NCBI GenBank assembly: GCA_044341745.1 | Contig: JBIIRD010000028.1 | Span: forward strand, 34-64,033 | Direction: 5' to 3' | From: Prosthecobacter sp. | GTDB lineage: Bacteria > Verrucomicrobiota > Verrucomicrobiia > Verrucomicrobiales > Verrucomicrobiaceae | Length of the DNA: 64,000 nucleotides | Part shown: piece after piece, positions 1-64,000 of the stretch | Position numbering within the stretch: position 1 is the first letter of the stretch | Layout of the letters: each line of letters begins with the position of its first letter | Made by a program: the position numbers and the translations under genes | Notes under the pieces: generated by a model | Told to the model about the DNA's origin: nothing | Seen by the model: only the letters and a program-made list of their open reading frames with translations | Database searches by the model: none

Positions 1-102
1 CGGGGCGTTGAGCTCATCTCGCGGAGCGAGATGGCCACTTTGCTTCGCCTGATCGCTGCCGGTGGCTGGTTCGAGTGCGGATCGGTCGGGCAGCAGCTGG
101 AT
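1..102 (+). repeat. Direct repeat copy 1 (REP-like hairpin element plus degenerate tail)
   Basis: nt 1-62 are identical to nt 272-333. Similarity continues degenerately to nt 102/373 (shared cagcagctggat). Contains a perfect hairpin catctcgc-gga-gcgagatg at 15-33. Confidence 0.9.
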
Positions 103-195
103 GGAGCAGCCCGTGTCCGCCAATATTTTCGGCGAGGGCGGCTTTCTGGATTGAATGCCATCAAGAGGCAACGAGGGCCGTGCCAGCAGAGTAGC

Positions 196-214
196 CATCT
201 CGCGGAGCGAGATG
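196..214 (+). repeat. Third copy of the REP-like hairpin core
   Basis: Exact catctcgcggagcgagatg (8-bp stem, 3-nt loop) as at 15-33 and 286-304. The flanking sequence (gagcgagaggcttgcgctg) only loosely resembles the other copies. Confidence 0.8.
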
Positions 215-271
215 AGCGAGAGGCTTGCGCTGGCAGGAAGGGCTTTCGGAGTTCGGGGATGGTTGAGGCTG

Positions 272-373
272 CGGGGCGTTGAGCTCATCTCGCGGAGCGA
301 GATGGCCACTTTGCTTCGCCTGATCGCTGCCGGCGGGTGGTTTGGACGCGGGTCAGTACAGCAGCAGCTGGAT
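272..373 (+). repeat. Direct repeat copy 2 (REP-like hairpin element; tail overlaps the 3' end of CDS 353-784)
   Basis: Offset of 271 nt from copy 1. The first 62 nt are identical and the hairpin lies at 286-304. The tail includes the stop codon and last codons of the minus-strand ORF 353-784. Confidence 0.9.
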
Positions 374-784
374 CTCGCGGTCCGTGAACTGGGAAGTGTC
401 ATGGACGACGAGGAGGTCCCCCATGGTTTCCAAGTTCTTCCATTCGGTCTCGAATTCGGGTACCAGAAAATCGTCGACGTTGAGGACGGGTTCCTGGACG
501 GCGCTGCGAACGGCTGCCTGGGGGGCGGCCGTGGTTTCAGCCGAAGGGGTGCCGACCAGGGAGATGCCGAGGAGGGTGATCACGGCCGCCGCCGCCCAGG
601 CAAGTCCGGCCGCCGCCGAGTCACGCTGATGCCACCAAGCCCTGATGCCAGCCAGCCAGCCGAGGTCCTGGGGAGTCTGCCGGGCGGCCCTAACCACGTT
701 TTGGACAAAATCAGGCCGCGGCTCGGCATGCCTGGCCTTGCCAAGCAGGTTCCAGAGCGGGTCGTTGGGCGTGAGAGGTTCCAT
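353..784 (-). CDS. Hypothetical single-pass membrane protein (anti-sigma-factor-like topology)
   Basis: 143-aa ORF. Soluble N-terminus (PLWNLLGKA...), one hydrophobic helix (GLAWAAAAVITLLGISLV), then a short C-terminal domain. Co-directional and downstream of the HIT and nrdR genes. No family recognised with certainty. Confidence 0.5.
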   Translation of the reverse strand: MEPLTPNDPLWNLLGKARHAEPRPDFVQNVVRAARQTPQDLGWLAGIRAWWHQRDSAAAGLAWAAAAVITLLGISLVGTPSAETTAAPQAAVRSAVQEPVLNVDDFLVPEFETEWKNLETMGDLLVVHDTSQFTDREIQLLLY

Positions 785-838
785 GACAGTCGGTCATAAC
801 CCGCCTGAGCCCCTCAAGTTGCGGAGGGGCATAAAAAA

Positions 839-1192
839 TCAGCCCGGCGGCCAGTCGAGAGCGCGGCCTGCCAGCAGATGCACATGCAGGTGGGGGACGG
901 TTTCCCCGGCGTCCTTGCCGTGGTTGATGACGAGGCGGAAACCCTTGGAGAGGTCCTTGATGCCCAGCTTTTCGGCGATCCTGCCTGCGGCGAGCAGCAG
1001 GGCTCCGAGGGTGGCCTGATCTTCGGAGCCGGCTTCGCCGACGCGCGGAATGACCTTTTTGGGGACAATCAGCACATGCGTGGGGGCCTGCGGATTGATG
1101 TCGTTGAAGGCGGCGACCAGATCGTCCTCATAGACGAGAGGCGCCGGGATCTCACGGTCGATGATCTTCTGGAAGATGGTTTTTTCGGACAT
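839..1192 (-). CDS. HIT-family (histidine triad, HinT-like) nucleotide hydrolase
   Basis: 117 aa. N-terminal IFQKIIDREIP motif and C-terminal histidine triad HLHVHLL. Confidence 0.9.
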   Translation of the reverse strand: MSEKTIFQKIIDREIPAPLVYEDDLVAAFNDINPQAPTHVLIVPKKVIPRVGEAGSEDQATLGALLLAAGRIAEKLGIKDLSKGFRLVINHGKDAGETVPHLHVHLLAGRALDWPPG

Positions 1193-1201
1193 GGTCGGGG
1201 A

Positions 1202-1690
1202 TCAGTTGAACAGCTCCTCCTGGTCGTCGTCCCGGGAGCGCCGACGGTCGAGGGACTTGATCTCGTCGATGAACTCGCCCACATCCTCGAACTGGCGGTA
1301 GACGGAGGCGTAGCGGACATAGGCCACATGGTCGATGCCCTCGAGGCGGCGCATGACCTTGGCGCCGATGACGGTGGAGGGGATTTCGCGGTAGCCCTCC
1401 TCCTCCAGCTCGTTGGCGATGTCGTCGGCGAGCTGTTCGAGCTGCTCCATCTTGACGGGGCGCTTTTCGCAGGCCTTGCGAAGTCCCGACATCAGCTTTT
1501 CGCGGTCGAAGTTCTGTCGGGCGCCGTTGCGCTTGACCACGCGCAGCTCCTCGCGCTCGACGATTTCATAGGTGGTGAAGCGGAAGTTGCAGCGCATGCA
1601 TTCGCGCCTGCGACGTATGGCATGGCCTTCACGCGCCTCACGAGAGTCGATGACCTTGTCTTGGGAACTACCGCATTTGGGACAGCGCAT
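1202..1690 (-). CDS. nrdR: Transcriptional repressor NrdR
   Basis: MRCPKCGSSQDKVIDSR...CMRCNFRFTTYE zinc ribbon followed by an ATP-cone (VVKRNGARQNFDREKL...). The start was moved to the ATG at 1690 (MRCPKCG); the tracked ORF extends to 1828 without homology-like sequence. Confidence 0.93.
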   Translation of the reverse strand: MRCPKCGSSQDKVIDSREAREGHAIRRRRECMRCNFRFTTYEIVEREELRVVKRNGARQNFDREKLMSGLRKACEKRPVKMEQLEQLADDIANELEEEGYREIPSTVIGAKVMRRLEGIDHVAYVRYASVYRQFEDVGEFIDEIKSLDRRRSRDDDQEELFN

Positions 1691-1818
1691 GGTTGGGGGG
1701 GGGCCTAAGAATGCCATCTGGGCCGGTGAAGGCAAGGGCCGTCTTGGCTGCGCGTCCAGGCCCGCCCCCCCGGCAAGGCGCAGCTTGGCAAAGTTGATTC
1801 GGCTGCTTTGGTGCCGGG

Positions 1819-2568
1819 ATGCCTTCACGCTTGTTTCTGACCCAGAGTTTTCATGCCGAGCCCGCCGTTTGCGCCTTGTTTGAGCCCGGCGGGGTGCTCG
1901 CCGCCGGCCAGGTCTGGCAGTCGGAGGCCACGAAGGTGGTGCGTGTGCCGGTGACTGAGGACCAGGGCTGCTATTTGAAGCGCTGTGGCAGGGAGTCGCT
2001 GAAGCACCTCCTGCGGCCCCTGCTGTTTTTTCGGAGGCCCTGCTCGATGGCCATGCGGGAGCTGCTGATGCTCCAGGCGCTGCGGCAGGCGGGTTTTCCA
2101 GCCATGGAGCCCCTGGCCTGGGGGGAGCGACGTGTTCTGGGCATTCCGGTCGGCGGGTTCCTTGTCGTCAATGAAGTGCGAGGGCAGCTGGCGGACCGCC
2201 TGCTGTCCACGCTTGCAGGAGATGAAAGGGAGCCCCTGCTGAAGGAAGTCGGCACCCTTCTGGGCAGGCTGCATGCCGCTGGATTCTACCAGCCGGTGCG
2301 CCTCAAGGACCTGATCAGGGCTGAGCAAGGACTGGTCCTGATTGACCGGGAGACTTCGAAGCCCTGGCGCGGGGGCTTTGCCCGCCGCTGGTGCCTGGAG
2401 TCGCTGCGCCGATCCATCCGCAAGTCAATTTCGGACGGTAGCGCCCTGACCCGCCCTGACCTGGAGGCCCTGGCCTCAGGCTACTGCGCGGCGATCGCCG
2501 AACGCTGGCGGGTCCGGCCAGACGAGTTGCTGACAAAAACAGGAAACCCGGGTCCCGGCCGAAGCTGA
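1819..2568 (+). CDS. Lipopolysaccharide-kinase (Kdo/WaaP/InaA)-like protein-kinase-fold protein
   Basis: 249 aa. Layout resembles the Kdo/InaA kinase family (YLKR..., ELLMLQALRQAGFP, LLGRLHAAGFYQPVRLKDLI...LIDRE). The catalytic-loop motif is divergent, so the assignment is tentative. Confidence 0.5.
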   Translation: MPSRLFLTQSFHAEPAVCALFEPGGVLAAGQVWQSEATKVVRVPVTEDQGCYLKRCGRESLKHLLRPLLFFRRPCSMAMRELLMLQALRQAGFPAMEPLAWGERRVLGIPVGGFLVVNEVRGQLADRLLSTLAGDEREPLLKEVGTLLGRLHAAGFYQPVRLKDLIRAEQGLVLIDRETSKPWRGGFARRWCLESLRRSIRKSISDGSALTRPDLEALASGYCAAIAERWRVRPDELLTKTGNPGPGRS

Positions 2569-2581
2569 AGAACCCGGGTTT
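2544..2581. terminator. Possible bidirectional hairpin between convergent genes
   Basis: aaacccgggt (2544-2553) pairs with acccgggttt (2572-2581), giving a 10-bp stem and an 18-nt loop. On the minus strand the stem is followed by cctgttttt. It lies between the convergent ORFs 1819-2568 and 2605-3030 and overlaps the end of the former. Confidence 0.4.
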
Positions 2582-2604
2582 GAAGGCAGGAGACGAGGGC
2601 TTGA

Positions 2605-3030
2605 TCAGTTCACAAAGGTGATCCTTCCGGACTGGCCGGCGGCCATGGCGGCGTGCTGCGCGTCTGTGCAGGAGCTGTTGATGGGGGCGTCCGGCGCGGC
2701 GTCGCTAGCGGTCAACAGGCCGTTTTCGATCATATAACGCTCGACTTCCTCGCCGCTGATGTCGGCGAGCATGACATCATTGACCACGACGCAGGGACTG
2801 AGGGGCTGGCCGCTCTTCTGCTCCATCTCCCAGCGGAAGGCGGGGTTTTTGATGATGTCCTTCTCCTCGTAATCGAGGCCGTATTTGCGGAAGATGGCGC
2901 GCACGCCTTCGCTCCAGCCGCAGTAGGTTTTCAGGTAGGCGGTGATCTTGGGTTGGCTCATGGGTTTGGGATGTTGTGCCTGTTTGACGGGCGATGACTG
3001 GTTTTTTTGAATTACGTTCGAGATCAGCAT
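2605..3030 (-). CDS. Glutaredoxin-like thioredoxin-fold protein
   Basis: KITAYLKTYCGWSEGVRAIFRKYGLDYEEKDI...PCVVVNDVMLAD matches the glutaredoxin layout with a single Cys (YCGWS). An alternative start at 2961 (MSQPKITAY) is at least as likely as 3030. Confidence 0.75.
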   Translation of the reverse strand: MLISNVIQKNQSSPVKQAQHPKPMSQPKITAYLKTYCGWSEGVRAIFRKYGLDYEEKDIIKNPAFRWEMEQKSGQPLSPCVVVNDVMLADISGEEVERYMIENGLLTASDAAPDAPINSSCTDAQHAAMAAGQSGRITFVN

Positions 3031-3053
3031 CGGGCTGAAAAACCTGCCGGGGA

Positions 3054-4289
3054 TCAGACCAGGGCGGCGATGCGGCGGCAGACTTCCTCGACATTGGCGC
3101 GGCTGTTGAAGGCGCTGATGCGGAAATAGCCTTCACCGGCGCTGCCGAAGCCGCTGCCGGGGGTGATGACCACGTTGGCTTCGTTGAGCATCTTGTCGAA
3201 CATCTGCCAGCTGGTCAGGCCGTTCGGGCAGCCCACCCAGACATAGGGGGCGTTGACGCCGCCAAAAACAGCCAGCCCGGCCTTCCTGCAGGCTTCGACG
3301 AGCAGCCTGGCATTGCCCATGTAGTGCTCGATGAGTTCGGCGACCTGCTTCTTGCCCTCGGGGCTGTAGATGGCCTCGGCGCCACGCTGCACGATGTAGC
3401 TGGTGCCGTTGAACTTGGTGCTGTGGCGGCGGCTCCAGAGCGGATGGATGGCCTGCTTGCCTCCGGCTTTCGTTTTGCCCATGAGGCCCTTGGGAATGAC
3501 GACCACGGCACAGCGCACGCCGGTGAAGCCGCCGTTCTTGGAGAAGCTGCGGAACTCGATGGCGCAGTCGCGGGCGCCTTCGATCTCGTAGATGGAGCGC
3601 GGCACTGAGGGGTCCTGGATGAAGGCCTCGTAGGCGGCGTCGTAGAGCAGCGTGGTGCCGTTGGCGAGGGCGTATTGGACCCAGGCCTCAAGCTGGGCGC
3701 GGGTGGCGGTGGCCCCGGTGGGGTTGTTCGGATAGCAGAGATAGACGAGGTCCATCGGCTCGGACGGGATCTCCGGCACAAAGCCGTTTTCAGGGGTGCA
3801 CTTCAGGTAGTGCAGCCCGGCATAAGCGCCGTTTTCATCCGCCTCACCAGTGTTGCCAGCCATGACGTTGGTGTCGACATAGACCGGGTAGACCGGGTCG
3901 GTGATGGCGATCTTGTTGCCGCTGCCGAAGATGTCGAGGATGTTGCCGGTGTCGCACTTGCTGCCGTCGGAGATGAAGATTTCATCGGCCTCGACCTGGA
4001 TGCCGCGGGCCTTGAAGTCGTTGTCCGCGATGGCGTTGCGCAGGAAGTCATAACCCTGCTCCGGGCCGTAGCCGCGGAAGCTGGCACGATCCCCCATTTC
4101 ATCGACCGCCTTGTGCATGGCGTCGCGCACGGCCTGGGGCAGGGCCTCGGTCACGTCACCGATGCCGCAGCGGATGAGGCGTTTGGCGGCCTCGGGGTTG
4201 GCCTCGGTGAAGGCCTTCACGCGTCGGGCGATTTCAGGGAAGAGGTAACCGGCTTTGAGCTTGTTGTAGTTTTCGTTGATGTAGGCCAT
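3054..4289 (-). CDS. dapL: LL-diaminopimelate aminotransferase
   Basis: 411 aa. [24 protein letters not shown]...[10 protein letters not shown]...[13 protein letters not shown] (PLP-lysine context) is the DapL signature known from Chlamydiae, plants and Verrucomicrobia. Confidence 0.9.
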
Positions 4290-4519
4290 GGCGGAAAAGG
4301 GGCCGCCATGGTGGCGAGTCCGGCGGGGGATGCAAGCGCCCCGAATCCCTCGTCTGGAGGCTGGAAGTGTTGGTTAGGCCTGGCTCACCGCCTGGCAGGC
4401 ATGCCAATAATGGACGCAGACAGGGCAAAAAAAGCATTCAGCAGGTCAAAACAAACTCGTTTCAAGAACTTGCCTGTTTGCGAGGCGGTTTCAGTCTTGG
4501 GGCCTTCTTCTCTTAAGCC

Positions 4520-5662
4520 ATGTCAGCCTTTTCCGACCCCTTTCGCCAGGCACGCGCCGAATCCGGTGTGCTTCAATGCCCCTTCCATGGGGAAAACATC
4601 ACCATGATCCTGCGCCATGAGGATGTCAGAAAGGCGGCGAAGGACTGGCAGACCTTCAGTTCCAACGCCCCGTTTCGTGTGCCGATCCCCTCGGAGGAAG
4701 AGGTGCGGAGCATGCGTCAGCTTCCCATCGAGACCGACCCGCCCGAGCACACGGACTACCGGGCGATCGCCGAGCCCTTTTTCCAGCGTGCCAAGGATCC
4801 GGAAATGATCTCCCGGGTCGAGGCCCTGATTGGCGGCATGATCGACCAGGCGCTCGGCCAGGACCGCATGGAGGTGGTCAATGACTTCGCCCTACCCATC
4901 CAGTCACGCGCCCTGACGTATCTGCTCAACACTTCCGAGAAAGAGGCGGAGACCTGGATTGGCTGGGGCATCCACGTTTTCAAGGTGACCGGGGGCGAAT
5001 TCAAAAAGGGGACGGTGCTGGAGGACTACCTCGCCAGGAAATTCGACGAGGCTGAGGCAAGTCCCGGTCAGGACTTTTTCAGCGCGCTGGTGCAGGCCGA
5101 ATACCGGGGGCGGCCGCTGACGAGGGAGGAGTGCATGGGCTTTGCCAACCTCGCCTTTGCCGGAGGGAGGGACACGATCATCCTCACGATCGTCTGCGCG
5201 CTGGGCTATCTGGCCGAACATCCGGAGGCCCTGGAATTCCTGCGTGAGGACCCACGGCGCATCACCCTGGCGAGCGAGGAGTTTTTCCGCGTGTTCATGC
5301 CCCTGACCCACATCGGCCGCGTCTGCCCCGGGGAAACTGAGGTGAACGGCACCACGGTGAAGGCGGGCGAGCGTGTGTCACTCTGCTGGTCGTCCGCGAA
5401 CTTTGATGATGCTGCCTTCCCGGACCCGGATCAGGTCAAGCTGGATCGCAAGCCCAACCCTCACCTCAGCTTCGGCTTCGGCACCCACCTCTGCCTCGGG
5501 GCGCCACATGCCCGCCTCATCCTGCGCACCTTGCTCAGGCTCTGCTGCGAGCGTGTGAAGAGAATCGAGACGATCCAGGCCGTCGAGCGTGTCGAGCATG
5601 AGGCCAGGTTTGACCGTGTGCTCGGCTATGACTCCCTGGTTCAGCGATTCCAGGGTTTCTGA
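4520..5662 (+). CDS. Cytochrome P450
   Basis: 380 aa with the haem-thiolate loop FGFGTHLCLGAPHARL and an EEFFRVF (ExxR-like) region. Confidence 0.9.
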   Translation: MSAFSDPFRQARAESGVLQCPFHGENITMILRHEDVRKAAKDWQTFSSNAPFRVPIPSEEEVRSMRQLPIETDPPEHTDYRAIAEPFFQRAKDPEMISRVEALIGGMIDQALGQDRMEVVNDFALPIQSRALTYLLNTSEKEAETWIGWGIHVFKVTGGEFKKGTVLEDYLARKFDEAEASPGQDFFSALVQAEYRGRPLTREECMGFANLAFAGGRDTIILTIVCALGYLAEHPEALEFLREDPRRITLASEEFFRVFMPLTHIGRVCPGETEVNGTTVKAGERVSLCWSSANFDDAAFPDPDQVKLDRKPNPHLSFGFGTHLCLGAPHARLILRTLLRLCCERVKRIETIQAVERVEHEARFDRVLGYDSLVQRFQGF

Positions 5663-5717
5663 CTTATTTTTAATCAAAAGAAAAAGGGCAGTCGCATGCC
5701 CGTATCTTCATGTGACT

Positions 5718-8700
5718 ATGATACGCATTCACGTCATTATCAGCCTGGCTTCCGCCAGCGGACTCCTGGGGGCCGCAACCCAGCCAGTGGTCTTCAACAA
5801 GGACATCCGCCCGATCCTTGCGGACGCCTGCTTTCACTGCCATGGACCCGATCCGGGAACCCGCAAGGCAGGGCTTCGCCTCGACACTGAGGCGGGATTT
5901 TTCACCGCCAAGAAGGGCGAGCAGCCCACCGTGATCAAAGGCAAGCCGGACGCGAGTTCGCTCTACCAGCGCCTGCTTTCCAAGGACGAGGACGAGGTCA
6001 TGCCACCGCCGGATTCCCACAAGGAACTGAAGCCGGCGGAGATTGCCAAGATCAAGGCCTGGATCGAGCAAGGTGCGCCCTGGCAGCCGCACTGGAGCCT
6101 GATCCCGCCGCAAAAGCCCGCCTTGCCGGCCGTTAAGGATGGATCCTGGGTGAAAACGCCCGTTGACCGGTTCGTGCTCGCGAGGCTCGACCAGGCGGGC
6201 CTCCAACCCGCTCCCGAGGCCGATGCACACACCCTGGTGCGGCGCATCTCGCTTGATCTGACCGGCCTGCCGCCTGCGCCGGAGTTGCTGAAAAAATACG
6301 CCACTTCTGATAGGCTGGCCGATGCGCAGGTCAGCGCCCTCGTTGATGAGCTCATGAAATCCCCCGCCTATGGCGAGCACCGTGCTCGCTACTGGCTGGA
6401 TGCCGCGCGATACGGCGACACGCACGGTCTGCACTTCGACAACTACCGCGAGATGTGGCCCTACCGCGATTGGGTGGTGAAGGCCTTCAATGCGAACCAG
6501 CCCTTTGATCAGTTCACCGTCGAGCAGATCGCGGGCGACCTGCTTCCCAACCGCACCGATGACCAGCTCATCGCCACAGGCTTCCAGCGCTGCAACATCA
6601 CCACGAACGAAGGCGGCACCATTGACGAGGAAAACCTGGCGAACTACGCCGTGGACCGCGTGCAGACCATGGGCTGGGTTTACTTCGGCCTCACAACGAA
6701 CTGCGCACAGTGCCACGATCACAAGTTCGACCCCTTCACGATGAAGGACTTTTACTCGATGGCCGCGTTTTTCCGCAACACGACGCAGCCCGCGAAGGAC
6801 GGCAACATCAAGGACGGCCGCGGTCCCATCCTGGTCATCCCGGGCGAGCAGGACAGGCAGCGCTGGCAGAAACTGCCCGCCGAAATCGCCGAGACCACCA
6901 GGCGGCGCGACGAACGTCGCAAGGCTGCGGGAGCAGATTTCAACGCCTGGCTCGCCTCCGCGAAGCCGGAGCATCTTGACCAGGATGTGCCCACGAAGGG
7001 CCTGCAGGTGCATCTGCCGCTCAATGAAGGCGTCGGCAACGACGTGGCGAACGTGTGCGGCACGCCGGCGAAGGCCAGGGCGCTCGGCCAGATCTCCTGG
7101 ACGCCCGGGGGCAAGCTTGGGCCGGCTCCGGTGATCAAGCCCGGCAGCACCTTTGAAGTCAGCGACGCGGGCGATTTCGAGCTGAACCAAAAGTTCAGCT
7201 ACGGCGCCTGGGTCAAGGCAGGCCGCAATGGCGTCTTTGGCGCCATCATGTCGCGCATGGACGAGAAAAACGGCTACCGCGGCTGGGACCTCTGGCAAAG
7301 TGACCGAGGCATCGCCGTTCACATCATCGACAGATGGTCGGACAACGCCCTCAAGGTCACCACGAGGGACGCGGTGCTCAAGCCCGGCGAGTGGCAGCAT
7401 GTCTTCGTCACCTACAACGGCAGCGGCAAGGCCGCTGGCATCCAGATTTACATCAACGGCGTGCCGCAGAAGCGGCTCATCGTGAACACGAACACGATCA
7501 AGCCCAAGGCCAGCATCCGCACCACGGTGCCGCTGAAGATCGGCCAGCGCAGCGAGGGCCAGCACTTCACAGACGGCTCCGTCCAGGATGCCCGCGTGTA
7601 TGACCGCCAGCTCAGTGAGGCGGAGATCAAGACGCTCTCGAATGTCGGCCCGCTGCGAGCCATCCTCGCCGCCGCGAATGACAAACGCACGCCGCAGCAG
7701 CGCAATGCGCTCTTTGCCCACTATCTCGCCACCCGTGACAGCGAGTGGATGAAGCAGGACAGCACGGCCAGGAAGCTCGAGGCCGAAAAGGAGGCCATCA
7801 AGGCCCGCAGCCCCATCACGCATGTTCAGGAAGAAGTCATGAACGTCGCGCCGATGGCGAACATCCTCGCGCGCGGCGCCTACGACAAGCCGGGTGAACG
7901 CGTCGAGGCCGCCGTGCCCGCCGCCTTTGGCAGGCTGCCTGAAAGGGCGCCCAAGAACCGCCTCGGGCTCGCCCAATGGGTTGTGAGCGAGGGGAATCCG
8001 CTCACCGCCCGTGTCACGGTGAACCGTTTCTGGCAGGAGGTTTTCGGCCAGGGCATCGTCAAGACGCCGGAGGACTTCGGCATCATGGGCGCGGCTCCGA
8101 GCCACCCTGAGCTGCTCGAATGGCTCGCCGTCGAGTTCCGCGACGGCGGCTGGGACGTGAAGAAGCTCTTCAAGCTCATGCTCAGCAGCGCCACCTACCG
8201 TCAGATGGCCGCCACCACCCCGGGCAAGCTCGAGAAGGACCGCGACAACTCGCTCCTCAGCCGCGGCCCGCGCTACCGCATGGATGCCGAGATGCTGCGC
8301 GACTATGCGCTTGCCGCCAGCGGCCTGCTTTCCGGCAAGATGGGCGGCCCCAGCGTCAAGCCCTACCAGCCCGAAGGCATCTGGGATGTGGTCGGCCTGC
8401 CCGGCGGCGACACGCGCAATTACGTCCAGGACAAGGGTGAAAACCTCTACCGCCGCACCTTCTACACCTTCTGGAAGCGCATGGCCCCGCCGCCGAGCAT
8501 GGAGGTCTTCAACGCCCCCAGCCGCGAGGTCTGCACCGTCCGTCGCGAGCGCACCAACACGCCGTTGCAGGCCCTTGTCACGATGAACGACCCGCAATTC
8601 ATCGAGGCGGCGCGCAAGCTCGCCGAGAAAGCCATTTCCTGCGGGTGCAACGACGACGCCAAGGCCCTCGCCTGCATCGCCGAGCGCATCCTCTGTCGTC

Positions 8701-8903
8701 CGCTGAAGGACAAGGAGAAGCCGATCATCGAGGCCAGCCTCAAAGACCTGCGCGCCCACTACACCAAGACGCCCGCCGATGCCGAAGCGCTCCTCAAGGT
8801 CGGTGAATCGCCGGTGGATGCGAAGCTGCCGAAGTCCGAGCTCGCCGCGTGGACGATGCTCACGAACCAGCTCTTCAATCTGGATGAAGTCCTCAACAAG
8901 TGA
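5718..8903 (+). CDS. PSCyt1/PSCyt2(DUF1549)/LamG/PSD(DUF1553) multidomain exported protein (pair 1)
   Basis: Signal peptide MIRIHVIISLASASGLLGA. Planctomycete cytochrome c motif FNKDIRPILADACFHCHGPD. DUF1549-like region (RRISLDLTGLPP, CAQCHDHKFDP). Central concanavalin/LamG-like insert (FSYGAWVKA...IYINGV...ARVYDRQLS). DUF1553-like C-terminus. The start was set at the ATG at 5718 rather than the tracked 5589. Confidence 0.9.
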   Translation: MIRIHVIISLASASGLLGAATQPVVFNKDIRPILADACFHCHGPDPGTRKAGLRLDTEAGFFTAKKGEQPTVIKGKPDASSLYQRLLSKDEDEVMPPPDSHKELKPAEIAKIKAWIEQGAPWQPHWSLIPPQKPALPAVKDGSWVKTPVDRFVLARLDQAGLQPAPEADAHTLVRRISLDLTGLPPAPELLKKYATSDRLADAQVSALVDELMKSPAYGEHRARYWLDAARYGDTHGLHFDNYREMWPYRDWVVKAFNANQPFDQFTVEQIAGDLLPNRTDDQLIATGFQRCNITTNEGGTIDEENLANYAVDRVQTMGWVYFGLTTNCAQCHDHKFDPFTMKDFYSMAAFFRNTTQPAKDGNIKDGRGPILVIPGEQDRQRWQKLPAEIAETTRRRDERRKAAGADFNAWLASAKPEHLDQDVPTKGLQVHLPLNEGVGNDVANVCGTPAKARALGQISWTPGGKLGPAPVIKPGSTFEVSDAGDFELNQKFSYGAWVKAGRNGVFGAIMSRMDEKNGYRGWDLWQSDRGIAVHIIDRWSDNALKVTTRDAVLKPGEWQHVFVTYNGSGKAAGIQIYINGVPQKRLIVNTNTIKPKASIRTTVPLKIGQRSEGQHFTDGSVQDARVYDRQLSEAEIKTLSNVGPLRAILAAANDKRTPQQRNALFAHYLATRDSEWMKQDSTARKLEAEKEAIKARSPITHVQEEVMNVAPMANILARGAYDKPGERVEAAVPAAFGRLPERAPKNRLGLAQWVVSEGNPLTARVTVNRFWQEVFGQGIVKTPEDFGIMGAAPSHPELLEWLAVEFRDGGWDVKKLFKLMLSSATYRQMAATTPGKLEKDRDNSLLSRGPRYRMDAEMLRDYALAASGLLSGKMGGPSVKPYQPEGIWDVVGLPGGDTRNYVQDKGENLYRRTFYTFWKRMAPPPSMEVFNAPSREVCTVRRERTNTPLQALVTMNDPQFIEAARKLAEKAISCGCNDDAKALACIAERILCRPLKDKEKPIIEASLKDLRAHYTKTPADAEALLKVGESPVDAKLPKSELAAWTMLTNQLFNLDEVLNK

Positions 8904-8926
8904 TGTCGAACCCGCCATCCAGCACC

Positions 8927-8972
8927 GCATCGGCGAAGCAATGCAGCCATCTCGCTCCGGGAGATGAGCCTG
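8927..8972 (-). repeat. Inverted-orientation copy of the REP-like element seen at 1-373
   Basis: The reverse complement reads ggctcatctcccggagcgagatggctgcattgcttcgcc, versus gagctcatctcgcggagcgagatggccactttgcttcgcc at 10-49. The hairpin core is at 8948-8966 with one stem substitution. It lies 24 nt after the stop of the DUF1553 gene. Confidence 0.8.
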
Positions 8973-9031
8973 GTGCGTGGCAAGCACGAAAATTCCAAGA
9001 AGGTCTCAGGCAAAGGTGTGCGCGAACATCA

Positions 9032-9499
9032 ATGCTGCTCGAATGCGCGACAAGGGTAGCTTTACTCGCCGTCTTGACGCTAAGCATCACCTTGCTGTCT
9101 TCCTGCCTTGATTTCGGAGAGCAAACCGAATGGATTGCTCCTGATGTCACAAAGTCCCACTTGGAACAAATCAGCAACATTACCTTGATTCCACTTCCGG
9201 TGGGAACTGAAGGTCTCGCATATTTGGTTGATGACGGTGGCATCGATGGGGCAATGGCTGCCAAAGTTCGCATTCCGCCAGAAAAAGAGGCCGAACTGCT
9301 TTCTGTGGAAGTCTTCACCAAAGGCGAAAACAAGCAGCCAACTCAAGGCATCGGCCCCGGTCGACCCTGGTGGAAAGCCAGCTCGATGAGCACGCCTATA
9401 GCACGCACGATGACCATCAAAGGCAGTCAATATCTTGGCTGCATCTACGGCAAGGAAGGAAGCGACCACATTCTCTACATCACCTGGTTTGACACTTAA
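9032..9499 (+). CDS. Orphan small lipoprotein (hypothetical)
   Basis: 155 aa from the ATG at 9032. Signal peptide with lipobox (LTLSITLLSSC). Sampled 60-nt lines are 45-50% G+C versus ~62% in the flanking gene. No family recognised. Confidence 0.55.
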   Translation: MLLECATRVALLAVLTLSITLLSSCLDFGEQTEWIAPDVTKSHLEQISNITLIPLPVGTEGLAYLVDDGGIDGAMAAKVRIPPEKEAELLSVEVFTKGENKQPTQGIGPGRPWWKASSMSTPIARTMTIKGSQYLGCIYGKEGSDHILYITWFDT

Positions 9500-9511
9500 C
9501 CCCATACATTC

Positions 9512-10939
9512 ATGAACCCCTTCACCCGTCGCCAGTTCTTCACCAACGGCTCGCACCTTCTCGGTGGGGCCGCGTTGTCGTCGCTCTTCGGCCAGTCGCT
9601 GCAGGCGGCGATGTCGCACAAGGCCGGAGGGCCGCATTTTGCGCCGAAGGCCAAGCGTGTCATCTACCTGCACATGGTCGGCGGGCCGTCGCAGATCGAC
9701 CTCTTCGACCACAAGCCGGAGATGATGAAGTGGTATGACAAGGACCTGCCGGACAGTGTGCGCCAGGGGCAGCGGCTGACGACGATGACCAGCGGCCAGG
9801 CCCGCTTTCCCATCGCGCCTTCGAAGTATCAGTTCAGCGCGGCGGGGCAGTGCGGCATGATGATGAACACCGAGCTGCTGCCGAACCTCGCGAAGAAGGC
9901 CGACGAGATCTGCTGGATGCGCTCGCTGCACACGGAGGCGATCAATCATGAGCCTGCGATCACCGCGATGCAGACCGGCAACCAGATCACCGGCCGTCCC
10001 TGCCTCGGCTCCTGGGCCTCTTACGGCCTGGGATCGATGAACGAGAACCTGCCCACCTTTGTCGTGCTCGTGGCAACGCCGACGAACCGTGAGCAGGAGC
10101 AGGCCATCTCCGCCCGTTTGTGGAGCAGCGGGTATCTTCCCGGCCAGCATGCCGGCGTGTCCTTCCGCAGCAAGGGCGACCCCATCCTTTACATCAACAA
10201 CCCGCCCGGCGTGCCGGACAGCGTGCGGAAGCGCACCATCGAGGGTCTCAACGCGCTCAACGCGCTCGAGTATGAACAGCTGGGCGATCCGGAGACGCAG
10301 ACGCGCATCTCGCAGTATGAGATGGCCTTCCGCATGCAGGCCAGCGTTCCCGAGCTGACCGATCTCTCGAAGGAGCCTGAGCACATCTTCAATCTCTACG
10401 GCGAAGATGCGAAGAAGCCGGGTTCCTTTGCCAACAGCGTGCTGATGGCCCGTCGGCTCGCCGAGCGCGGCGTGCGCTTCATCCAGCTCTATCACAACAA
10501 CTGGGACCATCACAGCAATGTCGGCGGCCGCATGCCGAGCCAGTGCAAGGACGTGGACCAGCCCTGTTACGCGCTGCTGGAGGATTTGAAGCAGCGCGGC
10601 ATGCTGGATGAGACGCTTGTCATCTGGGGCGGGGAGTTCGGCCGCACCATCTATTCCCAGGGCGGCCTCACGAAGGAAAACTACGGACGCGACCACCATC
10701 CGCGCTGCTTCAGCATGTGGATGGCCGGCGGTGGCGCGAAAGGCGGTGCGATCTACGGTGAGACGGATGACTTCAGCTACAACATCGTGAAGGACCCGCT
10801 GCACATCAGTGACTTTCATGCGACGGTGCTGCACCTGCTGGGCTTCCACGCGGACCGGTTCAGCTACAAGTTCCAGGGCCTCGATGCCAAGCTGATCGGC
10901 ATCATGCCGGCGAAGCCGGTGAAGGCGCTGATTGCCTGA
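9512..10939 (+). CDS. DUF1501 (sulfatase/alkaline-phosphatase-fold) protein with Tat signal (pair 1)
   Basis: 475 aa. Tat motif FTRRQFF. Conserved DUF1501 blocks (VIYLHMVGGPSQIDLFDHKP, GGEFGRT, GRDHHP, DFHATVLHLLG). Confidence 0.9.
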   Translation: MNPFTRRQFFTNGSHLLGGAALSSLFGQSLQAAMSHKAGGPHFAPKAKRVIYLHMVGGPSQIDLFDHKPEMMKWYDKDLPDSVRQGQRLTTMTSGQARFPIAPSKYQFSAAGQCGMMMNTELLPNLAKKADEICWMRSLHTEAINHEPAITAMQTGNQITGRPCLGSWASYGLGSMNENLPTFVVLVATPTNREQEQAISARLWSSGYLPGQHAGVSFRSKGDPILYINNPPGVPDSVRKRTIEGLNALNALEYEQLGDPETQTRISQYEMAFRMQASVPELTDLSKEPEHIFNLYGEDAKKPGSFANSVLMARRLAERGVRFIQLYHNNWDHHSNVGGRMPSQCKDVDQPCYALLEDLKQRGMLDETLVIWGGEFGRTIYSQGGLTKENYGRDHHPRCFSMWMAGGGAKGGAIYGETDDFSYNIVKDPLHISDFHATVLHLLGFHADRFSYKFQGLDAKLIGIMPAKPVKALIA

Positions 10940-10965
10940 CGGCAGGTGCCGAAGCCCGGGGCCGG

Positions 10966-12171
10966 CTAGCGGACGTCCCGCCACAGCCAGCGCAGGGCTT
11001 CCGGCAGCCTGGGGGACATGCCCTTGCTGCCGTGGAAGCACTCGGTCCAGTCCATGCGGTGGTCATAGCCCATGTATTTCAGGCTGGCCTCCATCATGCG
11101 GTTGGCGATCGGCCAGTTCCCGAACTTGTTGTCGAGGTCGTTGGTGCCGTCGAGCAGGTAGATGCGCAGGGGCTTGCGTTCGGTGATGCGCAGGAGGCTG
11201 GGGTAGGCGTTGCCTCCGCGGATGTCCACGAAGGTTCCCACCCAGCCAAGCACCTTATGAAACTTGTCCGGCCTTTCCCAGGCGGCGGTGAAGGCGCAGA
11301 TGCAGCCTGATGAACCGCCGGCAATCGCCCTGGCTTCAGGCTCCGGACGGAAGCGCACCTGGAAGCGCTGCTGCACTTCGGGGAGGATTTCCTCCAGGAG
11401 GAAGCGCACATAGCTGTCACCCAGGCTGTCGTATTCGAAGCTGCGGTTGCCGGCCTTGTCCTGGGGCTTTTGACCCGGGCGACGGCCGGGGTCGATGAAC
11501 ACGCCGATGGTGACCGGCATCTGCTTCTGATGGATCAGATTGTCGAAGACCACGGTGGCCTTCATGGGGCCGTTGGGGTCCGCATGGCGGGTGCCATCCT
11601 GCCAGACCATGAGGCAGGCTTCGGAGCCCGGCCGGTATTGTTGAGGAATGTAGACGCTGACATCGCGGACGGTTTCCGGAAAGATGCGGCTGGTCCGCCA
11701 TTCGAACTTTTCCAGCCGCCCCTGGGACACACCGGCCTTTCGCTGACTGTCAGGGGTGTAGTCGTAGTGTTCGACATGCACGCTGCCGCCGATGCGGGGC
11801 ATGCCGTCGGTGACGATCTGGTACTGGAAGTCGGAGAAGTTGGGCAGGGTTTTCACCAGCACCTGAAGGCCGTCCTCACCCAGCGGGGTCATCTGGCCCA
11901 GGAGGGTGCCGTCTGCCCGAATGACCTGGGCGGGCAGCTTGTCCATGATGGCCCAGGCGGCGGTGCGTTCTTCCACCCTGGCGTGGGGCCTGCCTTTGAG
12001 AAGGTTCTGCCGCCCGAACAGGCGGATCACCTGCTCACGAAGCTCGGGCACAGGCCGACCTGTGGAGAGTGCCTTTTCCAGGTTCAATGGAGAGGCTTCC
12101 AAGGTGCCTCTGTCCTGGCCGGCAGCCAGTCTCGCCAGGGCGAGGCAGAAGAAGAAAAAAAGAGGGCGCAT
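10966..12171 (-). CDS. Secreted esterase, enterochelin-esterase-like alpha/beta hydrolase
   Basis: Signal peptide MRPLFFFFCLALARLAAG. N-terminal beta-rich domain, then the esterase-D-type core with nucleophile elbow IAGGSSGC. The start was set at 12171 (the ORF extends to 12189). Confidence 0.7.
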   Translation of the reverse strand: MRPLFFFFCLALARLAAGQDRGTLEASPLNLEKALSTGRPVPELREQVIRLFGRQNLLKGRPHARVEERTAAWAIMDKLPAQVIRADGTLLGQMTPLGEDGLQVLVKTLPNFSDFQYQIVTDGMPRIGGSVHVEHYDYTPDSQRKAGVSQGRLEKFEWRTSRIFPETVRDVSVYIPQQYRPGSEACLMVWQDGTRHADPNGPMKATVVFDNLIHQKQMPVTIGVFIDPGRRPGQKPQDKAGNRSFEYDSLGDSYVRFLLEEILPEVQQRFQVRFRPEPEARAIAGGSSGCICAFTAAWERPDKFHKVLGWVGTFVDIRGGNAYPSLLRITERKPLRIYLLDGTNDLDNKFGNWPIANRMMEASLKYMGYDHRMDWTECFHGSKGMSPRLPEALRWLWRDVR

Positions 12172-12219
12172 GATCACAGCGCCCTCCAACGGTACAATCC
12201 GCGCGAGCCTTCCACAGAA

Positions 12220-12930
12220 TCACAAGGCGGCGGTGACAGGCATGCGGCTGTTGCCTGCGCGCACCTGGTACATGCGCTCCTGGATGCCGCGCATCATCTG
12301 GCGGACATGAGGCCATTTCATCCGGTCGCGCATGATGTCCGCGCTGCGCTCCCAGGAGCCCCATTGAAGCACCTCGATGTCCACATGGCGGACGCCCCAG
12401 GCGTTCATCAGGCCGCGGGTCGGCTTGTAAATGTCAATCGTGCCGGTGCCGACGAGCGCGCTGCCGTAGTCGTCCACCTCATAGATGATGTGGGGCTGGT
12501 CCGTGATCCGGAAGCGGGTGCCGACCGGATAGCGAGACCAGTCTGCGGCGGCGCTGCGGACCTGTCCGAACCTGAGTGGCGTCCCGAGGGCGTTTCTGGC
12601 ACCGTAGGCCAGATGATCCGCTTCATCATGACAGTAAGCGGTGGTGCGCACCGTCATCTTTTTCCCCGGAATGCTGGTCGCTGCGACCAGGGGAGGCCGA
12701 GGGGATTCGAGGACAAAATAGTAACGTTTGACCTCGCTTGGCCTGAAGGGGACTCCGGCGGAAAGTGCCTTTCGAACTTCGTAACGGACACCTGGTTTCA
12801 GAGGGGCTCCTGAGGACTTTAAACCTCCCTGGCTGAACAGACCTTCAGAGGGCAGGGCACAAGAGGAAAGAGCGAGGGTGAGAGCAGCGGCCCCCAGCAA
12901 TCTCGTCGAGAAGTGGCAGTTGGCATTCAT
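12220..12930 (-). CDS. 3D-domain (MltA/RlpA-like double-psi beta-barrel) lipoprotein
   Basis: Lipobox LALSSC. TTAYCHDE...YPVGTRFRI...YEVDDYGSALVGTGTIDIY...NAWGVRHVDIEVL fits the 3D (Asp-Asp-Asp) domain pattern. The start was set at 12930 (MNANCHF); the tracked N-terminal extension lies in an AT-rich spacer. Confidence 0.7.
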   Translation of the reverse strand: MNANCHFSTRLLGAAALTLALSSCALPSEGLFSQGGLKSSGAPLKPGVRYEVRKALSAGVPFRPSEVKRYYFVLESPRPPLVAATSIPGKKMTVRTTAYCHDEADHLAYGARNALGTPLRFGQVRSAAADWSRYPVGTRFRITDQPHIIYEVDDYGSALVGTGTIDIYKPTRGLMNAWGVRHVDIEVLQWGSWERSADIMRDRMKWPHVRQMMRGIQERMYQVRAGNSRMPVTAAL

Positions 12931-13048
12931 AGCATTTATTATGATTATTTTAAATTTATTAAACAAATCATAAAATATCAAGATAAAAACCATAATGAGT
13001 AAATTTTTACAATGACCTGACTTTTAATGCTTGTGTGTTGTTGCCATG
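12931..13048 (-). promoter_or_regulatory. Strongly AT-rich spacer, probable promoter region of the 3D-domain gene
   Basis: ~118 nt of A/T-rich sequence (for example taaatttattaaacaaatcataaaatatcaagataaaaac) in an otherwise G+C-rich window. The minus strand contains TTGATA-N17-TAAATT-like hexamers. No transcription start site is known. Confidence 0.35.
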
Positions 13049-13081
13049 AAAAAAGCGGGCCTCCCGAAGTGGGAGGCCCGC
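13049..13081 (-). terminator. Rho-independent terminator closing the 13109-29086 cluster
   Basis: Perfect 11-bp stem gcgggcctccc / gggaggcccgc with a 5-nt loop. On the minus strand it is followed by TTTTTT (13049-13054). It lies 28 nt after the stop of CDS 13109-15808. Confidence 0.85.
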
Positions 13082-13108
13082 CGATGAGGTTGTTGGATGT
13101 GCCGTCCG

Positions 13109-15808
13109 TTACGGGGCGGCGAGCTGGGCGGTGCCTGCTCCTCCATCCGGTCCCGAACTCAGGAAGAAGCCGTGGGTGTGGGGGGCTTCAGGTGCATGTG
13201 CCTGAAGCAGCACGCCCATGAAGCTGACCTTCTTGGTCTGACCGGTCGGTGTGAAGGTGCCCTTGTAGGTGCCTTTGGCCGTGTCGATGGACAGGGTGTA
13301 GCTGTTATCAGCGGGGGTCACTTTGTCGGTGGCGGAAACCGAGACATTCTTGGTCATGGAGATGGATGGCTTGCCGCCTTCAAAGGAAAGCTCAGCCGCG
13401 CCGGCCCCCAGCCCAAGGGACGAGTTGAAGGTCGTCGTGCCGTCATAGTGCATGCCATCCCCGTCGACCTTGATGCCGTTAGGCCAGCCCGCCGTGTAAA
13501 CGGGGGTGGGCTTGGCCGATGCCGGACGGAACCACAGTAGGTCTTCGCCAGTGATGTCGCCGTGGGCCGTGCCAAATTCCAGAGGGCCGCTGATGGATCC
13601 TCCGCCTGAATACAGGGAGGCGAAGAAGGGCATGAAGTTGCCATGGGAGAGCGGGGCGCTTGCCGTCACGGTGGTGCCGTCGGCCAGGGTGGCGGTGATG
13701 GATGCAATGCCCGTCGGCGAGACGGTCACCGTTCCAACTCCGTCGCCCTGGGGAAATTGGGTGGCGGTGTAGCCGTTGTTCGGGTCTGCCTGACGGGGGA
13801 AGGCCAGGGTGTAATAGCCGCTGGTCGTCTTGTTCAGCAGGGCGGTGGGCTTGAGGTCCTTGCCATTGTAGTAGGCGCGGTCGGCCTCCACGAAGGAGAA
13901 GTTAACGCTGTCCTTTTCACTGAGGATGCCCTGAAGCTTGTTGGCGCCTGCCACGAGCGGGTTCATTTCGACGCCGAGGCTGAGGACGAACGAGGGTTTG
14001 CCCTTCCTGGGAAGAATGAGGGTTTCGGCAAGATCCTTGCCAAACAGCGCCTGGCCGGAGCTGGCAAAGGTGATGTTGGTGATCGAGAATTTCTGACCGT
14101 CGATCTGGATGCTGCCGGAGCCCGTTCCCTTGTCGGTGACGGTGATGTTGATGAAGCCTTCTGAAGCATTGCTGGGAGTGGTGGAGCCGCCTGCGGTGAG
14201 AAGGCCGTTGAAGACGCCTTTGACGCCTGGGAAGGGAGTCGCGCGGAAGTGAGCGACGAGAGTCAGGCCTTCAGAGAAGGTGAAGCTGAGGATGGGTGAG
14301 CGGTCACCGACAAGGATGCCTTGGTTGCTTTCCCAGTAGTCGAGAATGAAGCCTGGTTTGGCGACGGCGCTGAGGGTGTAGGTGCCGCCGATCTGGTAGG
14401 CGTTGCCGGCTTTCAGGCCGCTGATGCTTCCCTTGGCGGTGTCACCCGGCGCGACGGTGGCGGCAAGCGAACGCATTTTGACGGAGGTGAAGAGACGGGT
14501 GGCGGTGGCGGAGACATTGCCGTTCACGTCGATGGCCCTGGCATGAAGGGTGTTGAGGCCGCTGACAGGGGTGACGACGGTGTTCCAAGAGCTGGAGGAG
14601 ACGGCGAGGTTCTGATAGGCGCCGCCGTTGAGCGAGAATTCGACATGGTCGATGTCGCTGTCATCCTGGGCAAAGCCCGTGACACTGACGCTGGTGGCGG
14701 ATTCGCCGAAGGAGGCGTTGATGCCAGGGGAGATGAAGGCGATTTCGGGCAGGTTGGTTTCAACCGTTGGAAGAACGTCGATGGAGACGGTGGTGGTGGC
14801 GGGGGTGCCGACAACGGCTCCGCCTGTGGTTGCACCGAGGGAGAGTGTGAAGGTCCTCGTGGTGAGGGCGCCGGCCTGGGGAATCAGAGTGATGGCGACC
14901 ACCTTGCTGGTTTCACTCGCCGAGAAATTCACCGTTCCCGCAGGGGCCGTGAAATCCGTGCCGGCGGCTGCGGTGCCGTCCGTGGAGTTCAAGGCCACCG
15001 TCACCGAACCAGGACCGCCTGACTTGCGGGTGACCACGACGTTGATGGAGGTGGCGCCCTGAAGGGCATGGAACTCCGAAGCGGCAAAGGCCAGGCCGAC
15101 AGAGTCGGTGGAGGACACAGCGACGGTGCCGGTAAGGCCGTAGGAGACTGCCGCCGAGGCGGTGGTCTGACTGGCGTAGTCGACGCCACCGACGAAGATG
15201 GAATAGTCGCCGGGCTGCAGGAAAAAGGTTCCTGTGACCGTGCCATCCGCGACGCCATCACCCAGGATGCCGGGGGCATCTCCGAAGAGGGCGGAGGTGC
15301 CGTCCACGGCATGGCCGACATAGAGGAAGTCGGACAGGTCGGCAAAGGAGGTGCCGGCATCGTTGCCAACCTTCCAGTTGTCGAGCGAACGGTAGCAGCC
15401 CTCCTTGGCCACACCGGTGCGGGTGGCGGTGTAGGAGGCGCTGATGGCGGAGTAGTCGTAATCGGCTCCTCCGCTCAGGTGAGCCAGGCCGCGGAAGAGG
15501 CTGAAGCCTGGCTTGAGTGTGCCGTCCTTGGCGCCGCCGTTGGTGGAGCCTGAGAAGGTGATGGTGACGAAGGAGGCGGTGGCGACATTGAAGCGGTAGT
15601 AGCGCAGCTTGTGGCTGTCACCGTAGTCGGCGTCAGTGCCATCCGCCCAGCCATGGCTGCCGGTGACGGCCTGGTTGGAGATGGTGACGGGTGTGGTGGA
15701 GACGGCGGGGTCAAGGACGCCGAAGTCGCGTCCGGTGTAGCCGATGTGCCCGAAGGCGTGGATGCCGCCCAGCAGGGAGAGGGCGAGGCAGGGGAGTAAA
15801 CGTTTCAT
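13109..15808 (-). CDS. Giant secreted protein 3: N-terminal domain related to the giant-2 repeat, Calx-beta, Ig-like domains, shared C-terminal module
   Basis: 899 aa with a signal peptide (MKRLLPCLALSLLGGIHAFG). Calx-beta-like segment at about aa 238-345 (SVTVALNSTDGTAAAGTDFTAPAGTVNFSASETSKVV). The C-terminal ~375 aa are homologous to the C-termini of the 17215-21159 and 21190-25533 products. Confidence 0.85.
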   Translation of the reverse strand: MKRLLPCLALSLLGGIHAFGHIGYTGRDFGVLDPAVSTTPVTISNQAVTGSHGWADGTDADYGDSHKLRYYRFNVATASFVTITFSGSTNGGAKDGTLKPGFSLFRGLAHLSGGADYDYSAISASYTATRTGVAKEGCYRSLDNWKVGNDAGTSFADLSDFLYVGHAVDGTSALFGDAPGILGDGVADGTVTGTFFLQPGDYSIFVGGVDYASQTTASAAVSYGLTGTVAVSSTDSVGLAFAASEFHALQGATSINVVVTRKSGGPGSVTVALNSTDGTAAAGTDFTAPAGTVNFSASETSKVVAITLIPQAGALTTRTFTLSLGATTGGAVVGTPATTTVSIDVLPTVETNLPEIAFISPGINASFGESATSVSVTGFAQDDSDIDHVEFSLNGGAYQNLAVSSSSWNTVVTPVSGLNTLHARAIDVNGNVSATATRLFTSVKMRSLAATVAPGDTAKGSISGLKAGNAYQIGGTYTLSAVAKPGFILDYWESNQGILVGDRSPILSFTFSEGLTLVAHFRATPFPGVKGVFNGLLTAGGSTTPSNASEGFINITVTDKGTGSGSIQIDGQKFSITNITFASSGQALFGKDLAETLILPRKGKPSFVLSLGVEMNPLVAGANKLQGILSEKDSVNFSFVEADRAYYNGKDLKPTALLNKTTSGYYTLAFPRQADPNNGYTATQFPQGDGVGTVTVSPTGIASITATLADGTTVTASAPLSHGNFMPFFASLYSGGGSISGPLEFGTAHGDITGEDLLWFRPASAKPTPVYTAGWPNGIKVDGDGMHYDGTTTFNSSLGLGAGAAELSFEGGKPSISMTKNVSVSATDKVTPADNSYTLSIDTAKGTYKGTFTPTGQTKKVSFMGVLLQAHAPEAPHTHGFFLSSGPDGGAGTAQLAAP
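13112..14236 (-). other. Shared C-terminal module (copy in giant 3)
   Basis: Begins GVFNGLL...INITVTDKGTGSGSIQIDGQKF and ends TAKGTYKGTFTPTGQTKKVSFMGVLL...HGFFL. It is collinear with the modules at 17218-18318 and 21193-22401. Confidence 0.7.
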
Positions 15809-15920
15809 GAAATAGTTTCGTTAAGTGGATGAAGATCTGAAGGCAGGTGCAGCTCCGGCTTGAGCCAGGGACGTGCAGAATGATGGCGCGTCGTGGCGCC
15901 GGAGATTTGAGCGGAGAGGG

Positions 15921-16328
15921 TCAGGCCCGGCCTCGTGGAGGCCCTTCCGGGGGCGGGTGGTTTCCTGCCTCCGCCTTTTGAATCAAATTTGGATAGGTCA
16001 TGCGGCGTGCCGCCGGAGGCACGATCCGCAGGGTGTCGGCGACCACGGCCTCAAACTTCTTGAGGGAAGGCTTCGCTCCCTCGGCATCCTTGCCGCGGGT
16101 CTTGCGGCCGCCTTCCTCGACGGCTTCGCAGAGAGGACAGGGGTGCTGGCCGTCGAAGGTCTTGGTCACGGCCTGGAAGAGGCCGTCCGACTGTGAGTAG
16201 CTCACGAGCATGGAGGTCCAGGCGATGCCCTGGATCACAGCCCACTGGAGGCCCAGGGACAGGCACATCATCCCGAGGATGATCCAGCGGATCACCTTTC
16301 CCGGGAGGCTGTGGCTGCTTGTCTGCAT
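15921..16328 (-). CDS. Small membrane protein with HPCPLC motif (paralog 2)
   Basis: 135 aa. TM helix LGLQWAVIQGIAWTSMLVSYS, then TFDGQHPCPLCEAV (motif at nt 16128-16145). Clear paralog of the 28658-29086 product. Confidence 0.8.
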   Translation of the reverse strand: MQTSSHSLPGKVIRWIILGMMCLSLGLQWAVIQGIAWTSMLVSYSQSDGLFQAVTKTFDGQHPCPLCEAVEEGGRKTRGKDAEGAKPSLKKFEAVVADTLRIVPPAARRMTYPNLIQKAEAGNHPPPEGPPRGRA

Positions 16329-16338
16329 GACGGATGTT

Positions 16339-17172
16339 TCAGAAGCGCCACAGCACGCTGGTGTGCAGGGTGAAGTCAGGTGCGGAGGGTGTCAGGCCGC
16401 CGCCAACGCCGAGGCGCAGTGAGAAGCCTCCGGGCAGGCCCAGCATGGTGGTCAGAAGGGCCTGATGAGAGCCTTGTTTCTCCTCGAAGTCGCCGAGAGC
16501 CTCCAGGCCGACGGACAGGTCGTGGTTGATCTCATGGCGAAGGCCCAAGGCATAACCAAAACCTGGTTTTCCGCCGTCGCCGGAGACAAAGCTGACCAGG
16601 TTGAGCACCATGCGGGTGCCCTCCATCAGGTCGGCTTCAAGGATGACGCGGGAATGCCAGCCGTTTTCGCCGTGACGATGAATGCCGCCATGGCTGCCGT
16701 GATCGGTCCCGGAATGGCCGTGGGAGTGAGGGGTGGGCGGAGGGGCGTCTGGACCGCTGCCGGTGTCGTGGACGTGGGCGGCGCTGTCCTGGTGCGAATG
16801 CCCGGAGGACTGGGCGAACTCGTAGCCCGTCCACAGGCCGGCTCTGAAGTTCAGCGGTCCGGTCGGCGGCAGAAGGGAGACGACGAACTGAGGTGTGATG
16901 CCGGTGTTGTCCCAGCCGCTCCCATCATCAGCAAATCCCGCCGTCAGGCCGAAGGCCAGGGACGAGGCCAGGCCGAGGTAGAACCCGGGTTCGCTGGAGA
17001 ACTCGCTGCTGTCTCCATCCCTTGTCCATTCGAATCCCGCAATGCCCACGCCACCCATTGAGGATGGGATGGCGCTGTCCTGAACCAGGATAAAATCGCG
17101 TCCATGGTGGCCATGGGCAGGGTGGATGACCCAGACAAGAAGCATGAATACAAAAGGCAGTGGACGCGGCAT
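16339..17172 (-). CDS. Putative outer-membrane beta-barrel protein with His-rich loop
   Basis: 277 aa with a signal peptide. Alternating-hydrophobicity segments and a C-terminal aromatic end (...HTSVLWRF) typical of OMP beta-signals. A central ~53-aa segment carries 12 His. The mature N-terminus is HGHHGRDF. Confidence 0.65.
   Translation of the reverse strand: MPRPLPFVFMLLVWVIHPAHGHHGRDFILVQDSAIPSSMGGVGIAGFEWTRDGDSSEFSSEPGFYLGLASSLAFGLTAGFADDGSGWDNTGITPQFVVSLLPPTGPLNFRAGLWTGYEFAQSSGHSHQDSAAHVHDTGSGPDAPPPTPHSHGHSGTDHGSHGGIHRHGENGWHSRVILEADLMEGTRMVLNLVSFVSGDGGKPGFGYALGLRHEINHDLSVGLEALGDFEEKQGSHQALLTTMLGLPGGFSLRLGVGGGLTPSAPDFTLHTSVLWRF
16651..16809 (-). other. His-rich segment of the putative barrel protein
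   Basis: SSGHSHQDSAAHVHDTGSGPDAPPPTPHSHGHSGTDHGSHGGIHRHGENGWHS: 12 His counted in 53 residues. Confidence 0.9.
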
Positions 17173-17214
17173 GTCGGGCCGGAGGAAGGGGCTCGGTGAA
17201 TGCTGGAAAGGGTG

Positions 17215-20200
17215 TTAGCGCGTGGAGGACATGGTCATGGAAACATTTCCCGAAACCTGGGCCTCTTCTGCTCCGACGGCTGGAAACTCGTTCATGAGGA
17301 AGTAGCCGAGCCCCACAAGGCCCTCGCCATCATTCACAATCACGGCCTGATAGGAGGCTTTGCGGGTCACGCCGGACTTCTTCACCTGGAAGGAACCTTG
17401 GAACAGGCCTGAAGTGGAGGTCAGGGCGAAGGTGACGGAGCAGGGATTGGCCGGAAAACGTGCCGCGCCGGATGCCGAAAGCGAGCCATTCACGTCCGGG
17501 GACGCCTGCACTCCGTCCAGCGCCTCATGATCCAAGGCGAGGTGAAGGCTGGACGCCGGGGGGGCAACGTATTTCCCGCCGATGACCTCGAGGTCCACGG
17601 GGCCGAAGCCGTTTGGATAAAGCTTGGTGGCTGTGGGGGTGCGGTACCAGGAAGCCTGGGATCCCTCCAGGCGGTGCTCAGGGCCGCCGTCCATGACGAG
17701 GCGCGCCAGGAAGGATCCTGAAAGCGAGGTGACCGCCCGCAGGACGGATGCCTTGCTGTTCCAGACCATGCCTGTCCTGGAGCGCAGCACCTGCTGCAGA
17801 CTGATGCCCCCGTCGTTTTCCACGGGCCGGGAGAAGGTGAGCGAGGTGTCGTCGGCAAGCTTCACCGTGCCGGTGGCGAGGCCGTTGGCCGCAACCTGAA
17901 AGCTGCCGAGGCCATGGCCTGAAGGTGCATCGGCTTCAACATCGCGCAGGCGGAGGGCGAAGGTGTGCCTTCCCTGGTAGGGGCCTGGAGCGGTGCTGGG
18001 CAGCCTGAGTTCCAGGGACACGGCTTCCTGGTCATCATCAAGCTCGCCCGTCATGCGGCCGGATGAGATGTTGTAGTTCAGCGTCAGGCTCAGGGGCTGT
18101 CGGCCGGGCCTTGTCAGGATCACGGTGCCAGAGGGCCTGCCGTCCAGTCCGGTCAGGATGCCGGAGAAGGTGCGCCGGCTGTCACCGAGCTGCATTGTGC
18201 CGGTCAGCGCCCCCAGTTTGGACACCGTGACGGAAAGGCTGCCGCCGAGCAATTCATTCAGCGAAATGGAACGCGGGATGTTGCCGGTGAAGGTTCCGAC
18301 CAGCCCTGTGGGAAGCGCGTTGATCACCAGTGTGGTGCGGAAAGGCTCGGAGCGCCCTGCTGCGTTGGCGACTCGGATGACGAGGGGGAAGCTGCCGCTT
18401 TTCAGTGGGCGGCCGGAGATCACACCGGTGGAGGTTTTGACGGAAAGCCCGGGCGGCAGGCCGGTGACATTGACAAGGGCAGGGGCGTTGTCGACGACTA
18501 GCGTGTGGTTGTAAGGCTGGCCGATCAAACCCACAGGCAACGGCCCTGTGTCGGAGATGGAAGGGGTGTCGAGCACCAGGACCTGGGCGGAAAGGCTGTC
18601 CACACGGCCGGCGGCGTTGCGGACCCGGACGTGATAGAGGCCGGAATCGCGAGGGGAAGCCCCTGCCACTTCAAGCACGGGCACCACGGCGTCATTGAGT
18701 TGAACGCCGTCCTTGAACCATTGGTATTCGAGTTCGGGCCCGCTGGCCGCCACGCGCAGCTTGAAGGTCTTTCCATTCACCAGGGTGATGTCTGTCGGCT
18801 GGGAGGTGATTCTGGGTGCGGCGAGCACGGGAGCCCTCGTGGTGTAGCTGTAGCGGAAGCCCTGCCGGTTCGGGTTCGTGGCCGGTGCGTTGCTGCCCAG
18901 GGCGAGGGTGTAGTTGCCGGGCGGCAGGGTCCAGGCACGGCTGATGCGTGAGCGGGTGCTGTTGTCGACATGATCCATGTAGGTCAGGTCCTCGGCCCAG
19001 TCGATGTTGCCACGGTTGTTGTAGGTGTGGAAGTCGCCGCCGTCGTTGTCCCAGCCCCTCCAGAGGGTCATGCTGGGAAACATGCTGCTGGTGTCGGCCT
19101 TCCGGTCCGGATTGTCCACGCTCGGCCAGGGCACGCTGGCATCGCGCTCCACGGTGAATTCAAATGTCAGCGTCTGGGTGACGGTCAGGGCGATCCAGTT
19201 GGAGGTGTGGGTCCAGCCGACGGGCTGGCTGCCCTGGCCGGGATTGCCGAACAGGGCGTTGTCCTCCCAGCTCCAGGCGCCCACATGATCGCTGTACTTG
19301 CCACTGCTGCTGTCCGGCCCAAGCACAAAGGTCATGTTGTAGCCAATGCCCCCTGTCGATGGGGCACCTTCAGGATAGGTGTTGGCGACAGGATCCCCTC
19401 CCGAGGCGCCCGGGTTTCCTGTCATCACGGAATAAGACATTTTGAAGCCCTGGCGGTTTGGGTTGATTGCCGGCGCATTGCTGCCCAGAACCAGGGAATA
19501 CTGACCGGCCGGCAGCCTCCAGGTGCGGGAGATGGTGGTGTCGGTGCTGTTGTCGATGTGATCGACGTAGCTCAGGTCTTCGGCCCAGGAGACGTGGCCG
19601 CGGTTGTTGTAGGTGTGGGAGTCGCTGCCGTCATTGTCCCAGCCCTTCCAGAGGGTCATGCTGGGGAACATGCTGCTGGTGTCGGCCTTGCGGTCCAGAT
19701 TGTCCATGCTCGGCCAGGGCACCTGAGCGTCCCTTTCCAGGGTGATGGTCAGGAGCGAGGCTTCCTCCAGGTTGACGGCAGTCCAGCAGGAGGTGTGGGT
19801 CCATCCGACAGGCTGGGCGCCCTGGCCGGGATTGCCAAAGAGGGCGTTGTCCTCCCAGCTCCAGGCGCCGACATGGTCGGAGAGGCTGCCGGAGTCACCG
19901 TTGCCAAGCAGGAGGGTGTGGGCATAACCGACACCCCCGGTGGAGGGGGCGTCCTCCGGGTAGGTGTTGGGCACAGGGTCGGACTTGGAAACTGTTGCCG
20001 AACTGTAGGTCAGCTTGAAGCCCTGGCGGTCCAGGTTCGTGGCCGGTGCATTGCTGCCCAGGGCCAGCGTGTAGTCCCCGGCGGGCAGGAAGTAGGTGCG
20101 GGTGATGCTGGTGGCGGTGCTGTTGTCGTAGTGGTCGCGGTAGGTGAGCTTTTCGGCCCAGCTGACATTGCCCCGGTTATTGTAGCTGTGGGAGTCGCCA

Positions 20201-21159
20201 CCGTCATTGTCCCAGCCGTTCCAGAGGGTGAAGCTGGGGAACATGCTGCTGGTGTCTGCGAGCCGGTCAGGAAGTTCAGGCGAGGGCCAGGGGACGGAAG
20301 CATCACGTTCCATGGTCAGGGTGAAGATTGTGGCGCGGGAGACGCGCAGCGCCATCCAGCAGGAGGTGTGGGTCCAGCCGACGGGCTGCGTGCCCTGGCC
20401 GGGGTTGCCAAACAGGGCGTTGTCCTCCCAGCTCCAGGCTCCGACATGGTTGGAGAAGCTGCCTGAGGACGTGCCGTCGGTGATGACGGTTCGGGTGTAG
20501 CCAATGCCACCGGCCTGGGGGTCGAAGGCGGCGGTCATCGAGGATGTCAGGGTGCATTTGAAGCCCTGGCGGTTGAGATTGGTGGCCGGAGCGTTGCTGC
20601 CCAGGACCAGCGTGTAGAGGCCGGCCGGCAGCAGATAGCTGCGGGTGATGCTGGTGGCGGTGCTGTTGTCGTAGTGGTCGCGGTAGGTGAGCTTCTCGGC
20701 CCAGCTGACATTGCCCCGGTTGTTGTAAGTGTGCAGGACGTCGCCATCCCTGTCCCAGCCGTTCCAGAGAGTGAAACTGGGGAACATGCTGCTGATGTCC
20801 GCCTTCCTGTCCGGATCGGAGACATCAGGCCAGGGTACGTTGGCGTCCCGTTCCAGCTTGACGACGAGGACCGTCGGCTGGGTGAGTGACAGGCCCACCC
20901 AGCGTGAGGTGTGGGTCCAGCCGACCGGCTGGGTGCCCTGTCCGGGGTTGCCGAACAAAGAGTTGTCCTCCCAGCTCCAGGCCCCTGCATGATCGGAGAA
21001 TTCCGCCAGATCGTTGCCGGTCATCGAGACCATGCGGGAGTAGGGAACTCCGACTTCGGAGGGTTCGGGACTGCTGATGTCGGCAGAGCGGAGAGTTCCG
21101 GCAATGCAAAGCGCTCCGCACAAGGCGTGCCGGAGCAGGTGGGGCATGGGGATGTTCAT
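17215..21159 (-). CDS. Giant secreted protein 2: four tandem ~190-aa repeats, Ig-like domains, shared C-terminal module
   Basis: 1314 aa with a signal peptide. Four repeats each contain H(A/V)GAWSWEDNxLFGNPGQGxQPVGWTHTSxW ... SSMFPSxTLWxGWDxDG ... YNNRGN ... LGSNAPAxNxNRQGF. Then an I-set-like Ig domain (YQWFKDG...GLYHVRVRNAAG), a He_PIG/cadherin-like Ig domain, and the C-terminal module. Confidence 0.9.
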   Translation of the reverse strand: MNIPMPHLLRHALCGALCIAGTLRSADISSPEPSEVGVPYSRMVSMTGNDLAEFSDHAGAWSWEDNSLFGNPGQGTQPVGWTHTSRWVGLSLTQPTVLVVKLERDANVPWPDVSDPDRKADISSMFPSFTLWNGWDRDGDVLHTYNNRGNVSWAEKLTYRDHYDNSTATSITRSYLLPAGLYTLVLGSNAPATNLNRQGFKCTLTSSMTAAFDPQAGGIGYTRTVITDGTSSGSFSNHVGAWSWEDNALFGNPGQGTQPVGWTHTSCWMALRVSRATIFTLTMERDASVPWPSPELPDRLADTSSMFPSFTLWNGWDNDGGDSHSYNNRGNVSWAEKLTYRDHYDNSTATSITRTYFLPAGDYTLALGSNAPATNLDRQGFKLTYSSATVSKSDPVPNTYPEDAPSTGGVGYAHTLLLGNGDSGSLSDHVGAWSWEDNALFGNPGQGAQPVGWTHTSCWTAVNLEEASLLTITLERDAQVPWPSMDNLDRKADTSSMFPSMTLWKGWDNDGSDSHTYNNRGHVSWAEDLSYVDHIDNSTDTTISRTWRLPAGQYSLVLGSNAPAINPNRQGFKMSYSVMTGNPGASGGDPVANTYPEGAPSTGGIGYNMTFVLGPDSSSGKYSDHVGAWSWEDNALFGNPGQGSQPVGWTHTSNWIALTVTQTLTFEFTVERDASVPWPSVDNPDRKADTSSMFPSMTLWRGWDNDGGDFHTYNNRGNIDWAEDLTYMDHVDNSTRSRISRAWTLPPGNYTLALGSNAPATNPNRQGFRYSYTTRAPVLAAPRITSQPTDITLVNGKTFKLRVAASGPELEYQWFKDGVQLNDAVVPVLEVAGASPRDSGLYHVRVRNAAGRVDSLSAQVLVLDTPSISDTGPLPVGLIGQPYNHTLVVDNAPALVNVTGLPPGLSVKTSTGVISGRPLKSGSFPLVIRVANAAGRSEPFRTTLVINALPTGLVGTFTGNIPRSISLNELLGGSLSVTVSKLGALTGTMQLGDSRRTFSGILTGLDGRPSGTVILTRPGRQPLSLTLNYNISSGRMTGELDDDQEAVSLELRLPSTAPGPYQGRHTFALRLRDVEADAPSGHGLGSFQVAANGLATGTVKLADDTSLTFSRPVENDGGISLQQVLRSRTGMVWNSKASVLRAVTSLSGSFLARLVMDGGPEHRLEGSQASWYRTPTATKLYPNGFGPVDLEVIGGKYVAPPASSLHLALDHEALDGVQASPDVNGSLSASGAARFPANPCSVTFALTSTSGLFQGSFQVKKSGVTRKASYQAVIVNDGEGLVGLGYFLMNEFPAVGAEEAQVSGNVSMTMSSTR
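17218..18318 (-). other. Shared C-terminal module (copy in giant 2)
   Basis: Begins LVGTFTGNIPRSISLNELLGGSLSVTVSKLGALTGTMQLG and ends SGLFQGSFQVKKSGVTRKASYQAVIV...GLGYFLMNEFP. Confidence 0.7.
18835..21054 (-). repeat. Intragenic tandem repeat array (4 units of ~545-590 nt)
   Basis: The conserved His of the HxGAWSWEDN motif falls at aa 57, 238, 429 and 625 (periods of 181, 191 and 196 aa). DNA-level similarity is visible as recurring shadow-frame peptides (PTGW.PWPGLPNRALSSQLQAPT) in four off-frame ORFs. Confidence 0.9.
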
Positions 21160-21189
21160 TTCGTGGAGGGGGAGAGGTTTGAAAAGCGG

Positions 21190-24100
21190 TCAGGGATTCG
21201 TGTCGGACAGCTCGACACGGCCGGAAAGGATGCGGGTGGTCGTCGGAGTTGTTTTGGGGGAGGCGGCAGGCATCTCTGCGAGGTTGAAGAAACCATAGCC
21301 AGCGGGGCCGCCGCCATCGTCGACAATCATGCCCAGGAAGGTGGCGCTGCGCGGGAGGTCCTTGGCCGGAGATACGCTTGTGTCGGAGTCCACCAGCTTG
21401 AAGCTGCCCTGAAAGGCCCCGGTGACGCCGGGTGTGAACGTGGTGCCGCTGCCGGGGGTGAGGGTGAGCTTCACCTGGCCCGGGTTGCTATCCGGCGGGT
21501 CCAGTTTCGCGGGGCTTCCCTTGAGGATTTCAAAGGGGTTCCAGTCCAGGCGTGTTGCGGGTGAGGGGGCCCTGCCTTCCCGGAAGGTCAGGCGTGCGTT
21601 GCCCGCACCGGCGAGAAGACCCATGGCAATGTCGTCCTTGCCGGGAATCTCATAAGCACCGCCCAGGGTCACGAGACTGAGCGGAGCCGGGTTGAGCGGG
21701 TCAAGGCTCAGAGGATCAAAGCCGTCCTTGTAGCTGCGAGTGGTGGCAGTTTGCCGGGGCTTGTACCAGCTCATGGCGGAGGTGTTGAGGCAGCCCGCTC
21801 CACCACCGATGATCTCCAGGGTGCCAAGCAGGGAGCCCGTTTTTGAATAAAGCAGGGTGAAAACGGGGAGGCGACCGCCCTGGCCAAGCGTGCCTGAAAG
21901 AGTGACAGGTGCGGAATTGTCGGCCAGACGCACCACGCCGCTGACGGCGCCCTTGCTGCTGACCTTGAAGGCTCCAAAGCTGTGACCCTGGGGTTTGTTG
22001 TCATCGCCGAGGTCCCCGGCACCGAGTTTCATGGCGAAGGTGTAGCCGTTCACATAGGGGGCGGGGGCGGAGGCGGGAAGCCGCGCATCCAGGAGCAGGG
22101 TGACACCGTCGGACTTGATCTCGCCGGTGAGACGCCTGGATGAGCGCAGAAGGGTGAAGGTGATGTCGATGTCAGGAAGATCCTTGCGGATGATGGTTGC
22201 CTCACCCGCGGGGTCCGCATCAGGCAGGACGGCGAGCTCGCCCTTGAAGCTGTGCTTGACGGTGCCGAGGCTGAGGGTTCCGGAGAAGGTGCCGAGTTTG
22301 GTTGTGGTCACCGTCAGCAGTCCTCCAAGATTGCGGTTGAGCGCGGCTGAGGCGTGACGTGGCACGATGCCCTGGAACACACCGAGGGAATCCGCAGGGA
22401 AGGGGTCAACCCTGACCTCCTTGACCTTGTCGTAACCGGTGCCCGCAGCGTTGGCGGCCTTGATGCGGACGAAGTAGGTTTTCGCGGTGGTGGGCCTGCC
22501 GGTGATGGCGCCGGTGGCGGGGTTGAGCTTCAGTCCTGCGGGCAGGTCCGTTGCAAAATATTTGGTTGGGCCGTTGCTGGCGCTGACCTGGGCGGTGTAG
22601 TTCTGCCCGACGATCGCGTCAGGCAGGAGGAGGTCATCCATGACGGGCCAGGGAAGGATGGTCACGGTGGCGTCCTGGCTGGTCGATCCGCCGGCGTCAT
22701 TGTAGACACGCACGGAGTAGCTGCCGGCCTGGGCGGTGTCGAGGGTGGTGAGCACCAGGGTGCTCTTGGTGGCGCCACTGATTTCGGAGGTGCCCTTGCG
22801 CCACTGATATTTCAGGCCGGTGCCGCTGGCGGTGACGGCCAGGGTGACCTTGGTGCCCTGCTTGACGGTGACGGAGGCGGGATGCTTCTTGATTTCAGGG
22901 ACAGGCAGGACGTTGACCGTGGCGATGCTGCTGGTGACGCTGCCCGCGCCGTTGGTGATGACGACCTTGTAGCCGCCGCCGTCGGAGGTGGAGGCCGGGG
23001 CTAGGTCGAGCACGGGGGAGTCACCGCCGACGTTCGTGGTGCCGCGCTTCCACTGGTAGGAGAGTCCCATGCCGTCCGCGATGACCTTGAGCTGAACCGC
23101 CGCTCCGGGAACCACCGTGGTGCCGACAGGCTGTCTGCGGATGATGGCCTTGCCGTTGACCAGGCCGGGGTTGGGATCGTCCTTGTCGAGGAAGCCGTCT
23201 TCGTCCTCGTCGCCGCCAAAGCGGCTGCCTGCGCCGGGAAGCACACCCATGAAGCTGAGCCAGTCACCGGAGGCGAGGGAGCTGAGGAGTGCGGAACGGG
23301 ACAGCGGCGCGTCGGAGGCCCTGTCGGAACGATAGGCGCCTGATTTCCAGAGGTAGGAGCGGGGCTCGCCGCCGATGAAGCCGCGGGCGACGAGGTCGCA
23401 GTCGTAAAAACCGATGGCGTCCGGGATGGTGCGGGATTCGAGCAGGGCGAGCTCGGAGGTGACCGATGGCTGGGATCGGTTGGCGGTGGTGACGGTGGGG
23501 CCATAGCCGACCGTGGGTGCGGTGCCGGTGTCGAAGCAGTTGAGGAAGGCCGTTACGTCCGCGAACTCCTGCGGCGTCTCCAGCAGGTCGAGAACATAGG
23601 GATGGACGATGGGCATGACATAGCCTGTGCCGTCATGAAGAAGGCCGAAACCGCTGAGCGACTCGGCGCCGGCGCGACCATCATAAAACTGACGCTGATA
23701 GAGGGTGCGGAGCGGCGGGTTCTTGACCGGCTGGCTCAGGCCCGCCTCCTGCGGCAGGTCGATGTTGTGGTTGCTGCCGTCGGGGTGGATGTGGCAGGTG
23801 ATGCAGTGGCTCTTGACGTGGCTGTTGAACAGGTCGCGTCCCTCCTCGGGAATGCCGGAGCCAAGCGTGGCGGGCAGGCTGCGGTCAAGGTTGCGGTTGG
23901 GGTTGGCGTGATGAACGACGGACATCAGGTAGTCCGCCATGTTGTCGATGTCGTCCTTGGACAGCTCGGAGCCGCCCATGAGGTTGTGGAAGGTGCCGTT
24001 GAAGCTTTGCAGCGTCGGCTTGTCCCCCCGCCAGTGGAAGGGGGCTCCCGCCTGCATGCCGCGCAGGGTCTGCGTGGTCATCGGCCCCTTCATCGGGTGC

Positions 24101-25533
24101 ATGTCATAAGGCCGTGGTGTCGTGTCATGGACGGAAAGGTTGGCGCCAAAGACGGTGACCATGCTGCCGCCAGGGTCACCGAGGTCCCAGGCGAGGCCGT
24201 CACGGTCGGCGTCGAGGTGGCACATGCCGCAGGAGTTGGTGCCGTTGCCGGAGAGACGTGCGTCAAAAAGCTGTCCGCGCCCCTTGCGGATGAGAGCCGG
24301 GACCGGGTCGCTGGCGCCGAGGGCGACCTCGGCCTCCAGCGCGAAGCTCGTGGTGTTGATGACGGAGACCGAGCTGGAGATCTTGTTGAGCGTGTAGAGC
24401 CTGCCCCGCACCTCGTCGAGCACCAGGCCGCGTGGGCCGCGCATGGCGGAGGCGCTGGTGTCCGCGCCGGTGCGGATGTCGATGCGCTGAAGCACGCCGC
24501 CGGTGGCCGGATCGATCTTGGCGATGCGGTCGGAGGCGAAGGCGGCGGTCCAGGCGCTGGAGCCGTCGGCGGAGAACACGAGGCTGGCCGGCTGGGCGAG
24601 AGCGACAGAGCGTGCGGGCTCGTTGGGAAGGGTGTTGTAGTCGATGCCGGGGTTGAGGTCGTGAACCGTCACGTCGGAGGGGGTGACGACGGAAAGGCGG
24701 CTGTCGACGAAGTGGCCGCGCAGGGTGGGTTCGAAGCGGACAAGGTTGAGCGAGTCGGTGTTGGCGACCCAGAGCTCGTCCGTGCCAGGGCGGCAGGCGA
24801 GGTCAAAGAGGTTGGTGCCGACGTCACTGATGTAGCGGACCACGGCGCGGGTGGTGGTGTCGATCTCCGCCACGTCCTGGTCGAGGATGATGTTAGGCAC
24901 ATCGGGGTGGCTGGCGGCGACGATCTGGGCGGTGTCGGGGGCTTCGGGCAGGGCGGGATTGGCTGGCGCCGGCTGTGGTGGCGCCTTCTGGCGGGGCAGG
25001 ACGGTGGTGCGGTTTCCGGAGAGGAGGAAGGCGGCGTAGACGCGGGTGCCGTCGGGGCTCAGGGAGAGCGCGTGGGGATAGACGCCGTTGAGGGGGATGG
25101 TGGCGACGGCGGCGCGGGAGGCGGCGTCGTAGACACGGATTTGGTTGGCGCGTGCGCAGGCAATCCAGGCCTGGCCGCCGACAAAAAGCACGTCGGTGGG
25201 CTCGTCGCCTGTGCGCAGGGTCTCGATGACGGCGCTGGTGGAAAGGCTGAGGATGGAGACGGTGTCAGCGGCCTCGTTGACAACCCAGACCTCGTCATTG
25301 GTGCGGGCGCGGACGGTGACGGGTTCGAGACCGACCGGGATCTGGGCCACCCGGGACGGGGTGGCGCCGCTGAGGTCGAAGACCGTCACCCTGGCGCTGG
25401 GCGAGTCGGCGGCGATGAGGCGGGAGCCGTCGGGCGTCATTGCGAGAGGGTGTACCTGGCGCGCCTCGAAGTGCCGCCAGGCGGCTCCGGCATGGCCGGC
25501 CAGGAGCAGGGGGATGAGCAGGAGTGTTCTCAT
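21190..25533 (-). CDS. Giant secreted protein 1: YncE/YVTN-type beta-propeller, di-haem cytochrome c peroxidase/MauG-like domain, two I-set Ig domains, shared C-terminal module
   Basis: 1447 aa with a signal peptide. Propeller-like repeats (LAMTPDGSRLIAADSPSARVTVFDL, LSLSPDGTRVYAA...). Two CxxCH motifs: CGMCH (nt 24217-24231) and CITCH (nt 23791-23805). A CCP-like PFHWRGDKPTLQSF block. Ig repeats (LSYQWKRG..., LKYQWRKG...GSYSVRVYNDAG). Confidence 0.85.
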   Translation of the reverse strand: MRTLLLIPLLLAGHAGAAWRHFEARQVHPLAMTPDGSRLIAADSPSARVTVFDLSGATPSRVAQIPVGLEPVTVRARTNDEVWVVNEAADTVSILSLSTSAVIETLRTGDEPTDVLFVGGQAWIACARANQIRVYDAASRAAVATIPLNGVYPHALSLSPDGTRVYAAFLLSGNRTTVLPRQKAPPQPAPANPALPEAPDTAQIVAASHPDVPNIILDQDVAEIDTTTRAVVRYISDVGTNLFDLACRPGTDELWVANTDSLNLVRFEPTLRGHFVDSRLSVVTPSDVTVHDLNPGIDYNTLPNEPARSVALAQPASLVFSADGSSAWTAAFASDRIAKIDPATGGVLQRIDIRTGADTSASAMRGPRGLVLDEVRGRLYTLNKISSSVSVINTTSFALEAEVALGASDPVPALIRKGRGQLFDARLSGNGTNSCGMCHLDADRDGLAWDLGDPGGSMVTVFGANLSVHDTTPRPYDMHPMKGPMTTQTLRGMQAGAPFHWRGDKPTLQSFNGTFHNLMGGSELSKDDIDNMADYLMSVVHHANPNRNLDRSLPATLGSGIPEEGRDLFNSHVKSHCITCHIHPDGSNHNIDLPQEAGLSQPVKNPPLRTLYQRQFYDGRAGAESLSGFGLLHDGTGYVMPIVHPYVLDLLETPQEFADVTAFLNCFDTGTAPTVGYGPTVTTANRSQPSVTSELALLESRTIPDAIGFYDCDLVARGFIGGEPRSYLWKSGAYRSDRASDAPLSRSALLSSLASGDWLSFMGVLPGAGSRFGGDEDEDGFLDKDDPNPGLVNGKAIIRRQPVGTTVVPGAAVQLKVIADGMGLSYQWKRGTTNVGGDSPVLDLAPASTSDGGGYKVVITNGAGSVTSSIATVNVLPVPEIKKHPASVTVKQGTKVTLAVTASGTGLKYQWRKGTSEISGATKSTLVLTTLDTAQAGSYSVRVYNDAGGSTSQDATVTILPWPVMDDLLLPDAIVGQNYTAQVSASNGPTKYFATDLPAGLKLNPATGAITGRPTTAKTYFVRIKAANAAGTGYDKVKEVRVDPFPADSLGVFQGIVPRHASAALNRNLGGLLTVTTTKLGTFSGTLSLGTVKHSFKGELAVLPDADPAGEATIIRKDLPDIDITFTLLRSSRRLTGEIKSDGVTLLLDARLPASAPAPYVNGYTFAMKLGAGDLGDDNKPQGHSFGAFKVSSKGAVSGVVRLADNSAPVTLSGTLGQGGRLPVFTLLYSKTGSLLGTLEIIGGGAGCLNTSAMSWYKPRQTATTRSYKDGFDPLSLDPLNPAPLSLVTLGGAYEIPGKDDIAMGLLAGAGNARLTFREGRAPSPATRLDWNPFEILKGSPAKLDPPDSNPGQVKLTLTPGSGTTFTPGVTGAFQGSFKLVDSDTSVSPAKDLPRSATFLGMIVDDGGGPAGYGFFNLAEMPAASPKTTPTTTRILSGRVELSDTNP
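21193..22401 (-). other. Shared C-terminal module (copy in giant 1)
   Basis: Begins LGVFQGIVPRHASAALNRNLGGLLTVTTTKLGTFSGTLSLG and ends GVTGAFQGSFKLVDS...PRSATFLGMIV...GYGFFNLAEMP. Confidence 0.7.
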
Positions 25534-25539
25534 GACGGA

Positions 25540-25845
25540 TCAGCCTTTGACCGGGTCTAACGAACGAATGTTGTATATCTTCGCCTGGGCGCCCAGGGCC
25601 TTCACGGCCTCCTCACGGGTGATCGGGCGGGAGGAGATGATCTGGAGCCTGGGCAGGCCGCCCTTTTGCGGAGAGAGAATGCGGGCCGACTGCACGCCCT
25701 TCACGGTCATCATCGCGGCCTTCACATGGCTGGAGCAGGCGCTGCAGAAGATGCCGGCCACCTCGCCCTCGTAGGTCAGCGCGGGCTCGGCGGCCGGGGC
25801 CAGCCCAACCAACAGTGTAGAAACAAGAAGGAGCAGGGTTTTCAT
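25540..25845 (-). CDS. Exported heavy-metal-associated (HMA)-like small protein
   Basis: 101 aa with a signal peptide. YEGEVAGIFCSACSSHVKAAMMTVKGV resembles the GMxCxxC ferredoxin-like HMA fold. It ends 6 nt before the start of giant 1. Confidence 0.6.
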   Translation of the reverse strand: MKTLLLLVSTLLVGLAPAAEPALTYEGEVAGIFCSACSSHVKAAMMTVKGVQSARILSPQKGGLPRLQIISSRPITREEAVKALGAQAKIYNIRSLDPVKG

Positions 25846-25859
25846 GGCGGGATGGTGGT

Positions 25860-26564
25860 TCAGGAATGGGGACGGCCGAGGAGCTGGTGGACGTGCTCGT
25901 GCAGCCGCTCGCCCATCAGCTTGGCGATTTCAGGCTGGGGATGAAAGACGGAGTAGTAGCCGCGGACACGGCCCCGGCCGTCGATCAGGGCGATGCGCAG
26001 GTCGTGCTCAAACTCGTCGTCGGGGGTGATTCGCTCCTCCACGGGGATGGGTTTGGCGGCGGTCATGCCGACTTCGTCGGTCATGAAGCTCCAGAGCCTG
26101 CCCCGGTCGCCCGTGATAAACCACCAGGGGGAGTTTTCCTTGGCGCCGACGGCGTCGGCATAAGCCCTGAGCAGTGCGACATTGTCGCGCTCAGGCTGGA
26201 TGGCCACGGAGAGCATGTGGAATCCCGGGTGGCCGGCGAACTCCTGGTTCAGTTTTTGAAGCTGGGCGGTGACCGCGGCGCAGCCGTGGGGGCACTGGGT
26301 GTAAAGGTAGGCCGCCACGATGACATTGCCCCGGAGATCCGAGAAGCGGACGGCCCTTCCGTTTCTTTCGATGGCTTCAAGATCGCCCTTGATCGTGGCA
26401 TAGACAGGCAGATCAGCCTTGGGAAGGACAGTCTGAAGCACGCGGTTGTAGGCAAGGCTGAGGCCGATGATGAGGGTGATCGCCCCGCCTGTCAGCAGCC
26501 AGAAGCGCACCGGGCGGAACTCGGCGGTTTCTGGAAGGGATCTGCTGGCGGCGGGTGTGCTCAT
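25860..26564 (-). CDS. SCO1/SenC-family copper chaperone / thiol-disulfide oxidoreductase
   Basis: 234 aa with an N-terminal membrane anchor. Thioredoxin-fold block VIVAAYLYTQCPHGCAAVTAQL with CxxxC, plus the downstream conserved His region (FEHDLRIALIDGRGRVRGYY). Its start overlaps the upstream stop (ATGA at 26561-26564). Confidence 0.8.
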   Translation of the reverse strand: MSTPAASRSLPETAEFRPVRFWLLTGGAITLIIGLSLAYNRVLQTVLPKADLPVYATIKGDLEAIERNGRAVRFSDLRGNVIVAAYLYTQCPHGCAAVTAQLQKLNQEFAGHPGFHMLSVAIQPERDNVALLRAYADAVGAKENSPWWFITGDRGRLWSFMTDEVGMTAAKPIPVEERITPDDEFEHDLRIALIDGRGRVRGYYSVFHPQPEIAKLMGERLHEHVHQLLGRPHS

Positions 26565-27169
26565 GGGACGGGCGGATGCAGGGGCTTGGTGGGGGTGCGC
26601 CTGGAGAGCTCGTCCAGCGTCCAGGGGGTTAAACGACCCGGGTTGGCCTTGCGGATTTGCCGAATGGTCACGTCATTCACCTGGAGCGGCCTTTGTCCCC
26701 AGGTGCGAAGCACAAAGGTGGCTACGTCGGCAATCTCCCGGTCATTGAGCCAGGTTCCAAGCCCGGGCATGATCGGGTGCCTGATGAACGTGCCAGGAAT
26801 GGGTCCCGAGACACCGTGCACCAGAATGGCGGCAAAATCCACCTCCCTGCATCCTTGCAGCCAGGGTGAGCCGACAAGGGGGGTGCCAAGTCCTGGCAGC
26901 CCCAGGCCCGCTGGTTCATGACACATGGAGCAGGCCCTTCGGTAGACCGCGGCTCCCTGCATCATCTGTCGTTCTGAGGTGGTCATCACCGGGAACAGGT
27001 CATGAACAAGGTTCCTGGGTGCAAGGGCGTTCGCTGCGGTCAGGCCTGCCGCCAGCACAAGATGAGCCGCCAGCATGCCCCGGAATTTCACGCCCTGGCC
27101 ACGACAGGCGCGCAGTCCCGTGCGGGACCACGCCGTCTGGCATGGCGGGATGAAGGATGGCGGTGTCAT
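26561..27169 (-). CDS. c-type cytochrome (mono-haem, class I-like), copy C
   Basis: CSMCHEPAGLGLPGLGTPLVGSPW... with a distal ...IMPGLG region. The start is uncertain. The ATG at 27169 forms an ATGA overlap with the upstream stop; alternatives are 27217 or 27076. Confidence 0.75.
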   Translation of the reverse strand: MTPPSFIPPCQTAWSRTGLRACRGQGVKFRGMLAAHLVLAAGLTAANALAPRNLVHDLFPVMTTSERQMMQGAAVYRRACSMCHEPAGLGLPGLGTPLVGSPWLQGCREVDFAAILVHGVSGPIPGTFIRHPIMPGLGTWLNDREIADVATFVLRTWGQRPLQVNDVTIRQIRKANPGRLTPWTLDELSRRTPTKPLHPPVP

Positions 27170-27882
27170 GACTTGGGCCCGGAGAGGGGGACTTGAAGCA
27201 AACTTGGTTCGTCCCACATGGCGGCGCGCTCCTTTTCGGCCGCCCTGACCGCCTTGACCTGCTCGACCGTCACGGCGCCGGCCTTGTTGCCAAAGGCGTT
27301 GCGCGCATAGGTCAGCACCGCGGCGATCTGATGGTCCGGCAGGGCGCCCTGGGGAGGCATCATCGGTGCTGGTGTTGTGAAGGGCGTGCCGTTGACCTTG
27401 ATCGGTCCCTGGAAGCCGTGCAGCACAATGCGGATCAGACGTTCAGGCCCGGGAGCCGTGACCCAGTCCGAGCCCGCCAGGGGCGGAAACATGTTGGGCA
27501 GGCCGAGGCCGGTGGGCTGATGGCACACGGCGCAGATGGTGGTGAAGAGGGTCTTTCCTTCTTCATACCCCGGCAGTGAGGCGCTGTCCGCGACGGCAGG
27601 TGCCGGCGCTGAGGGAGGTGGAGTGCTTCCTGCGGGAACCGGACTGGCTGCGGCCGCCTGTGCTGCTGCAGCGGCGGTAGCAGTGGCGGCAGGACTGGTG
27701 GAGGAAGCCTTGTCAGCCGGTTCAGGCTGTGGTCGTGCGGCTTTGAAACCGCCGATCAGGAAGGCGACGCCCCAGAAGGCTGCGAAGCCTGCCACGACGA
27801 TTCCGAAGGCGCTGAATCCGATGCCGGCGATTCTGGCGCCGGTGCTTTCCGCTGAGTTTGGAGAAGTGGAATGATGGCTCAT
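27166..27882 (-). CDS. Membrane-anchored c-type cytochrome, copy B
   Basis: 238 aa. TM helix (IAGIGFSAFGIVVAGFAAFWGVAFLIGGF), an Ala/Pro-rich linker, then CAVCHQPTGLGLPNMFPPLAGSDW...PMMPPQG...VLTYARNAFGNKAG. Confidence 0.85.
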   Translation of the reverse strand: MSHHSTSPNSAESTGARIAGIGFSAFGIVVAGFAAFWGVAFLIGGFKAARPQPEPADKASSTSPAATATAAAAAQAAAASPVPAGSTPPPSAPAPAVADSASLPGYEEGKTLFTTICAVCHQPTGLGLPNMFPPLAGSDWVTAPGPERLIRIVLHGFQGPIKVNGTPFTTPAPMMPPQGALPDHQIAAVLTYARNAFGNKAGAVTVEQVKAVRAAEKERAAMWDEPSLLQVPLSGPKS

Positions 27883-27888
27883 GTGATC

Positions 27889-28371
27889 TTACTCCACGGG
27901 AATTTTTTCCAATTCGGCCTCGGTCCACATGGCCGTGCGTGCCTTTTCCGCCTCGCGGATCGTCTTGACCTGCTCCGGGGTGACAGCTCCGGCCTTGTTG
28001 CCAAAGCTGTTGCGCACAAAAGTCAGCACCGAGGAGATCTGCTGATCATTCAAGGCGGCGCCCTGGGGTGGCATGAGCGGGGCCGGCGTGGTGAAGGCCT
28101 TGCCGTTGACCTTGATGGGGCCGGTGACGCCATGCAGGACCATGCGGATGAGGCGGTCAGGTTTCGGAGCCGAGGCCCAGTCTGAGGCGGCCAGGGGAGG
28201 GAACATGTTGGGCAGGCCCAGGCCGGTGGGCTGGTGGCAGGCGAAGCAGACCTGCATGTAAACCTGCTGGCCCTGGGTCATGACCTCGGGGGAGATAGGC
28301 TCCTGGGCCGGTGCCAGGCCGGAGGCCGATACTAGGACGATCATTGAAGAGAAAAGAGAAGTGCGAATCAT
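27889..28371 (-). CDS. Periplasmic c-type cytochrome, copy A
   Basis: 160 aa with a signal peptide. CFACHQPTGLGLPNMFPPLAASDW...PLMPPQG...VLTFVRNSFGNKAG. Close paralog of copy B. Confidence 0.88.
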   Translation of the reverse strand: MIRTSLFSSMIVLVSASGLAPAQEPISPEVMTQGQQVYMQVCFACHQPTGLGLPNMFPPLAASDWASAPKPDRLIRMVLHGVTGPIKVNGKAFTTPAPLMPPQGAALNDQQISSVLTFVRNSFGNKAGAVTPEQVKTIREAEKARTAMWTEAELEKIPVE

Positions 28372-28657
28372 ATACGGGACAGGTGGGGGTAGGGTGTCGG
28401 TCAGAATGGTTGCCGTCGTGCGCTGGCATGGGCTCCCGTTCAGGGAGTGGCAGTGCGGATCGGCCCCGCTGGGGGGGAGGATTTCAAGCCTCAGAAAAGC
28501 GCAGCTTGAACACGGACCGGTTTATCAGGATGCGGCGGGATGAGCGAGCCCTGGGAGGGCCGATGTTCTCAACCCGGGTGATGAGACCGGAAGGTTGAGT
28601 ATCCCATGGCGCCGGGCGGATGATGCCAGCCTGTGAAAAGGAAGCAGTTCCTGAGGC

Positions 28658-29086
28658 TCAGGCGAGGTCGAATTCGGGGGGAGGGGTGGCCGGGCGTTGG
28701 GAACGCGTGGCCGCCGGGCTGGAGAACGTGCTCCAGCGATTGGGCTCCGAAGGGGGGAAGACAAAATGGGGCACCTCGACCACGGCGAGGGTAAGTTTCA
28801 TCTCCTTCAGCGTTTTCAGGGGAGTCTGATTCTTCCCGGATTCCTGCTCTGCATCCACGCCCTTTTTCACGGCGCGGCAGAGCGGACAGGGGTGCTCACC
28901 GTCAAAGGTGTCGCTCAAGCCTTCGGAGAGCGAACCTTTTTCGATCGAGTAGCTCACGGCCATGCCAACCCAGGCGGCCGACTGCAGGGCCGCCCAGTGC
29001 AGCCCGACCGACAGACACACGGCCATCACGGTCAGCGCGCGCATCAGGCGGAGCAGACTGGGTGTGACGATGCAGTTGTAGCTCAT
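28658..29086 (-). CDS. Small membrane protein with HPCPLC motif (paralog 1)
   Basis: 142 aa. TM helix VGLHWAALQSAAWVGMAVSYS, then TFDGEHPCPLCRAV (motif at nt 28877-28894). First gene of the co-directional cluster. Confidence 0.8.
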   Translation of the reverse strand: MSYNCIVTPSLLRLMRALTVMAVCLSVGLHWAALQSAAWVGMAVSYSIEKGSLSEGLSDTFDGEHPCPLCRAVKKGVDAEQESGKNQTPLKTLKEMKLTLAVVEVPHFVFPPSEPNRWSTFSSPAATRSQRPATPPPEFDLA

Positions 29087-29198
29087 CGGGGAAGTGAAGA
29101 ATTCCCCAATTCAGCGGCCTGCACAAGGCTGAATTGTGAAGCCTGGACAAATCAGATTTGTCTGGCCGACCTCCGTCTTTCCCTGGAAACTTCACCTC

Positions 29199-30212
29199 AT
29201 GGATGCCGTCCCTGATCCGTTTTCCCGTCGTGATGCCCTCAAGGCCACCATCGCCTCCCTGGGGCTTGGTGCCATGGCCTTTGAGCCGACCACCGCTGTT
29301 GCCGCCCCCAGGGCCCCGGACGAGAGGCGTGGTTCCCCGAAGCGGCATGACATGCTCAAGTCGATCAATCTCTGGGCCTTTCCCTATCCTGAACGGATGA
29401 CCCTGCGCGAATGCCTGCAGCTTGCCAAAGACGCCGGGTTTGACGGCATCGAGCTCAACTACGACCTCGACAACGACCTGTCGCCGAAACATGACACGTC
29501 CGACTATGTGAAGATCCGCCGGATGGCGGACGAGATCGGCATCCAGATCAGCGGCCTCTGCTCCTTCCTGTTCTGGCCTTATCCTCTGACCAGCAATGAT
29601 CCCGCCAAAAGGGAGCGCGGCATCGAGCTGGCCGGGAAGATCGCGCGCTGCGCCCATGACCTTGGCGTGGAGAACGTGCTCGTGGTGCCGGGAGCCGTGC
29701 ACATCCCCTGGCGCGACGACCACGAGCCGGTGCCTAACGATGTTTGTGACAACCGTGCGAGGGAGGCGGTCGGCAGGCTCGCGAAGGAGGCGGAGAAGCT
29801 GAAGGTCTGCCTCAACATCGAGAACATCTTCTTCAACGGCTACCTGATGACCCCGATGGAGATGAACGCCTTCGTGGACGGCTTCGGCAGCGAGCATGTG
29901 CGCGTGCACTTCGACACCGGCAACATCAGCATGTTCCAGTTTCCGGAGCACTGGGCCAGGGTGCTTGGCGGCCGAACCAAAAACGTGCACCTGAAGGAGT
30001 TCACGAAGAAGGGCACGGATTTCAGCCTGGAGACCTTTCGTCCCCTCCTCGACGGCACCACGAACTGGCCCGCAGTCACCGACGCGCTCGCCGAGACCGG
30101 CTACAAGGGCTTCCTCACCTTTGAATACTTCCATCCCTACGCCCATTATCCGGAGGCGCTGATCTGGCAGACCTCGGACTCGATGGACCGCATCCTGGGC
30201 CGCAGGTCATGA
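29199..30212 (+). CDS. Tat-signal sugar phosphate isomerase/epimerase (xylose-isomerase-like TIM barrel)
   Basis: Tat-like FSRRDALKATIASLGLGA. TIM-barrel blocks (GFDGIELNY, ENVLVVPG, LNIENIFFNG, HFDTGN, TFEYF). The start was set at 29199 (the ORF begins at 29136). Confidence 0.8.
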   Translation: MDAVPDPFSRRDALKATIASLGLGAMAFEPTTAVAAPRAPDERRGSPKRHDMLKSINLWAFPYPERMTLRECLQLAKDAGFDGIELNYDLDNDLSPKHDTSDYVKIRRMADEIGIQISGLCSFLFWPYPLTSNDPAKRERGIELAGKIARCAHDLGVENVLVVPGAVHIPWRDDHEPVPNDVCDNRAREAVGRLAKEAEKLKVCLNIENIFFNGYLMTPMEMNAFVDGFGSEHVRVHFDTGNISMFQFPEHWARVLGGRTKNVHLKEFTKKGTDFSLETFRPLLDGTTNWPAVTDALAETGYKGFLTFEYFHPYAHYPEALIWQTSDSMDRILGRRS

Positions 30213-30967
30213 CCTGGGAGATCGTCGTCCTGCTGTTCCTCGCCGGCCTCAGCGCGGGATTCATTGATGCGATCGCGGGTGGCGGCGGGCTCATCTCCCT
30301 GCCTGCGCTGCTGGCGGCCGGGCTTCCGCCCCAGATCGCCCTCGGGACGAACAAGATGCAGTCCACCTGGGGCACGCTGATGGCCGTGCGCAAGTATGCC
30401 AGGGCGGGCCTGGTGTCCTGGTCACAAGTGCGCGCCACGGCCTTGGTCACCTTTGGCTTTGCCTGCCTCGGCTCCTGGACCGTCACGCAGGTCAGCAACG
30501 AGGTGCTGAAAAAGGTCGTGCCCTGGCTGCTGCTGGCCGTGGCCGTTTATGTGCTGCTGAGCCCGGGCCTGGGCAGAACGAGCGTCAGGGCCCGTCTCAG
30601 CCCGGCGCTTTTTGCCTGGCTGGCGGGCGGCGTGATCGGCTTTTATGACGGCTTCTTCGGTCCTGGCACCGGCACCTTCTGGGCGCTGGCCTGCGTGTCG
30701 CTGCTCGGCCTGGAGCTGACCCGGGCGACCGCCTTCACCAAGGTGGCCAACCTGGCCAGCAACTTTGCCTCGCTGTTTGTTTTTGTGGCCTCCGACCGCG
30801 TGAATTATCCGATCGCCGCGGCGATGATCGCCGGGCAGCTCATCGGCGGCAGGCTGGGCGCCCACATGGCCATCAAGCACGGCGCGGGCTTCATCCGCCT
30901 GGTCTTCATCCTCGTGGTCTTCGCCATGGTGGCCAAGCTGTTCTGGGACCAGGTGCAGATGAACTGA
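30209..30967 (+). CDS. TSUP/TauE-SafE family (DUF81) membrane transporter
   Basis: 252 aa, polytopic. N-terminal LSAGFIDAIAGGGGLISLPALL and the repeated second half are typical of the family. It has a 4-nt overlap with the upstream gene. Confidence 0.85.
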   Translation: MTWEIVVLLFLAGLSAGFIDAIAGGGGLISLPALLAAGLPPQIALGTNKMQSTWGTLMAVRKYARAGLVSWSQVRATALVTFGFACLGSWTVTQVSNEVLKKVVPWLLLAVAVYVLLSPGLGRTSVRARLSPALFAWLAGGVIGFYDGFFGPGTGTFWALACVSLLGLELTRATAFTKVANLASNFASLFVFVASDRVNYPIAAAMIAGQLIGGRLGAHMAIKHGAGFIRLVFILVVFAMVAKLFWDQVQMN

Positions 30968-30984
30968 TCCTTGGTCGGGCGGCC

Positions 30985-31923
30985 TCAGATCTCCGCCAGG
31001 ATGTCCGCGATGGCGACGGTCCTGCCGCCCTGCTCACGGCTGCGGATGCCGGCGATGATCACGGCCATGAGCTCGACGGTTTCCTCAAACGGCAGCGGAC
31101 GCCGGCCGGTGCGCAGCATGTCAATCCACGCCACCAGCTGACCGCGAAAGGCGTGATAGGTGTCGGTCAGCTTCAGCGCCAGCTCGCCCTTGGTGCCATA
31201 AAGATGCACGGCGCCGAAGCTGCCATAGGCGTCATGCAGGGCGCCAAGGGTGACGCGCACGCCGCTGCAGTGCGTCAGATGCACGACGTCGCCATTCTCG
31301 CCGCCCTGGGTGGTCACGGTCAGAAAGCCGGGGCCGATCAGCGGCTCCACCGCCTCCAGGGCATGGATGCCGTAGCGCTCCCAGGTCTTGCAGGTGAAGC
31401 TGGTGATCCAGCGCAGGTCGCCGAGCGCGGAGAAGTCGGCACGCATCTCCGGTGCATAGCGCATGCCGCTGGTGGAAAGCAGGATGTATCCGGCACGATG
31501 CCATTTCACAAACTGTCTCAGCTCGTCGGGGCTGACGGCCATGGGCTTGTCCACAAAAACGGGCAGCCCGGCTTCCACAAAGGGCCGTGCGCGGCGCACA
31601 TGATCCGTGCCGTCATCGGTGGCGATCACCACGGCATCCACCTGTCCGATGACATCCTCGGGCCGTGTGACGATGTTCTCAATGAGGCTGGCGGCGGCCA
31701 CCTTGGGCGCATCAGCCGGGTCGTCGGTCCAGATGTGGGTGACGCGCGCGCCGGGAATTCGCACGGATTCGAGCGGCTGTCTGCCCATGTAGGCCGGGAT
31801 GGCGGCATAGGGGCACAAGGCCATCTCCCCCGGGTTGTAGCCGTTGATGATGCCGCTCCAGGAATAGGGGTGGCCGTTGCCCTCGATCATGCCCAGCATG
31901 GCCAGGCGGATTTCCGTGCTCAT
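30985..31923 (-). CDS. Gfo/Idh/MocA-like oxidoreductase
   Basis: 312 aa. Divergent N-terminal Rossmann segment (IRLAMLGMIEGNGHPYSW), VDAVVIATDDGTDH and PVFVDKPMA blocks. Overlaps the upstream paralog by 4 nt. Confidence 0.65.
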   Translation of the reverse strand: MSTEIRLAMLGMIEGNGHPYSWSGIINGYNPGEMALCPYAAIPAYMGRQPLESVRIPGARVTHIWTDDPADAPKVAAASLIENIVTRPEDVIGQVDAVVIATDDGTDHVRRARPFVEAGLPVFVDKPMAVSPDELRQFVKWHRAGYILLSTSGMRYAPEMRADFSALGDLRWITSFTCKTWERYGIHALEAVEPLIGPGFLTVTTQGGENGDVVHLTHCSGVRVTLGALHDAYGSFGAVHLYGTKGELALKLTDTYHAFRGQLVAWIDMLRTGRRPLPFEETVELMAVIIAGIRSREQGGRTVAIADILAEI

Positions 31924-32909
31924 TCGATGGTGATGGGCATGCCGACATGCACCGAGTGCAGCGCGGCGTGGTTGAACTTCAGGGTCTGCACGCCCTCGTC
32001 AAAGGTGCTCAGCAGGTTCGGCCGGCCCTCGATGCCCTCGAGGAAGTCCCGGGCCTGGGTGATGAACAGGTCGTCGCGCTCCAGCGGCGGGGTTTCATGC
32101 CAGTCCCATCCGGCCTCGCCGTGACGCATGACGCCCCAGCGCCGGTTGTGAACCTCGATCTTCACGCTGCCCCGCTCGCCATGAAACTGAAACAACACTT
32201 CGTTAGGTGCCTGGAACTGCGTCATCGAGTAGCTGACCAGGGCGTCTTTGTGACGGGCGCAGACATTGACGGTGTCCTCGACCGTCACGCCTTCAAGCAT
32301 CTGGTGCGAGGCGTCGCAGAAGACGCGGGAGCACGGCCCGATCAGCCATTCCACGGCGTTGGCAATGTGGGTCAGGGCGTCCTGGATGGCGCCGCCGCCG
32401 TGCTCGTGCCTGGCGTAGTAGATGTCGCGATAGGCGGGGCGGAAGGTGGGGAAATGCTGGCCGCAGACGACGCTGGCCTGGAGCACGCGGCCGAGTTCGC
32501 CTGTCTTCAGGAACTCGCGAGCGCCGACCATCCAGGGCATGCAGTGGTAGACATAGGCGACCCCGACAAAGCGGCCGGCACGGGAGATGGCGGCGCGAAC
32601 TTCGGGCACGAGGGCCGGGTCGAGGGCGAGCGGCTTTTCAATCAGCAGGTGCAGCCCGGCGTCGAGCAGCTTCAACGCCATCGGCAGGTGCAGGTGCGCC
32701 GGGGTGCAGATGACGGCGGCGTCGAACCTGCCCGAGGCCAGGGCCTCGTCAAGCGAGGCGAAGCCGGGCGCGGAGTAACGCTCCTTCATGGCGGCGAGGA
32801 GGGCCGGGTTGGTGTCGCAGGCGGTGACCGAGCACCGGCCCGTCCTCTGGAAGCAGCGCAGATGACGTTCGCCGATGCTGCCGCAGCCGATGATCAGGAC
32901 GGAATGCAT
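31920..32909 (-). CDS. Gfo/Idh/MocA family oxidoreductase
   Basis: 329 aa. MHSVLIIGCGSIGERH Rossmann motif, AAVICTPAHLH and LLIEKPLA blocks. Confidence 0.85.
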   Translation of the reverse strand: MHSVLIIGCGSIGERHLRCFQRTGRCSVTACDTNPALLAAMKERYSAPGFASLDEALASGRFDAAVICTPAHLHLPMALKLLDAGLHLLIEKPLALDPALVPEVRAAISRAGRFVGVAYVYHCMPWMVGAREFLKTGELGRVLQASVVCGQHFPTFRPAYRDIYYARHEHGGGAIQDALTHIANAVEWLIGPCSRVFCDASHQMLEGVTVEDTVNVCARHKDALVSYSMTQFQAPNEVLFQFHGERGSVKIEVHNRRWGVMRHGEAGWDWHETPPLERDDLFITQARDFLEGIEGRPNLLSTFDEGVQTLKFNHAALHSVHVGMPITIE

Positions 32910-33002
32910 GGGGTGTATGAGTGAAGCAAACGCGTTTGCCTCGTCGCTGACGAGGGCTTTGCGGTGGTTTCACCGGGAAACCAAACCGGCCACCAGGCGA
33001 TG

Positions 33003-34640
33003 TCAGAGCGACACGCCGCGCTTCCAGGGCAGGAAGTCGTCCTGGCCGAGCGCCACGGCCTTCGGCACATGCTCGCCGCTGGCGGTGGCGATGCAGAGCT
33101 CCAGCAGCTCCTCGCCCATCTCCGGCACGCTTTTCCGGCCCGTGATGACCGGGCCTGTGTCGAAGTCGAGGATGTCGCTCATCCGGCTCATCAGCGTGCT
33201 GTTGGTGGCGATCTTGAGCGTGGGGCAGACCGGGTTGCCGGTGGGGGTGCCGAGTCCGGTGGAGAAGAGGATCAGGTTGCAGCCGCCGCCGGCGATGGCG
33301 GTGGTGGACTCGACGTCGTTGCCGGGCGTGCAGTAAAGCGTGAGGCCGCCGTGCCTGCGGATGGGCTCGGCATAGTCGAGCACGTCCACGACGGGCGAGG
33401 TTCCGCCTTTCTTGGCGGCCCCGGCGGACTTGATGGCGTCGGTGATCAGGCCGTCGCGGATGTTGCCGGGCGAGGGATTGGCGTCAAAGCCGGACCCGCA
33501 GGCCTTCGCGGCGCCTTCATAGGCTCGCATCAGCCGAACAAACTTGTCGGCAAGCTCCGGGGTCTCGCAGCGGTCGCACAGGCTCTGCTCGACGCCGCAG
33601 AGCTCGGGGAACTCGGAGAGCACCGGCGCTCCGCCCAGAGCGGCCAGGAGGTCCGCCGTGTGACCGATCGCCGGGTTGGCGGAGATCCCGGAGAAGCCGT
33701 CGCTGCCTCCGCATTCGACACCGACGATGAGATCGCTGAGCGGGCAGGGTTCACGGCCTTGTTCATCGGCCGCAGAGACTCCTTTCAACGTGGCCTTGAT
33801 CGCGGCCGACATCATGTCGCGCTCCGAGGCGCATTTCTGCTGCTCAAAGATGTGCAGCGGGCGGCTGAGGTTCGGGTGCAGTTCGGTCAGCGCCTTCTCC
33901 AGCAGGCTCACCTGGGCATGCTGGCAGCCGAGGCTCAGCACGGTGGCGCCGGCCACGTTTGGATGGGCGATGTATCCGGCAAGCAGGCGCACCAGGGCGT
34001 CCGCGTCCTGGCGTGTGCCGCCGCAGCCGAGGCCGTGCTCCAGAAACTTGACGCCATCGACGTTGGGAAACAGCGGCCTGGGCGCCTGGAAGAACTCCTC
34101 GGGAAGCGTCACGTCCTCCAGCGGTTCGCCGCGCCGCTGGCGCTCGACCAGGGCCTGGGTGAAACGTTCGTAGGGGGAGGTGCGGGCATAGCCGAGGGCG
34201 CGGGTGATGGCCTCGCGCATGAAGCCGAGGTTGCGGTTCTCGCAGAACACCAGGGGGATGACGATCCAGTAATTGGCCGTGCCGGAGACGCTGTCGCCTC
34301 GTCGGAAACCCTGAAAGGTCCGGCCAGACCAGCGGCTGACGTCGGGCGGTGTCCAGGCATAAGCGCCCTGCTTGCCGGTGAACTCCGAGGTTTCATGCCT
34401 CAGGTTGTGTGTGTGTACCAGGGCTCCGGCGGCGATCGGCCGGGTCGTGCGCCCGACGATGACGCCATACATTTTCACCCGCTCACCCTCGGCGAAGTCG
34501 CGGCAGGCAAACTTGTGCTTGGCGGCAATGTCCTCGCACAGGGTCAGGCCGTCGACGGCCTGGCCGGCGCGCAGGTCACGCAGGGCCACGATCAGGTCAT
34601 CCGCAGGATGCACGCGCAGGGTCAGCAGGGAGTCGCTCAT
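33003..34640 (-). CDS. UxaA-family hydrolyase (altronate/galactarate dehydratase-like)
   Basis: 545 aa. N-terminal SAF-like domain (LRVHPADDLIVALRDLRAGQ), then the UxaA/GarD core (GCQHAQ, ECGGSDGFSGISANP, TPGNDVESTT, FSTGLGTPTGNP). Confidence 0.85.
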   Translation of the reverse strand: MSDSLLTLRVHPADDLIVALRDLRAGQAVDGLTLCEDIAAKHKFACRDFAEGERVKMYGVIVGRTTRPIAAGALVHTHNLRHETSEFTGKQGAYAWTPPDVSRWSGRTFQGFRRGDSVSGTANYWIVIPLVFCENRNLGFMREAITRALGYARTSPYERFTQALVERQRRGEPLEDVTLPEEFFQAPRPLFPNVDGVKFLEHGLGCGGTRQDADALVRLLAGYIAHPNVAGATVLSLGCQHAQVSLLEKALTELHPNLSRPLHIFEQQKCASERDMMSAAIKATLKGVSAADEQGREPCPLSDLIVGVECGGSDGFSGISANPAIGHTADLLAALGGAPVLSEFPELCGVEQSLCDRCETPELADKFVRLMRAYEGAAKACGSGFDANPSPGNIRDGLITDAIKSAGAAKKGGTSPVVDVLDYAEPIRRHGGLTLYCTPGNDVESTTAIAGGGCNLILFSTGLGTPTGNPVCPTLKIATNSTLMSRMSDILDFDTGPVITGRKSVPEMGEELLELCIATASGEHVPKAVALGQDDFLPWKRGVSL

Positions 34641-34677
34641 GAAAAAAGAAGGTGAGGTTAAGAGGTCTGGGACGGGC

Positions 34678-37600
34678 TTATTTCAGCGTTTGCAGCCAGG
34701 CGACAAGATCCACAAGGCCCTGTGGGCCGACTGCGGCGGCGAGTCCAGGTGGCATGAGGGAGTCCTTCATTTCCTCTTTCCTGACGATGTCCGCCTTTTT
34801 GACCGTGGTGGACGCACCACCGGCCATGCGCAGGGTGAGTTCGGTGTCGGTTTCGCTGACGACATAGCCCATCATCGCCAGTCCGTCCTTCGTTGACACG
34901 TTGAAGCCGACAAAGCTGTGCTCGATGGCGGCTCCTGGATAGAGGATGGCGGTGAAGAGGCCGTCCTTGCTGAGCTTCGCGCCAATCTGCGAGAGGTCCG
35001 GGCCGAAGTCGATGAATTGGCCTTTGACGCGATGACAGGCCACGCAGCCCGCCTGCATGAACATGGCCTGACCTTTGCCTGCATCGCCCTTCATCTGCAT
35101 GAGCTCGGGCAGCTTCGGGAAATTCGCCAACCCTTGTGCGGCAGGAAGAGGCAGGGTCTTCGCGGCTTCGTTGCGCACACTGGCGTCGGTGCTGCGGCTG
35201 AGGACCAGAGCGGCCTGATTTTTCAATTCGGGTGGCAGCCTTCCTTCGGACTGCCATTTGAGGATCGCGCGACCGCCTTCACCGCTGAGCGCGAGGGCGT
35301 CGATGAGCACGCGGCGCACGTCCTCGCGCTTCTCCGGCCAGAAATGCTGGTTCATGACCGCCACCGCCGCTCGATCGCTCACGCGCCCCAGCGCCGCGAT
35401 GAGCGCCTTGGCGGATTTCGCGTCCGCATCCTTCAAAAAGCGCAGCGCACCATCCCGGTTCGCAGCGATGAGCCGCGCCGCGTTCACCGATTCCGGCGCG
35501 TTCGGGTTCGCGCTGATGAAGTCGAGCAGTTCCTTCTCAAATCCCGTCAGGTTGAGCCTTTCGACCAAGGCCACAAAGTCCGCCTTGCCGATCACCGGCT
35601 TCAAAAGCGCCTCCAGCCGCGTCTTGGCCTCCGGATTCGAAGCGATGGCATTGCGGTCAAGCAACGCGGTGGCGGCGAGGGCGGTGTCGGCATCGGCTTT
35701 GAGGAAGATGGTGAGCGCGGCTTTGGAGACTTCTTCGCGGTGGTGGTAGGCGAGGAGCTGGAGGGCGCGGAGACCGTGGACCTTGAGTGCATTGTTGGCG
35801 TCCATGAAGCCTACACCTGTCGCCCTTGCAGGATCGTGGAGTGCTGCACGCCAGTTTTGGAGGTCGGTCACATACACTGGTGCCTCATGGGGAAGAACCG
35901 CCCACCTTGATTTTGAATGAAGATCTTGAGAAATGCCCCAGGCCTCCAAGGCCCAGCGATCATGGTCATCCGTCATGCTGATCAGCTTGCTCCATACGCT
36001 ATTGGCCTGATCTGAGCCATCAAACCTCAACGCGATCGCCGCTTCGCGGCGCACGGCGGGAGACTTGTCATTCACGACTTTCGCGATGACTTCGCGGAGC
36101 TTCTCGGGCTGATCACGATACACTTGGCGCGCCGCACGGATCGCGGTTATGCGGATGTTTTCATCAGTGTCTTCGAGAACCGATTCATGCAGTGAGCCGA
36201 AAGCGGTGTGACTGTTCGCTTCCACCAGCACTCCAGATGCTGGCGAGACATTGTATTGTTTCTTGCCCAATGTGGCGAGCAACCACAACGCCCGCGCGCG
36301 ATGCTGCGGTTCGGCTTTCATGTCTTCGAACAATGCCTGAATGCGGTCGATTGGTGCTCCTGGCTTGCACAGTTCCTGCCATCCAGCGTAACGGGCTGAT
36401 TCGTTGGGAGATTGAAGAAGTTGAAATGCCAACGCCCATTGGTCTCCGCGAGTGATGCTTTGGACGGGTTTATACCTCTCCGCCGCCTTCGTCGTCACGC
36501 GGAACAACCTGCCGCGCGTCACATCCCCCATCCCATGCCCGCCGACCCCGGGATCATACCAGTCGGCGACTATCAGTGAGCCATCAGGAGCGACGGCGAC
36601 GTCGCTGGGTCTGAACCAGCGGTCGCGGCTGCCGTCGAGAATGTTGACGATCTCGGCCTTGTAACCGGCGCCGTCGGGCTGGGTGATGTAGCCGCGGACG
36701 ATGTTGGGACCGGCGTCGCAATGAATGGGCTGGCCGTGGAAGATGCTGGGCAGCAAGTCGCCTTCATAGACCTGCATGCCGGTGGGGCTGCCGGCGCCGG
36801 TCATGAGCATGTTCGGGACGACGCCGGGATCGTTTTGATGCCAGTGACGCTGCGGGATCTCGCTTTCCCAGCCGATGCGCGGGACCTGCCAGCCTTCGCC
36901 GGTCATCTCGTCAGAATAACCATAGTTGCCGAACTCCATGACGTAGTTGATGCGCACGCCTTTGTTGCCGTCGTCGTCGTTGTCGGACTGCCACATCGTG
37001 CCGAAGCTATCGACGGCGACTTCCCAGTTGTTGCGGAAGTTCCAGGCGAGCATCTCGACGTTGCTGCCGTCGAGCTCGCAGCGGAAGACCAGGCCCTGCT
37101 GGTAGGGGCGGTTGTTTTGATTGGTGCACTTCACGCCGTGGATGTCGGTGATGAGGTTGCCATCCTTGTCACAGAGCTGTTTGCCGGCGTTGCCAAAGTT
37201 GAAGTAGAGGCGTCCATCGGGGCCGAAGTGGAAGGCGTGGATGCCGTGGTCGTGCTGCGCGCCGCCGATCTTCGTGAACATGAGCTCCTTGCGGTCGGCC
37301 TTGTCATCGCCGTTGTCGTCGATGAGCCAGAAGACGTCGTCCCCGCAGGACACGAGGGCCTTGTTGCCGAGCACGCAGATGCCATGGGCGCTGTTGACGT
37401 CGGTGCCCTGGTAAAAGGTGGTGGATTTGTCGGCCTTTGCGTCGCCGTCGGTGTCTTCGAGGATGAGGATGCGGTCGCCCTCGGCGCGTTCGCCGTTGTG
37501 CTTGCGATAGTTCACGACCTCGCAGACCCAGACTCGTCCGCGGTGGTCGATGTCGATGCTGGCAGGCGAGAGCATCATGGGTTCGCTGGCGAAAAGCTGC

Positions 37601-38184
37601 ACTTTGAGTTCCGGATGCACCTCCAGCTGCTCAACGGCCTTGTCGGGCTCGTGGGAGGCGCTGTTCACGTCGCTCGCGGCCAGGGGGCCGGGGTTCTCGG
37701 TGTAAACGGCGAAGACGACGCTGTCGCCACCCTGCCTTGAGCCGCCCTCATCGAGCACGCCGCGGGCCTTGAAGCGTTTCACGCCTGCGGGCAGGTTGTA
37801 GGCGATGACGCTGTTGGCGTGCGTGCCGATGCCGTATTCGAGGGCCTTTCCGGCGCTGCGCAGCTCCTGACCGCTGGCGTTGGCGTTCACCTTGACGCCG
37901 CCCCAGCCGCTGAGGGCGGATTTCCATTCGACCTCGGTGAGCCGGATCTCGCCGCCATCAGCCCGGATGAGCCTGGGTTCGGCCCAGTCCGCCCAGTCCG
38001 CGGCATAGCCGTTGCCTCCGTCGGTGACGACCAGGAACAGCTCCCTGGCCCCGTCCAGAGGCACGTCGATGTCCACCGAATGGTTAGGCGTGTCCGGAGT
38101 GACGAGCTTGGACTGGAAAACAGGTTGGGCGGCGGCGGCCAGCGCGGGCAGCAGCAGGAGAAGGGCGAGGCTTTTCATGGGCAT
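34678..38184 (-). CDS. PVC-type haem-binding CxxCH protein (NPCBM-like domain, membrane-bound-dehydrogenase propeller, HEAT repeats, cytochrome c)
   Basis: 1168 aa with a signal peptide. NPCBM-like N-terminus (ELFLVVTDGGNGYAADWADWAEPRL). Dehydrogenase/propeller region (HGICV, GNYGYSDE). HEAT-like repeats. C-terminal GQAMFMQAGCVACHRVKGQFIDFGPDLSQIG. Confidence 0.88.
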   Translation of the reverse strand: MPMKSLALLLLLPALAAAAQPVFQSKLVTPDTPNHSVDIDVPLDGARELFLVVTDGGNGYAADWADWAEPRLIRADGGEIRLTEVEWKSALSGWGGVKVNANASGQELRSAGKALEYGIGTHANSVIAYNLPAGVKRFKARGVLDEGGSRQGGDSVVFAVYTENPGPLAASDVNSASHEPDKAVEQLEVHPELKVQLFASEPMMLSPASIDIDHRGRVWVCEVVNYRKHNGERAEGDRILILEDTDGDAKADKSTTFYQGTDVNSAHGICVLGNKALVSCGDDVFWLIDDNGDDKADRKELMFTKIGGAQHDHGIHAFHFGPDGRLYFNFGNAGKQLCDKDGNLITDIHGVKCTNQNNRPYQQGLVFRCELDGSNVEMLAWNFRNNWEVAVDSFGTMWQSDNDDDGNKGVRINYVMEFGNYGYSDEMTGEGWQVPRIGWESEIPQRHWHQNDPGVVPNMLMTGAGSPTGMQVYEGDLLPSIFHGQPIHCDAGPNIVRGYITQPDGAGYKAEIVNILDGSRDRWFRPSDVAVAPDGSLIVADWYDPGVGGHGMGDVTRGRLFRVTTKAAERYKPVQSITRGDQWALAFQLLQSPNESARYAGWQELCKPGAPIDRIQALFEDMKAEPQHRARALWLLATLGKKQYNVSPASGVLVEANSHTAFGSLHESVLEDTDENIRITAIRAARQVYRDQPEKLREVIAKVVNDKSPAVRREAAIALRFDGSDQANSVWSKLISMTDDHDRWALEAWGISQDLHSKSRWAVLPHEAPVYVTDLQNWRAALHDPARATGVGFMDANNALKVHGLRALQLLAYHHREEVSKAALTIFLKADADTALAATALLDRNAIASNPEAKTRLEALLKPVIGKADFVALVERLNLTGFEKELLDFISANPNAPESVNAARLIAANRDGALRFLKDADAKSAKALIAALGRVSDRAAVAVMNQHFWPEKREDVRRVLIDALALSGEGGRAILKWQSEGRLPPELKNQAALVLSRSTDASVRNEAAKTLPLPAAQGLANFPKLPELMQMKGDAGKGQAMFMQAGCVACHRVKGQFIDFGPDLSQIGAKLSKDGLFTAILYPGAAIEHSFVGFNVSTKDGLAMMGYVVSETDTELTLRMAGGASTTVKKADIVRKEEMKDSLMPPGLAAAVGPQGLVDLVAWLQTLK

Positions 38185-38233
38185 GGACGGAACTGGACCG
38201 GGTCCGCCAGTCCACCTCCTTGCCCTGCGAGTG

Positions 38234-38677
38234 TCAACTTTCGAAAACCATCTGCCCGGCTGGAACTTCCAGGTGGATTTTCATGCCATACTCCAGCCCC
38301 TCCGTCCATGGCAGCAGCAGTTCCAGAACGTCGGGTGTCTGAAAGTGCGTCGGCTTGGTGTCGGGGTGCGGAAAATAGATCCAGCCGCTGACCGGCGCCC
38401 CGGTTTCACGATGCACCGTGACATTGAAGAAGGAGAAGTCCTCGGCCGGATCCTCGGGATGCCATTTCAGGGCCTTGAAGGTGTGCCTGGCGGCAAGAGT
38501 GCGGAAGCTTCGTGGTGCGATGCTGACGTTGAGAGTGCCCGGATAAAAGCCGTTCAAGTCCAGGCCGCGTTCAAGAAAGTGCGGCAGCTGCATGCGGATG
38601 GTTCCGCCTGGAAAGCGCGGGTTGCCATTCAAGCCGGAGGCGACCCGGTGGCCTGGAACGATGATGGCGGGGATCAT
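38234..38677 (-). CDS. DUF120-like protein (fold of the archaeal CTP-dependent riboflavin kinase); function unknown
   Basis: 147 aa. GHRVASGLNG... and LNGFYPGTLNVSI resemble the G-x-V-x-SG ... PYPGTLN(L/V) blocks of DUF120/RibK. The start ATG at 38677 overlaps the DUF1501 stop (ATGA). Confidence 0.45.
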   Translation of the reverse strand: MIPAIIVPGHRVASGLNGNPRFPGGTIRMQLPHFLERGLDLNGFYPGTLNVSIAPRSFRTLAARHTFKALKWHPEDPAEDFSFFNVTVHRETGAPVSGWIYFPHPDTKPTHFQTPDVLELLLPWTEGLEYGMKIHLEVPAGQMVFES

Positions 38678-40086
38678 GAGAGAATCTGCCGGATCACCTT
38701 GCAGGGCTCGACGCCGGTGAGCTTGAAGTCGAGACCCGCAGCGCGGAAGCTGAGGCGTTCATGATCCATGCCGAGTTGGTGAAGGATGGTGGCGTGGATG
38801 TCGGCCACGTGGACTTCGTCCTCGATGATGTTGAAGCCCATCTCGTCGGTCGCGCCAAGGGTGACGCCGCCCTTGATGCCGCCGCCGGCCATCCACATCG
38901 TGAAGGCCTGTGGATGGTGATCGCGGCCCATGCTGCGGCCGAGCGAGACGCTGGCCTCGACCATCGGCGTGCGGCCGAATTCACCACCCCAGACGACAAG
39001 CGTGCTGTCGAGCAGGCCGCGCTGCTTGAGATCCTTCACCAGCGCGGCGCTGGCCTGGTCGGTGTTTTTGCAGTTGTTGCGCACGTTGCCCTCGACGTTG
39101 CTGTGCGCGTCCCAGCCTTCGTTGTAGATGTTGATGAAGCGCACGCCGCGCTCGATCATGCGCCTTGCGAGCAGGCAGGCCCTGGCGAAGGACGGCACCT
39201 TCGGATCGCAGCCATACATTTTCAGCGTGGCCTCATCTTCCTTCGTGAGGTCCATCAGCTCCGGCGCGGAGGTTTGCAGGCGGTAGGCCATCTCGTAGTT
39301 CGCGATGCGCGTGGCCGTCTCGCCATCGCCATCGAGCTTCAGACGGCGATGATTGAGCGCGTTGATGAGGTCGATGGTGTCCTTCTGCGTGCCGGGCGTG
39401 ATGCCTTCCGGCGTGCTCACATTCAAAATGGGGTCGCCTGTGTTGCGGAATCGTGTGCCGGAATACACGCTCGGCAGGAAACCGCTGCTCCAGCAGGCCG
39501 CACCGCCGCTGATGCCGCTGCCGGTGCTCATCACGACAAAGCTCGGCAGATCCCGCGTCTCCGCGCCGAGGCCATACGTCACCCACGATCCCATGCTGGG
39601 CCGTCCGGGCTGAGAGAAGCCGGTGTTCATGTAAATCTGCGCCGGGGCGTGGTTGAACTGTGTCGTGCGGCAGGACTTCACGATGGCGATGTCGTCAACA
39701 ATGCCCGCCAGATGCGGCAGCACCTCGGAGAGTTCCGCGCCGCACTGTCCGTGCTTCGCGAATTTGAAGCGCGGCCCCAAAACCGCCGCATCCGGACGAA
39801 TGAAGGCATAACGCTGCCCGCCGATGACCGAAGGCGGCAGCGGCTTGCCTTCGTACTTCGTCAGCATCGGCTTGTGATCGAACATCTCGAGCTGCGACGG
39901 CGCACCGGCCATGAACATGTGAATGACCGCCTTCGCCTTCGGCTGAAAATGCGAGGTCGCGGCCACATTCGGGCTCTTCGACGCTCCATAAGCCGACTCC
40001 GCCAGCAACGAAGCCAGCGCGATCTTGCCGGTGCCGACAGCGCAATCATTGAAGAAGTGACGGCGAGTGATGTTGGGGGTGTTCAT
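38674..40086 (-). CDS. DUF1501 protein with Tat signal (pair 2)
   Basis: Start set at 40086 (MNTPNITRRHFFNDC). Conserved blocks VIHMFMAGAPSQLEMFDHKP, GGEFGRTP, GRDHHP, DIHATILHQLG. Confidence 0.9.
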   Translation of the reverse strand: MNTPNITRRHFFNDCAVGTGKIALASLLAESAYGASKSPNVAATSHFQPKAKAVIHMFMAGAPSQLEMFDHKPMLTKYEGKPLPPSVIGGQRYAFIRPDAAVLGPRFKFAKHGQCGAELSEVLPHLAGIVDDIAIVKSCRTTQFNHAPAQIYMNTGFSQPGRPSMGSWVTYGLGAETRDLPSFVVMSTGSGISGGAACWSSGFLPSVYSGTRFRNTGDPILNVSTPEGITPGTQKDTIDLINALNHRRLKLDGDGETATRIANYEMAYRLQTSAPELMDLTKEDEATLKMYGCDPKVPSFARACLLARRMIERGVRFINIYNEGWDAHSNVEGNVRNNCKNTDQASAALVKDLKQRGLLDSTLVVWGGEFGRTPMVEASVSLGRSMGRDHHPQAFTMWMAGGGIKGGVTLGATDEMGFNIIEDEVHVADIHATILHQLGMDHERLSFRAAGLDFKLTGVEPCKVIRQILS

Positions 40087-40126
40087 TATGTGCAAAGTGT
40101 GAGTGCGAAATGGTATTGGGTATTCT

Positions 40127-40570
40127 TCAAGTATCGTAATCGCCGCTATCCCAGGGTTCGGTGAAGGCCATGTAGTTGCCGGGTTGTAATTCGACCCACC
40201 AATCATCGTCATCTTCCTCTGGTGGACGAGGGATCAGGCCAAAAACAGTTCCGAACTGCTCTGTTTCAAATGGCTTAACTTCGATGCGCTCGTAGCGAAC
40301 ATCGCCCAATTCTGAGAGCCTTTTCTCGAAGGCTGCCCGACAAGTGGCTTCGTCAATTTGAGAACGCGGCCCCATATCGTCGACTTTCGCCTCCAGAAAG
40401 TTTCCACTTGGATCGAAAAGAAATAGAGCAACGAACTCTCGACCAGACTTTCCACCTATCGCCGGAACAAATGGTGTCGTGAGGAAAAATTGTCGGCCAA
40501 CTGAGTCACGCCCGACGTGACTTGCGTGATAGTCGTCGTGATCGATAGCAATAATGGTCGGTTTGCTCAT
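40127..40570 (-). CDS. Orphan cytoplasmic-type hypothetical protein with acidic C-terminus
   Basis: 147 aa from the ATG at 40570 (MSKPTIIAIDHDDYH...). No signal peptide. PPEEDDDDWW acidic tract. Sampled 60-nt lines are 45-50% G+C. It is wedged between the DUF1553 and DUF1501 genes of pair 2. Confidence 0.5.
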   Translation of the reverse strand: MSKPTIIAIDHDDYHASHVGRDSVGRQFFLTTPFVPAIGGKSGREFVALFLFDPSGNFLEAKVDDMGPRSQIDEATCRAAFEKRLSELGDVRYERIEVKPFETEQFGTVFGLIPRPPEEDDDDWWVELQPGNYMAFTEPWDSGDYDT

Positions 40571-40574
40571 GTGG

Positions 40575-43553
40575 TTACGGATGAGTAATGGCTTCATCAA
40601 GGTTCAGCACCGCACGGCAAACCGAAGTCCACAGGGCTTCGCCGTCGAGTTTTTGGTCGCGTTGCTTTTGGAGGAAGGTTTTGAGCATCGTGAGCTCGTC
40701 GGAGGCAGGGGGGCGGGTGAGGCAGCGGCGGAAGGTGTTGGTGAGGCGGGAGTCGTCGTCGGGGGATTCGGCGAGGACGGCCTTGGCCATGGCTTGGGCG
40801 GCTTCCATGAACATCTGGTCGTTGAGGAGCGTGAGGGCTTGCAGCGGGCTGTTGGAGACATCGCGACGGGCGAGGCAAGCCTCGCCGGTGGGCGCGTCGA
40901 AGGTGGTGGCCATGGCGAAGGGCGCGGTGCGCTTCGTGAAAGTGTAAAGGCTGCGGCGGTGGCGGTCCTCGCCTTCGCTGACCTTCCATTCCACCTTGCC
41001 GTAGGTGCCTTCGGAGGTGACGCTGGCGGGCTGGGGCGGATACACGCCCGGACCGCCCATTTTGAGGGAGAGCAGGCCCGCGGCTTTCAGCGCGGAATCG
41101 CGAATGATTTCGGCATCGAGGCGGAAGCGCGGAGCGTGAGTGAGGAGGATGTTTTCGGGATCCGTCTGATCGGACGGATTGGACCGATGGCTGGCTTGTT
41201 TGTAGGTGGCGCTCATCACGATGAGCTTGTGCAGCTTCTTCAGGCTCCAGCCGTCTTTGACGAACTGCACGGCGAGCCAGTCGAGCAGTTCGGGATGGCT
41301 TGGGGCCTCGCTTTGATAGCCGAAGTCCTCGAGGCTCTTCACGAGTCCACGGCCGAAGAAGGCCTGCCACTGGCGGTTGACGGTGACGCGTGCAGTGAGC
41401 GGGTTTTCAGGGCTGAAGAGCCATTTGGCGAAGGTGAGACGGTTCGCGGGAGCATTCTTTGGCAGCGAGGGCAGGAAGGCGGGCACGGCGGGCGGCACGG
41501 TTTCCTTTGGCTGGAGGTATTCGCCGCGATGGTGGCGGTTGGTGGGGCGTGGATTGGAGGCGGGACGCTCCTTCATCGCCAGCGTGGGCTGGCCGCGTGG
41601 CATCTGGCGACGTGCGGCAAGCAGGGGCGCGGCGGCCTGCTTCATCTCGGGCGTGGTGACGAGGAACTCGCGCATCAGGGCCTCGCGCTTGGTGGAGTCG
41701 TTGGTCGCCAGGGCGTTTTCAACTTCCAAGGGATGCCCGGTGGCCTCGGCGTGGTTGCTGGTGGTCACGGAGAGGCGGAAGTGGCCGAGCGGGCAGGCGA
41801 AGTGCTTTTCGAAGAGCATCTTCAGATCAAAGCCGTTCGTCAGATCGATGGGTTTTTCGAAATGAAACACCGCCGCGTGGCTTTGACCGTAACCGCCGAG
41901 CACCTGCCAGCCGCTGGACATTTCGGCGTCGAGCGTGGCCATGGCGTTGTTGGTTTTCTTCGCTGCGGCCTTGCGTGCGGCTTTCTTCGTCGGCTTTGCG
42001 GTGGTGGCGGCGTCGTTGATCTTGTCTTCCTCCTCTTCGTTGGTGGCCTCGGCACGGATGATGGGCACTCGCTGACCGTTTTGGAAGGCCTGGAGCTCGC
42101 TCAGAAAGAAGCCGCCGATGGGGCCTTCGTAGTAGGTAAGGCCGGGGCCGTCGTTGGGCAGGCTCGGATGGCTGGCGACCTCGAGCTTGATCGCGGTGAC
42201 TCCCTTGATCGGCGCCTTGAAGCTCAAGTCATAGACATCGCTCTTTGAGATGTCCCCGCTGCCGAGGATGAAGCCGTCGCTCTGCTGCTCCAGCTGCGGC
42301 ATGGAGGACTTCATGGCCGTGGGGCGGAGGATCTGCCAGTTCGAGGCCCGCTTCGACTCGTCCTTGATCCAGCTGGTGAAACGGGCCTGCATCGCCGCTG
42401 CGCCTCCTGGGAACTTGCTGGGCAGACCGGCCTCCAGCTTCGTGATGCGCTCGGCGTGCGCTTTCTGCTGCTGCTCGATGTCGGGCGTGGGGATATGGTA
42501 GGTCGGTTCGTCAGCGTTGTTGAGCAGGGCCATGACGCTGTAAAAGTCGGTGTGCAGGATGGGGTCGTACTTGTGCGTGTGGCACTGGGCGCAGTTCATC
42601 GTCAGGCCCATCCACGCGGTGCCGGTGACGCCGACGCGGTCCACCATGGCATAGAAGCGATATTCGTTCGGGTCGATGCCGCCTTCCTCATTGAGCATGG
42701 TGTTGCGATGAAAGCCGGTGGCGATGATGTCATCCGGCGTGGCGTTGGGGAGCATGTCACCGGCGAGCTGCCGGATGCTGAACTGGTCGAAGGGCATGTC
42801 CTCGTTGAGGGCCTTCACAACCCAGTCGCGGTAGGGCCAGATCTGGCGCGGACGATCCTTTTCGAAGCCGTTGGTGTCCGCATACCGGGCCAGGTCGAGC
42901 CAGCGTCGGGCCCAACGTTCGCCGTATTGGGGGGAGTTGAGGAGGGAGTCAACGAGCTGCTCGTAGGCCTTGTCGGACGGGGCCGACTTGTCCGACGAGT
43001 CGGACGCTTTGACGAAGGCATCCGCTTCGGCGGGTGTGGGGGGAAGCCCGATCAGGTCGAGATACACGCGGCGCACGAGTTTGTGTGGGTCGGCCTCGGG
43101 GGCGGGTGTGAGGCCTTCCTTTTTCAGCCGTTCACGGATGAAGTGATCGATGCCGGCCTTCGGATCTTTCGAAGGCTGCGGAGCCGTGTAGGCCCAGTGC
43201 GCCTCATACTTCGCGCCTTCGGTGATCCATTGCCTGAGGATGTTCTTCTCCTTGTCGGAGAGCACTTTCTTCGTGTGCGGCGGCGGCATGACATCGTCCT
43301 CGTCGGTGGAGAGAATGCGTTTCACCACCTCGCTGGCGTCGGGTTTGCCGGGCACGATGGCGGTCTCGCCGGACTTGCCGGAGCCGTAGGCGGACGCCTG
43401 CAGGTCGAGGCGCAGCTTGCCCTTTCGGCCGTGGTCGTCCATGCCGTGGCAGGTGAAGCATTGCTGCGCGAGCACGGGACGCACGTCCCGGTTGAAGTCG
43501 AGGGCGTGGGCAAGGGCGGGCAGGCAGAGAAGGGCGAGGGGCAGGCGCTTCAT
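40575..43553 (-). CDS. PSCyt1/DUF1549/DUF1553 exported protein (pair 2)
   Basis: 992 aa with a signal peptide. FNRDVRPVLAQQCFTCHGMD, RRVYLDLIGLPPT, CAQCHTHKYDP, and the DUF1553-type C-terminus (FDAPTGEACLARRDVSNSPLQAL). Confidence 0.9.
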   Translation of the reverse strand: MKRLPLALLCLPALAHALDFNRDVRPVLAQQCFTCHGMDDHGRKGKLRLDLQASAYGSGKSGETAIVPGKPDASEVVKRILSTDEDDVMPPPHTKKVLSDKEKNILRQWITEGAKYEAHWAYTAPQPSKDPKAGIDHFIRERLKKEGLTPAPEADPHKLVRRVYLDLIGLPPTPAEADAFVKASDSSDKSAPSDKAYEQLVDSLLNSPQYGERWARRWLDLARYADTNGFEKDRPRQIWPYRDWVVKALNEDMPFDQFSIRQLAGDMLPNATPDDIIATGFHRNTMLNEEGGIDPNEYRFYAMVDRVGVTGTAWMGLTMNCAQCHTHKYDPILHTDFYSVMALLNNADEPTYHIPTPDIEQQQKAHAERITKLEAGLPSKFPGGAAAMQARFTSWIKDESKRASNWQILRPTAMKSSMPQLEQQSDGFILGSGDISKSDVYDLSFKAPIKGVTAIKLEVASHPSLPNDGPGLTYYEGPIGGFFLSELQAFQNGQRVPIIRAEATNEEEEDKINDAATTAKPTKKAARKAAAKKTNNAMATLDAEMSSGWQVLGGYGQSHAAVFHFEKPIDLTNGFDLKMLFEKHFACPLGHFRLSVTTSNHAEATGHPLEVENALATNDSTKREALMREFLVTTPEMKQAAAPLLAARRQMPRGQPTLAMKERPASNPRPTNRHHRGEYLQPKETVPPAVPAFLPSLPKNAPANRLTFAKWLFSPENPLTARVTVNRQWQAFFGRGLVKSLEDFGYQSEAPSHPELLDWLAVQFVKDGWSLKKLHKLIVMSATYKQASHRSNPSDQTDPENILLTHAPRFRLDAEIIRDSALKAAGLLSLKMGGPGVYPPQPASVTSEGTYGKVEWKVSEGEDRHRRSLYTFTKRTAPFAMATTFDAPTGEACLARRDVSNSPLQALTLLNDQMFMEAAQAMAKAVLAESPDDDSRLTNTFRRCLTRPPASDELTMLKTFLQKQRDQKLDGEALWTSVCRAVLNLDEAITHP

Positions 43554-43621
43554 GGAGGAGAAGTACGCCCCTGAAACCGACCTTCCGCAGCCGATATTGC
43601 GCCTGTCTGATCCGCCGGGCC

Positions 43622-45055
43622 TCAGGCGAGCACATCCTTGACCACATTTCCGGCGATGCCGGTCAGGCGCATGTCGAGGCCCTGGACGCGGTAGCTGAGG
43701 CGTTTGTGGTCAAAGCCGAGCAGGTGGAGGAGCGTGGCGTTGAGGTCGTTGACGTGGACGGGCGGCGTGACCGGGTTGAAACCGAGGTCGTCGGTTTCGC
43801 CGTGGACATGGCCACGCTTGAGCCCGCCGCCAGCAAGCCAGAAGGAGAAGCAGCGGTTGTGGTGGTCACGTCCGTCGTTGCCGCCCTGCACCATGGGTGT
43901 GCGGCCGAATTCACCGCCCCAGACCACCAGCGTGTCATCGAGCAGGCCGCGCTGGCGCAGGTCCTTGACGAGCGCCGCGCTGGCCTGGTCGGTGTCGCGG
44001 GCGTTGTTCTGCACTCCTTTGGTCAGCCCGGCGTGCTGGTCCCAGGCTTCATGGAAGAGCTGCACGAAGCGCACGCCGCGCTCGATGAGGCGGCGGGCGA
44101 GCAGGCAGTTCCTGGCATAGCCGGGCTCCTTGACGTCCTTGATGCCATACATGTCGAGCACGTGTTTAGGCTCGTCGGAAAGGTCGATCAGCTCCGGCGC
44201 GCTGCTTTGCAGCCGGTAGGCCATTTCGAAGCTTTGAATGCGTGCGGCGATGTCGGGGTCGCCCTGTCCGGCGAGGGAGATGTGGTTGAGCGCGTTCAGC
44301 GTGTCCAGGGAGGCCCGCTGGGTTTCCTCATCATAACCCGCGGGGTTGGAGAGGTAGAGCAGGGGGTCGCCGGTGCTGCGGAAGGGCACGCCGCCATACA
44401 TGTTGGGCAGGAAGCCGGAGCCGTAGTTGCTGGCGCCGCCACTCGTGCCCTTGGCGCTGGTGAGGACGACGTAGCCGGGCAGGTCCTCGCTTTCACAACC
44501 CAGGCCGTAGAGCGTCCAGGCGCCGAAGCTGGGCCTGCCGAAGTTCTGGTTGCCCGTGTTCATCAGGATCTGCGCCGGGGCGTGGTTGACGGCGTCGGTC
44601 TGCATGGTGCGGATGAGGCAGATCTCGTCGGCGATGCCGCTGATGTGGGGGATGACCTCGCTGAGTTCCATGCCGCTGGCGCCGTTCTTCCTGAACTTGA
44701 ACTTGGGGCCGAGCAGGGCGGAATTGGGTTTGATGAAGGCGGCGCGGTAGTTCTTGAGCAGTTCCGCCGGGGGCAGCTGGCCGCTGCGCTTTTCAAGTTC
44801 AGGCTTGTAGTCAAAAAGCTCGAGGTGGCTGGGCGCACCGGCGTTGAACATGTAGATGACACGCTTTGCCTTCGCTGCGTGATGAGGACGGCGCGGGGCA
44901 AGCGGGCCGGTGGCTCCGAAGCCGTCCCGGGTAAGCAGGCTGTTCAGGGCCATGCCGCCGAAGCCGATGGTGCAGTCACGAAGGAACCAGCGGCGGGTGA
45001 TGAAGTTCGAAGTTTGAAATCCGAAATCCGAAGGATGAGAAGTGGGAGGTTGCAT
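43622..45055 (-). CDS. DUF1501 protein with Tat signal (pair 3)
   Basis: 477 aa. ITRRWFLRDC Tat motif. VIYMFNAGAPSHLELFDYKP, GGEFGRTP, GRDHHN, DLNATLLHLLG. Codons 8-13 (SDFGFQ) are encoded by one arm of the inverted repeat flanking the neighbouring four-helix-bundle gene. Confidence 0.88.
   Translation of the reverse strand: MQPPTSHPSDFGFQTSNFITRRWFLRDCTIGFGGMALNSLLTRDGFGATGPLAPRRPHHAAKAKRVIYMFNAGAPSHLELFDYKPELEKRSGQLPPAELLKNYRAAFIKPNSALLGPKFKFRKNGASGMELSEVIPHISGIADEICLIRTMQTDAVNHAPAQILMNTGNQNFGRPSFGAWTLYGLGCESEDLPGYVVLTSAKGTSGGASNYGSGFLPNMYGGVPFRSTGDPLLYLSNPAGYDEETQRASLDTLNALNHISLAGQGDPDIAARIQSFEMAYRLQSSAPELIDLSDEPKHVLDMYGIKDVKEPGYARNCLLARRLIERGVRFVQLFHEAWDQHAGLTKGVQNNARDTDQASAALVKDLRQRGLLDDTLVVWGGEFGRTPMVQGGNDGRDHHNRCFSFWLAGGGLKRGHVHGETDDLGFNPVTPPVHVNDLNATLLHLLGFDHKRLSYRVQGLDMRLTGIAGNVVKDVLA
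45002..45033. repeat. Inverted-repeat arm (tandem atccgaa heptads), left of four-helix-bundle cassette A
   Basis: gaagttcgaagtttgaaatccgaaatccgaagg. The 15-nt core aaatccgaaatccga is the exact reverse complement of tcggatttcggattt at 45654-45668. A related imperfect copy (tccgaatttcgaatttcgaag) lies at 45074-45094. Confidence 0.8.
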
Positions 45056-45115
45056 TCGATGTGGGGGATGAAAGTCCGAATTTCGAATTTCGAAGTCTGA
45101 AGTTCGAGGGCTGTG

Positions 45116-45673
45116 CTAGTGTGAGGATTTGCGCCAGATGGATCCAAAGATGAGGTTGAGTTCCGTGGCTTCGCACCACAGCACACGGGCTTTATCCTTG
45201 CGGGAGGGCTCGGCTCTGGCGATCATTCGGAGCCAGAAACGAGTTTCCTTGGACTCTTTCCGGCAAATGGAAATGCGATGCCTGAAGTCTTTGGGGGGAA
45301 CATGGTCCTCTGCCTCGCAGTGGTTGGCGCCAATGCTTGTCCCTGCCGCCACAAACTGCTCGATGATCCGGTTGTTTACGGGGCTGGTAGGCAGGGATTT
45401 GGCGAATCGGATGACATTCTCCCCAAATTGATCAGTTCGTTCAGACAGGTTGTAGCATTTTTCATTCGCAGGCTCACGGACTGCGTCATGCTGATATTCA
45501 AAGTCGTCCAAGGTGGCCAGGGAGGGGCCTGCCAGGGCCTGCCAAAAAGCCAGATCTGCCTCACCAAGCAGATCATCAGTCGCGGTTTCGTTCCGGTGAT
45601 GATCCATTGCTTTTTGCCTGGAGGTATGAGTGCCAGGCCTTCGGGTTTCGAACATCGGATTTCGGATTTTCAT
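45116..45673 (-). CDS. Four-helix-bundle protein (23S rRNA intervening-sequence protein / Avd-like family) with N-terminal extension
   Basis: The C-terminal ~115 aa (NLSERTDQFGENVIRFAKSLP...AAGTSIGANHCEAE...CRKESKETRFWLRMI) fit the family. The start is uncertain: the ATG at 45673 directly follows the upstream stop at 45676, and internal ATGs are also possible. Confidence 0.75.
   Translation of the reverse strand: MKIRNPMFETRRPGTHTSRQKAMDHHRNETATDDLLGEADLAFWQALAGPSLATLDDFEYQHDAVREPANEKCYNLSERTDQFGENVIRFAKSLPTSPVNNRIIEQFVAAGTSIGANHCEAEDHVPPKDFRHRISICRKESKETRFWLRMIARAEPSRKDKARVLWCEATELNLIFGSIWRKSSH
45640..45672. repeat. Inverted-repeat arm, right of four-helix-bundle cassette A
   Basis: ttcgggtttcgaacatcggatttcggattttca. 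Contains the reverse complement of the 45018-45032 core and encodes the first codons (MKIRNP) of the cassette ORF. Confidence 0.8.
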
Positions 45674-45675
45674 CT

Positions 45676-48600
45676 TCAGTTCTTGGTGATGGTTTCGTCG
45701 AGGTTGAGCAGCACGCGTGAAACGATGCTCCAGGCCGCGATGTCGTTGGGGGTGGCGTCGGCGGGCAGGGAGGATGTCCGGGTCAGGGCGTTGAAGGCGA
45801 TGTCGGAGGCCTTGAGGACGCCTTTCTTCAACTGGTCGCGGCGGCTGCTGAGAAGCTTCTGAATCTGCTCGCTCTCGCGCTTGTCCGGCAGACGGCTCGT
45901 GCACAGCCGGAAGGCATGGTGGATGCGCGACTCGTCGTCCGGGCTGCCTTCACGCAGAACGCGAAGAGCCAGGGCCTGGGAGGCTTCGACGAAGACAGGC
46001 TCGTTCATCGAGGTCAGGGCGGCGAGGGGTGAGTTCGAACGCGGGCGGCGGGTGCAGGAGGTGTCGCCGGTGGGCGCGTCAAAGGCGATCATGGCGGGGT
46101 CGGGCATCGAGCGTTTGCGGAAGACGTAAAGAGCCCGGCTGTAGCGGGTGGAGTCCTCCGCCGGCGTCCAGTATTCGGGCTTGGAAAAATTGTAATCTAG
46201 CACGCTCTGTGGGATGGGCGGAAAGACGCTGGGGCCGCCGAACTTGTCGGAAAGCAGGCCGGAGACGGAGAGGACAATGTCGCGCACGACCTCGGCCTCG
46301 GCCCGGAAGCGGGGACCGCGTGCGAGCAGGCGGTTGCGGGGATCTTTTTCAAGCAGGGCAGGCGATGCCTGGGAGCTCTGCTGATAAGTCTGAGAGGTGA
46401 CGAGGGTGCGCAAAAGGCGCTTCTGGCTCCAGCCCTGCTCCATGAAATCGACGGCAAGCCAGTCGAGCAGATCGGCGTGGGAAGGCTCGGGGGCGCGTGT
46501 GCCGAAATCCTCGGCCGTCTCGACGATGCCGGTGCCGAACACGGCCTGCCAGAGGCGGTTCACGGCCACGCGGGCGGTCAGCGGCGAGTTTTTGTCCGTG
46601 AGCCAGCGGGCGAGTGTGAGACGGCTCGGCGAGGCATCCCCGGGCAGCGGATGCAGGGTGGCGATGCCCTGGGGTTTCACCTCCTCCTTGCCCTGGTTCC
46701 AGACACCGCGGTCAAGCCTGCGGGTGATGCGTGCATCCTCGGCGTTTCGTTCGGCCAGATGCATGATGGTGGAGAGGGGTTCGGGATGGGAGGCCCACTG
46801 TTTTTCGATCTGGTCGGAGTAGGTTTTTAGGGCCGGTGTGGCGGCGCGCCAGGCGTCAAAAATGGCTTGTTTTTGTTCGGCACTGCGCTTGGCGGCCGGC
46901 ACCTGCATGGCGAGCAGCGCGGCATAAGGCGTGTGGGTCACCTTCGGGTCGGCGGCCTGCGTCAAGGCGATGCGGAAGCGGCCGATCTGTGTCACGCGGT
47001 AGTCGCTGGTGTCGCCTCCATGCTCCAGCAGCAGGGCCACCTTGAGCTTGGTGCCGTGGGGAAGGGTGACGGGCTGTTCGAACTGGGCGACGGCGACGGA
47101 CTCGCTGTTGCGCCGGCCGGGGCCGCGGTCGGCACGCCAGGCAGTGAGCGGGTCGCCGTCCGCCATGAAGGCGACGGGGCCGCGCAGGCGTTTCTCGGGG
47201 TTGAAGGCCTTGCTGTGCCATTCCGGCTCCAGGCCTGCGGCAGGCTCGTCAAAATCGGCGCTGGCGTTTTTGAGCTTCAGGCGCTCCCAGGTTTCCGAGC
47301 CGGGTTTCTTGGCCTCGATGATCAGCTCCGACAGCGCCCAGGAGCCCTTGTAGCTCCGGCCCGGGCCGCCCATTGGCAGGTCGCCATGCTTCAGCACCTC
47401 GATGCGCACCCCGGTCACTTTTTCCATCGTTGGTTCGGCAAAGAAGTGCAGGTCGCCGCGTGAGGTTGGATGGCCCAGGGTCAGCATGCTGTCGTCCGGC
47501 AGAACCTCGGGGTGGTTCAGCCCGGTGGAAGAATGGGTGTCCTCGGGATGGACGATGTTCCAGCTCACCGCCTGCCATTGTTTCAGTTCCGCCGCCTCCC
47601 AGCCGGCGACCTGTTTCTCCCAGCCGGGATGATCTTTTTTCAACCGCGAGTCGATGCGTGTCAGCTCCGCATTCAGTTTGGCAAGAGCCGCCTCATCTTC
47701 GGGGCTGTAGACCCAGGACTTGGCCTCGTAGGTGTTGTTGAGGAAGGCGAAGAGCCCGTAGTATTCGGTCTGCGTGATGGGATCGAACTTGTGGGAGTGG
47801 CACTGAACGCATTTGAGCGAGAGGCCGAGGACGCCGGAACCAAGCGTGTCCATGCGGTCGAACATGGCCTCCATGCGCCATTCCTCGGGGATGATGGCGC
47901 CTTCCTCGTTGATCATGCCGTTGCGCAGGAAGCCGGTGGCAATCACCTGCTGGCGGGTGGCCTTGGGCAGCAGGTCGCCGGCCAGCTGTTCGGTGATGAA
48001 CCTGTCATAGGGCATGTCCTGGTTCAGCGCCTGGATGACCCAGTCGCGCCACACCCATTGTTCGCGCGGGAGATCTTTCTCAAAGCCATTGCTGTCGGCG
48101 TAACGGGCCACGTCCAGCCAGTGGCGGGCCCACTTTTCGCCGAACCGGCGATCTTTCATGAGTCGGTCCGCAGTCGCTTCGACGGCGGTCTGGAGACCTT
48201 TGGATTTCACCTCGGCGAGAAAGGCGTCCACCTCGGCAGGCGATGGTGGCAGGCCGATGAGGTCGAGATGAAGGCGGCGGCAGAGCGTTTCGGGCTTTGC
48301 GGCAGGCGAAGGCTGGAGGCCTTCCTTGGCCAGCCGCTGGCGGATGAAGAAATCGACCGGGGACTGGCCTGTCGGGAGGGCTGCGGCAGCTTTGACGGGT
48401 TTGGCAAAGGCCCAGTGACCGGAAAACACGGCACCATCCTGAATCCACTGGCGAATCTTGGCGATGTCCTCCGGCTTCACGGGCTTGTTTTCGTCGGGGG
48501 GCGGCATGACTTCGTCTTCATCGTGGGTGAGGATGCGGGCGAGGAGGGAGCCCTTGTCCGGCTGGCCGGGAATGATGGCGGGTCCGTCGGACTTGCCTCC

Positions 48601-48768
48601 CTTGAGGGCGTCCTCACGCAGGTCGAGGCGCAGCCTGCCCTTGCGCGACTGCTCGTCCTGGCCGTGGCAGTGGAAACAGTGCTCGGCAAGCACGGGCTGG
48701 ATGTCCCGGTTGAAGTCGAGGGCGCTGGCACTGGTGGCGAGAAGAAACAGGATGAAGGAGGGCTTCAT
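45676..48768 (-). CDS. PSCyt1/DUF1549/DUF1553 exported protein (pair 3)
   Basis: 1030 aa with a signal peptide. FNRDIQPVLAEHCFHCHGQD, RRLHLDLIGLPPS, CVQCHSHKFDP, FDAPTGDTSCTRRPRSNSPLAAL. Confidence 0.9.
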   Translation of the reverse strand: MKPSFILFLLATSASALDFNRDIQPVLAEHCFHCHGQDEQSRKGRLRLDLREDALKGGKSDGPAIIPGQPDKGSLLARILTHDEDEVMPPPDENKPVKPEDIAKIRQWIQDGAVFSGHWAFAKPVKAAAALPTGQSPVDFFIRQRLAKEGLQPSPAAKPETLCRRLHLDLIGLPPSPAEVDAFLAEVKSKGLQTAVEATADRLMKDRRFGEKWARHWLDVARYADSNGFEKDLPREQWVWRDWVIQALNQDMPYDRFITEQLAGDLLPKATRQQVIATGFLRNGMINEEGAIIPEEWRMEAMFDRMDTLGSGVLGLSLKCVQCHSHKFDPITQTEYYGLFAFLNNTYEAKSWVYSPEDEAALAKLNAELTRIDSRLKKDHPGWEKQVAGWEAAELKQWQAVSWNIVHPEDTHSSTGLNHPEVLPDDSMLTLGHPTSRGDLHFFAEPTMEKVTGVRIEVLKHGDLPMGGPGRSYKGSWALSELIIEAKKPGSETWERLKLKNASADFDEPAAGLEPEWHSKAFNPEKRLRGPVAFMADGDPLTAWRADRGPGRRNSESVAVAQFEQPVTLPHGTKLKVALLLEHGGDTSDYRVTQIGRFRIALTQAADPKVTHTPYAALLAMQVPAAKRSAEQKQAIFDAWRAATPALKTYSDQIEKQWASHPEPLSTIMHLAERNAEDARITRRLDRGVWNQGKEEVKPQGIATLHPLPGDASPSRLTLARWLTDKNSPLTARVAVNRLWQAVFGTGIVETAEDFGTRAPEPSHADLLDWLAVDFMEQGWSQKRLLRTLVTSQTYQQSSQASPALLEKDPRNRLLARGPRFRAEAEVVRDIVLSVSGLLSDKFGGPSVFPPIPQSVLDYNFSKPEYWTPAEDSTRYSRALYVFRKRSMPDPAMIAFDAPTGDTSCTRRPRSNSPLAALTSMNEPVFVEASQALALRVLREGSPDDESRIHHAFRLCTSRLPDKRESEQIQKLLSSRRDQLKKGVLKASDIAFNALTRTSSLPADATPNDIAAWSIVSRVLLNLDETITKN

Positions 48769-48989
48769 GGTGAGAATAACGAGAGCATTAGAAAGATTTC
48801 ACGATTAGGACGAATGTGGATTAACTCGGGTCGAATCTTCCATCCCGTCCGTCGGCAATGCGGCAAGATTGAGGGTGTTTGTCACAAACCAGGGTGAAAA
48901 AGGTCGCGGTTTGATGGCGGGGCCGAGACCTCTGACATCCCATTTTTCAGCCCTGCTTTGGGGCTTGGATCAACCTGGGTTTCAGGCGC

Positions 48990-49538
48990 TCAGGGGTGCC
49001 GTTCATTCAGCGCCTGGCGTGGGGTGTGTTCGGTGAGGATCTGGGAGGCCTTCACCTCGACGAGGCTCTCGCGGCCAAGGAATTCCATGAGGACCTTCAC
49101 GCGTTCGTCGCCGCTGTGGATGCTGTTGACGATGCCCTTCAGTCCACGCATCGGGCCTTCGGTGAGCTCCACGGTGTCTCCCACCTTCAGGCCGGCGTGG
49201 ATTTCCTTCACCACCTGGCCGTCCATTTCATTGCGGATCAGTTCGATGACCCGATCCGGCACGGGAGTCAGGCGGCCGCCGAAATCGACGATGCGGATGA
49301 CGTTCTGGGAATGCTTGACCGCCCGGATGGACTGCGCGGGGGTGAAGCGGGCGAAGAAGTAGCTCGGGAACAGGGCCTCGATGAACCAGACCTTGCCGCG
49401 TTTGGTGCTGCGCTGGAACTTGATGCGCGGGCAGTAGGCCTCCACGCCCTCCAGGGCAAGCATGAGGCCTGCGGCGACGTGCTCGCACTTGGGGCGGGTG
49501 TGGATGACGTACCAGGCGGGCTTGTCCGACAGTTCCAT
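48990..49538 (-). CDS. NusG-family paralog (RfaH/UpxY-like transcription antiterminator)
   Basis: 182 aa from MELSDKPAWYVIHTRPKCEH. NGN domain (WYVIHT..., FPSYFFARF) followed by a KOW-like segment (GDTVELTEGPMRGLKGIV). The tracked ORF extension to 49637 was discarded. Confidence 0.8.
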   Translation of the reverse strand: MELSDKPAWYVIHTRPKCEHVAAGLMLALEGVEAYCPRIKFQRSTKRGKVWFIEALFPSYFFARFTPAQSIRAVKHSQNVIRIVDFGGRLTPVPDRVIELIRNEMDGQVVKEIHAGLKVGDTVELTEGPMRGLKGIVNSIHSGDERVKVLMEFLGRESLVEVKASQILTEHTPRQALNERHP

Positions 49539-49645
49539 GAGGGTTTTCTGCGGGTGAGGTAGCCAGGGAGCTGGGGCTGGGCAACTCCCGTTTGCGCAAT
49601 CCGCGTGCCTGCGCCAGTCTCCCGGCCCTCCTGCCATTCCAACGC

Positions 49646-50236
49646 ATGTTCAAGGACCTTCACGACTATCTCTACCACCTTGCCCCTGAGGGCGGCCTGC
49701 CGATGAAGCCCGTGGGCATCACCCTCGGCCTGGCGCTTCTGGCCAGCCACCTGTGGGCCTGGAAAAATGCGGAAAAAGCCAAGGCTTTCCTGCGTGAGTT
49801 CCCCCGTCATTACGGGTTCGGGGCCCTGCTGCTGACGGTCGATTTCATCTGGGGCATGATCGTCCTGCAGAACATGGACATGGGGGAGTTTTTCTTCCTG
49901 AGGAAATGGTTCCTCATGCTGGTGCCGGCCGGTTTTGTGCTGGTCCTGCTTTATGTGAGGGAGTTCCTGGCCGTGCGCGCCCTGGGCAGCCTGCTGCTGC
50001 TTCTGGCCGGGCCGGTGCTGGCCTCGGCCTTCCTGCAGCCGCAGGTCACGCGCCTGCTTCTCCCCATTCTTGGTTATGCCTGGATCATCGGCGGCCTTTA
50101 CCTGGTGGGCATGCCCTACCTGATGCGCGACGGCGTGAACTGGCTGCTGGCCCGTGAAGGCCGCTGGCAGGCGGCCGTCTGGGGCGGCGTGGGCTACGGG
50201 GCCCTGCTGCTGCTGCTCGCGGTGACGACCTATTGA
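49646..50236 (+). CDS. Hypothetical polytopic membrane protein
   Basis: 196 aa from MFKDLHDY, with about 5 hydrophobic helices. No family recognised. Lies upstream of the GT9 gene (7-nt gap). Confidence 0.6.
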   Translation: MFKDLHDYLYHLAPEGGLPMKPVGITLGLALLASHLWAWKNAEKAKAFLREFPRHYGFGALLLTVDFIWGMIVLQNMDMGEFFFLRKWFLMLVPAGFVLVLLYVREFLAVRALGSLLLLLAGPVLASAFLQPQVTRLLLPILGYAWIIGGLYLVGMPYLMRDGVNWLLAREGRWQAAVWGGVGYGALLLLLAVTTY

Positions 50237-50243
50237 TTCCGGC

Positions 50244-51188
50244 ATGGAGCAGGCGACCTCCGGCAGCACGGCTCCGAATACGCCACGCCTGCTGGTGATC
50301 CGTGGCGGTGCGATTGGCGACTTCATCCTCACCCTGCCCGCCATCCGCCTGCTGAGGCAATCCGTGCCCCGGGTGCATCTCGAGGTCCTGGGGTATCCGG
50401 GCATCGCCGAACTGGCGGTGAAGGCGGGTCTTGCGGACCAGGTGCGCTCGCTGGGCGATCCGCGTCTGGCGCGGCTGTTTGCCCGCAATTCGGAGCTGGC
50501 CCCGGACTTGGCGGACTACCTGCGCGGCTTCACCCTGGTGGTGAGCTATTTGTTTGACCCGGACGGCATTCTGAAGGCGAACCTGGAGGCGCTGGGCGTC
50601 GGCACGCTCCTCTCCTGCCCACATCGCGTGCTGCCAGGGCAGGGGCATGCCGCGCAGCAGCTTGCCCGGCCTCTGGAACGGCTGGCGATGTTCCTGGAGG
50701 AGCCCGGCTGGCGTGCGCCGTTGTTCCCTGAAAGTGCGGCCCGCCGGCCTCCCAGACGGGTCGCCATCCATCCCGGCAGCGGTTCACTCACCAAGAACTG
50801 GCCGGCGGACCGATGGCTGATTCTGGCCGGGGAAATCCGGTCGGGGTGGCCGGAGGTCGAGGTTTGTCTGGTCAGCGGCGAGGCGGAGGCCGAACGCGGC
50901 ACACTGCCAGACGGGCTGGACGATCATTTCATTCGCTGGCACGGCCTGCCTTTGACGGAACTCACGGACCGGCTGGCCACCTGCGACCTCTTTTTGGGGC
51001 ATGACAGCGGCATCTCGCACCTGGCCTCGGCCTGCGGCGTGCCCTGTGTGCTGCTTTTCGGCCCCACGGATCCATCAACCTGGGCGCCTCCGCAGCCGGG
51101 CGTGACCGTGGTGCAGGCCCCGGGAGGCGACCTTCAGTCCCTGTCGATCGACGAGGTGCGCCGGGTGGTGCTGCCGTTGATGGGGTGA
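50244..51188 (+). CDS. Glycosyltransferase family 9 (ADP-heptose:LPS heptosyltransferase-like)
   Basis: LLVIRGGAIGDFILTLPAIRLL, IHPGSGSLTKNWPADRW, FLGHDSGISHLASACGVPCVLLFGPT. Confidence 0.85.
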   Translation: MEQATSGSTAPNTPRLLVIRGGAIGDFILTLPAIRLLRQSVPRVHLEVLGYPGIAELAVKAGLADQVRSLGDPRLARLFARNSELAPDLADYLRGFTLVVSYLFDPDGILKANLEALGVGTLLSCPHRVLPGQGHAAQQLARPLERLAMFLEEPGWRAPLFPESAARRPPRRVAIHPGSGSLTKNWPADRWLILAGEIRSGWPEVEVCLVSGEAEAERGTLPDGLDDHFIRWHGLPLTELTDRLATCDLFLGHDSGISHLASACGVPCVLLFGPTDPSTWAPPQPGVTVVQAPGGDLQSLSIDEVRRVVLPLMG

Positions 51189-51254
51189 CTTTTGTGCCAA
51201 AACTGGACTGAAAGCGCGGCTTGTGACGAGTCCGTGACGTGCTATGAGCGACGC

Positions 51255-51881
51255 ATGTCTGACCATCCCCGCTTCCGCACATTCCTCATCCTGGGCGCCC
51301 CAGGCAGTGGCAAAGGCACCCAGGGCAAGGTGCTTGGGTCCATTCCGCGCTTCCACCACCTGGCCTGCGGCGATGTCTTTCGTTCGCTGGACACCCGCAC
51401 CGTGCTTGGCCAGAAGTTCGTCGAATACTCCAGCCGCGGCGAGCTGGTGCCGGATGACGTGACCGTGGCCCTCTGGCGCGCCAACATCAAGCAGCGCGTG
51501 GACGGCCACCAGTTCAAGCCGGAGATCGACTTCCTGGTGCTCGACGGCATCCCCCGCAACATGGAGCAGGCCAAGCTCATGGAGGAGGACATCGAGGTGC
51601 TGAAGGTGTTTCATCTGAGCTGCCCGGACCGCACCGAGCTGGCCCGCCGTCTGCGCAAGCGCGCCCTCAAGGACAACCGCTTTGATGATGCGAATGAAAG
51701 CGTCATCCAGCAGCGCTTCGCCACCTATGAGGCGGAAACCAAGCCCATCCTGGATTATTACAAGGGCGACCGTGTCGTTGAGATCGACGCCAGCCAGCCC
51801 CCCGCCAAGGTGCTCTATGACATCATCGGCGGCGTGATGACGCTGGATGCCTGGAAGGAACTCGAGAAGATGAGGATCTGA
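51255..51881 (+). CDS. adk: Adenylate kinase (short, lid-less type)
   Basis: P-loop LGAPGSGKGTQ, CGDVFRS, GELVPDD, LDGIPRNMEQA, RFDDANESVIQQRFATY. The start was set at 51255. Confidence 0.8.
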   Translation: MSDHPRFRTFLILGAPGSGKGTQGKVLGSIPRFHHLACGDVFRSLDTRTVLGQKFVEYSSRGELVPDDVTVALWRANIKQRVDGHQFKPEIDFLVLDGIPRNMEQAKLMEEDIEVLKVFHLSCPDRTELARRLRKRALKDNRFDDANESVIQQRFATYEAETKPILDYYKGDRVVEIDASQPPAKVLYDIIGGVMTLDAWKELEKMRI

Positions 51882-51940
51882 TTCCGGCGCGGTGGCCCGT
51901 CCCGCCCTGCGCCGTCGCTTTTCACGCACCCTCCCTTTTC

Positions 51941-52879
51941 ATGCGCATACTGTTTATCGGCACCGGCGACATCGGCCTGCCTTCGTTCGACTGGCTCGTA
52001 TCGACGCCCAAGCATGAGGTGGCTGCGGTGGTCACGCAGCCGGACAAGCCGGCCGGTCGCAGGCTGGTGCTGACGCCGCCCGAGGTGAAGGTGCGCGCCC
52101 TGGCCGCCGGGCTGCCGGTGCTGCAACCGCCGAAGATCCGCGCCATGGTCGAGGAACTGAGGACCTTCGAGGCGGATGTCGCCGTCGTGGTGGCCTACGG
52201 GCAGATCCTGCCGAAAAGCGTGCTGGAGGTGCCGAGGCTGGCCTGCCTGAACATTCACGCGTCCTTGCTGCCGCGTCATCGCGGTGCCTCGCCGATCCAG
52301 GCTGCGATCCGTGAAGGCGATGCTGAGACCGGCGTGACGATCATGTTCATGGACGAGGGGCTCGATACCGGAGACATCCTGCTGATGGATCGTCTGCCCA
52401 TCCTGCCGGGCGACACGGGCGGCCTTCTGCATGACAAGCTGGCCCTGGTCGCTCCCTCGAGCCTGGAAAAGGCGCTGGACCTGATTGCCGCCGGACAGCC
52501 GCCGCGCACGCCCCAGGACAACGCCCTGGCCACGCACTGTGGAAAATTGAAGCGCGAGGACGGGCGTCTGGACTGGGCCAAAAACGCGGCTGAACTTGAG
52601 CGGATGGTTCGCGCCTACAATCCCTGGCCGGGCACGAGCTGCCTACTCCCCGGTGAAAAGTCGTCCGTGCTGAAGGTGCATCGTGTCAGCTTGATCGAAG
52701 GTGACGCCTGTCCTGCTCCCGGCACCCTGGTATCCGCCGATCCAAAGGCGGGTCTTATCGTCAGCTGCGGCGTGGGTTTGCTGAAGCTGGAGGAGGTGCA
52801 GGCCGAGGGCGGCAGGCGCATTGCCGCCGCCGACTTCCTGCGGGGTCATCCGCTGGAAGCGGGCGCCAGGCTGGGGTGA
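51941..52879 (+). CDS. fmt: Methionyl-tRNA formyltransferase
   Basis: MRILFIGTGDIGLPSF..., VVTQPDKPAGR, NIHASLLPRHRGASPIQ, and the C-terminal beta-barrel domain (LKLEEVQAEGGRRIAAADFLRG). Confidence 0.92.
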   Translation: MRILFIGTGDIGLPSFDWLVSTPKHEVAAVVTQPDKPAGRRLVLTPPEVKVRALAAGLPVLQPPKIRAMVEELRTFEADVAVVVAYGQILPKSVLEVPRLACLNIHASLLPRHRGASPIQAAIREGDAETGVTIMFMDEGLDTGDILLMDRLPILPGDTGGLLHDKLALVAPSSLEKALDLIAAGQPPRTPQDNALATHCGKLKREDGRLDWAKNAAELERMVRAYNPWPGTSCLLPGEKSSVLKVHRVSLIEGDACPAPGTLVSADPKAGLIVSCGVGLLKLEEVQAEGGRRIAAADFLRGHPLEAGARLG

Positions 52880-52886
52880 GAGAGCT

Positions 52887-53558
52887 TCAATACCCTGGTC
52901 TTTGTGGGACGCATCTGACGCAGATCAGACGCCTGTCTTCGGGAACAAAGTCCAGGCAGGCAGCGGAAGAACTCCAAGGCAGCCTCCAAAGCCATCCCTG
53001 GCGCTTGAGTGCGACGCCGGTTCCTGCAACAAATCGAATCCTGGAGGCACCAGGAGACTTGGGTGGGTTCATCGGGACATAACCACAGATGTTTCCGGGG
53101 AGGTGAGGCTGTGAATATGAAACCTCAACGGTGAAGGCCTGCTTCAGCAGATGCAGTGGAATGATCACTTCATAATTGCACAGAAACCAGCCCTTGGGCA
53201 TGCCTTCGACCGACCTGGGGGCACCTTGGGGAGCCAGGTCATGGCGGATCGATCCAAGAAAGCTTCGAGACCCAAGCTTGAGTCTCGGGGAAGAATGTTT
53301 TTGACGCCCTGCGTTCGCCGGCAACAGGACGGGAATGAAGATGATGACATGCGTGTCGGCATCTTCCGGCCAGTCGTCCTTTTGAAGTTCAAAGGTGTAG
53401 TGGCCCTGAACCAGGGATGCCCCCGTCTGCATGGTGATGGTCACGTTTTCGGCAGTCATCGCAACCAGACGGCGGCTTGGATCGATGGCGATTGGATTGG
53501 CCTGGAGGGTTCCGATCAACAACAGCCCGGCTGTGAAAGGCAGGAAAAACAGATTCAT
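52887..53558 (-). CDS. Hypothetical secreted protein
   Basis: 223 aa from MNLFFLPFTAGLLLIGTLQA (signal peptide). No family recognised. G+C is somewhat lower than in the neighbouring genes. Confidence 0.5.
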   Translation of the reverse strand: MNLFFLPFTAGLLLIGTLQANPIAIDPSRRLVAMTAENVTITMQTGASLVQGHYTFELQKDDWPEDADTHVIIFIPVLLPANAGRQKHSSPRLKLGSRSFLGSIRHDLAPQGAPRSVEGMPKGWFLCNYEVIIPLHLLKQAFTVEVSYSQPHLPGNICGYVPMNPPKSPGASRIRFVAGTGVALKRQGWLWRLPWSSSAACLDFVPEDRRLICVRCVPQRPGY

Positions 53559-53650
53559 GGCATTGGGTGCTGTGTGAGGCTGGGTGTTCCGGCAGCTTCC
53601 AGCCACCTTTCTGTTTCCATCATCAGGCGTCAGCCCCGGTCTGCCTAACC

Positions 53651-53683
53651 AAAAACGCCGGCGGGAACACCCGGCCGGCGTTT
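53651..53683 (-). terminator. Probable intrinsic terminator downstream of the MFS gene
   Basis: aaacgccggc (53653-53662) pairs with gccggcgttt (53674-53683). On the minus strand the stem runs into a U-tract (gcgttttt). It lies 22 nt after the MFS stop. Confidence 0.6.
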
Positions 53684-53704
53684 GGAGAAGCGTGGCCTTC
53701 GTAA

Positions 53705-55186
53705 TCAGTCCGCGTCCTTCGGCTCGGGCAGGAAGAACCCGACGATGAGGGCGATCACGGCCATCGCCGTGGCGATGTAGCCGGCGGCGAGGGCGACGTG
53801 CGTGGGCCGGACATTCTGGATGCCGTCCGCCAGCAGCGGCGCCAGCCAGCCGGTGTTCACGGTGGCCATGCAGGTGCCGATCATGCGTCCGCCGACGTTG
53901 GTGGCGAAGCTGCCGCCGGTGCCGCGCAGGTGCAGCGGGAAGATCTTCGGCAGGTATTCACCGAAGTAGCTGAACTGGGCCACCGTCACCAGGCCGCAGA
54001 GGAAGTAACCCCAGAGAAAGGTTTCACCACCCTTGGCAAAGAGCATGAAGTAGGTCGCCGGCAGGATGATGAGCGCGGGCACCTGGAACACCTTCAAGAG
54101 AGCCACGCGGCTGATGCCGACGATCAGCAGCACGGCGAGGAGGATGCGCCCCACCAGGCCGCCCATCTCCTGGCGGAACTGCACCTTGCTGCTCATCTCA
54201 TCAATCACCTTCTTGTGGGGCGCCTGCTGGATGGCGTTCTCCTTGATCTTGGCGACGATCTCCTTGCGGCCCGGGTCACCGGGGGGCAGGGCGTTGAGCT
54301 GGGTGTTGAGCGCCTTGGCCTCGTCGATCATCGGCTTCATGATCTTGGCCTGAGGAGCGAGCTCGGGCAGGCCGGGGGTCACGCGGGCCACGGTCACCTG
54401 CAGGGCACCGAAGGCGATGCCGTAGGCGCAGGCGGAAAGGATGGTGGTGACCAGCGTCACGCGGCGGAGTTCAGGCGAAAACAGGCCGCCGAAGCTCGGG
54501 CGCTTGAGGGCGCCGCTCGCCTTCTTCTCACGCCAGACCTGGCTTTCCGGCACGAACGGCAGCAGCAGGGCGATGGGGATGGCGGGCAGGATGCCGGTCA
54601 TCAGCAGGTAGCGCCAGGCGCCCACCGTGCCGTCGAGGCCCGAGGGAAGGCCGAAACCGTCGAGGCCGCCGGACTTGAGCTTCGTGTTGATCCACATGCT
54701 GGCCAGGGTCACGCAGACACCGCCGATGGAGGCGAAGGCCTGGGTGATGCCCAGCCACTTCTCCTTCTGCTTCTTGTCCTGGAAGACCTCGGCCAGCCAG
54801 GTGACGGCGGCGACGAACTCCACGCACACGCCGATGAAGGTCGCGCTGCGGAAGATGATGAAGGTGGTCAGCGATGTCGAATACGCGGCGCAGAACGGCG
54901 CGGCGGAGTAGAGGAAGATGCTCGCCGCCATGATGGTCTTGCGGCCGAACTTGTCCACGAGCCAGCCTCCCAAAAGACCGAACACGCCGCCGCACACAGC
55001 CGCGATGGTGAGCAGGTTGCCCACCCAGTTGGTGACGATCGGATTGCTCGGCGGCAGCTTCAGCAGCTCGGCGATCGCCGGGGCCGCCACGAGCGGCGTC
55101 ATCAGCAGCTCATAGGTGTCGAAGAGGAAGCCGATGCTGGCGATGACGATGATCAGCCAGTGGGTGGTGGTGAGTTTGGGAGGCAT
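53705..55186 (-). CDS. MFS transporter
   Basis: 493 aa with about 12 TM helices and a central cytoplasmic loop. MFS-type motif GGWLVDKFGRK after TM2. Confidence 0.85.
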   Translation of the reverse strand: MPPKLTTTHWLIIVIASIGFLFDTYELLMTPLVAAPAIAELLKLPPSNPIVTNWVGNLLTIAAVCGGVFGLLGGWLVDKFGRKTIMAASIFLYSAAPFCAAYSTSLTTFIIFRSATFIGVCVEFVAAVTWLAEVFQDKKQKEKWLGITQAFASIGGVCVTLASMWINTKLKSGGLDGFGLPSGLDGTVGAWRYLLMTGILPAIPIALLLPFVPESQVWREKKASGALKRPSFGGLFSPELRRVTLVTTILSACAYGIAFGALQVTVARVTPGLPELAPQAKIMKPMIDEAKALNTQLNALPPGDPGRKEIVAKIKENAIQQAPHKKVIDEMSSKVQFRQEMGGLVGRILLAVLLIVGISRVALLKVFQVPALIILPATYFMLFAKGGETFLWGYFLCGLVTVAQFSYFGEYLPKIFPLHLRGTGGSFATNVGGRMIGTCMATVNTGWLAPLLADGIQNVRPTHVALAAGYIATAMAVIALIVGFFLPEPKDAD

Positions 55187-55197
55187 GGAGCGGGGGC

Positions 55198-55247
55198 GGT
55201 GGTGGTTGACGGTGGTTGACGGTGGTTGACGGTGGTTGACGGTGGTT
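55198..55247. repeat. Tandem 10-bp repeat (ggtggttgac, about 5 units)
   Basis: Four perfect ggtggttgac units at 55201-55240 plus partial units on each side. The array fills the spacer between the four-helix-bundle stop (55246) and the MFS start (55186). Confidence 0.95.
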
Positions 55248-55626
55248 AGGAGTGTGGGTCGGCTCGGCGCAGTTGGGATTCGCGAAGATTATGAATCCGA
55301 ATGCCCAGGTCGTAGGCTTGCGAGAGGATCGGATCGGTGACGGTTTCCGTGACGAAGCCAAGATCCGTGGCGATGATGAGATCCGAAGCGGTCTCCATCA
55401 ATGATCCATGAGCCTGGTTGGAATAATTGGCCTGCTCCTTGAAGCTTGCCCGGCCGCAGCCTTCTGCAAGATTGTTGGCCACTGACACGGCGGCGCGTGT
55501 CAGCTGGCTGGTCAGGCCAAACCGCTCCTCCTTCGGGAAGCTGCGCGAACAATCATAGACTGACACGACCAGATGACGGGCCTCCTGCCAGACTTCTAAC
55601 TTTTCGAACGGAAACTGCTTTCTCAT
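55246..55626 (-). CDS. Four-helix-bundle protein (23S rRNA intervening-sequence protein / Avd-like family)
   Basis: 126 aa. FEKLEVWQEARHLVVSVY...FPKEERFGLTSQLTRAAVSVANNLAEGCGR...ANYSNQAHGSLMET is the canonical family pattern. Confidence 0.9.
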   Translation of the reverse strand: MRKQFPFEKLEVWQEARHLVVSVYDCSRSFPKEERFGLTSQLTRAAVSVANNLAEGCGRASFKEQANYSNQAHGSLMETASDLIIATDLGFVTETVTDPILSQAYDLGIRIHNLRESQLRRADPHS

Positions 55627-55692
55627 GAGGCTGAAATTGATCTACGGGGTTGACGATAATGCGATGGCTCCGGCATTCGGCCCGGCAACCAT

Positions 55693-55732
55693 GGTCAACA
55701 ATCGTCAACCATCGTAAACAATTGTAAACCAA
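55693..55732. repeat. Degenerate inverted copy of the 10-bp tandem array
   Basis: ggtcaacaat cgtcaaccat cgtaaacaat tgtaaaccaa: four 10-nt units matching cgtcaaccac (the reverse complement of the 55201-55240 unit in shifted phase) at 6-9 of 10 positions (7, 9, 7 and 6). Lies between the four-helix-bundle start and the upstream isomerase stop. Confidence 0.7.
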
Positions 55733-55736
55733 ACCC

Positions 55737-56657
55737 TCAGGCCAGCAGCGGCCGCAGTATCTCCAGGATCTTAGGCACTTCGACAAAGGGATCCTTGGCG
55801 ACTTCATACTCCAGCGTGAACCAGCCCTGGTAGTTGGCGTCGCGAAGGATCTTCAGCAGGCGCGGCACGTCGGCGGGCTGGCCTTCGCCCTTCTTGGTTC
55901 CCTTCGGGCTCATCTCCATCTTGAGCTGCACGTTGATCGCATAAGGGGCGATCTTGGCGAGGTCGCCATATGGATCCTCGGTGTGAAAATTGCCGCTGTC
56001 CCAGTTGATGCCGGCCCAGGGGCTCTTCGCGGCCTTCACCATCTTCACGAGGTTCTCGGGTTCGGAAACGATGCCGCCATGGTTTTCCAGGCCGAGGAAG
56101 ATGCCTTTTTTGCCGGCATGATCAAGGCACTCCTGGTAGGCTTCCTGGCAGTTCGCCACGGCCTCCTCCTCGCTCAGGCCCTTGGGCTGCGGTCCGGCGA
56201 ACACGCGGATGTGCGGTGCGTTCATGATCGCGGCGTAGTCGATCCAGCGCTTCACGTCGGCAATTTCAGCGCTCAGCTTCTCGCCTTTGGGCAGGGCGAA
56301 GTTGTTGCCGACGGCCGTGCCGGCCAACTGCACGCCGCGCAGGTAGGCCCGGCGTTTCACCTCGAGCAGGAACTTCTCATCGACGTCCGGAGGGAAGAAG
56401 TAGCTGGTCACCTCGGCGCCGGGCACGTTGTTGTCGGCGCACCAGTCGATGAAGTCGAGGATGCTCCAGGGCTTGTGGCCCTCCTTGGCCTTGTTTTCCT
56501 TGCCGCGCATCCACTGGAAGTATTCACGGAAGCTGTAGGCGGCGACGCCGAGCTGCATGCGGCTTTTCCCCGGACGGTTGATCGGCTCGATGGCGGGCAG
56601 GGTGGAGACGCTGAGGGCTCCCAGGCTGGTGGAAAGAAAATGGCGGCGGCTGATCAT
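55737..56657 (-). CDS. Tat-signal sugar phosphate isomerase/epimerase (xylose-isomerase-like TIM barrel)
   Basis: MISRRHFLSTSLGAL Tat motif. GLENHGG, NWDSGNF and TLEYE blocks. Confidence 0.85.
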   Translation of the reverse strand: MISRRHFLSTSLGALSVSTLPAIEPINRPGKSRMQLGVAAYSFREYFQWMRGKENKAKEGHKPWSILDFIDWCADNNVPGAEVTSYFFPPDVDEKFLLEVKRRAYLRGVQLAGTAVGNNFALPKGEKLSAEIADVKRWIDYAAIMNAPHIRVFAGPQPKGLSEEEAVANCQEAYQECLDHAGKKGIFLGLENHGGIVSEPENLVKMVKAAKSPWAGINWDSGNFHTEDPYGDLAKIAPYAINVQLKMEMSPKGTKKGEGQPADVPRLLKILRDANYQGWFTLEYEVAKDPFVEVPKILEILRPLLA

Positions 56658-56867
56658 GAGAGGTGAAAGAACGGCCCAGGATGGCGGGGCTATCGCAAGA
56701 ACCCAGGGGATTTTTGTTTACAGAGGCCTTCTCAACTTTGCAAAAAACCGAGGGTGACGGTTGCGGCGGATGGGGTGGGTTCAGGAAGGCGGCATCAAAA
56801 AGTCGGGCTGCATCTGTGTTTTCAGCTTGCTAGCCGGGCAAAGATGAATACTAAACGCCCCCCATCC

Positions 56868-56942
56868 GCGCGGGTAGCTCAGCGGTAGAGCAGTTGGCTT
56901 TTAACCAATTGGCCGAGGGTTCGATCCCCTCCCCGCGTACCA
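56868..56942 (+). tRNA. tRNA-Lys (anticodon UUU), CCA encoded
   Basis: Manual cloverleaf. Acceptor gcgcggg/cccgcgt (G1-U72 wobble). D arm gctc-agcggta-gagc. Anticodon arm gttgg-cTTTTaa-ccaat. T arm gaggg-ttcgatc-ccctc. Discriminator A plus CCA. Confidence 0.9.
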
Positions 56943-56959
56943 TCGGTATGGTTTTATAT

Positions 56960-57034
56960 GCCCAGGTAGCTCAGTGGTAGAGCAGTTGGCTCTTAACCAA
57001 TTGGTCGTGGGTTCGAATCCCTCCCTGGGCACCA
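56960..57034 (+). tRNA. tRNA-Lys (anticodon CUU), CCA encoded
   Basis: Acceptor gcccagg/cctgggc. Anticodon loop ctCTTaa. T arm gtggg-ttcgaat-ccctc (one U-U mismatch at 50:64). Discriminator A plus CCA. Confidence 0.88.
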
Positions 57035-57040
57035 TTTTCC

Positions 57041-57077
57041 GGGCGCCTCACAGAAGACTCTGTGAGGCGCCCTTTTT
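57041..57077 (+). terminator. Rho-independent terminator after the tRNA-Lys pair
   Basis: 13-bp perfect stem gggcgcctcacag / ctgtgaggcgccc with a 6-nt loop, followed by TTTTT (57073-57077). Confidence 0.85.
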
Positions 57078-57093
57078 GTTGGGCCTGTGCGCT

Positions 57094-59952
57094 TTACTTC
57101 AGGCTGCGAAGGTAGGCCACCAGGTCGAGCAGTTCGCTTTCCGGCAGGGTCTGGTCCAGGCCCATGGGCATGAGGCTGGTCGTCAGCGTGGTGTCGCCGG
57201 TGATGCTCTGGTGCGGCACGGTCTTTTCCTGGCCCGCGATGTCCACCACCAGCAGGCCCTCGGCGGTGTGGCTCTTGATGACCCCCAGCGTCTGCTGGCC
57301 GTCAGCGGTCTCGATGATGTGCGCCTCATAGTCGCGGGCAAGGGTGTTGCTGGGGAAGAGGATGCTTTCCAGCAGGTCGCGCTCGGTGCGGATGGCGCCG
57401 ATCTTGGAGAGGTCGGGGCCGATGGCGCGGCCCTGGTCGCCAATCTTGTGGCAGGCGATGCAGGTGCCCTTGCCGGCGGCGAAGGCGGCCTTGCCCCGTT
57501 CGGCGCTGCCGGAGGCCGCGACCTTCTCTGCCAGCGGGCTGAGCTGGCGCTTTTTCAATTCCAGGGCCTCGGTCGCCCGGGCGTAGGCGGGATGGATGAT
57601 GGTTTCAAAGATGTCCACAGGAAGGTCAGCCAGGGCGGTGCGGTAATGGCTTTCCTGCTGGCTGGCGATGGCCGGGTTTTTGGCGATCTCGGCGGCGATG
57701 CGCCGGGCGACCTCGGCGTCCTTGGATTTCTTCAGCAGGGGCAGCAGGGTTTTCAACTCCACGGGGCCGAGGCTGGCAAACAGGGGCGCGGTCTCGGAGC
57801 ACTGCTCCGGGCTCATCGGTGCGGCGACAAGCATGCCAGCCGCCTGGATCTTGGCCGCGGCGGAGGCGGCGGGATCGACCAGCACACCCTTCACCATGGC
57901 GAAGGTGTCGCCGGTCAGCTTGACGTTGCGGGCGGCGTCGAGCGCCTTGAGACGGATGGCCAGGGGACGCTGGGTGTCGGCGGCGAGGGCCTGCAGGGCG
58001 GGGTCAAAGTGGGGTGAGCGCAGCTTTTTCACGGCATCCAGCACCAGCGGCGTCGGCGTGGTGGCGAGGATGTGGTCCAGGGGCGCCAGCCAGGCGTCGT
58101 TCACCGCCCCGGTGGTCTGGGCGGCCAGCACGCGCAGGGCGATGGCTTCAGCCCCCGCCTTGCCCAGCATGCGCCCAACCAACTTTTGGGTCTCCGGCTT
58201 GCCCAGGAGCGCCGCGCAGAAGGCCTCGAGGGCCGCCTGGCGTTCGGCGGACAGGCTGCCGTCGTCGAGCCACTTCATCAGGCGCGGGGTGATGGATTCA
58301 TCGGCATCCTCGTGGCTGGTGACGATGCCGAGGGCGGTGCGGGCGAGCGCGGCATCCGTGGAGTCCAGATGCTTCGCGGCCACGCTCATGCTCAGGTTGA
58401 GGCTGGAGGCGTCGTCGGGCACGAAGCTGACCAGCATCCGGCGCAGGGCGGTTGAATCGGTCTCCTTCCGGAGGTCGTCGAGGCTGACCAGGCCGGTCTG
58501 CTGGGCGAGCTGGATGACGCTGTGCTCCAGGGTTGGATCAAGGCTGGCGCGCAGCATCTGGCGGAGCTGGCGGGCGATCACGGCGTGATCCTTGGAGGCG
58601 TCCTCCGGCATGTCCTGGGCGAGGGCTTCCAGGGCGCGGCGCCGGACCTGGGGGGATGCGGAGCCGAGTTCGGCGATGAGCGCCTGGGTGTTCTTCCGAA
58701 GCGTGCCCTGTCCTGCGGCCACGAGATGCTTCAGCGGCTTGACCGGCTTGATGCGATAGATGGCGCCGAGGATGTCCGACTTGGCCATCAGGCTGCTCGG
58801 GCAGCCGATGCGGAACCAGCCGCCGGTGTCGATCAGCAGCAGTGAGCCGTCACGCGGATCCTCCATGACGTCGGTGAGATGGATGTCAGGGGTGTGCAGC
58901 TTCAGGAACTCGTTCTCCACGGCCTTGTAGGTGCTGCCTTCGGGCGTGAGCTCCATGCGCACGAGCCGCTGGGTGTTGAAGTGCGTGACCATGAAGCTGA
59001 GCTCCCTGCCCGAACCATATCCATGCCAGAAACAGGCGCCGCTGACGGCGACGTGGCCGAAGTTGTACATCACGGGCATCTTTTCGAGCGTGCGTGGCAG
59101 GTGCTCGATGGCCTTGAGCTGGTCGGCGCGCTCATAGACGCCACCGTAGAGCCAGTGGATGATCGTGTCGCCGCGCGGCTGCGAATAATAAAGGTTCTGC
59201 ACGCCGATGACGTCGCCCTCGGGCGTGAAGTCCACCTCCACGGGGTTGTCGCCGCAGCCGAGCGAGTGCCACTGCACGTCGCCGCCGTCGGGACGGCAGC
59301 TCCAGATGCCGCAGGCCAGGGATTCATCGACGAGCGTGCCGTCCTTCTGCGTCACCTTGTGGCCCTTGCGACCGTGGCACCAGTAGAGGCGGCCGTTGAC
59401 GGGGTTCAGGAAGGGGCCGTGAATGTCGGCGGCGTTGCCGGTGTAATCAAAGCCGGTGACGATCTCCTCGCGCTTGTCCGCGACGCCGTCGTTGTCGGTG
59501 TCGGTCAGCTTCCAGAGGGAGGGCGGCGATCCGACATAAAGGCTGCCGTTCAGCCAGCAGGCGCCCTGGGGGAAGGTCATCTTGTCGGCAAAGACGCTGC
59601 TCTTGTCGTAGATGCCGTCGCCATCGGCGTCCTCGAGCATGAGCACGCGGTTCGGTGGCGCTTTTTCAAGCTGGGCCTTGTTCCAGTTCACGCCGACCGC
59701 GTCGCCGACAAAGAGACGTCCGCGATCATCCAGGCAGCCCATGATGGGATGCGTGACCAGCGGCGTGGCGGCGGCGAGTTCCAGGGCGTAACCTTCCGGA
59801 AGGTCATGCTTCGGCAGGTTTTGCGCCACCTTGGCCGTCACCACCGGCGGGCGTTTGCCGGACTCCGGGATCTCCAGGCCCTTGTCCGGCGGAAGATCGG
59901 CGGCGGCAAGGATTCCAGACGCACACAGGCAGGGCAGGAGAAAGGCTTTCAT
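57094..59952 (-). CDS. PVC-type haem-binding CxxCH protein (membrane-bound-dehydrogenase propeller, HEAT repeats, cytochrome c)
   Basis: 952 aa with a signal peptide. Propeller region (DADGDGIYD, TDNDGVADK), HEAT-like middle, and C-terminal GKAAFAAGKGTCIACHKIGDQGRAIGPDLSKIG. Confidence 0.88.
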   Translation of the reverse strand: MKAFLLPCLCASGILAAADLPPDKGLEIPESGKRPPVVTAKVAQNLPKHDLPEGYALELAAATPLVTHPIMGCLDDRGRLFVGDAVGVNWNKAQLEKAPPNRVLMLEDADGDGIYDKSSVFADKMTFPQGACWLNGSLYVGSPPSLWKLTDTDNDGVADKREEIVTGFDYTGNAADIHGPFLNPVNGRLYWCHGRKGHKVTQKDGTLVDESLACGIWSCRPDGGDVQWHSLGCGDNPVEVDFTPEGDVIGVQNLYYSQPRGDTIIHWLYGGVYERADQLKAIEHLPRTLEKMPVMYNFGHVAVSGACFWHGYGSGRELSFMVTHFNTQRLVRMELTPEGSTYKAVENEFLKLHTPDIHLTDVMEDPRDGSLLLIDTGGWFRIGCPSSLMAKSDILGAIYRIKPVKPLKHLVAAGQGTLRKNTQALIAELGSASPQVRRRALEALAQDMPEDASKDHAVIARQLRQMLRASLDPTLEHSVIQLAQQTGLVSLDDLRKETDSTALRRMLVSFVPDDASSLNLSMSVAAKHLDSTDAALARTALGIVTSHEDADESITPRLMKWLDDGSLSAERQAALEAFCAALLGKPETQKLVGRMLGKAGAEAIALRVLAAQTTGAVNDAWLAPLDHILATTPTPLVLDAVKKLRSPHFDPALQALAADTQRPLAIRLKALDAARNVKLTGDTFAMVKGVLVDPAASAAAKIQAAGMLVAAPMSPEQCSETAPLFASLGPVELKTLLPLLKKSKDAEVARRIAAEIAKNPAIASQQESHYRTALADLPVDIFETIIHPAYARATEALELKKRQLSPLAEKVAASGSAERGKAAFAAGKGTCIACHKIGDQGRAIGPDLSKIGAIRTERDLLESILFPSNTLARDYEAHIIETADGQQTLGVIKSHTAEGLLVVDIAGQEKTVPHQSITGDTTLTTSLMPMGLDQTLPESELLDLVAYLRSLK

Positions 59953-60011
59953 GGGTCGCCTTTCAATACCCGGCCTGCGGCAGGATTATTGCATGAGGGC
60001 GTCTTCATGCG

Positions 60012-60119
60012 GGTTCGCCGCGTGCTCCGCACCGCCTCCGCCCGCCCGGACATTTCGGACGACGCGCAGGTCGTCCCTACCGGGTAGGGCCCCGCTGCGT
60101 CGGGGCCGAGATTTCAGGG
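60012..60119 (+). repeat. 108-bp structured repeat, copy 1 (three abutting hairpins)
   Basis: Near-identical to 60167-60274 (offset 155 nt). Hairpins: ggacgac-gcgcag-gtcgtcc (60057-60076), cctacc-g-ggtagg (60076-60088) and ggccccg-ctgcgt-cggggcc (60088-60107). Confidence 0.9.
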
Positions 60120-60166
60120 CCTGGGTGGCCGAACAAGGAGTTGTGGAAGCTTCTGAACTTCGCGGT

Positions 60167-60274
60167 GGTTCGCCGCGTGCTCCGCGCCGCCTTCGCCCGC
60201 CCGGACATTTCGGACGACGCGCAGGTCGTCCCTACCGGGTAGGGCCCCGCTGCGTCGGGGCCGAGGTTTCAGGG
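60167..60274 (+). repeat. 108-bp structured repeat, copy 2
   Basis: Same element as 60012-60119 with a few substitutions. Its 3' end contains the stop codon (60269-60271, minus strand) of CDS 60269-61882. Confidence 0.9.
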
Positions 60275-61882
60275 GCGAAGGGGGGCGGATGGAATGGGAG
60301 CGGGCGTCGCGGACGGTGTTGACGCTGCGGGCGAGGATGGCGCTCCGTTGGTGGGTGAATCCGTGCCTGCAGGTGCCGGAGGCGCGTTGGGTGCCGCGAC
60401 CGGGCCTGCCGCTGTCGTGCCGCCTTGGGCCGGTGGGGTGCCGGCTGCCTGCCCGGTGACTGCCACAGGCGGCGGTTCGGGTTTCTTGAACGGGTCCGCC
60501 CAGCGATGCAGCTCATGGCCGCTGCCCGGAGCGCCGATCTCCTTGAGATAGGAGGCACATTTTTCATGCCAGCGGTCGAGGTTCGGCGGGCTGTTGGGTT
60601 TCTCGGCGGTGCCGGGGAAGATGAGGTAGGTCACCTTGAGGTCGCTCTCCGGCCGGCGGTAGGGCGTGGCCTGCGGATTGATCGCCTTGGCCATGAACAG
60701 GGAGGCCTCGCCCATCTTTTGAGTCGGCCCGTAGTCGCCGCAGATGGCCGGATACATCTTGTCGCCATGGATGACCACCGCGTAGTCGCCGATCTGCGGC
60801 GTGAACTTGTTGGTGTTGGAATGGCCGCGGAACAGCAGGGAGATGACGATGAAGGGGTCCTTCTCGGCGATGAGGCTGCTGCGCGCCTTCATGTCCTTGA
60901 TCTCCAGCGTGAGCAGGTCGGTCAGCGCCTTGAGCTCGCGGTTCTTGTCGGCGGACAGGCCCTTGGTGGCATACTGCTCCTTGGCCTTTTTCAGCCGCTC
61001 CTCCCAGCGCGGCAGCAGCGGGTTGGGGGTCTTGGTCTTCTTCGACCAGGCGTAGCTGGTGAAGGGCTGGTAGTAGTCGGAGAGATAAATGTACTCGTCG
61101 AGCGAGGGCTGGCGGTCGCCGTCGGAGCCGTCGCAGACGACGTCCATCTCGGACTGGATGAGCAACGTGCGCCGGCTGGAGGTGGGATGGGTCAGCTCCA
61201 GGATGGTCTCGCAGTCGAAGAAGTTGTGGCGATCGAGGATTTTGTTCAGCCGGGTGATGTCGCGCTGGATGGCGCTGGTCTTGTTTTCGTAGAGCTTGTG
61301 GTAGAAGCCGGAGACCTTGGCGGTGGGCAGCATGGCCTTGAGCTCGGGCAGCAGGGAGGGCAGGGCGGGGTTGATGCGTGACAGCTCCTCGACGGTCTGG
61401 TTGGCCTTCGGCACGCGTACGCTGAGCTGGAACTCGGCCTTGTAGGCGTCCGGTGAAAGCCGCTCCAGGCTGGCGTAGGTGCCTTGTTCGGTGAGCAGCT
61501 TGGACTTGATGGTGATGCCGTTGAAGAAGGTGGCCACGTCAGCGTCCTTGCGTGGGATGAAGGCTTCCGGAAGCGGTGGCTGAACCTGCACTTCCTTGAT
61601 GACCTCCTTGATCACCTCCCTGGGAACCTCGACGCGCTTTTCAACCTCGCGGGTCACGACTCGTGCCTCGCCGCCGCGGGCGGCGATGATCTCCTTGAGG
61701 CCCTGCTTGATCTTGCCGGCGAAGGGCGTGAAGGGCATCACCAGAAGCAGGGCGATGATCACCAGGACCAGCAGGCGGATGAGCGAGCTGAGCATGCCGC
61801 GCTTCGGGCGTCCGCTGTCCCAGGGGGACGGTCCCTGGCGTTCGTTGCGCGTGGTGGTGTTCTCGGGGGGCGGGGGCTGCAT
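60269..61882 (-). CDS. Membrane-anchored protein with glycoside hydrolase family 75 (chitosanase)-like domain and Pro-rich tail
   Basis: 537 aa. N-terminal TM helix (LIRLLVLVIIALLLVMPF). EMDVVCDGSDGD and GDYAVVIHGDKMYPAICGDYGPTQKMGEASLFMAKAI resemble the D-x-D-C-D-G and GD.GP...GE.S blocks of GH75. Pro/Ala-rich C-terminus. Confidence 0.55.
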   Translation of the reverse strand: MQPPPPENTTTRNERQGPSPWDSGRPKRGMLSSLIRLLVLVIIALLLVMPFTPFAGKIKQGLKEIIAARGGEARVVTREVEKRVEVPREVIKEVIKEVQVQPPLPEAFIPRKDADVATFFNGITIKSKLLTEQGTYASLERLSPDAYKAEFQLSVRVPKANQTVEELSRINPALPSLLPELKAMLPTAKVSGFYHKLYENKTSAIQRDITRLNKILDRHNFFDCETILELTHPTSSRRTLLIQSEMDVVCDGSDGDRQPSLDEYIYLSDYYQPFTSYAWSKKTKTPNPLLPRWEERLKKAKEQYATKGLSADKNRELKALTDLLTLEIKDMKARSSLIAEKDPFIVISLLFRGHSNTNKFTPQIGDYAVVIHGDKMYPAICGDYGPTQKMGEASLFMAKAINPQATPYRRPESDLKVTYLIFPGTAEKPNSPPNLDRWHEKCASYLKEIGAPGSGHELHRWADPFKKPEPPPVAVTGQAAGTPPAQGGTTAAGPVAAPNAPPAPAGTDSPTNGAPSSPAASTPSATPAPIPSAPLRP

Positions 61883-61888
61883 GGGGCG

Positions 61889-62707
61889 TTAATCGGCCAG
61901 AACTTTGCCTTTGTTGAAGCGACGACGCAAGAACCAGCGCATCAGCGGACGCGGCATCAGGCGGAAAAGCGTGCCCGCCGCAGTGACGCCGGCGCCGGGG
62001 AAAACGCAGGGCCGTCCGGCCGCCAGCGCCGCCAGGGCCTCCGCCACCACCCGGGAGGGCGGGATGCGCAGCAGGCCCTGCCCACTGCGATCCGTGTCGC
62101 CGCCGTCGGGACGGCGTGCTGTCTTGCTAAAGTTGGTTGGGGTCGGCCCCGGGCAGACGCAGGTGACCGTGATGCCCTGCGGCTTCAGCTCGACGGCCAG
62201 GGCCTCGCTGAAGCTGGTCACGTAGGCCTTCGAGGCCGCATAGACGGCGAGGTCCGGCATGGGCAGCGTGCTGGCGAGCGAGCTGATGTTGAGGATGCCG
62301 CCCGGGCGGCCAAGGCGCGGGATCAGCGCATGGCTGAGCAGGGTGAGGGCGGTGATGTTGAGGTCGATCTGCAGGCGGGACTTTTCCACGGCCGAGCTGG
62401 CGAAGCCGCCGTAGTCGCCCAGGCCGGCGTTGTTGATTAACAGGTTAGGCCGCAGATCCCGGGCGTTGAGGAACTGCAGCAGGCTCGTCCGGCCCTCGTC
62501 CGTGCTCAGGTCGGCCGTGCAGCATTCGATGCGCGCTTGTCCGGCGGGCAGGCCGCGTTTCACCTCCTCCAGGGCGTCCGGCCTGCGGGCCACGAGCACG
62601 AGTTCGCAGGCGATGGGGGCCAGCTGGCGGGCGAATTCCGCGCCGAGGCCGGAGGAGGCGCCGGTGATGACGGCACGACAGTTTTGTAGGGGGAATCCAT
62701 TCGCCAT
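61889..62707 (-). CDS. Short-chain dehydrogenase/reductase (SDR)
   Basis: AVITGASSGLGAEFARQLA (TGxxxGxG), NNAG, catalytic YAASKAYV. Confidence 0.9.
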   Translation of the reverse strand: MANGFPLQNCRAVITGASSGLGAEFARQLAPIACELVLVARRPDALEEVKRGLPAGQARIECCTADLSTDEGRTSLLQFLNARDLRPNLLINNAGLGDYGGFASSAVEKSRLQIDLNITALTLLSHALIPRLGRPGGILNISSLASTLPMPDLAVYAASKAYVTSFSEALAVELKPQGITVTCVCPGPTPTNFSKTARRPDGGDTDRSGQGLLRIPPSRVVAEALAALAAGRPCVFPGAGVTAAGTLFRLMPRPLMRWFLRRRFNKGKVLAD

Positions 62708-62738
62708 AAGATGGATCCAGACCTACCACAGCAGGATC

Positions 62739-63092
62739 ATGACCATCAACCCGCTTTCCGAGCAGAAACCCTTCACCACGAAGGACGGCAGCACCATCCG
62801 CAGCATCCTCGACCTGACTAACGCGCCGGTCTCCAACCAGAGTCTTGCCGAGGCCACGGTGCCGGTAGGTCGGCCGACCGAGCGCCATTACCACCGGCTG
62901 AGCGAGGAGTTTTACTTCATCCTGGAAGGCGAGGGCCTCATGGAGATCGACGGCGAGGAGCGCCCCGTGAAGCCCGGCGACGCCATCCTCATCCCCCCCG
63001 GCGCCTGGCACCAGATCACCGCCACCCAGACCCTCCGCTTCCTCTGCTGCTGCGCGCCGCCTTACAGCCATGAGGATACCTATTTTGGTTAG
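62739..63092 (+). CDS. Cupin-domain protein
   Basis: 117 aa from MTINPLSEQ. HYHRLSEEFYFILEGEG...GDAILIPPGAWHQI matches the two cupin motifs. The tracked ORF start at 62430 was rejected because it overlaps the SDR gene. Confidence 0.85.
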   Translation: MTINPLSEQKPFTTKDGSTIRSILDLTNAPVSNQSLAEATVPVGRPTERHYHRLSEEFYFILEGEGLMEIDGEERPVKPGDAILIPPGAWHQITATQTLRFLCCCAPPYSHEDTYFG

Positions 63093-63171
63093 GTCTTGGA
63101 AGAGGCGCGCCGATCAGGAATGGAGATCTGGAGAACATCTGGGCTTGTCATTGGCAAACCAGGTTCTGCGG

Positions 63172-64000
63172 TTAGTCGATGGAACGAAGCCGCAACCTTC
63201 GCAGGGCATGCAGGCCGCCCGTCGCCTCGGCGATCCTGCGTGCGCCGTCCTTCCGCTTCGGGCCGAACTTCTCCCGGTTCTCCTCGAACACACCCTCCAC
63301 AAACTCACGGCTCCCCAGCACCAGGCCGTCGCTGAAATACCTCACCCGCAGCCGCACCAGATCCCCCGAACCCAGCTTGCCGCCTGCCTTCAGCACCGCC
63401 CGCGCCGCTTCCGCGCTCACCCCACGCCTAACCACGTTTTCGTTCTGAGCGTCCCTCACCTCCACGCCGCTGCTGAACAGCAGGCAGCGGTACGCCTCGG
63501 TCCATCCCTCATGGGCTTCGGGGGAAGGAACCTCGATGCTTGATGCCTCATGGGGGGCATCGTTGCCCGGGATCTCCTGCCAGGCTTCGTTGTGAACCCG
63601 GCTGGCACTCGCGGACGTTCGTTTTGGCGCCTCGGAGAAGGCTGAGCCTGGGGTTTGTTGCGAACCTTCCTGGCAGGCCACCTGTGGCATCAAGGACACG
63701 CTGGTCTCGCGGAAAACTGCGGAAACGGGTGCTGGGTCGTGGTTTCTTGTTTCGTTAGTTGGTGCGCCAGCCTCCTCTCCAGGCTCAGCGGGGGCGCCGG
63801 CCGGGTGGCTGTTCGTGATGTGCCGGTTCTCCAGGCGGCTGCCCGTCACCCGTGCCAGGCCGCGCTGCGCCCTCCGGCTGCCGCCCATCGCCTCGCCATA
63901 GCCGCACCAGCGGTAGTCCTTGGGATCCTCCACCAGGCCCGCCCGCACGGGGTTGAGGTCGATGTAGGCCGCCATGGTGTGCAGCGGCTCGCCGCGTCCC
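63172..64000 (-). CDS. IS200/IS605-type Y1 transposase-like (RAYT-like) protein, 5'-truncated by the window edge
   Basis: ...LHTMAAYIDLNPVRAGLVEDPKDYRWCGYGEAM matches the YI(H/D)LNPVRAGLV..P..Y.W(S/C) block at the C-terminal side of the Y1 core. The tail RVRYFSDGLVLGSREFVEGVF...LHALRRLR is typical of long PVC-type members. The reading frame is open to nt 64000, so the catalytic HUH/Tyr part is not visible. Confidence 0.6.
   Translation of the reverse strand, partial: GRGEPLHTMAAYIDLNPVRAGLVEDPKDYRWCGYGEAMGGSRRAQRGLARVTGSRLENRHITNSHPAGAPAEPGEEAGAPTNETRNHDPAPVSAVFRETSVSLMPQVACQEGSQQTPGSAFSEAPKRTSASASRVHNEAWQEIPGNDAPHEASSIEVPSPEAHEGWTEAYRCLLFSSGVEVRDAQNENVVRRGVSAEAARAVLKAGGKLGSGDLVRLRVRYFSDGLVLGSREFVEGVFEENREKFGPKRKDGARRIAEATGGLHALRRLRLRSID

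Follow-up and report, generated by a model that had tools for sequence, protein, structure and literature searches.

The 11 minus-strand ORFs (g1 to g11) that occupy 16 kb at 13109-29086 of the window, the whole 64,000-nt stretch analysed here, probably encode a MopE/CorA-type copper-handling system with the gene roles proposed below, in a non-methanotrophic verrucomicrobium of the Prosthecobacter lineage. The intergenic gaps from g1 to g11 are 286, 6, -4, -4, 14, 6, 30, 42, 10 and 112 nt, and a terminator with a stem of 12 bp (10 G-C pairs) and a T-tract closes the array on the minus strand (13082..13054). ORFs, gaps and strong terminator were all reproduced as described in the earlier note on this Prosthecobacter-like DNA. 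GC3 is 0.70-0.84 across ten called ORFs, g6 being excluded as under the caller's length cut-off. The features are as follows.

28658..29086, minus: g1, 142-aa HPCPLC protein, candidate copper-sensing leader ORF (family motifs, position)
28372..28657, minus: g1-g2 spacer, 286 nt (C 0.40, G 0.23)
27889..28371, minus: g2, exported monohaem class I cytochrome c (Pfam Cytochrom_C, 45.9 bits)
27166..27882, minus: g3, membrane-anchored monohaem cytochrome c (Pfam)
26561..27169, minus: g4, third monohaem cytochrome c (Pfam; ATG at 27169)
25860..26564, minus: g5, membrane-anchored SCO1/SenC copper chaperone (Pfam)
25540..25845, minus: g6, exported HMA-fold (CopZ/MerP-like) protein (PDB match)
21190..25533, minus: g7, 1447 aa, whole ORF
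24349..25533, minus: g7 residues 1-395, signal peptide and YVTN/lactonase-type beta-propeller (domain searches)
23164..24348, minus: g7 residues 396-790, di-haem domain, bCCP/MauG family (Pfam CCP_MauG, PDB profile search)
21193..23163, minus: g7 residues 791-1447, two Ig domains, He_PIG and a C-terminal carrier module of ~410 aa
17215..21159, minus: g8, 1314 aa, whole ORF
18835..21066, minus: g8 residues 32-775, four tandem MopE/CorA-type domains, Cu(I) binding predicted (Pfam, PDB profile, AF2)
20539-21066, 19996-20523, 19423-19950 and 18835-19362, minus: individual g8 repeats
17218..18834, minus: g8 residues 776-1314, Ig domain, He_PIG and C-terminal carrier module
16339..17172, minus: g9, predicted 12-stranded outer-membrane beta-barrel channel (AF2, Foldseek)
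15921..16328, minus: g10, second HPCPLC leader-like ORF, 135 aa (homology to g1)
13109..15808, minus: g11, 899 aa, whole ORF
15104..15754, minus: g11 residues 19-235, diverged CorA-fold domain (hhalign)
13109..15103, minus: g11 residues 236-899, Calx-beta, Big_7, linker region and carrier module (13112-14272)
13054..13082, minus: intrinsic terminator closing the array (hairpin and T-tract)

The g7-g8 pair and its conservation

The four g8 repeats, 62-69% identical to each other, are assigned to the MopE/CorA family by sequence profiles and structure models. The whole protein matches Pfam Cu_bind_CorA (PF18252) at 35.3 against a cut-off of 27, which a single repeat does not reach (17 bits). When a repeat profile of 63 sequences was searched against the whole PDB, only CorA (4bz4, 5.6e-4) and MopE* (2vov, 6.5e-4) were matched; the similarity is local, covering ~50 residues around the GWTH motif with E only ~6e-4. 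An AF2 model (pLDDT 86.9) also finds MopE* and CorA as the top two Foldseek matches in the PDB (E ~4e-7), with moderate TM-scores of ~0.55. Copper is supported as the most plausible metal, as the earlier note had put it; the MopE/CorA identity of the repeats had been missed.

Each repeat carries the invariant GWTH (W-x-H) and conserved His26 and His112; across the repeat family W50 and H52 never vary, and the conservation of H112 is 90% or more. GWTH aligns with W62/H64 of CorA and W130/H132 of MopE*, and Kyn62 and H64 are the published copper ligands of CorA. An equivalent of the second His ligand of CorA/MopE was not demonstrable in the g8 repeat by alignment. By fold and ligand motif, g8 displays four CorA/MopE-type domains, each of which would bind Cu(I). 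Many homologues of the repeat are single-domain proteins of 200-300 aa.

Immediately upstream, g7 combines a beta-propeller with a di-haem domain. The latter, scanned alone, passes the CCP_MauG cut-off (28.0 versus 25.6 bits) and has two CxxCH motifs (CGMCH at 435, CITCH at 577), each at least 95% conserved in 39 sequences, so the CCP assignment made earlier holds. In these 39 sequences the second haem motif is not followed by a conserved Met, and the order of conserved blocks is unlike that of solved bCCPs. A PDB profile search with the di-haem domain matched almost only di-haem CCP-family enzymes, with hydrazine synthase gamma at 1.8e-11, followed by a bCCP at 1.1e-6 and chain 6e1c at 1.3e-6.

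This makes g7 the counterpart of CorB/SACCP, and we regard its di-haem domain as a candidate Trp-to-kynurenine maturase, which would oxidise the invariant Trp of each g8 GWTH to kynurenine. This proposal is based on the precedents of CorA-CorB, MopE-SACCP and MbnP-MbnH, together with how strictly g7 and g8 adjoin and with a natural fusion of the two. In the methanotroph pairs corA-corB and mopE-SACCP, which are co-transcribed and copper-repressed, the di-haem protein is the proposed kynurenine-forming enzyme (PMC3912023), and Kyn174 of MbnP is formed by MbnH (PMC11951088). Counting against the maturase explanation, function survives loss of the di-haem partner in M. alcaliphilum (PMC3912023).

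The gene neighbourhood supports the pairing. Of 38 judgeable loci drawn from different species, 36 have g7 immediately before g8, so the neighbourhood is not a matter of chance; conserved gene order had been set beforehand as the test of whether the genes belong together, and it is what was found. For single-domain CorA-like homologues, a g7-like gene is directly or nearly directly upstream in all four contexts examined, and in locus L034 the functions of g7 and g8 are joined in one fused ORF of 1,695 aa. The order g1-g7-g8-g9 is kept in ~50 Verrucomicrobiota species and persists down to ~40% identity with or without the carrier, SCO1 or the cytochromes. The cluster is also present in a cultured species, Prosthecobacter dejongeii.

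These data also bear on two other readings. One holds the adjacency to be functionally meaningless: g7, g8 and g11 would be ordinary giant adhesins or surface proteins beside genes for cytochrome oxidase biogenesis (SCO1, HMA protein, cytochromes c). The carrier and the Ig, He_PIG and Calx-beta domains are indeed typical of surface proteins with many payloads, and SCO1 and cytochromes c are classic genes of oxidase assembly and respiration. However, the gene order is held across species regardless of carrier, SCO1 or cytochromes, and the payload domains are themselves copper-related, which leaves this reading hardly credible. The second reading makes g7 a small-molecule enzyme that, for instance, removes peroxide or acts on NO and hydroxylamine in the way of the beta and gamma subunits of hydrazine synthase. 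The cytochromes c would then feed a redox system in the periplasm or outside the cell, in which the CorA-like proteins serve as accessory stores of copper. Both g7 domains have their nearest solved relatives in hydrazine synthase (beta subunit for the propeller, E=2e-8; gamma for the di-haem domain), ranking above MauG, and three cytochromes c are co-encoded. The NCBIfam hydrazine_BC match, in contrast, scores 47 bits, far under the cut-off of 1250, and other anammox or nitrogen-cycle genes are absent. Cytochromes accompany g7 in only a minority of loci, while the CorA-like partner is nearly obligatory and in L034 is even fused to the enzyme. We therefore consider a small-molecule role for g7 improbable, and found nothing specific in favour of the "extracellular redox system" that had been suggested for the cluster.

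The carrier module, g11, the barrel and the accessory genes

The three giant secreted proteins stressed in the earlier note are not a defining trait. The C-terminal module common to g7, g8 and g11 was confirmed, but it is found on 6,695 cluster representatives with unrelated payload domains, and distant g7 and g8 orthologues lack it. This carrier is a generic, uncharacterised C-terminal cassette (Ig-He_PIG-C-terminal) of thousands of unrelated proteins and is not system-specific, a point overlooked before; the giant size of the three proteins is due to it. Since g7 and g8 bear the same carrier module, they should co-localise.

The Calx-beta domain of g11 was likewise confirmed by domain search. 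The kinship of its N-terminal domain to the g8 repeats had escaped notice: hhalign against the repeat profile gives a probability of 95% (E=1.8e-8), with GDSH in place of GWTH and hence no Trp. Of 30 homologues, all have D64 and H66 and 29 have His21, the predicted first residue of the mature protein. In most genomes the g8 orthologue begins with a domain of this type. To the system g11 adds a Trp-less CorA-domain paralogue with an N-terminal His, possibly a second kind of metal site.

For g9, the outer-membrane barrel proposed earlier is upheld as a prediction. Its AF2 model (pLDDT 83.3) is a 12-stranded barrel whose best Foldseek matches are FapF and the COG4313 channel 4rl8 (TM about 0.55-0.62), suggesting a COG4313/FapF-type channel. 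The mature protein begins with HHGRDF and ends in Phe, a disordered His-rich loop spans residues 121-170, and conservation within the family adds to the evidence. In 24 of 36 judgeable loci the gene comes immediately after g8; in the distant group L047-L056 it is absent or undetectable. Copper would cross the outer membrane through this predicted barrel, with the His-rich loop probably extracellular.

Earlier assignments of the remaining genes also stand. All three cytochromes c are monohaem and above the Pfam cut-off. In g2, CxxCH and Met100 are kept in 16 homologues; g3 has an Ala/Pro-rich linker and a haem domain 67% identical to that of g2; the true start of g4 may be an internal Met ahead of the signal peptide. 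SCO1, an assembly factor for cuproenzymes, is represented by g5 (49.5 bits against a cut-off of 22.8), with a CPHGC motif whose C91 and C95 are kept in 22 homologues. The HMA score of g6 is sub-threshold in Pfam (19.9 versus 24.8), but g6 matches the solved NmerA HMA domain (PDB 2kt2) over the full domain length (E=1e-5), and its CSAC motif (CxxC; C34, C37) is conserved in 15 homologues. Their place in the system does need correcting: cytochromes c occur in 9 of 27 loci, and the cytochrome, SCO1 and HMA genes are optional accessories, present in about one third of loci. Where present, the cytochromes could plausibly supply electrons to the di-haem domain of g7, and periplasmic copper may be handed to the exported g6 and the membrane-anchored g5, probably toward cytochrome oxidase. 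The link to the oxidase comes from locus L063, in which ccoP-like and ccoG-like genes adjoin the cluster.

The HPCPLC proteins

The two HPCPLC proteins had been read as envelope parts, and their leader-ORF anatomy had not been recognised. That anatomy suggests that g1 and g10 are not structural components but leader ORFs that sense copper and act in cis, as CruR and CutF do. In g1 the N-terminus carries a hydrophobic anchor, TFDG-H-P-C-P-L-C is the invariant motif, and a C-terminal PPP comes shortly before the stop; g10 is 35% identical to g1 (E=8e-21). The g1 family comprises 236 members, all of them "hypothetical" by annotation and free of Pfam domains. CxxC and the terminal PP(P) run occur in 122 of 122 members, the run sitting 2-7 residues ahead of the stop. 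Between Cys and Pro, 111 of the 122 have 59-66 residues, although the linker itself is poorly conserved. CruR/CutF proteins share the export signal, CxxC, fixed spacing and C-terminal PPP; Pfam DUF2946, to which neither g1 nor g10 gave a match, differs in its spacing of 45 residues. As in CruR/CutF, translation arrest at the PPP would be coupled to expression of the downstream genes.

Of 27 judgeable loci, 24 have a g1-like gene at the head of the cluster. A spacer follows such genes, 216-400 nt long in most of 28 measured loci and reaching ~950 nt in a few. Here the 286-nt g1-g2 spacer is C-rich; the C>G region begins in the 3' third of g1, with a bias only moderately over the operon background. 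A C-rich spacer of 112 nt also separates g10 from g11. The g1-g2 spacer may be a Rho-utilisation or attenuation region. It has no significant RNA structure (folding z-score -1.08) and no match in Rfam, and neither sequence conservation (28 loci) nor conserved structure was found among spacers after HPCPLC genes.

Alternatively, g1 and g10 could be stable inner-membrane components, acting as a Cu(I) acceptor or relay or as an import subunit through His-x-Cys-x-x-Cys and a conserved transmembrane helix. The conservation of the hydrophobic segment (invariant S26, G28, W31, Q35, A38, W39 and M42) exceeds what a signal sequence needs, and the absence of a DUF2946 match and of a conserved RNA element after the gene points the same way. 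However, the universal terminal PPP, the Cys-to-Pro distance held despite a variable linker, and the constant position, in which a long spacer and then at once a gene of the CCP, CorA-like or SCO1-like kind come next, are hallmarks of CruR/CutF and hard to reconcile with a transporter subunit. We thus treat a stable component as a tentative second choice to leader ORFs.

Direction of copper handling and comparison with known systems

The same parts might protect against copper rather than acquire it: copper would be sequestered or kept out by the His-rich barrel and the CorA-like domains at the surface, SCO1 and the HMA protein would buffer it in the periplasm, and the leader ORFs would induce the genes at high copper, in the manner of CutF and its multicopper oxidase CutO. 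CutF-type leader ORFs do switch on detoxification genes (PMC9973294), many of the genes next to DUF2946 ORFs serve efflux or detoxification, and multi-site copper-binding surface proteins could serve as sinks. However, the characterised relatives MopE, CorA and MEALZv2_1030034 are copper-repressed and required for copper supply. In addition, no efflux pump, multicopper oxidase or CopA-type ATPase is present in the cluster or its relatives, the clusters of relatives adjoin uptake systems and cbb3-oxidase genes, and the SCO1 function in cuproenzyme assembly also speaks against protection. Protection is therefore unlikely, and copper acquisition is the more likely direction.

The earlier note knew of no described system of such composition. 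While its copper outline stands, the heart of the cluster, g7 and g8, corresponds to the two-gene MopE-SACCP / CorA-CorB copper acquisition system of gammaproteobacterial methanotrophs (PMC3912023) and parallels MbnP/MbnH. The cluster supplies candidate parts for the still unknown route of captured copper into the cell, and, judged by its sequence, it is an enlarged, previously undescribed version of the methanotroph two-gene system for surface copper capture.

Organisation and conservation of the cluster

All eleven consecutive minus-strand ORFs claimed in the earlier note were found, with identical coordinates. The gaps it listed (286, 6, -4, -4, 14, 6, 30, 42, 10 and 112 nt) were recovered from the ORF coordinates, and the terminator it placed at the end of the array was located as a hairpin (12-bp stem, 10 G-C pairs) with a T-run behind it (13082..13054, minus strand).

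ORFs of the cluster (source: ORF call)
28658-29086, minus strand, g1 ORF, HPCPLC protein
27889-28371, minus strand, g2 ORF, cytochrome c
27166-27882, minus strand, g3 ORF, cytochrome c
26561-27169, minus strand, g4 ORF, cytochrome c
25860-26564, minus strand, g5 ORF, SCO1/SenC protein
25540-25845, minus strand, g6 ORF, HMA-like protein
21190-25533, minus strand, g7 ORF, giant protein with propeller and di-haem domain
17215-21159, minus strand, g8 ORF, giant protein with four repeats
16339-17172, minus strand, g9 ORF, predicted His-rich barrel protein
15921-16328, minus strand, g10 ORF, HPCPLC protein
13109-15808, minus strand, g11 ORF, Calx-beta giant protein

The GC3 of ten cluster ORFs lies between 0.70 and 0.84; g6 has no figure, being shorter than the ORF caller's length cut-off. 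No Shine-Dalgarno-like sequences were found ahead of the cluster genes. The cluster is bordered downstream by a 3D-domain protein and an esterase, and upstream by a divergent xylose-isomerase-like TIM barrel and a TauE protein, and these flanking genes appear unrelated to it. Elsewhere in the window there are three PVC-type pairs of PSCyt/PSD1 (PSCyt1/PSCyt2/PSD1, DUF1549/DUF1553) and DUF1501 genes (5589-10939, plus strand; 38674-43553 and 43622-48768, minus strand), which are typical of Planctomycetota and Verrucomicrobiota. Two large proteins (34678-38184 and 57094-59952, minus strand) combine DUF7133 with a C-terminal cytochrome c domain, one of them additionally having NPCBM and HEAT repeats. 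Two tRNA genes lie side by side at 56868-57031 (plus strand), and an Rfam scan of the whole window returned two tRNAs only, with no riboswitch and no leader RNA.

To assess conservation, one genome per GTDB species was searched with the g8 repeat motif, and g1-g11 were then mapped. Fifty-five loci were found, all in Verrucomicrobiota (Prosthecobacter, Brevifollis, other Verrucomicrobiaceae and Limisphaerales); the nearest genome is a Prosthecobacter MAG (locus L005) with 87-92% amino-acid identity. The g7 gene lies immediately upstream of g8 in 36 of the 38 loci where this could be judged, and g9 lies immediately downstream of g8 in 24 of 36 judgeable loci; in the most distant group it is absent or escapes detection. 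In 24 of 27 loci the 3.5 kb upstream of g7 hold a g1-like or g10-like gene. The conserved core therefore consists of g1, g7, g8 and g9. Among the accessory genes, cytochromes c were found in nine of 27 loci, and SCO1 and the HMA protein in ten each (10/27). Separate g10 and g11 genes are restricted to the closest relatives and, in rearranged form, one other locus (L015). In the cultured Prosthecobacter dejongeii the gene order is SCO1, HMA protein, CCP giant, CorA giant and barrel. The earlier note had allowed that its proposal would fall if the neighbourhood were unconserved in related genomes; since gene order is kept across the Verrucomicrobiota loci, that objection does not apply. The synteny also effectively excludes a meaningless adjacency of adhesins and oxidase-assembly genes.

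In all four examined contexts of single-domain CorA-like proteins, a g7-like gene is located directly or nearly directly upstream. At locus L063 (GCA_964523105.1, 1242-14660) the full set is ordered propeller-CCP, HPCPLC, CorA-like and g9-like barrel; the CorA-like protein has a single domain and a PEP-CTERM-like tail, and ccoP-like and ccoG/FixG-like cbb3-oxidase genes stand directly upstream of this compact system. A response regulator and a histidine kinase follow the system at this locus and likewise at two others (L060 and L048). Just upstream of the cluster at locus L001 (GCA_942493005.1, 4706-9616) are a repressor of the DtxR family, a Phenol_MetA_deg outer-membrane channel and a transporter of the ZnuABC type, and two HPCPLC genes occur there in tandem.

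The g8 repeats and the di-haem protein g7

The N-terminal 775 residues of g8 comprise four tandem repeats of about 190 aa with a mutual identity of 62-69%. The Pfam family Cu_bind_CorA (PF18252) matches whole g8 with 35.3 bits summed over the repeats (cut-off 27), but a single repeat stays below the cut-off, with 17.2 bits (E=0.004) over profile positions 19-76 only. A profile of the four repeats aligns their invariant GWTHT to G129-W130-T131-H132 of MopE*. When a 63-sequence repeat profile was compared with the entire PDB, only CorA (4bz4, E=5.6e-4) and MopE* (2vov, E=6.5e-4) were retrieved, and both alignments centre on GWTH (W62/H64 in CorA, W130/H132 in MopE*). Across the 63 sequences the GWTH motif is invariant, as are W50, T51 and H52 in repeat numbering, and the conservation of H26 and H112 is 90% or more. 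Repeat 2 was modelled with AlphaFold2 (pLDDT 86.9) and the model compared with 350,542 PDB chains by Foldseek; the two top matches were again 2vov (E=3.9e-7) and 4bz4 (E=4.9e-7), with a TM-score of about 0.55; the modelled repeat thus matches the CorA/MopE* beta-sandwich fold.

The copper ligands of MopE* are Kyn130, H132 and H203. Those of CorA are Kyn62, H64, H114 and a water (PMC3912023). The W-x-H motif, which supplies the kynurenine precursor and the first His ligand in both proteins, is present in the g8 repeats. H112, 62 residues past the Trp and outside the span of the CorA/MopE* alignments, is probably the second His ligand of the repeat. Taken together, the Pfam, profile, motif and model evidence identifies g8 as a predicted Cu(I)-binding protein of four MopE/CorA-type domains. 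The repeat also has many homologues of one domain only, 200-300 aa in length, and some of these end in a PEP-CTERM or MYXO-CTERM tail; their spread beyond Verrucomicrobiota is read from source labels only, such as MYXO-CTERM and PEP-CTERM.

In g7, residues 1-395 form a YVTN/lactonase-type propeller and residues 396-790 a di-haem domain whose haem motifs are CGMCH (435) and CITCH (577). Scanned alone, the di-haem domain is a family match to CCP_MauG (PF03150; 28.0 bits, cut-off 25.6), and both haem motifs are at least 95% conserved among 39 homologues. Almost all PDB matches of a 12-sequence di-haem profile are di-haem CCP-family chains, including hydrazine synthase gamma (1.8e-11), a bCCP (1.1e-6), 6e1c, which we take to be MbnH (1.3e-6), and, more weakly, BthA. 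The second haem is ligated by His/Tyr in MauG and by His/Met in bCCP. In the 39 homologues no Met is conserved past the second haem motif of g7, whereas Y612, H644 and Y646 are, which hints at a MauG-type ligation other than His/Met. A conserved 'LRG...HWRGD' block sits between the haem motifs of the di-haem domain (23164-24348) and aligns to the 'LRN...HDG' of solved bCCPs and hydrazine synthase gamma, which there follows the second haem motif.

The best solved relative of the propeller is the hydrazine synthase beta subunit. Hydrazine synthase beta/gamma of anammox bacteria (PDB 5c2v), which like g7 joins a beta-propeller to a CCP-like di-haem module, provides the best solved sequence relatives of both g7 domains, and we considered whether g7 might be a small-molecule redox enzyme of this kind. 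However, the cluster offers neither an alpha subunit nor an anammox context, and g7 is paired with a predicted copper-binding protein. An assignment of g7 as hydrazine synthase itself was rejected on the NCBIfam scores (47.3 and 42.8 bits, where the cut-offs are 1250 and 560) and on context.

The near-obligate adjacency of g7 and g8, together with a natural fusion, points to the di-haem protein as a candidate kynurenine maturase. In the Verrucomicrobiae MAG MFD01916.bin.3.63 (locus L034, 6503-11587), one ORF of 1,695 aa contains the propeller, the di-haem CCP domain, a single CorA-like domain and cadherin-like domains. By its domain content it is a putative natural enzyme-substrate fusion.

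Carrier module, accessory proteins and candidate leader peptides

The three giants have in common an Ig/He_PIG region and, at the C-terminus, a module of about 380 aa.

C-terminal module in the window
21193-22434, minus strand, C-terminal module of g7
17218-18318, minus strand, C-terminal module of g8
13112-14272, minus strand, C-terminal module of g11

Profile searches of the module against Pfam, NCBIfam and the PDB gave no match. It is present in 6,695 cluster representatives (4,531 of them at E<=1e-10); these proteins measure 400-5,800 aa, and nearly all have the module at their very C-terminal end. As its payloads are mutually unrelated (NHL or DUF5122 propellers, PKD, Calx-beta), the module probably serves PVC giant proteins generically, as a carrier, as an anchor or in secretion. 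It is a large module, found in over 6,000 cluster representatives and without annotation. It is absent from distant orthologues of g7 (about 900 aa) and g8.

The g9 sequence matched neither Pfam (including PF13557) nor PDB chains, and only the fold search was informative. In the AlphaFold2 model (43 homologues, pLDDT 83.3), 12 strands form a barrel and residues 121-170 a disordered His-rich loop; structurally the model comes closest to FapF and the COG4313 outer-membrane channel 4rl8. With five strands ahead of it in the model, the loop should be extracellular. In the g9 family the terminal Phe is invariant, and the mature N-terminus HHGRDF and a GIHRHGE motif are nearly so. Like the g9 model, the COG4313/Phenol_MetA_deg channels and FapF are 12-stranded, of about 270 aa, with an N-terminal segment before the barrel; unlike them, g9 lacks a sequence-level family match and has a 50-residue His-rich loop and the conserved HHGRDF mature N-terminus.

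Residues 19-235 of g11 are a diverged domain of the g8-repeat fold, as found by profile-profile comparison with a 30-sequence profile (probability 95%, E=1.8e-8); the single g11 sequence matched the repeat profile weakly (probability 23%). This domain has GDSH in place of GWTH, with D64 and H66 invariant in 30/30 homologues. His21, the predicted first residue after signal-peptide cleavage, is conserved in 29 of the 30. In most genomes such an H-type domain is the first domain of the g8 orthologue and precedes three W-type repeats, whereas in the lineage of the window g8 has four W-type repeats and the H-type domain is on a separate protein. The predicted mature N-termini of g9 (HHGRDF; 16339-17172) and of the g11-type domain (H-I-G-Y-T-G-R-D-F; 15104-15754), both highly conserved, share the pattern 'N-terminal His ... 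G-R-D-F', which may be a histidine-brace-like site or a recognition motif.

The products of g2, g3 and g4 are monohaem class I cytochromes c, g3 being membrane-anchored; homologues of g2 keep both CxxCH and the axial Met. Three starts are candidates for g4 (26561-27217): a GTG at 27217, an ATGA-overlap ATG at 27169 and an internal Met directly before the signal-peptide-like segment MLAAHLVLAAGLTAANA, the last of which would give a shorter exported cytochrome. The g5 product belongs to SCO1/SenC (49.5 bits, cut-off 22.8), with a CxxxC (C91 and C95) conserved in 22 homologues; the conserved SCO1 His is not among the residues conserved at 90%, perhaps owing to distant hits in the set. The g6 product is a small exported protein of probable HMA fold with a conserved CSAC (C34, C37). 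Its Pfam HMA score is below the cut-off (19.9 against 24.8 bits), and the solved HMA domain of MerA aligns over its whole length to g6 residues 28-90 (E=1e-5).

The two HPCPLC proteins, g1 and g10, are 35% identical. Their family numbers 236 proteins; every one is labelled 'hypothetical', and Pfam domains are absent throughout. Invariant in the family are a hydrophobic N-terminal segment, preceded by Arg residues, the motif TFDG-H-P-C-P-L-C and a C-terminal Pro run. In 122 of 122 members a CxxC is present, as is a terminal PP(P) run that lies 2-7 residues from the stop, and in 111 of the 122 the two are 59-66 residues apart, across a poorly conserved linker. The family profile gave chance matches only in the PDB.

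These features recall CruR (Bordetella pertussis Bp2923) and CutF (Rhodobacter capsulatus), the products of copper-sensing DUF2946 uORFs. Like g1 and g10, these are proteins of about 130-145 aa; they carry an export signal at the N-terminus, an invariant CxxC and, at the C-terminus near the stop, an arrest-like Pro motif. CruR is encoded by the first gene of a copper-repressed uptake operon, where Rho-dependent termination is brought about by a 162-nt spacer containing a C>G 'bubble' (PMC9426467). In CutF a Cys motif is combined with a C-terminal PPP, and the gene downstream of CutF is controlled by copper-induced arrest during co-translational export (PMC9973294; bioRxiv 10.1101/2025.02.05.636593). 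Similarly, g1 is first in a predicted copper-homeostasis operon and is followed by a long C-rich spacer. The Cys-to-Pro spacing is conserved in both groups, at about 45 residues in DUF2946 and 59-66 in HPCPLC proteins. The motifs differ (CxxC...RAPP in DUF2946, HPCPLC...PPP[R/Q/E] in the g1/g10 family), and neither g1 nor g10 matched Pfam DUF2946 (PF11162) even at E<=10; they are therefore treated here as CruR/CutF-like in working, not as members of that family.

The spacer after g1-like genes is 216-400 nt long in most of 28 loci and longer in a few, and an alignment of 29 such spacers revealed no conserved sequence. A C-rich, G-poor stretch (C 0.40-0.51, G 0.19-0.27) extends from the 3' third of g1 through the spacer; against the operon background (C 0.375, G 0.268) the C>G bias of the spacer is only moderate. 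RNA folding of the spacers after g1 and g10 gave z-scores of -1.1 and -0.9, so neither is significantly structured and a stable stem-loop of the CutF type hiding the start site is unsupported. We also considered g1 and g10 as stable membrane relay proteins. Their hydrophobic segment is strongly conserved, unlike that of CruR/CutF; the CxxC and the Pro run near the stop are, on the other hand, features shared with these leader peptides. By this resemblance a role of g1 and g10 as leader-peptide sensors is marginally favoured.

Proposed copper route and comparison with known systems

From the folds, motifs, family relations and synteny established in this analysis we infer all of the biochemical steps, the localisation and the direction of regulation that follow. 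The core is likely a copper-handling system of the MopE/CorA kind. In methanotrophs, MopE/CorA are surface-exposed, copper-repressed and co-transcribed with a MauG-like di-haem protein, by which kynurenine formation has been proposed without proof (PMC3912023). In MbnP/MbnH, a pair of different fold, conversion of Trp to kynurenine by MbnH has been demonstrated in MbnP (PMC11951088). By analogy with the methanotroph pairs and MbnP/MbnH, g7 would oxidise the GWTH Trp of each g8 domain, and conversion of the g8 Trp to kynurenine by g7 seems to us fairly probable. The shared carrier would put the enzyme g7 and its substrate g8 in the same place, and the di-haem domain would receive its electrons from the cytochromes c. 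Passage of copper through the outer membrane would be via g9, although its role as the copper entry channel is tentative and somewhat doubtful. The HMA protein and SCO1 would then receive the copper, probably for cytochrome oxidase, and g1 and g10 would set expression according to copper. We lean slightly towards a system that acquires copper and does not detoxify it; copper sequestration or detoxification in place of acquisition is improbable in our judgement.

MopE and CorA are textbook oddities, their copper sites containing kynurenine made from Trp, and to our knowledge they have been studied only in a few methanotrophs. The enzyme that makes this kynurenine is still 'TBD' in a 2025 review (PMC11951088). 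The module described here is widespread in ordinary heterotrophic Verrucomicrobiota (about 55 species-level genomes) and offers candidates for missing steps, namely the His-rich outer-membrane channel, the periplasmic HMA protein and SCO1, while the leader ORFs are a possible new CruR/CutF-like sensor family invisible to the DUF2946 model. It is possible, though rather unlikely, that the cluster is the first recognisable complete route for kynurenine-dependent protein copper capture with new nascent-peptide sensors. It would comprise a maturase at the surface, a Cu(I) collector with multiple sites, a second collector, a dedicated His-rich outer-membrane channel and periplasmic chaperones; the second collector would derive from the CorA fold and use an N-terminal-His (His-brace-like) site instead of kynurenine. 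Nascent-peptide copper sensors, independent of DUF2946 or diverged from it beyond recognition, would switch the whole system. If this holds, kynurenine copper proteins would be a general strategy in Verrucomicrobiota, and probably beyond, and not a methanotroph speciality. The cultured P. dejongeii carries the cluster, and therefore all of this is directly testable.

The earlier note had put the cluster forward as an undescribed envelope system, which is overstated, the core pair being a known kind of system (MopE-SACCP/CorA-CorB). Several features nevertheless seem new: a MopE/CorA-type system in non-methanotrophic Verrucomicrobiota with a tandem multi-site collector; a candidate maturase bearing a propeller, and its natural fusion with the g8 type of domain; a Trp-less N-terminal-His paralogue domain and a conserved, predicted His-rich 12-stranded channel; and a CruR/CutF-like leader family missed by the DUF2946 model. 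Literature on MopE/CorA homologues in Verrucomicrobia or on PF18252 yielded nothing relevant, with incomplete coverage, so that an earlier description is possible.

MbnP-MbnH follows the same logic as that proposed for g7-g8, in that a MauG-like di-haem enzyme turns a Trp of its partner into kynurenine and creates a copper site. The usual neighbour of MbnPH is a TonB-dependent transporter, in contrast to the small predicted 12-stranded barrel that would be the outer-membrane partner in the cluster. MbnP also differs from the g8 repeat in its fold and in its WxW motif (PMC11951088).

The closest counterparts are MopE-SACCP (MCA2590) of Methylococcus capsulatus Bath and CorA-CorB of Methylomicrobium album BG8, each a system of two genes for acquiring copper (PMC3912023). 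They share with the cluster a beta-sandwich domain with W-x-H, predicted in the cluster to bind copper at the surface as its counterparts do, and a co-encoded di-haem bCCP/MauG protein. In the methanotroph proteins Trp becomes kynurenine and a second His completes the site, and the cluster matches them in fold and motif; sequence identity to CorA and MopE is only about 15%. In contrast to these systems, the host here is a non-methanotrophic verrucomicrobium. MopE/CorA have one domain per protein, whereas g8 has four in tandem and its relatives one to four, and the spacing from Trp to the second His is 52 residues in CorA and 73 in MopE*, against 62 to its probable counterpart in the g8 repeat. 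Unlike SACCP/CorB, the di-haem enzyme of the cluster has an N-terminal beta-propeller, and g7 and g8 both bear a large Ig/He_PIG/C-terminal carrier that MopE-SACCP and CorA-CorB lack. Further additions relative to MopE/CorA are the predicted His-rich outer-membrane channel, the leader-like ORF and the Trp-less paralogue domain, with SCO1, the HMA protein and the cytochromes c as optional extras.

Follow-up and report, generated by a model that had tools for sequence, protein, structure and literature searches.

The window analysed here (the whole stretch of 64,000 nucleotides from Prosthecobacter sp., Verrucomicrobia) carries three large genes, all on the (-) strand, whose products are large exported proteins ending with the same C-terminal module of about 380 residues. 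Giant 1 (ORF 21190..25533, (-); 1447 aa, protein P0003) harbours, in this order, a signal peptide, a YncE-type propeller, a di-haem CCP/MauG-like domain, two Ig domains, a He_PIG domain and the module (21193..22413, (-); residues 1041-1447, HMM envelope). Giant 2 (ORF 17215..21159, (-); 1314 aa, protein P0002) encodes a signal peptide, four CorA/MopE-like copper-binding repeats, one Ig domain, a He_PIG domain and the module (17218..18324, (-); residues 946-1314, HMM). Giant 3 (ORF 13109..15808, (-); 899 aa, protein P0001) encodes a signal peptide, an N-terminal domain, a Calx-beta domain, a Big_7 domain and the module (13112..14233, (-); residues 526-899, HMM). Pfam identified the heads as a YncE-type propeller with a di-haem peroxidase, a fourfold copper-binding repeat, and Calx-beta with Big_7, in line with the propeller plus peroxidase, four-fold repeat and Calx-beta named in the first-pass annotation. 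That annotation had also described the passengers as completely different, which holds for the heads but not for all that precedes the module, as giants 1 and 2 also have an I-set Ig domain and a He_PIG domain in common (22432..22899, (-), Ig_3/I-set 879-959 and He_PIG 971-1034 in giant 1; 18322..18816, (-), Ig_3 782-848 and He_PIG 882-946 in giant 2). The stretch common to these two proteins is therefore longer than the module and begins about 170 residues upstream of it (BLASTP, Pfam). In giants 1-3, the Ig and He_PIG matches of Pfam end upstream of the module.

Over their last 370-407 residues, the three giants are homologous and collinear, as had been proposed. BLASTP gave E-values of 3e-63 for giant 2 against giant 1, 2e-11 for giant 3 against giant 1 and 8e-7 for giant 3 against giant 2. 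Smith-Waterman local alignments of the modules alone gave z-scores of 59.7, 18.3 and 15.3, and none of 300 shuffles reached the real score. The limits defined by the HMM agree within about 15 nt with those of the first-pass annotation, and every start and end motif noted at that stage was found in the modules. The modules of giants 1 and 2 are sister paralogues (subfamily I), whereas that of giant 3 belongs to a second, old subfamily (subfamily II).

The AlphaFold2 (AF2) model of the giant 1 module (pLDDT 88.6, pTM 0.88) predicts three small all-beta domains in succession, each opening with a G-x-[FY] strand. Subdomain A (22078..22392, (-); module residues 8-112) would consist of eight short sequential beta-strands (DSSP strands 11-17 to 104-111) and carries the start motif G.F.G...LGG.L.VT.T..G..SG.L.LG. 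Subdomain B (21655..22050, (-); residues 122-253) is the most conserved, with the motifs PQGxGxG, LADGT, W.RP and Y..GF as invariant columns; it is modelled as an 8-stranded calycin-like barrel and keeps eight sequential strands when folded alone (AF2 pLDDT 88.0). Subdomain C (21193..21654, (-); residues 254-407) has at least seven predicted strands, four of them long, and bears the end motif G.FQGSF...R.ATF.G.IV...G.GFF...SG.V.L. In split paralogues, the break falls directly after subdomain A, and a natural two-barrel variant (A and B only, HMM 6-244) is devoid of subdomain C. At the sequence level, self-hhalign and pairwise hhalign of the subdomains indicate an internal triplication only by a weak signal between A and C (P = 1.6e-4, probability 50%), and the other comparisons were not significant. 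Taken together, these results depict the shared region as one homologous and probably independently folding unit of about 380 residues, made of three consecutive small beta-domains, of which at least the middle one is probably an 8-stranded calycin-like barrel. The strands of A and B are 6-9 residues long in the model, and this topology of three small barrels rules out a single large outer-membrane barrel. It also differs from an Ig sandwich, and no Ig-family match better than E = 0.5 was obtained with 27 modules, which sets aside the possibility of a well-known Ig-type repeat raised by the first-pass annotation.

Calycin barrels comprise eight (to ten) antiparallel strands with a +1 meander topology, and their signature is a first-strand G-x-W packing against a basic residue in the last strand. 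The AF2 model of subdomain B displays this strand number and topology, like lipocalins, nitrobindin and avidin/streptavidin, and the G-x-[FY] strand of the module recalls the G-x-W strand. This looser motif is all that was found of the calycin sequence signature, as no lipocalin or avidin family of Pfam or NCBIfam matched any of 27 copies. When subdomain B was compared with the PDB by Foldseek, nearly all of the top 50 matches were calycins (lipocalins, nitrobindin, streptavidin, TbpB C-lobe), including siderocalin, ApoM and LbpB; TbpB was the top match of the whole module. These matches to subdomain B are weak (best E 0.02, TM 0.3-0.53, probability up to 0.97), so that a ligand cannot be deduced from them. 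The module differs from calycins by this weak similarity and by the tandem fusion of three domains at the terminus of giant exoproteins. Conservation falls mainly on Gly, Pro and Asp residues located at turns, as well as on a few aromatics, and the module does not have any catalytic signature. With a median pI of 6.4 and few charged residues, the modules are close to neutrality, which contradicts the basic charge expected of a binder of anionic polymers.

In total, 11,172 relatives were retrieved from 1.84 billion representative proteins. Pfam-A and NCBIfam gave no match over the module in the three giants, 47 database relatives and 27 isolated modules; single-sequence and profile searches of the PDB did not retrieve any solved relative, including for each of the 27 paralogous copies, and no paper describing the module was found in the literature. 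The family is very large, nameless in domain databases and strongly expanded in Verrucomicrobiaceae. The module ends at most 15 residues from the C-terminus in 144 of the 153 relatives examined, and the 19 relatives found in other families and classes of the phylum all carry it at the C-terminus. In the genome under study, proteins with the module number about 35 and account for about 3.5% of the DNA; most of them have signal-peptide-like N-termini. The module is at the extreme C-terminus in about 30 of the 35 copies, and the distance to the stop codon is below 10 aa for nearly all. Related genomes contain up to about 130 candidate matches according to a first, unscored screen. Among 80 genomes sampled in the same genus, 34 carry many copies and 46 none, so surface display does not require the module in this lineage.

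The relatives carry a wide range of passengers (CAP, NHL, proprotein-convertase P domain, cadherin, BACON, Calx-beta, PKD), and a stalk domain of the He_PIG or InlB-B-repeat type nearly always comes before the module; He_PIG itself was found in 37 of the 47 database relatives. Up to four copies can be found in tandem in one protein, some copies are internal, and one architecture has an internal module followed by five Ig domains; other modules are reduced to two barrels or interrupted by inserts. These duplications, truncations, splits and downstream Ig domains point to a folded binding or retention domain rather than to a cleaved tag resembling a signal peptide, and tandem copies would act in the manner of binding modules whose repetition increases avidity. 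Some minimal proteins contain little beyond a signal peptide, He_PIG and the module, which suggests that the module might itself be the functional part.

Orthologues of the giant 1 passenger end with one of three tails, i.e. Ig, He_PIG and the module, its two-barrel version, or a small tail of about 70 aa with the motif FYRLRRTW or FFRLRRTW, which replaces the module in other Verrucomicrobia. The tails are thus interchangeable. The FYR tail, putatively FN3-like, is present on about 6-10 proteins of the genome studied here; it has the same C-terminal position as the module and is likewise unannotated, but is much shorter (about 70 versus about 380 aa) and unrelated in sequence. The giant 1 passenger was not found in five module-negative genomes of the genus. 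Other C-terminal tails are known in surface proteins: the beta-domain of type V autotransporters (PF03797) is a C-terminal 12-stranded outer-membrane barrel, and PEP-CTERM substrates end with a PEP motif, a transmembrane helix and a basic cluster. PF03797 has no match in this genome, control genomes being positive, and PEP-CTERM-like tails are found on about 10 other ORFs, making the module the commonest C-terminal domain on large exoproteins of this genome. The module tails, which end with ...SG.V.L... or ...ESGRVTLG.P, do not contain the transmembrane helix of exosortase substrates.

Searches for a machinery associated with the module were negative. When the ORFs lying up to 8 kb from the 35 copies were clustered, the only families to emerge were ones abundant in the PVC group (sulfatases, DUF1501), 17 loci from 12 distant genomes have no neighbour family in common, and no linked gene encoding an outer-membrane protein was found at either set of loci. 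No sorting motif or known secretion-system component was detected. The initial proposal of a common anchoring, secretion or assembly domain is therefore retained in part: the C-terminal position, the unrelated heads and the tail swapping fit an address or an anchor, but no partner gene, sorting motif or known secretion component was found alongside them, and the duplicated and internal copies count against a simple terminal secretion signal.

Most likely, the module serves to retain a variety of proteins at the cell surface or to direct them there. We infer this surface retention, the kind of ligand and any co-localisation from the architecture of the proteins, and the following model, to which we give an even chance, can be drawn. 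A protein exported by Sec would carry an unrelated N-terminal head, an Ig/He_PIG stalk and the module at its end. After export, the module would not be cleaved and would retain its protein at the envelope. It would do so by binding a shared partner there, which could be LPS or a lipid of the outer membrane, a polysaccharide of the surface or else a receptor protein. The various heads would thereby be displayed at the same place and, for this gene cluster, the copper-binding protein, the di-haem peroxidase and the Calx-beta protein would be co-localised. By analogy, the multi-repeat non-covalent envelope anchors may be the closest to the way the module works. Like it, 3x SLH, 3x CWB2, GW and LysM anchors are non-catalytic, repeatable, made of about three subdomains of similar size and located at one terminus of many different surface proteins. 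However, their fold and sequence are unrelated, and they bind wall polymers of monoderms whereas the host is here a diderm.

Alternatively, the barrels might be recognized by a putative translocon that would guide periplasmic intermediates across the outer membrane, as do the C-terminal domain (CTD) of T9SS substrates or the cargo barrel of T11SS. We consider this unlikely. T9SS CTDs (Por_Secre_tail TIGR04183/PF18962; CHU_C type B; Bacteroidota) are, like the module, one C-terminal domain on many unrelated secreted proteins, tens to more than 100 per genome including giant adhesins. They are single cleaved Ig-like sandwiches of about 80 aa (70-100 aa), whereas the module is made of about 380 aa of barrels and can be duplicated or internal; TIGR04183, PF18962 and TIGR04131 do not match it (NCBIfam, Pfam), and we know of no T9SS described in Verrucomicrobiota. 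The cargos of T11SS (Slam), such as TbpB, LbpB, fHbp and haemophilin, have a C-terminal eight-stranded TbpBBD barrel. They associate a variable N-terminal effector, a pedestal and this barrel, which directs outer-membrane translocation, and T11SS is described only in Proteobacteria (PMC12282271). The module proteins resemble them by their variable effectors followed by small soluble beta-barrel(s) in a strictly C-terminal position, and by the Foldseek ranking of TbpB and the recurrence of its C-lobe and of LbpB for subdomain B, although this structural likeness is weak and the cargo barrel profile PF01298 matches neither the giants nor the 27 modules. Against such an address, the module comprises not a single domain but three, shows no lipobox requirement, occurs in two to four copies per protein, sometimes internally before five Ig domains, can be devoid of its terminal domain, and has no linked outer-membrane protein gene in a host belonging to Verrucomicrobiota. 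DUF560/SlipAM (PF04575) has no match in this 98.6%-complete genome, but was also silent in all 14 control genomes.

The module could also be an autonomous lipocalin- or lectin-like domain that binds an environmental molecule (hydrophobic compound, metallophore or glycan), working like a CBM rather than an anchor. The calycins matched by its fold include binders of small molecules (siderocalin, ApoM, nitrobindin, streptavidin), and both the tandem arrays and the short proteins made almost wholly of the module would be in agreement with such a role. It nevertheless seems improbable, as a C-terminal position this strict, kept through hundreds of architectures, is not usual for CBM-like modules, the conserved turn Gly, Pro and Asp are not a pocket signature and many passengers are already adhesins or binding domains. 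It is very improbable that the module is only an autochaperone-like terminal cap or folding nucleus of long Ig/He_PIG stalks, devoid of binding or targeting, as the nearly constant upstream stalk and the lack of active-site-like conservation might suggest, since about 380 residues in three domains, kept in 11,172 clusters and two old subfamilies, would be costly and orthologues do with a 70-aa tail.

A broader and rather doubtful view is that the module would be the cargo domain of a new pathway by which Verrucomicrobia would export proteins across the outer membrane or display them at the surface, functionally parallel to those that rely on the CTD in T9SS or on the cargo barrel in T11SS, with a machinery encoded away from the cargo genes; the presence or absence of the module would then split Prosthecobacter into two cell-surface types. 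In the window, the retention proposed above hints at a joint display of a copper-binding protein and of the di-haem enzyme presumed to be its partner. The module marks at least 11,000 protein clusters, yet has neither a name in Pfam or NCBIfam nor a solved relative. With a name for it, thousands of annotations that read "hypothetical" or "Ig domain-containing" would become one defined class, that of probable surface proteins, and the module itself provides a concrete handle for finding the mechanism of their anchoring or export.

Three large co-directional genes on the minus strand encode exported proteins whose N-termini read as signal-peptide-like: giant 1 (21190-25533, 1447 aa), giant 2 (17215-21159, 1314 aa) and giant 3 (13109-15808, 899 aa). 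Pfam and NCBIfam models cover their N-terminal and middle parts, namely a YncE-type propeller, a di-haem CCP/MauG-like domain, two Ig domains and He_PIG in giant 1, four CorA/MopE-like copper-binding repeats, Ig and He_PIG in giant 2, and Calx-beta and Big_7 in giant 3; no model matches the last 370-407 residues of any of them at E <= 0.1. These tails, delimited by HMM at 21193-22413, 17218-18324 and 13112-14233 (all minus strand) for giants 1, 2 and 3, respectively, align end to end and carry the motifs quoted by the first-pass annotation, which had rightly proposed a collinear C-terminal module common to the three proteins. BLASTP E-values are 3e-63 (giant 2 versus giant 1), 2e-11 (giant 3 versus giant 1) and 8e-7 (giant 3 versus giant 2), and Smith-Waterman scores of the tails alone exceed those of 300/300 shuffles (z = 59.7, 18.3 and 15.3). 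The same annotation considered the N-terminal passengers entirely different, which holds; giants 1 and 2 nevertheless share more than the module, since BLASTP also aligns the Ig and He_PIG domains just ahead of it. The tree built from 27 paralogous modules joins the tails of giants 1 and 2 as sisters (98/95 support) within subfamily I and places that of giant 3 in subfamily II, which a deep split (100/100) sets apart.

A profile of the three tails detects about 35 module ORFs in the same genome (5.64 Mb, 98.6% complete, 167 contigs), where they take up about 195 kb in all (about 3.5%). The count is a lower bound, since a 3205-aa ORF (C139:59508-69122 (+)) runs off its contig end where a subfamily II module seems to start (...GKVMIGGTTTSVAGAFQGDG...). 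A3, a profile of the 27 paralogues, retrieves 11,172 relatives from 1.84 billion representative proteins at E <= 1e-3, of which 4,592 also pass E <= 1e-30. Taken in isolation, the 27 modules give no match to any Pfam-A or NCBIfam model, no Pfam family spans the module in 47 full-length relatives, and module-only database proteins have zero precomputed Pfam domains. The named relatives, from Prosthecobacter, Roseimicrobium and other Verrucomicrobia, are called 'hypothetical protein', 'immunoglobulin domain-containing protein' or 'beta strand repeat-containing protein'. The module family is thus very large and has no name in curated libraries. Within the phylum, samples that give lower bounds show the module in at least 58 of 121 genomes of the family and at least 14 of 301 of the phylum, other classes among them. 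The genus is bimodal: 15/15 scored candidates match in each of at least 34 of 80 genomes (up to 134 first-look candidates per positive genome, unscored beyond 15), and the other 46 have no module among the matches listed. Several of these negative genomes are 6-8 Mb and 95-99% complete, and five also lack the giant 1 passenger.

Most carriers have signal-peptide-like N-termini and the passengers are very diverse. Of 47 relatives, 37 have He_PIG ahead of the module; ahead of subfamily II modules, InlB-B-repeat-type domains take its place. The module ends within 15 residues of the C-terminus in 144 of 153 proteins (150 database representatives and the three giants), fewer than 10 residues ahead of the stop codon in about 30 of the 35 copies of the genome, and C-terminally in 19/19 ORFs from 12 genomes of the phylum that belong to other classes or families. 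It is more than a simple terminal tag, because some proteins carry two to four full copies, some copies are interrupted by an insert between subdomains A and B, a natural version reduced to A and B occurs at C-termini, and five I-set Ig domains follow the module in two paralogues of the genome and several proteins elsewhere. Variants split by an insert of about 300 aa or reduced to a C-terminal A+B (HMM 2-250) are found at C98:73921-80853, C131:52449-58325 and C66:27100-37416 in the genome and in the proteins P0269, P0290, P0297 and P0300.

Homologues of the giant 1 passenger (propeller and di-haem domain) exist in three forms: with Ig, He_PIG and the triple-barrel module (about 1430-1460 aa), with Big_9 and a two-barrel version (about 1100 aa), or with a tail of about 70 aa, ...W..LE.S..L..W......FFRLRRTW (about 860-880 aa, for example in Chthoniobacteraceae). 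The short tail, with the variant pattern ...W..LE.S..L..W......F[FY]R[LV]RRxW on orthologues of about 870 aa (P0265-P0306), also ends about 6-10 large proteins of the genome (for example C103:21334-31881 and C75:78688-83829). That one passenger can bear any of several C-terminal domains is as expected of localisation modules.

The best supported of the readings considered is that the module may well be a folded, non-catalytic, non-cleaved localisation domain: it would stay on the exported protein and bind a common envelope component, so that diverse proteins would be kept at the cell envelope. The first-pass annotation had suggested a common anchoring, secretion or complex-assembly domain, which fits the C-terminal position, the diverse passengers and the swapped tails; partner machinery was not found in the gene neighbourhood or among a few candidate families. 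No conserved neighbour gene accompanies the 35 copies or 17 loci in distant genomes, the autotransporter beta-domain is absent from the genome (control genomes did match), and the DUF560/Slam outer-membrane protein has no match there, as in the control genomes. About 10 PEP-CTERM-like tails of the genome lie on proteins other than module carriers. An outer-membrane export address, which would be analogous to a T9SS CTD or the cargo barrel of T11SS (architecture in PMC12282271), seems unlikely: it is compatible with a retention role, but copies that are duplicated, truncated or placed inside a protein speak for a binding domain rather than a terminal signal. C-terminal domains that address or anchor many different proteins are known from other systems; the present module stands apart from them by its size, its predicted fold (tandem calycin-like barrels), its phylum and its absence from curated libraries.

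Between the sandwich array and the barrel raised by the first-pass annotation, AlphaFold2 and Foldseek point to a calycin-like barrel type. The giant 1 module, modelled with the 27-paralogue alignment (pLDDT 88.6, pTM 0.88), is predicted to be all-beta, with about 24 strands in three units: A (residues 8-112, eight short strands), B (122-253, eight sequential strands when folded alone, pLDDT 88.0) and C (254-407, four long strands). The modules have few charged residues and are close to neutral. Against the PDB, sequence and profile searches give no match and the whole model matches weakly, with TbpB at the top (E = 8.9e-4, TM 0.19), the two-barrel DUF3598 protein 2o62 among the leading matches, and CRABP2 and nitrobindin as best single-domain targets. 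The calycin-like up-and-down barrel is the probable fold class, because the isolated B model matches almost exclusively calycin-type barrels, although these matches are weak (E 0.02-0.3, TM 0.3-0.53) and a close solved relative is absent; they include siderocalin, ApoM, lipocalin-15, PGDS, odorant-binding proteins, nitrobindin, streptavidin and the TbpB C-lobe. Evidence for internal triplication at the sequence level is weak (A versus C, P = 1.6e-4). With such barrels, an autonomous lipocalin- or lectin-like ligand binder can be envisaged, if rather improbably; a purely structural cap is very doubtful.

Between giants 2 and 3 lie a His-rich exported protein of 277 aa with an outer-membrane-protein-like end, ...VLWRF (16339-17172 (-)), and, adjoining it, a small membrane protein carrying the motif HPCPLCEAV (15921-16328 (-)), whose paralogue at 28658-29086 emerged from clustering the neighbours of module copies. 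Giant 2 is directly downstream of giant 1, with its MauG/MbnH-like di-haem peroxidase, and their cluster (17215-25533, 25540-28371) also encodes three c-type cytochromes, SCO1 and a small HMA-like protein. In many Verrucomicrobia, to judge by matching longest-contig sizes, orthologues of the two giants again share a contig. In methanotrophs, CorA/MopE-like copper proteins and MauG-like di-haem enzymes are co-transcribed and surface-associated. The cluster resembles the CorA-CorB / MopE-MCA2590 pair of methanotrophs, and its own host is not a methanotroph. If the module common to these proteins retains them at the envelope, the CorA/MopE-like copper protein and the MauG-like di-haem enzyme would co-localise.

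What the first reader, a model, noticed from the sequence alone, without database searches (positions are those of the whole stretch)
28658..29086. Two paralogous small membrane proteins with a TM helix and a TFDGxHPCPLCxAV motif
Seen in sequence: the products of 28658-29086 (142 aa) and 15921-16328 (135 aa) align as (V/L)GL(H/Q)WA(A/V)(L/I)Q..AW..M.VSYS ... TFDG(E/Q)HPCPLC(R/E)AV. After that point they diverge into low-complexity tails. One heads the cluster; the other sits directly after the His-rich barrel gene and before giant 3. A His-Pro-Cys-x-x-Cys motif just outside a membrane helix is the kind of site expected for Cu(I)/thiol chemistry (inference). I cannot place the pair in a named family from memory. 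It loosely recalls small CxxC proteins (DUF2946-like) found beside copper-uptake receptors, but that is unverified.
Basis: partly seen in the sequence, partly recalled or inferred. Interest (0 to 1): 0.7.

Follow-up and report, generated by a model that had tools for sequence, protein, structure and literature searches.

The report
Copper-sensing leader peptides heading copper operons
The two small genes belong to a large, unnamed family from Verrucomicrobia that most likely acts as a copper-sensing regulatory leader peptide, pausing the ribosome at a C-terminal proline run to switch the copper genes behind it, rather than as an ordinary copper-binding membrane protein.

Summary
Both ORFs are real, lie on the minus strand, and are paralogs (40% identity, E=2e-22). 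They belong to a large unannotated family: 2781 clusters at 50% identity, and all 80 genome loci fetched are Verrucomicrobiota. Pfam, NCBIfam and PDB give no match.

In 256 of 265 members a PP(P)[RQEK] run lies 3-6 residues before the stop and 59-69 residues after the CxxC.

The family architecture is:
- an N-in/C-out signal-anchor helix;
- an exported TFDGxHPCxLC motif;
- a C-terminal polyproline run;
- a gene position always ahead of a copper-related module, often with one copy per module.

This is the architecture and context of the DUF2946 leader peptides CruR and CutF, which sense copper as nascent chains. The TonB-dependent receptors downstream of family members are 37-41% identical to proteobacterial receptors that sit behind annotated DUF2946 genes. 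Sequence homology to DUF2946 was tested and not found.

Best reading (about 0.6): a new, possibly convergent family of copper-sensing ribosome-arrest leader peptides. Nothing here is experimental. A stable membrane copper or thiol protein remains the main rival.

The parts
28658..29086 (-). Small gene A (142 aa), first gene of the copper cluster; proposed leader/sensor peptide
   Evidence: ORF; 92-88% identical orthologs that keep the same start; covered by contigs of 4 of 4 metatranscriptome runs
28952..29038 (-). A residues 17-45: signal-anchor transmembrane helix with conserved S26, G28, W31, Q35, A38, W39, M42
   Evidence: AF2 helix 9-50 with pLDDT 83-94; conserved columns; N flank net charge +2.05 against C flank -0.59 across 232 members, so N-in/C-out
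28877..28909 (-). A residues 60-70: TFDGEHPCPLC, the predicted exported metal/thiol-sensing motif
   Evidence: T60, C67 and C70 invariant; F61, D62, G63, H65 and P66 at least 90% conserved in 145 diverse members; the Cys pair lies at the N-terminus of predicted helix 68-85
28676..28684 (-). A residues 135-137: PPP, the proposed ribosome-arrest site, 5 codons before the stop
   Evidence: P136 and P137 invariant in A1 and at least 90% conserved in A3; 256 of 265 members have PP(P) 59-69 residues after the second Cys, mostly 3-6 residues before the stop
28372..28657 (-). 286-nt spacer between A and the first cytochrome c gene; candidate site of termination or attenuation
   Evidence: 40% C and 23% G on the sense strand; no intrinsic terminator; fold z=-0.9; islands of identity with L010/L011, but 66-69% identity overall
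15921..16328 (-). Small gene B (135 aa), the paralog heading the next module
   Evidence: ORF; E=2e-22 against A; profile E=2e-42
16200..16286 (-). B residues 15-43: signal-anchor helix
   Evidence: alignment to A; hydrophobic window 15-34
16128..16160 (-). B residues 57-67: TFDGQHPCPLC
15936..15956 (-). B residues 125-131: PPPEGPP, the proline-rich motif; the last Pro lies 4 codons before the stop
   Evidence: aligned with the family PPP[R] column
15809..15920 (-). 112-nt spacer between B and the 899-aa Calx-beta protein
   Evidence: 40% C and 17% G; fold z=-0.9
25540..28371 (-). Module behind A, part 1: three c-type cytochromes (27889-28371, 27166-27882, 26561-27217), SCO1/SenC (25860-26564) and a secreted HMA-like protein of 101 aa (25540-25845)
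   Evidence: Pfam; the HMA-like ORF with CSAC motif matches the HMA genes in L004 and L006
16339..25533 (-). Module behind A, part 2: giant 1 (propeller + MauG-like di-haem + Ig, 21190-25533), giant 2 (CorA/MopE-like Cu(I)-binding + Ig, 17215-21159) and a His-rich 277-aa putative outer-membrane barrel (16339-17172)
   Evidence: Pfam; the same trio follows family members in many genomes
13109..15808 (-). Gene behind B: 899-aa secreted Calx-beta/Ig protein
   Evidence: Pfam

Best explanation
A and B are cis-acting, copper-responsive leader peptides (regulatory upstream ORFs) of a new family from Verrucomicrobia. They work like the DUF2946 proteins CruR and CutF.

Proposed mechanism:
1. The nascent chain is targeted to SecYEG by its N-in/C-out signal-anchor helix.
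2. When the ribosome reaches the C-terminal PPP run, the TFDGxHPCxLC motif about 64 residues upstream has just emerged on the periplasmic side.
3. Whether that motif binds copper or forms a disulfide or helix changes the pull on the chain. This sets how long the ribosome stays arrested at PPP, a few codons before the stop.
4. The arrested ribosome covers the end of the leader and the start of the C-rich spacer. That decides whether transcription or translation continues into the module behind it: cytochromes c, SCO1, HMA and the CorA/MauG-like giants behind A, and the Calx-beta protein behind B.
5. The controlled genes look like copper acquisition and cuproprotein biogenesis genes, so I expect the CruR logic: arrest without copper keeps them on, and copper releases the arrest and shuts them off, probably through Rho.

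Shown here: the architecture, the motif spacing, the topology prediction, the gene order, and the positional equivalence to DUF2946. Inferred: arrest at PPP, copper binding, the sign of regulation, and the involvement of Rho.
For: (1) Architecture. Signal-anchor helix: AF2 H9-50, with the N flank net positive in 99% of members. Invariant CxxC with near-invariant His. PP(P)[RQEK] in 256 of 265 members, 59-69 residues (median 64) after the second Cys; 3, 4, 5 or 6 residues follow it in 98, 47, 41 and 37 members. These are the defining features reported for DUF2946 CruR/CutF: export signal, CXXC or CXXXC, a C-terminal RAPP or PPP motif about 3 residues before the end, conserved spacing, and a long intergenic region (PMC9426467).

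(2) Position. 90 of 91 evaluable family genes in 80 species-representative genomes are followed within 700 nt by a co-directional gene: cytochrome c 24, TonB-dependent receptor 23, MauG-like giant 16, cytochrome c' 14. None ends a run.

(3) One copy per module. L077 reads small->c'; small->cyt c-SCO1-HMA; small->TBDT-PepSY-like. L055, L056, L030, L050, L088 and the window itself are built the same way.

(4) Positional equivalence. The receptor behind the L013 copy is 37-41% identical to receptors in Bradyrhizobium, Burkholderia and Ralstonia that sit behind annotated DUF2946 genes ending ...SRGPPFLT*...RPRAPPLAI*...RPRAPPLSL*. The Bradyrhizobium proteins even carry HCPLC.

(5) The partner families are the ones listed for DUF2946 operons (TBDT, PepSY_TM, ScoI, MbnPH-like).

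(6) Spacers of 286 and 112 nt follow A and B. Many relatives carry a conserved structured RNA in that spacer, with 12 of 19 pairs showing compensatory changes.

(7) CruR arrest at RAPP, and CutF stalling at PPP during co-translational export, have been shown experimentally.

(8) Weak support: gene A is the best-covered part of the locus in 4 metatranscriptomes.
Against: - There is no detectable sequence homology to DUF2946: PF11162 matches 0 of 145 members even at E<=10, and hhalign gives probability 1% over only 5 columns.
- The transmembrane helix is far more conserved (Q35 and M42 invariant; G28, W31, A38 and W39 at least 90% conserved in 145 members; S26 invariant only in the 27-sequence A1) than a simple export signal needs. 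That hints at a role for the mature protein in the membrane.
- The motif is TPPP/GPP rather than the tested RAPP/RGPP.
- The Cys-to-Pro spacing (about 64) differs from CruR (45).
- The window spacers show no significant fold and no intrinsic terminator.
- C-richness is not specific to the spacers, because the whole sense strand is C-rich (median C/G 1.42).
- The conserved RNA element of relatives is absent from the window.
- The window-clade spacer evolves faster than third codon positions.
- B starts only 10 nt after the preceding gene, so it is internal to a transcript.
- No expression or copper-response data exist for any member.
Confidence: 0.6

Rival explanations
1. The small protein is a stable, membrane-anchored periplasmic Cu(I)-binding or thiol-disulfide protein. 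The His-Cys-Cys site would hand copper to, or reduce, SCO1, HMA or the cytochromes, or gate a membrane partner through its conserved helix. The proline tail would be a docking motif.
For: Strongly conserved polar and aromatic residues on one face of the helix (W31, Q35, A38, W39, M42) and an extended TFDGxHPCxLC motif. The site is predicted to be periplasmic. The gene always sits with periplasmic copper proteins. No homology to the known leader family was found.
Against: Up to 3-4 paralogs occur per locus, each directly ahead of a different module, including receptor-only and cytochrome c'-only modules. The gene is never last in a run. No conserved polytopic membrane partner is present in the loci. 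The C-terminal half is predicted disordered. A fixed Cys-to-PPP spacing with PPP 3-6 residues before the stop is hard to explain for a docking motif. This rival can coexist with the leader role.
Confidence: 0.25
2. The protein is a leader peptide that monitors something other than copper: periplasmic redox state or disulfide formation, another metal such as Zn, Ni or Fe, or Sec/YidC insertion capacity. It would still read this out through arrest at PPP.
For: Arrest peptides upstream of DsbA or thioredoxin genes and of Sec genes are known. Some loci have neighbouring ZnuA/DtxR or siderophore-type receptors. CutF is proposed to use disulfide formation as part of its read-out.
Against: The dominant partners are copper-specific families: SCO1, HMA, CorA/MopE-like, and receptors resembling those behind DUF2946 genes with a 'copper uptake system-associated protein' neighbour. 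No Sec or YidC genes lie downstream.
Confidence: 0.1
3. The protein is a membrane-bound regulatory protein of the zinc-binding anti-sigma type that signals to a transcription factor.
For: It is a single-pass protein with a His-Cys-Cys motif reminiscent of HxxxCxxC.
Against: The motif is HxCxxC and lies on the predicted periplasmic side, after rather than before the helix. The cytoplasmic part is only about 6-16 residues. No sigma factor or regulator gene is conserved next to it. No Pfam or NCBIfam anti-sigma match was found.
Confidence: 0.03

Closest known systems
CruR (Bp2923) of Bordetella pertussis, DUF2946/PF11162 (PMC9426467; arrest shown in vitro in PMC12992588)
   Same: A small first gene of a copper-repressed operon. 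It has an N-terminal export signal, an invariant CXXC, and a C-terminal Pro-Pro arrest motif 3 residues before the end with conserved spacing. A long spacer precedes a TonB-dependent receptor plus a PepSY_TM protein. Receptors behind Verrucomicrobia family members are 37-41% identical to receptors behind DUF2946 genes.
   Different: No detectable sequence homology. The motif is TPPP[RQEK] rather than RAPP. The Cys-to-Pro spacing is about 64 rather than 45. The family has a long, highly conserved signal-anchor helix, whereas the CruR signal peptide is dispensable. Several copies occur per locus. It is also found ahead of cytochrome c/SCO1/HMA modules and giant MauG/CorA-like modules.
CutF of Rhodobacter capsulatus, DUF2946-like (PMC9973294; bioRxiv 10.1101/2025.02.05.636593)
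   Same: An exported nascent chain senses periplasmic copper through a Cys motif. It stalls at a C-terminal PPP run, depends on co-translational export, and acts only in cis ahead of a cuproprotein gene.
   Different: CutF has a cleavable signal peptide and a CXXXC motif. It switches on a detoxifying multicopper oxidase by melting a stem-loop that hides its ribosome-binding site. No such stem-loop or Shine-Dalgarno sequence is evident in the window, and the genes controlled here look like copper acquisition and biogenesis genes.
RAPP/RGPP arrest peptides (ApdA, ApdP, SecM-like; the metal-related class in PMC12992588)
   Same: Small proteins with a transmembrane or signal segment and a C-terminal proline arrest motif, encoded upstream of TonB-dependent receptor, YcnI, PCuAC or PepSY genes across phyla.
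   Different: The Arg-Ala/Gly-Pro-Pro core is absent. A has Thr-Pro-Pro-Pro and B has Glu-Gly-Pro-Pro. Motif-based screens for RAPP/RGPP would therefore miss this family.
CzcI of Cupriavidus metallidurans (CutF-like, without the proline motif)
   Same: A small exported protein upstream of a metal transport operon, proposed to be a metal-sensing regulator.
   Different: CzcI lacks the C-terminal proline motif, which the family here keeps almost without exception.

Membership tests
DUF2946 / CruR-CutF (Pfam PF11162) | Significant match to the PF11162 profile | tested here: not met
   No match for A or B at E<=1; 0 of 145 family members match even at E<=10
DUF2946 / CruR-CutF (Pfam PF11162) | Profile-profile homology to bona fide DUF2946 proteins | tested here: not met
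   hhalign of A3 (145 sequences) against A4 (14 PF11162-annotated proteins): probability 1%, with only CPLC aligned. A4 is narrow (mostly Bradyrhizobium), so very remote homology is not excluded
DUF2946 / CruR-CutF (Pfam PF11162) | N-terminal export signal (signal peptide or N-in/C-out helix) | tested here: met
   AF2 helix 9-50; 28-residue hydrophobic core, N flank +2.05, C flank -0.59
DUF2946 / CruR-CutF (Pfam PF11162) | Conserved CXXC or CXXXC metal motif in the exported part | tested here: met
   C67 and C70 invariant, H65 at least 90% conserved
DUF2946 / CruR-CutF (Pfam PF11162) | C-terminal proline arrest motif (RAPP or PPP) a few residues before the stop | tested here: met
   PP(P)[RQEK] in 256 of 265 members, mostly with 3-6 residues after it. 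This is the PPP type as in CutF, not RAPP
DUF2946 / CruR-CutF (Pfam PF11162) | Conserved spacing between the Cys motif and the proline motif | tested here: met
   59-69 residues in nearly all members, median 64. The value differs from the 45 of CruR
DUF2946 / CruR-CutF (Pfam PF11162) | First gene of copper-related operons, separated from them by a long spacer | tested here: met
   90 of 91 followed by a co-directional copper-related or receptor gene; spacers of 286 and 112 nt in the window
DUF2946 / CruR-CutF (Pfam PF11162) | Copper-dependent, cis-acting control of downstream genes through ribosome arrest | not testable with these tools
   Needs reporter fusions, toeprinting or Ribo-seq. Metatranscriptome contigs are too sparse
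RAPP/RGPP arrest peptides | Arg-Ala/Gly-Pro-Pro core near the C-terminus | tested here: not met
   A has ATPPPE and B has EGPPR. The family consensus is P.(T)PPP[RQEK]
Zinc-binding anti-sigma factors (ZAS) | Cytoplasmic N-terminal HxxxCxxC domain ahead of the helix, with a partner sigma gene adjacent | tested here: not met
   The motif is HxCxxC and lies after the helix on the predicted outside. No sigma gene is conserved nearby. No Pfam or NCBIfam hit
Thioredoxin-fold thiol-disulfide oxidoreductases (TlpA/ScoI type) | Thioredoxin fold around the CxxC | tested here: not met
   No Pfam, NCBIfam or PDB profile match. AF2 predicts only helices and a disordered tail

The most novel reading that the evidence does not exclude
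Verrucomicrobia evolved, independently of DUF2946, their own family of membrane-anchored nascent-chain copper sensors. Each copy gates one module of a copper-acquisition regulon: receptor/PepSY, cytochrome c/SCO1/HMA, MauG/CorA-like giants with a His-rich barrel, or cytochrome c'. In many lineages the leader is coupled to a previously undescribed conserved RNA structure in its spacer. The unusually conserved helix (GLHWAxLQSxAWxGM) would be part of the sensing machinery, for example by setting the pulling force at SecYEG, or by giving the released peptide a second function.
Probability: 0.45. Interest if true: 0.75.

Novelty: new variant of a known kind. Interest (0 to 1): 0.6.

Why it matters
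Sensing copper through a nascent exported chain and ribosome arrest was discovered only in 2022-2025. It is known from two proteobacterial examples of one Pfam family. A second family that is unrelated by sequence, very abundant (thousands of clusters) and confined to another phylum, yet has the same parts list, would matter in three ways.
- It would show that the mechanism is general and probably convergent.
- It would give natural variation for dissecting it: PPP against RAPP, spacing of 64 against 45, signal anchor against signal peptide.
- It would provide a ready marker for copper regulons in Verrucomicrobia, including the uncharacterised giant MauG/CorA-like proteins and His-rich barrels, and it would name thousands of 'hypothetical proteins'.

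Tried and rejected
- Pfam, NCBIfam and PDB sequence searches of A, B and profiles: no hits.
- hhalign against a DUF2946 alignment: no homology.
- The AF2 model is confident only for the helices (mean pLDDT 69.6), so no fold search was run.
- I looked in the window for a CutF-type stem-loop hiding a ribosome-binding site or for an intrinsic terminator. The folds of both spacers are no better than shuffles (z about -0.9). No terminator or promoter consensus was found, and no Shine-Dalgarno sequence is visible.
- C-richness as a mark of a Rho loading site: the spacers are C-rich, but so are the whole sense strand and other gene junctions. This is suggestive, not discriminating.
- A conserved RNA element found behind many relatives was modelled and searched in the window. 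It is absent behind A and B. No Rfam family matches in the window or in 7 loci.
- The window-clade spacer compared with L010 and L011 has conserved islands but 66-69% identity overall, lower than third codon positions.
- Metatranscriptome contigs show that gene A is transcribed, but they are too sparse and unstranded to show attenuation. No RNA run was found for the isolate Brevifollis gellanilyticus.
- The first receptor used to reach DUF2946 (L043) turned out to be siderophore-type and was uninformative.
- The cluster look-up gave no organism names for distant members.
- The anti-sigma and thioredoxin-like readings were rejected (see the membership tests).

Full report
OBSERVATION

Both ORFs are present on the minus strand: A at 28658-29086 (142 aa) and B at 15921-16328 (135 aa). 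BLASTP between them gives 40% identity over 102 residues, E=2e-22, and the quoted motifs appear as written. A family profile scanned over all six frames finds only these two copies in the window.

A is the first gene of a long minus-strand cluster, and B sits inside it. The gene order is:
- A
- three c-type cytochromes (27889-28371, 27166-27882, 26561-27217)
- SCO1/SenC (25860-26564)
- a secreted HMA-like protein of 101 aa (25540-25845)
- a 1447-aa protein with a beta-propeller, a weak MauG/di-haem peroxidase signal and Ig domains (21190-25533)
- a 1314-aa protein with a CorA/MopE-like Cu(I)-binding domain and Ig domains (17215-21159)
- a His-rich 277-aa protein with no Pfam match (16339-17172)
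- B
- an 899-aa Calx-beta protein (13109-15808)

THE FAMILY

Neither protein matches Pfam or NCBIfam, and a family profile matches nothing in the PDB. The family is nevertheless large. A word-indexed search gave 236 homologs, all unnamed. An exhaustive profile search gave 2781 clusters at 50% identity at E<=1e-3, of which 1814 reach E<=1e-10. A scan of species-representative genomes found at least 571 loci. The 80 best are all Verrucomicrobiota: Prosthecobacter, Brevifollis, other Verrucomicrobiaceae, Chthoniobacterales and Limisphaerales.

Alignments show three conserved blocks:
- A hydrophobic N-terminal helix carrying S26, G28, W31, Q35, A38, W39 and M42 (numbering of A).
- T60-F-D-G-x-H65-P-C67-x-L-C70.

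Across 265 sequences, 256 have both the Cys motif and a terminal PP(P) run. The commonest forms are PPPR (143), PPPQ (38), PPR (24), PPPE (15) and PPPK (13). The distance from the second Cys to the last Pro is 59-69 residues in nearly all members (median 64). Only 3, 4, 5 or 6 residues follow the run in 98, 47, 41 and 37 members.

AlphaFold2 with the alignment predicts one long helix (9-50, pLDDT 83-94), a short helix (53-60), a helix starting at the Cys pair (68-85), and a disordered remainder. The N-terminal flank is net positive in 99% of members (mean +2.05). The flank after the helix is net negative (mean -0.59), and the hydrophobic core spans 28 residues. That indicates an N-in/C-out signal anchor, with the Cys motif on the periplasmic side.

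GENOMIC CONTEXT

Looking up individual homologs and classifying ORFs in 89 loci by BLAST against the window proteins and a few extra references gives a consistent picture.

Of 91 evaluable family genes in 80 species-representative genomes, 90 are followed within 700 nt by a co-directional gene, and none ends a run. The next genes are:
- cytochrome c: 24
- TonB-dependent receptor: 23
- MauG-like giant: 16
- a 117-aa class-II cytochrome c' with C-terminal CKACH: 14
- His or His/Met-rich barrel: 3
- other: 9

(sequences.)

The loci are modular, and each module has its own copy. L077 reads small->c'; small->cyt c-SCO1-HMA; small->receptor-PepSY-like. L055, L056, L030, L050 and L088 are built the same way. 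The window follows the same rule, with A ahead of the cytochrome/SCO1/HMA/giant module and B ahead of the Calx-beta protein.

A gene that is always upstream of a unit, never last, and duplicated once per unit behaves like a cis-regulatory leader. A stoichiometric subunit would not be expected to behave this way.

LINK TO THE KNOWN SYSTEM

The receptors behind family members carry Plug and TonB-barrel domains and are followed by PepSY_TM-like or TonB proteins. The L013 receptor is 37-41% identical to receptors on proteobacterial replicons. In three of those I inspected, an annotated 'DUF2946 domain-containing protein' gene lies upstream: directly ahead of the receptor in Bradyrhizobium and B. 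gladioli, and separated from it by a YcnI gene in Ralstonia wenshanensis. A 'copper uptake system-associated protein' lies in the Bradyrhizobium and B. gladioli loci. Those DUF2946 proteins have a hydrophobic N-terminus and a CxxC (HCPLC in Bradyrhizobium). They end ...SRGPPFLT*...RPRAPPLAI* and ...RPRAPPLSL*.

The literature describes what DUF2946 proteins do.
- CruR of Bordetella pertussis is an upstream ORF. Its nascent product stalls the ribosome at a C-terminal RAPP motif. Copper perceived through the CXXC relieves the stall and allows Rho-dependent termination ahead of the receptor gene. The family is defined by an export signal, the CXXC, the RAPP, conserved spacing between them, first position in copper operons, and long spacers (PMC9426467).
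- Arrest of CruR at RAPP has been shown in vitro (PMC12992588).
- The partner families listed for DUF2946 operons are TonB-dependent receptors, PepSY_TM, ScoI, PCuAC, YcnI, CopC and MbnP/MbnH-like proteins. They overlap those found here, since CorA/MopE-like and MauG-like domains are the MbnP/MbnH kinds.

MEMBERSHIP AGAINST MECHANISM

By sequence this is not DUF2946. PF11162 matches none of 145 diverse members even at E<=10. A profile-profile comparison with 14 PF11162-annotated proteins aligns only CPLC, with probability 1%. That DUF2946 alignment is narrow, so very remote homology cannot be excluded. Either way this is a separate family that Pfam-based or RAPP/RGPP-motif surveys would not have picked up.

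All the architectural and contextual features that define CruR/CutF are met; the membership table lists them. The differences are:
- a TPPP-type motif instead of RAPP;
- spacing of about 64 residues instead of 45;
- a long and strikingly conserved signal anchor;
- several copies per locus;
- new kinds of controlled modules.

MECHANISM PROPOSED

Established knowledge is that a ribosome tunnel holds about 30-40 residues and the SecYEG channel roughly 20 more. On that basis a Cys motif 59-69 residues from the peptidyl-transferase centre would just be exposed on the periplasmic side when the ribosome reaches PPP (inference).

Copper binding by H65, C67 and C70, or alternatively disulfide or helix formation, would change the pull on the chain and so the lifetime of the polyproline arrest. 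The arrested ribosome sits 5 codons (A) or 4 codons (B) from the stop. It would cover the beginning of a C-rich spacer: 40% C against 23% and 17% G.

Because the controlled genes look like copper acquisition and cuproprotein-biogenesis genes, I favour the CruR logic, in which copper releases the arrest and expression stops, probably through Rho. This last step is the weakest:
- the whole sense strand is C-rich (median C/G 1.42), so C-richness does not single out the spacers;
- neither spacer folds better than shuffled sequence;
- no intrinsic terminator is present;
- the window-clade spacer is only 66-69% identical between genomes whose leader genes are 88% identical, against 80% at third codon positions.

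A SECOND REGULATORY PIECE IN RELATIVES

In at least 33 loci a conserved element of about 100 nt lies roughly 100-250 nt behind the leader stop codon, whatever gene follows. It has an outer stem (CCCGG/CCGGG), a variable inner hairpin often with a GCUAGU loop, and a 13-bp GC-rich hairpin. Of 19 predicted pairs, 12 show compensatory changes.

It matches no Rfam family at gathering thresholds in the 7 loci tested. All 36 matches in 1.18 Mb are on the leader's strand, and three of them, in L088, lie behind other genes. It is not detectable in the window. It supports the view that the region behind these leaders is regulatory, but it is not part of the feature in this window.

TRANSCRIPTION

Contigs from four metatranscriptomes cover gene A, more deeply than the genes behind it. 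The data are unstranded, sparse and may contain DNA, so they show only that the gene is expressed. Coverage at B is too thin to read.

RIVALS

The conservation of the helix is real evidence for some function of the mature peptide, and the two roles could coexist. Sensing of another signal (redox state, another metal, secretion capacity) by the same arrest mechanism is possible but fits the partners less well. An anti-sigma-like role is disfavoured by topology and by the lack of a partner gene.

VERDICT

The copper interpretation and the DUF2946 hunch are partly right. The most likely function is regulatory, and the family is a new variant of a recently discovered kind of system. All of this is computational. 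Confidence in the leader-peptide mechanism is about 0.6.

Noticed in passing
L022:3249-3351, L025:10549-10651, L014:10534-10636, L055:9422-9515, L006:9816-9911 and about 30 more loci; not in the window: A conserved structured RNA element of about 100 nt lies roughly 100-250 nt behind the leader stop codon in many relatives. It has an outer stem, a variable hairpin with a GCUAGU loop, and a 13-bp GC hairpin. 12 of 19 pairs show compensatory changes. There is no Rfam match, and all 36 hits are on the leader strand. Three copies in L088 lie behind other genes, so it may be a terminator or attenuator module.
   Followed up: partly
window 21190-25533 (-) and 17215-21159 (-): Two giant secreted proteins form a conserved pair behind family members in many genomes. 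One has a beta-propeller, a weak MauG/di-haem peroxidase signal and Ig domains. The other has a CorA/MopE-like Cu(I)-binding domain and Ig domains. They look like enlarged counterparts of the MbnH/MbnP or CorB/CorA pairs.
   Followed up: partly
window 16339-17172 (-); L008:4113-5051: A His-rich 277-aa protein with a signal peptide, a C-terminal aromatic residue and no Pfam match regularly closes the giant-protein module. A relative in L008 is His- and Met-rich (MDMHM..., HGGHGHAEHGHGGH). It is probably an outer-membrane copper channel.
   Followed up: partly
window 25540-25845 (-): A 101-aa ORF between SCO1 and giant 1 has a signal peptide and a CSAC motif. It corresponds to the weak-HMA genes in the same position in L004 and L006, and looks like a periplasmic CopZ-like chaperone.
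   Followed up: partly
L008:5188-5541 and 14 other loci (e.g. L055:9536-9928, L077:7402-7752): A 117-aa secreted four-helix-type cytochrome with C-terminal CKACH (class-II, c'-like) forms a one-gene module with its own leader copy in many genomes. It is absent from the window.
   Followed up: no
window 13000-29200, minus (sense) strand: The whole cluster is C-rich over G on the sense strand (median C/G 1.42 in 78-nt windows). The sharpest peaks, up to 3.9-4.0, fall at gene junctions (about 28309-28440, 25802-25913, 21099-21311, 15750-15865).
   Followed up: partly
window 56868-57031 (+) and 57013-57077 (+): Two adjacent tRNA genes are followed by a GC hairpin with a U-tract, a typical intrinsic terminator. 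That hairpin gave the best, weak (E=0.014) hit of the RNA model in the window. It is unrelated to the finding.
   Followed up: no
L001:4706-9616: In one complete genome (OW818661.1) the leader/giant cluster lies directly behind a DtxR-type repressor, a Phenol_MetA_deg-type barrel and a ZnuA/ABC-3 metal importer. In L004 it lies behind a MacB-type ABC transporter with DUF3299. These are further metal-transport neighbours of unknown specificity.
   Followed up: no
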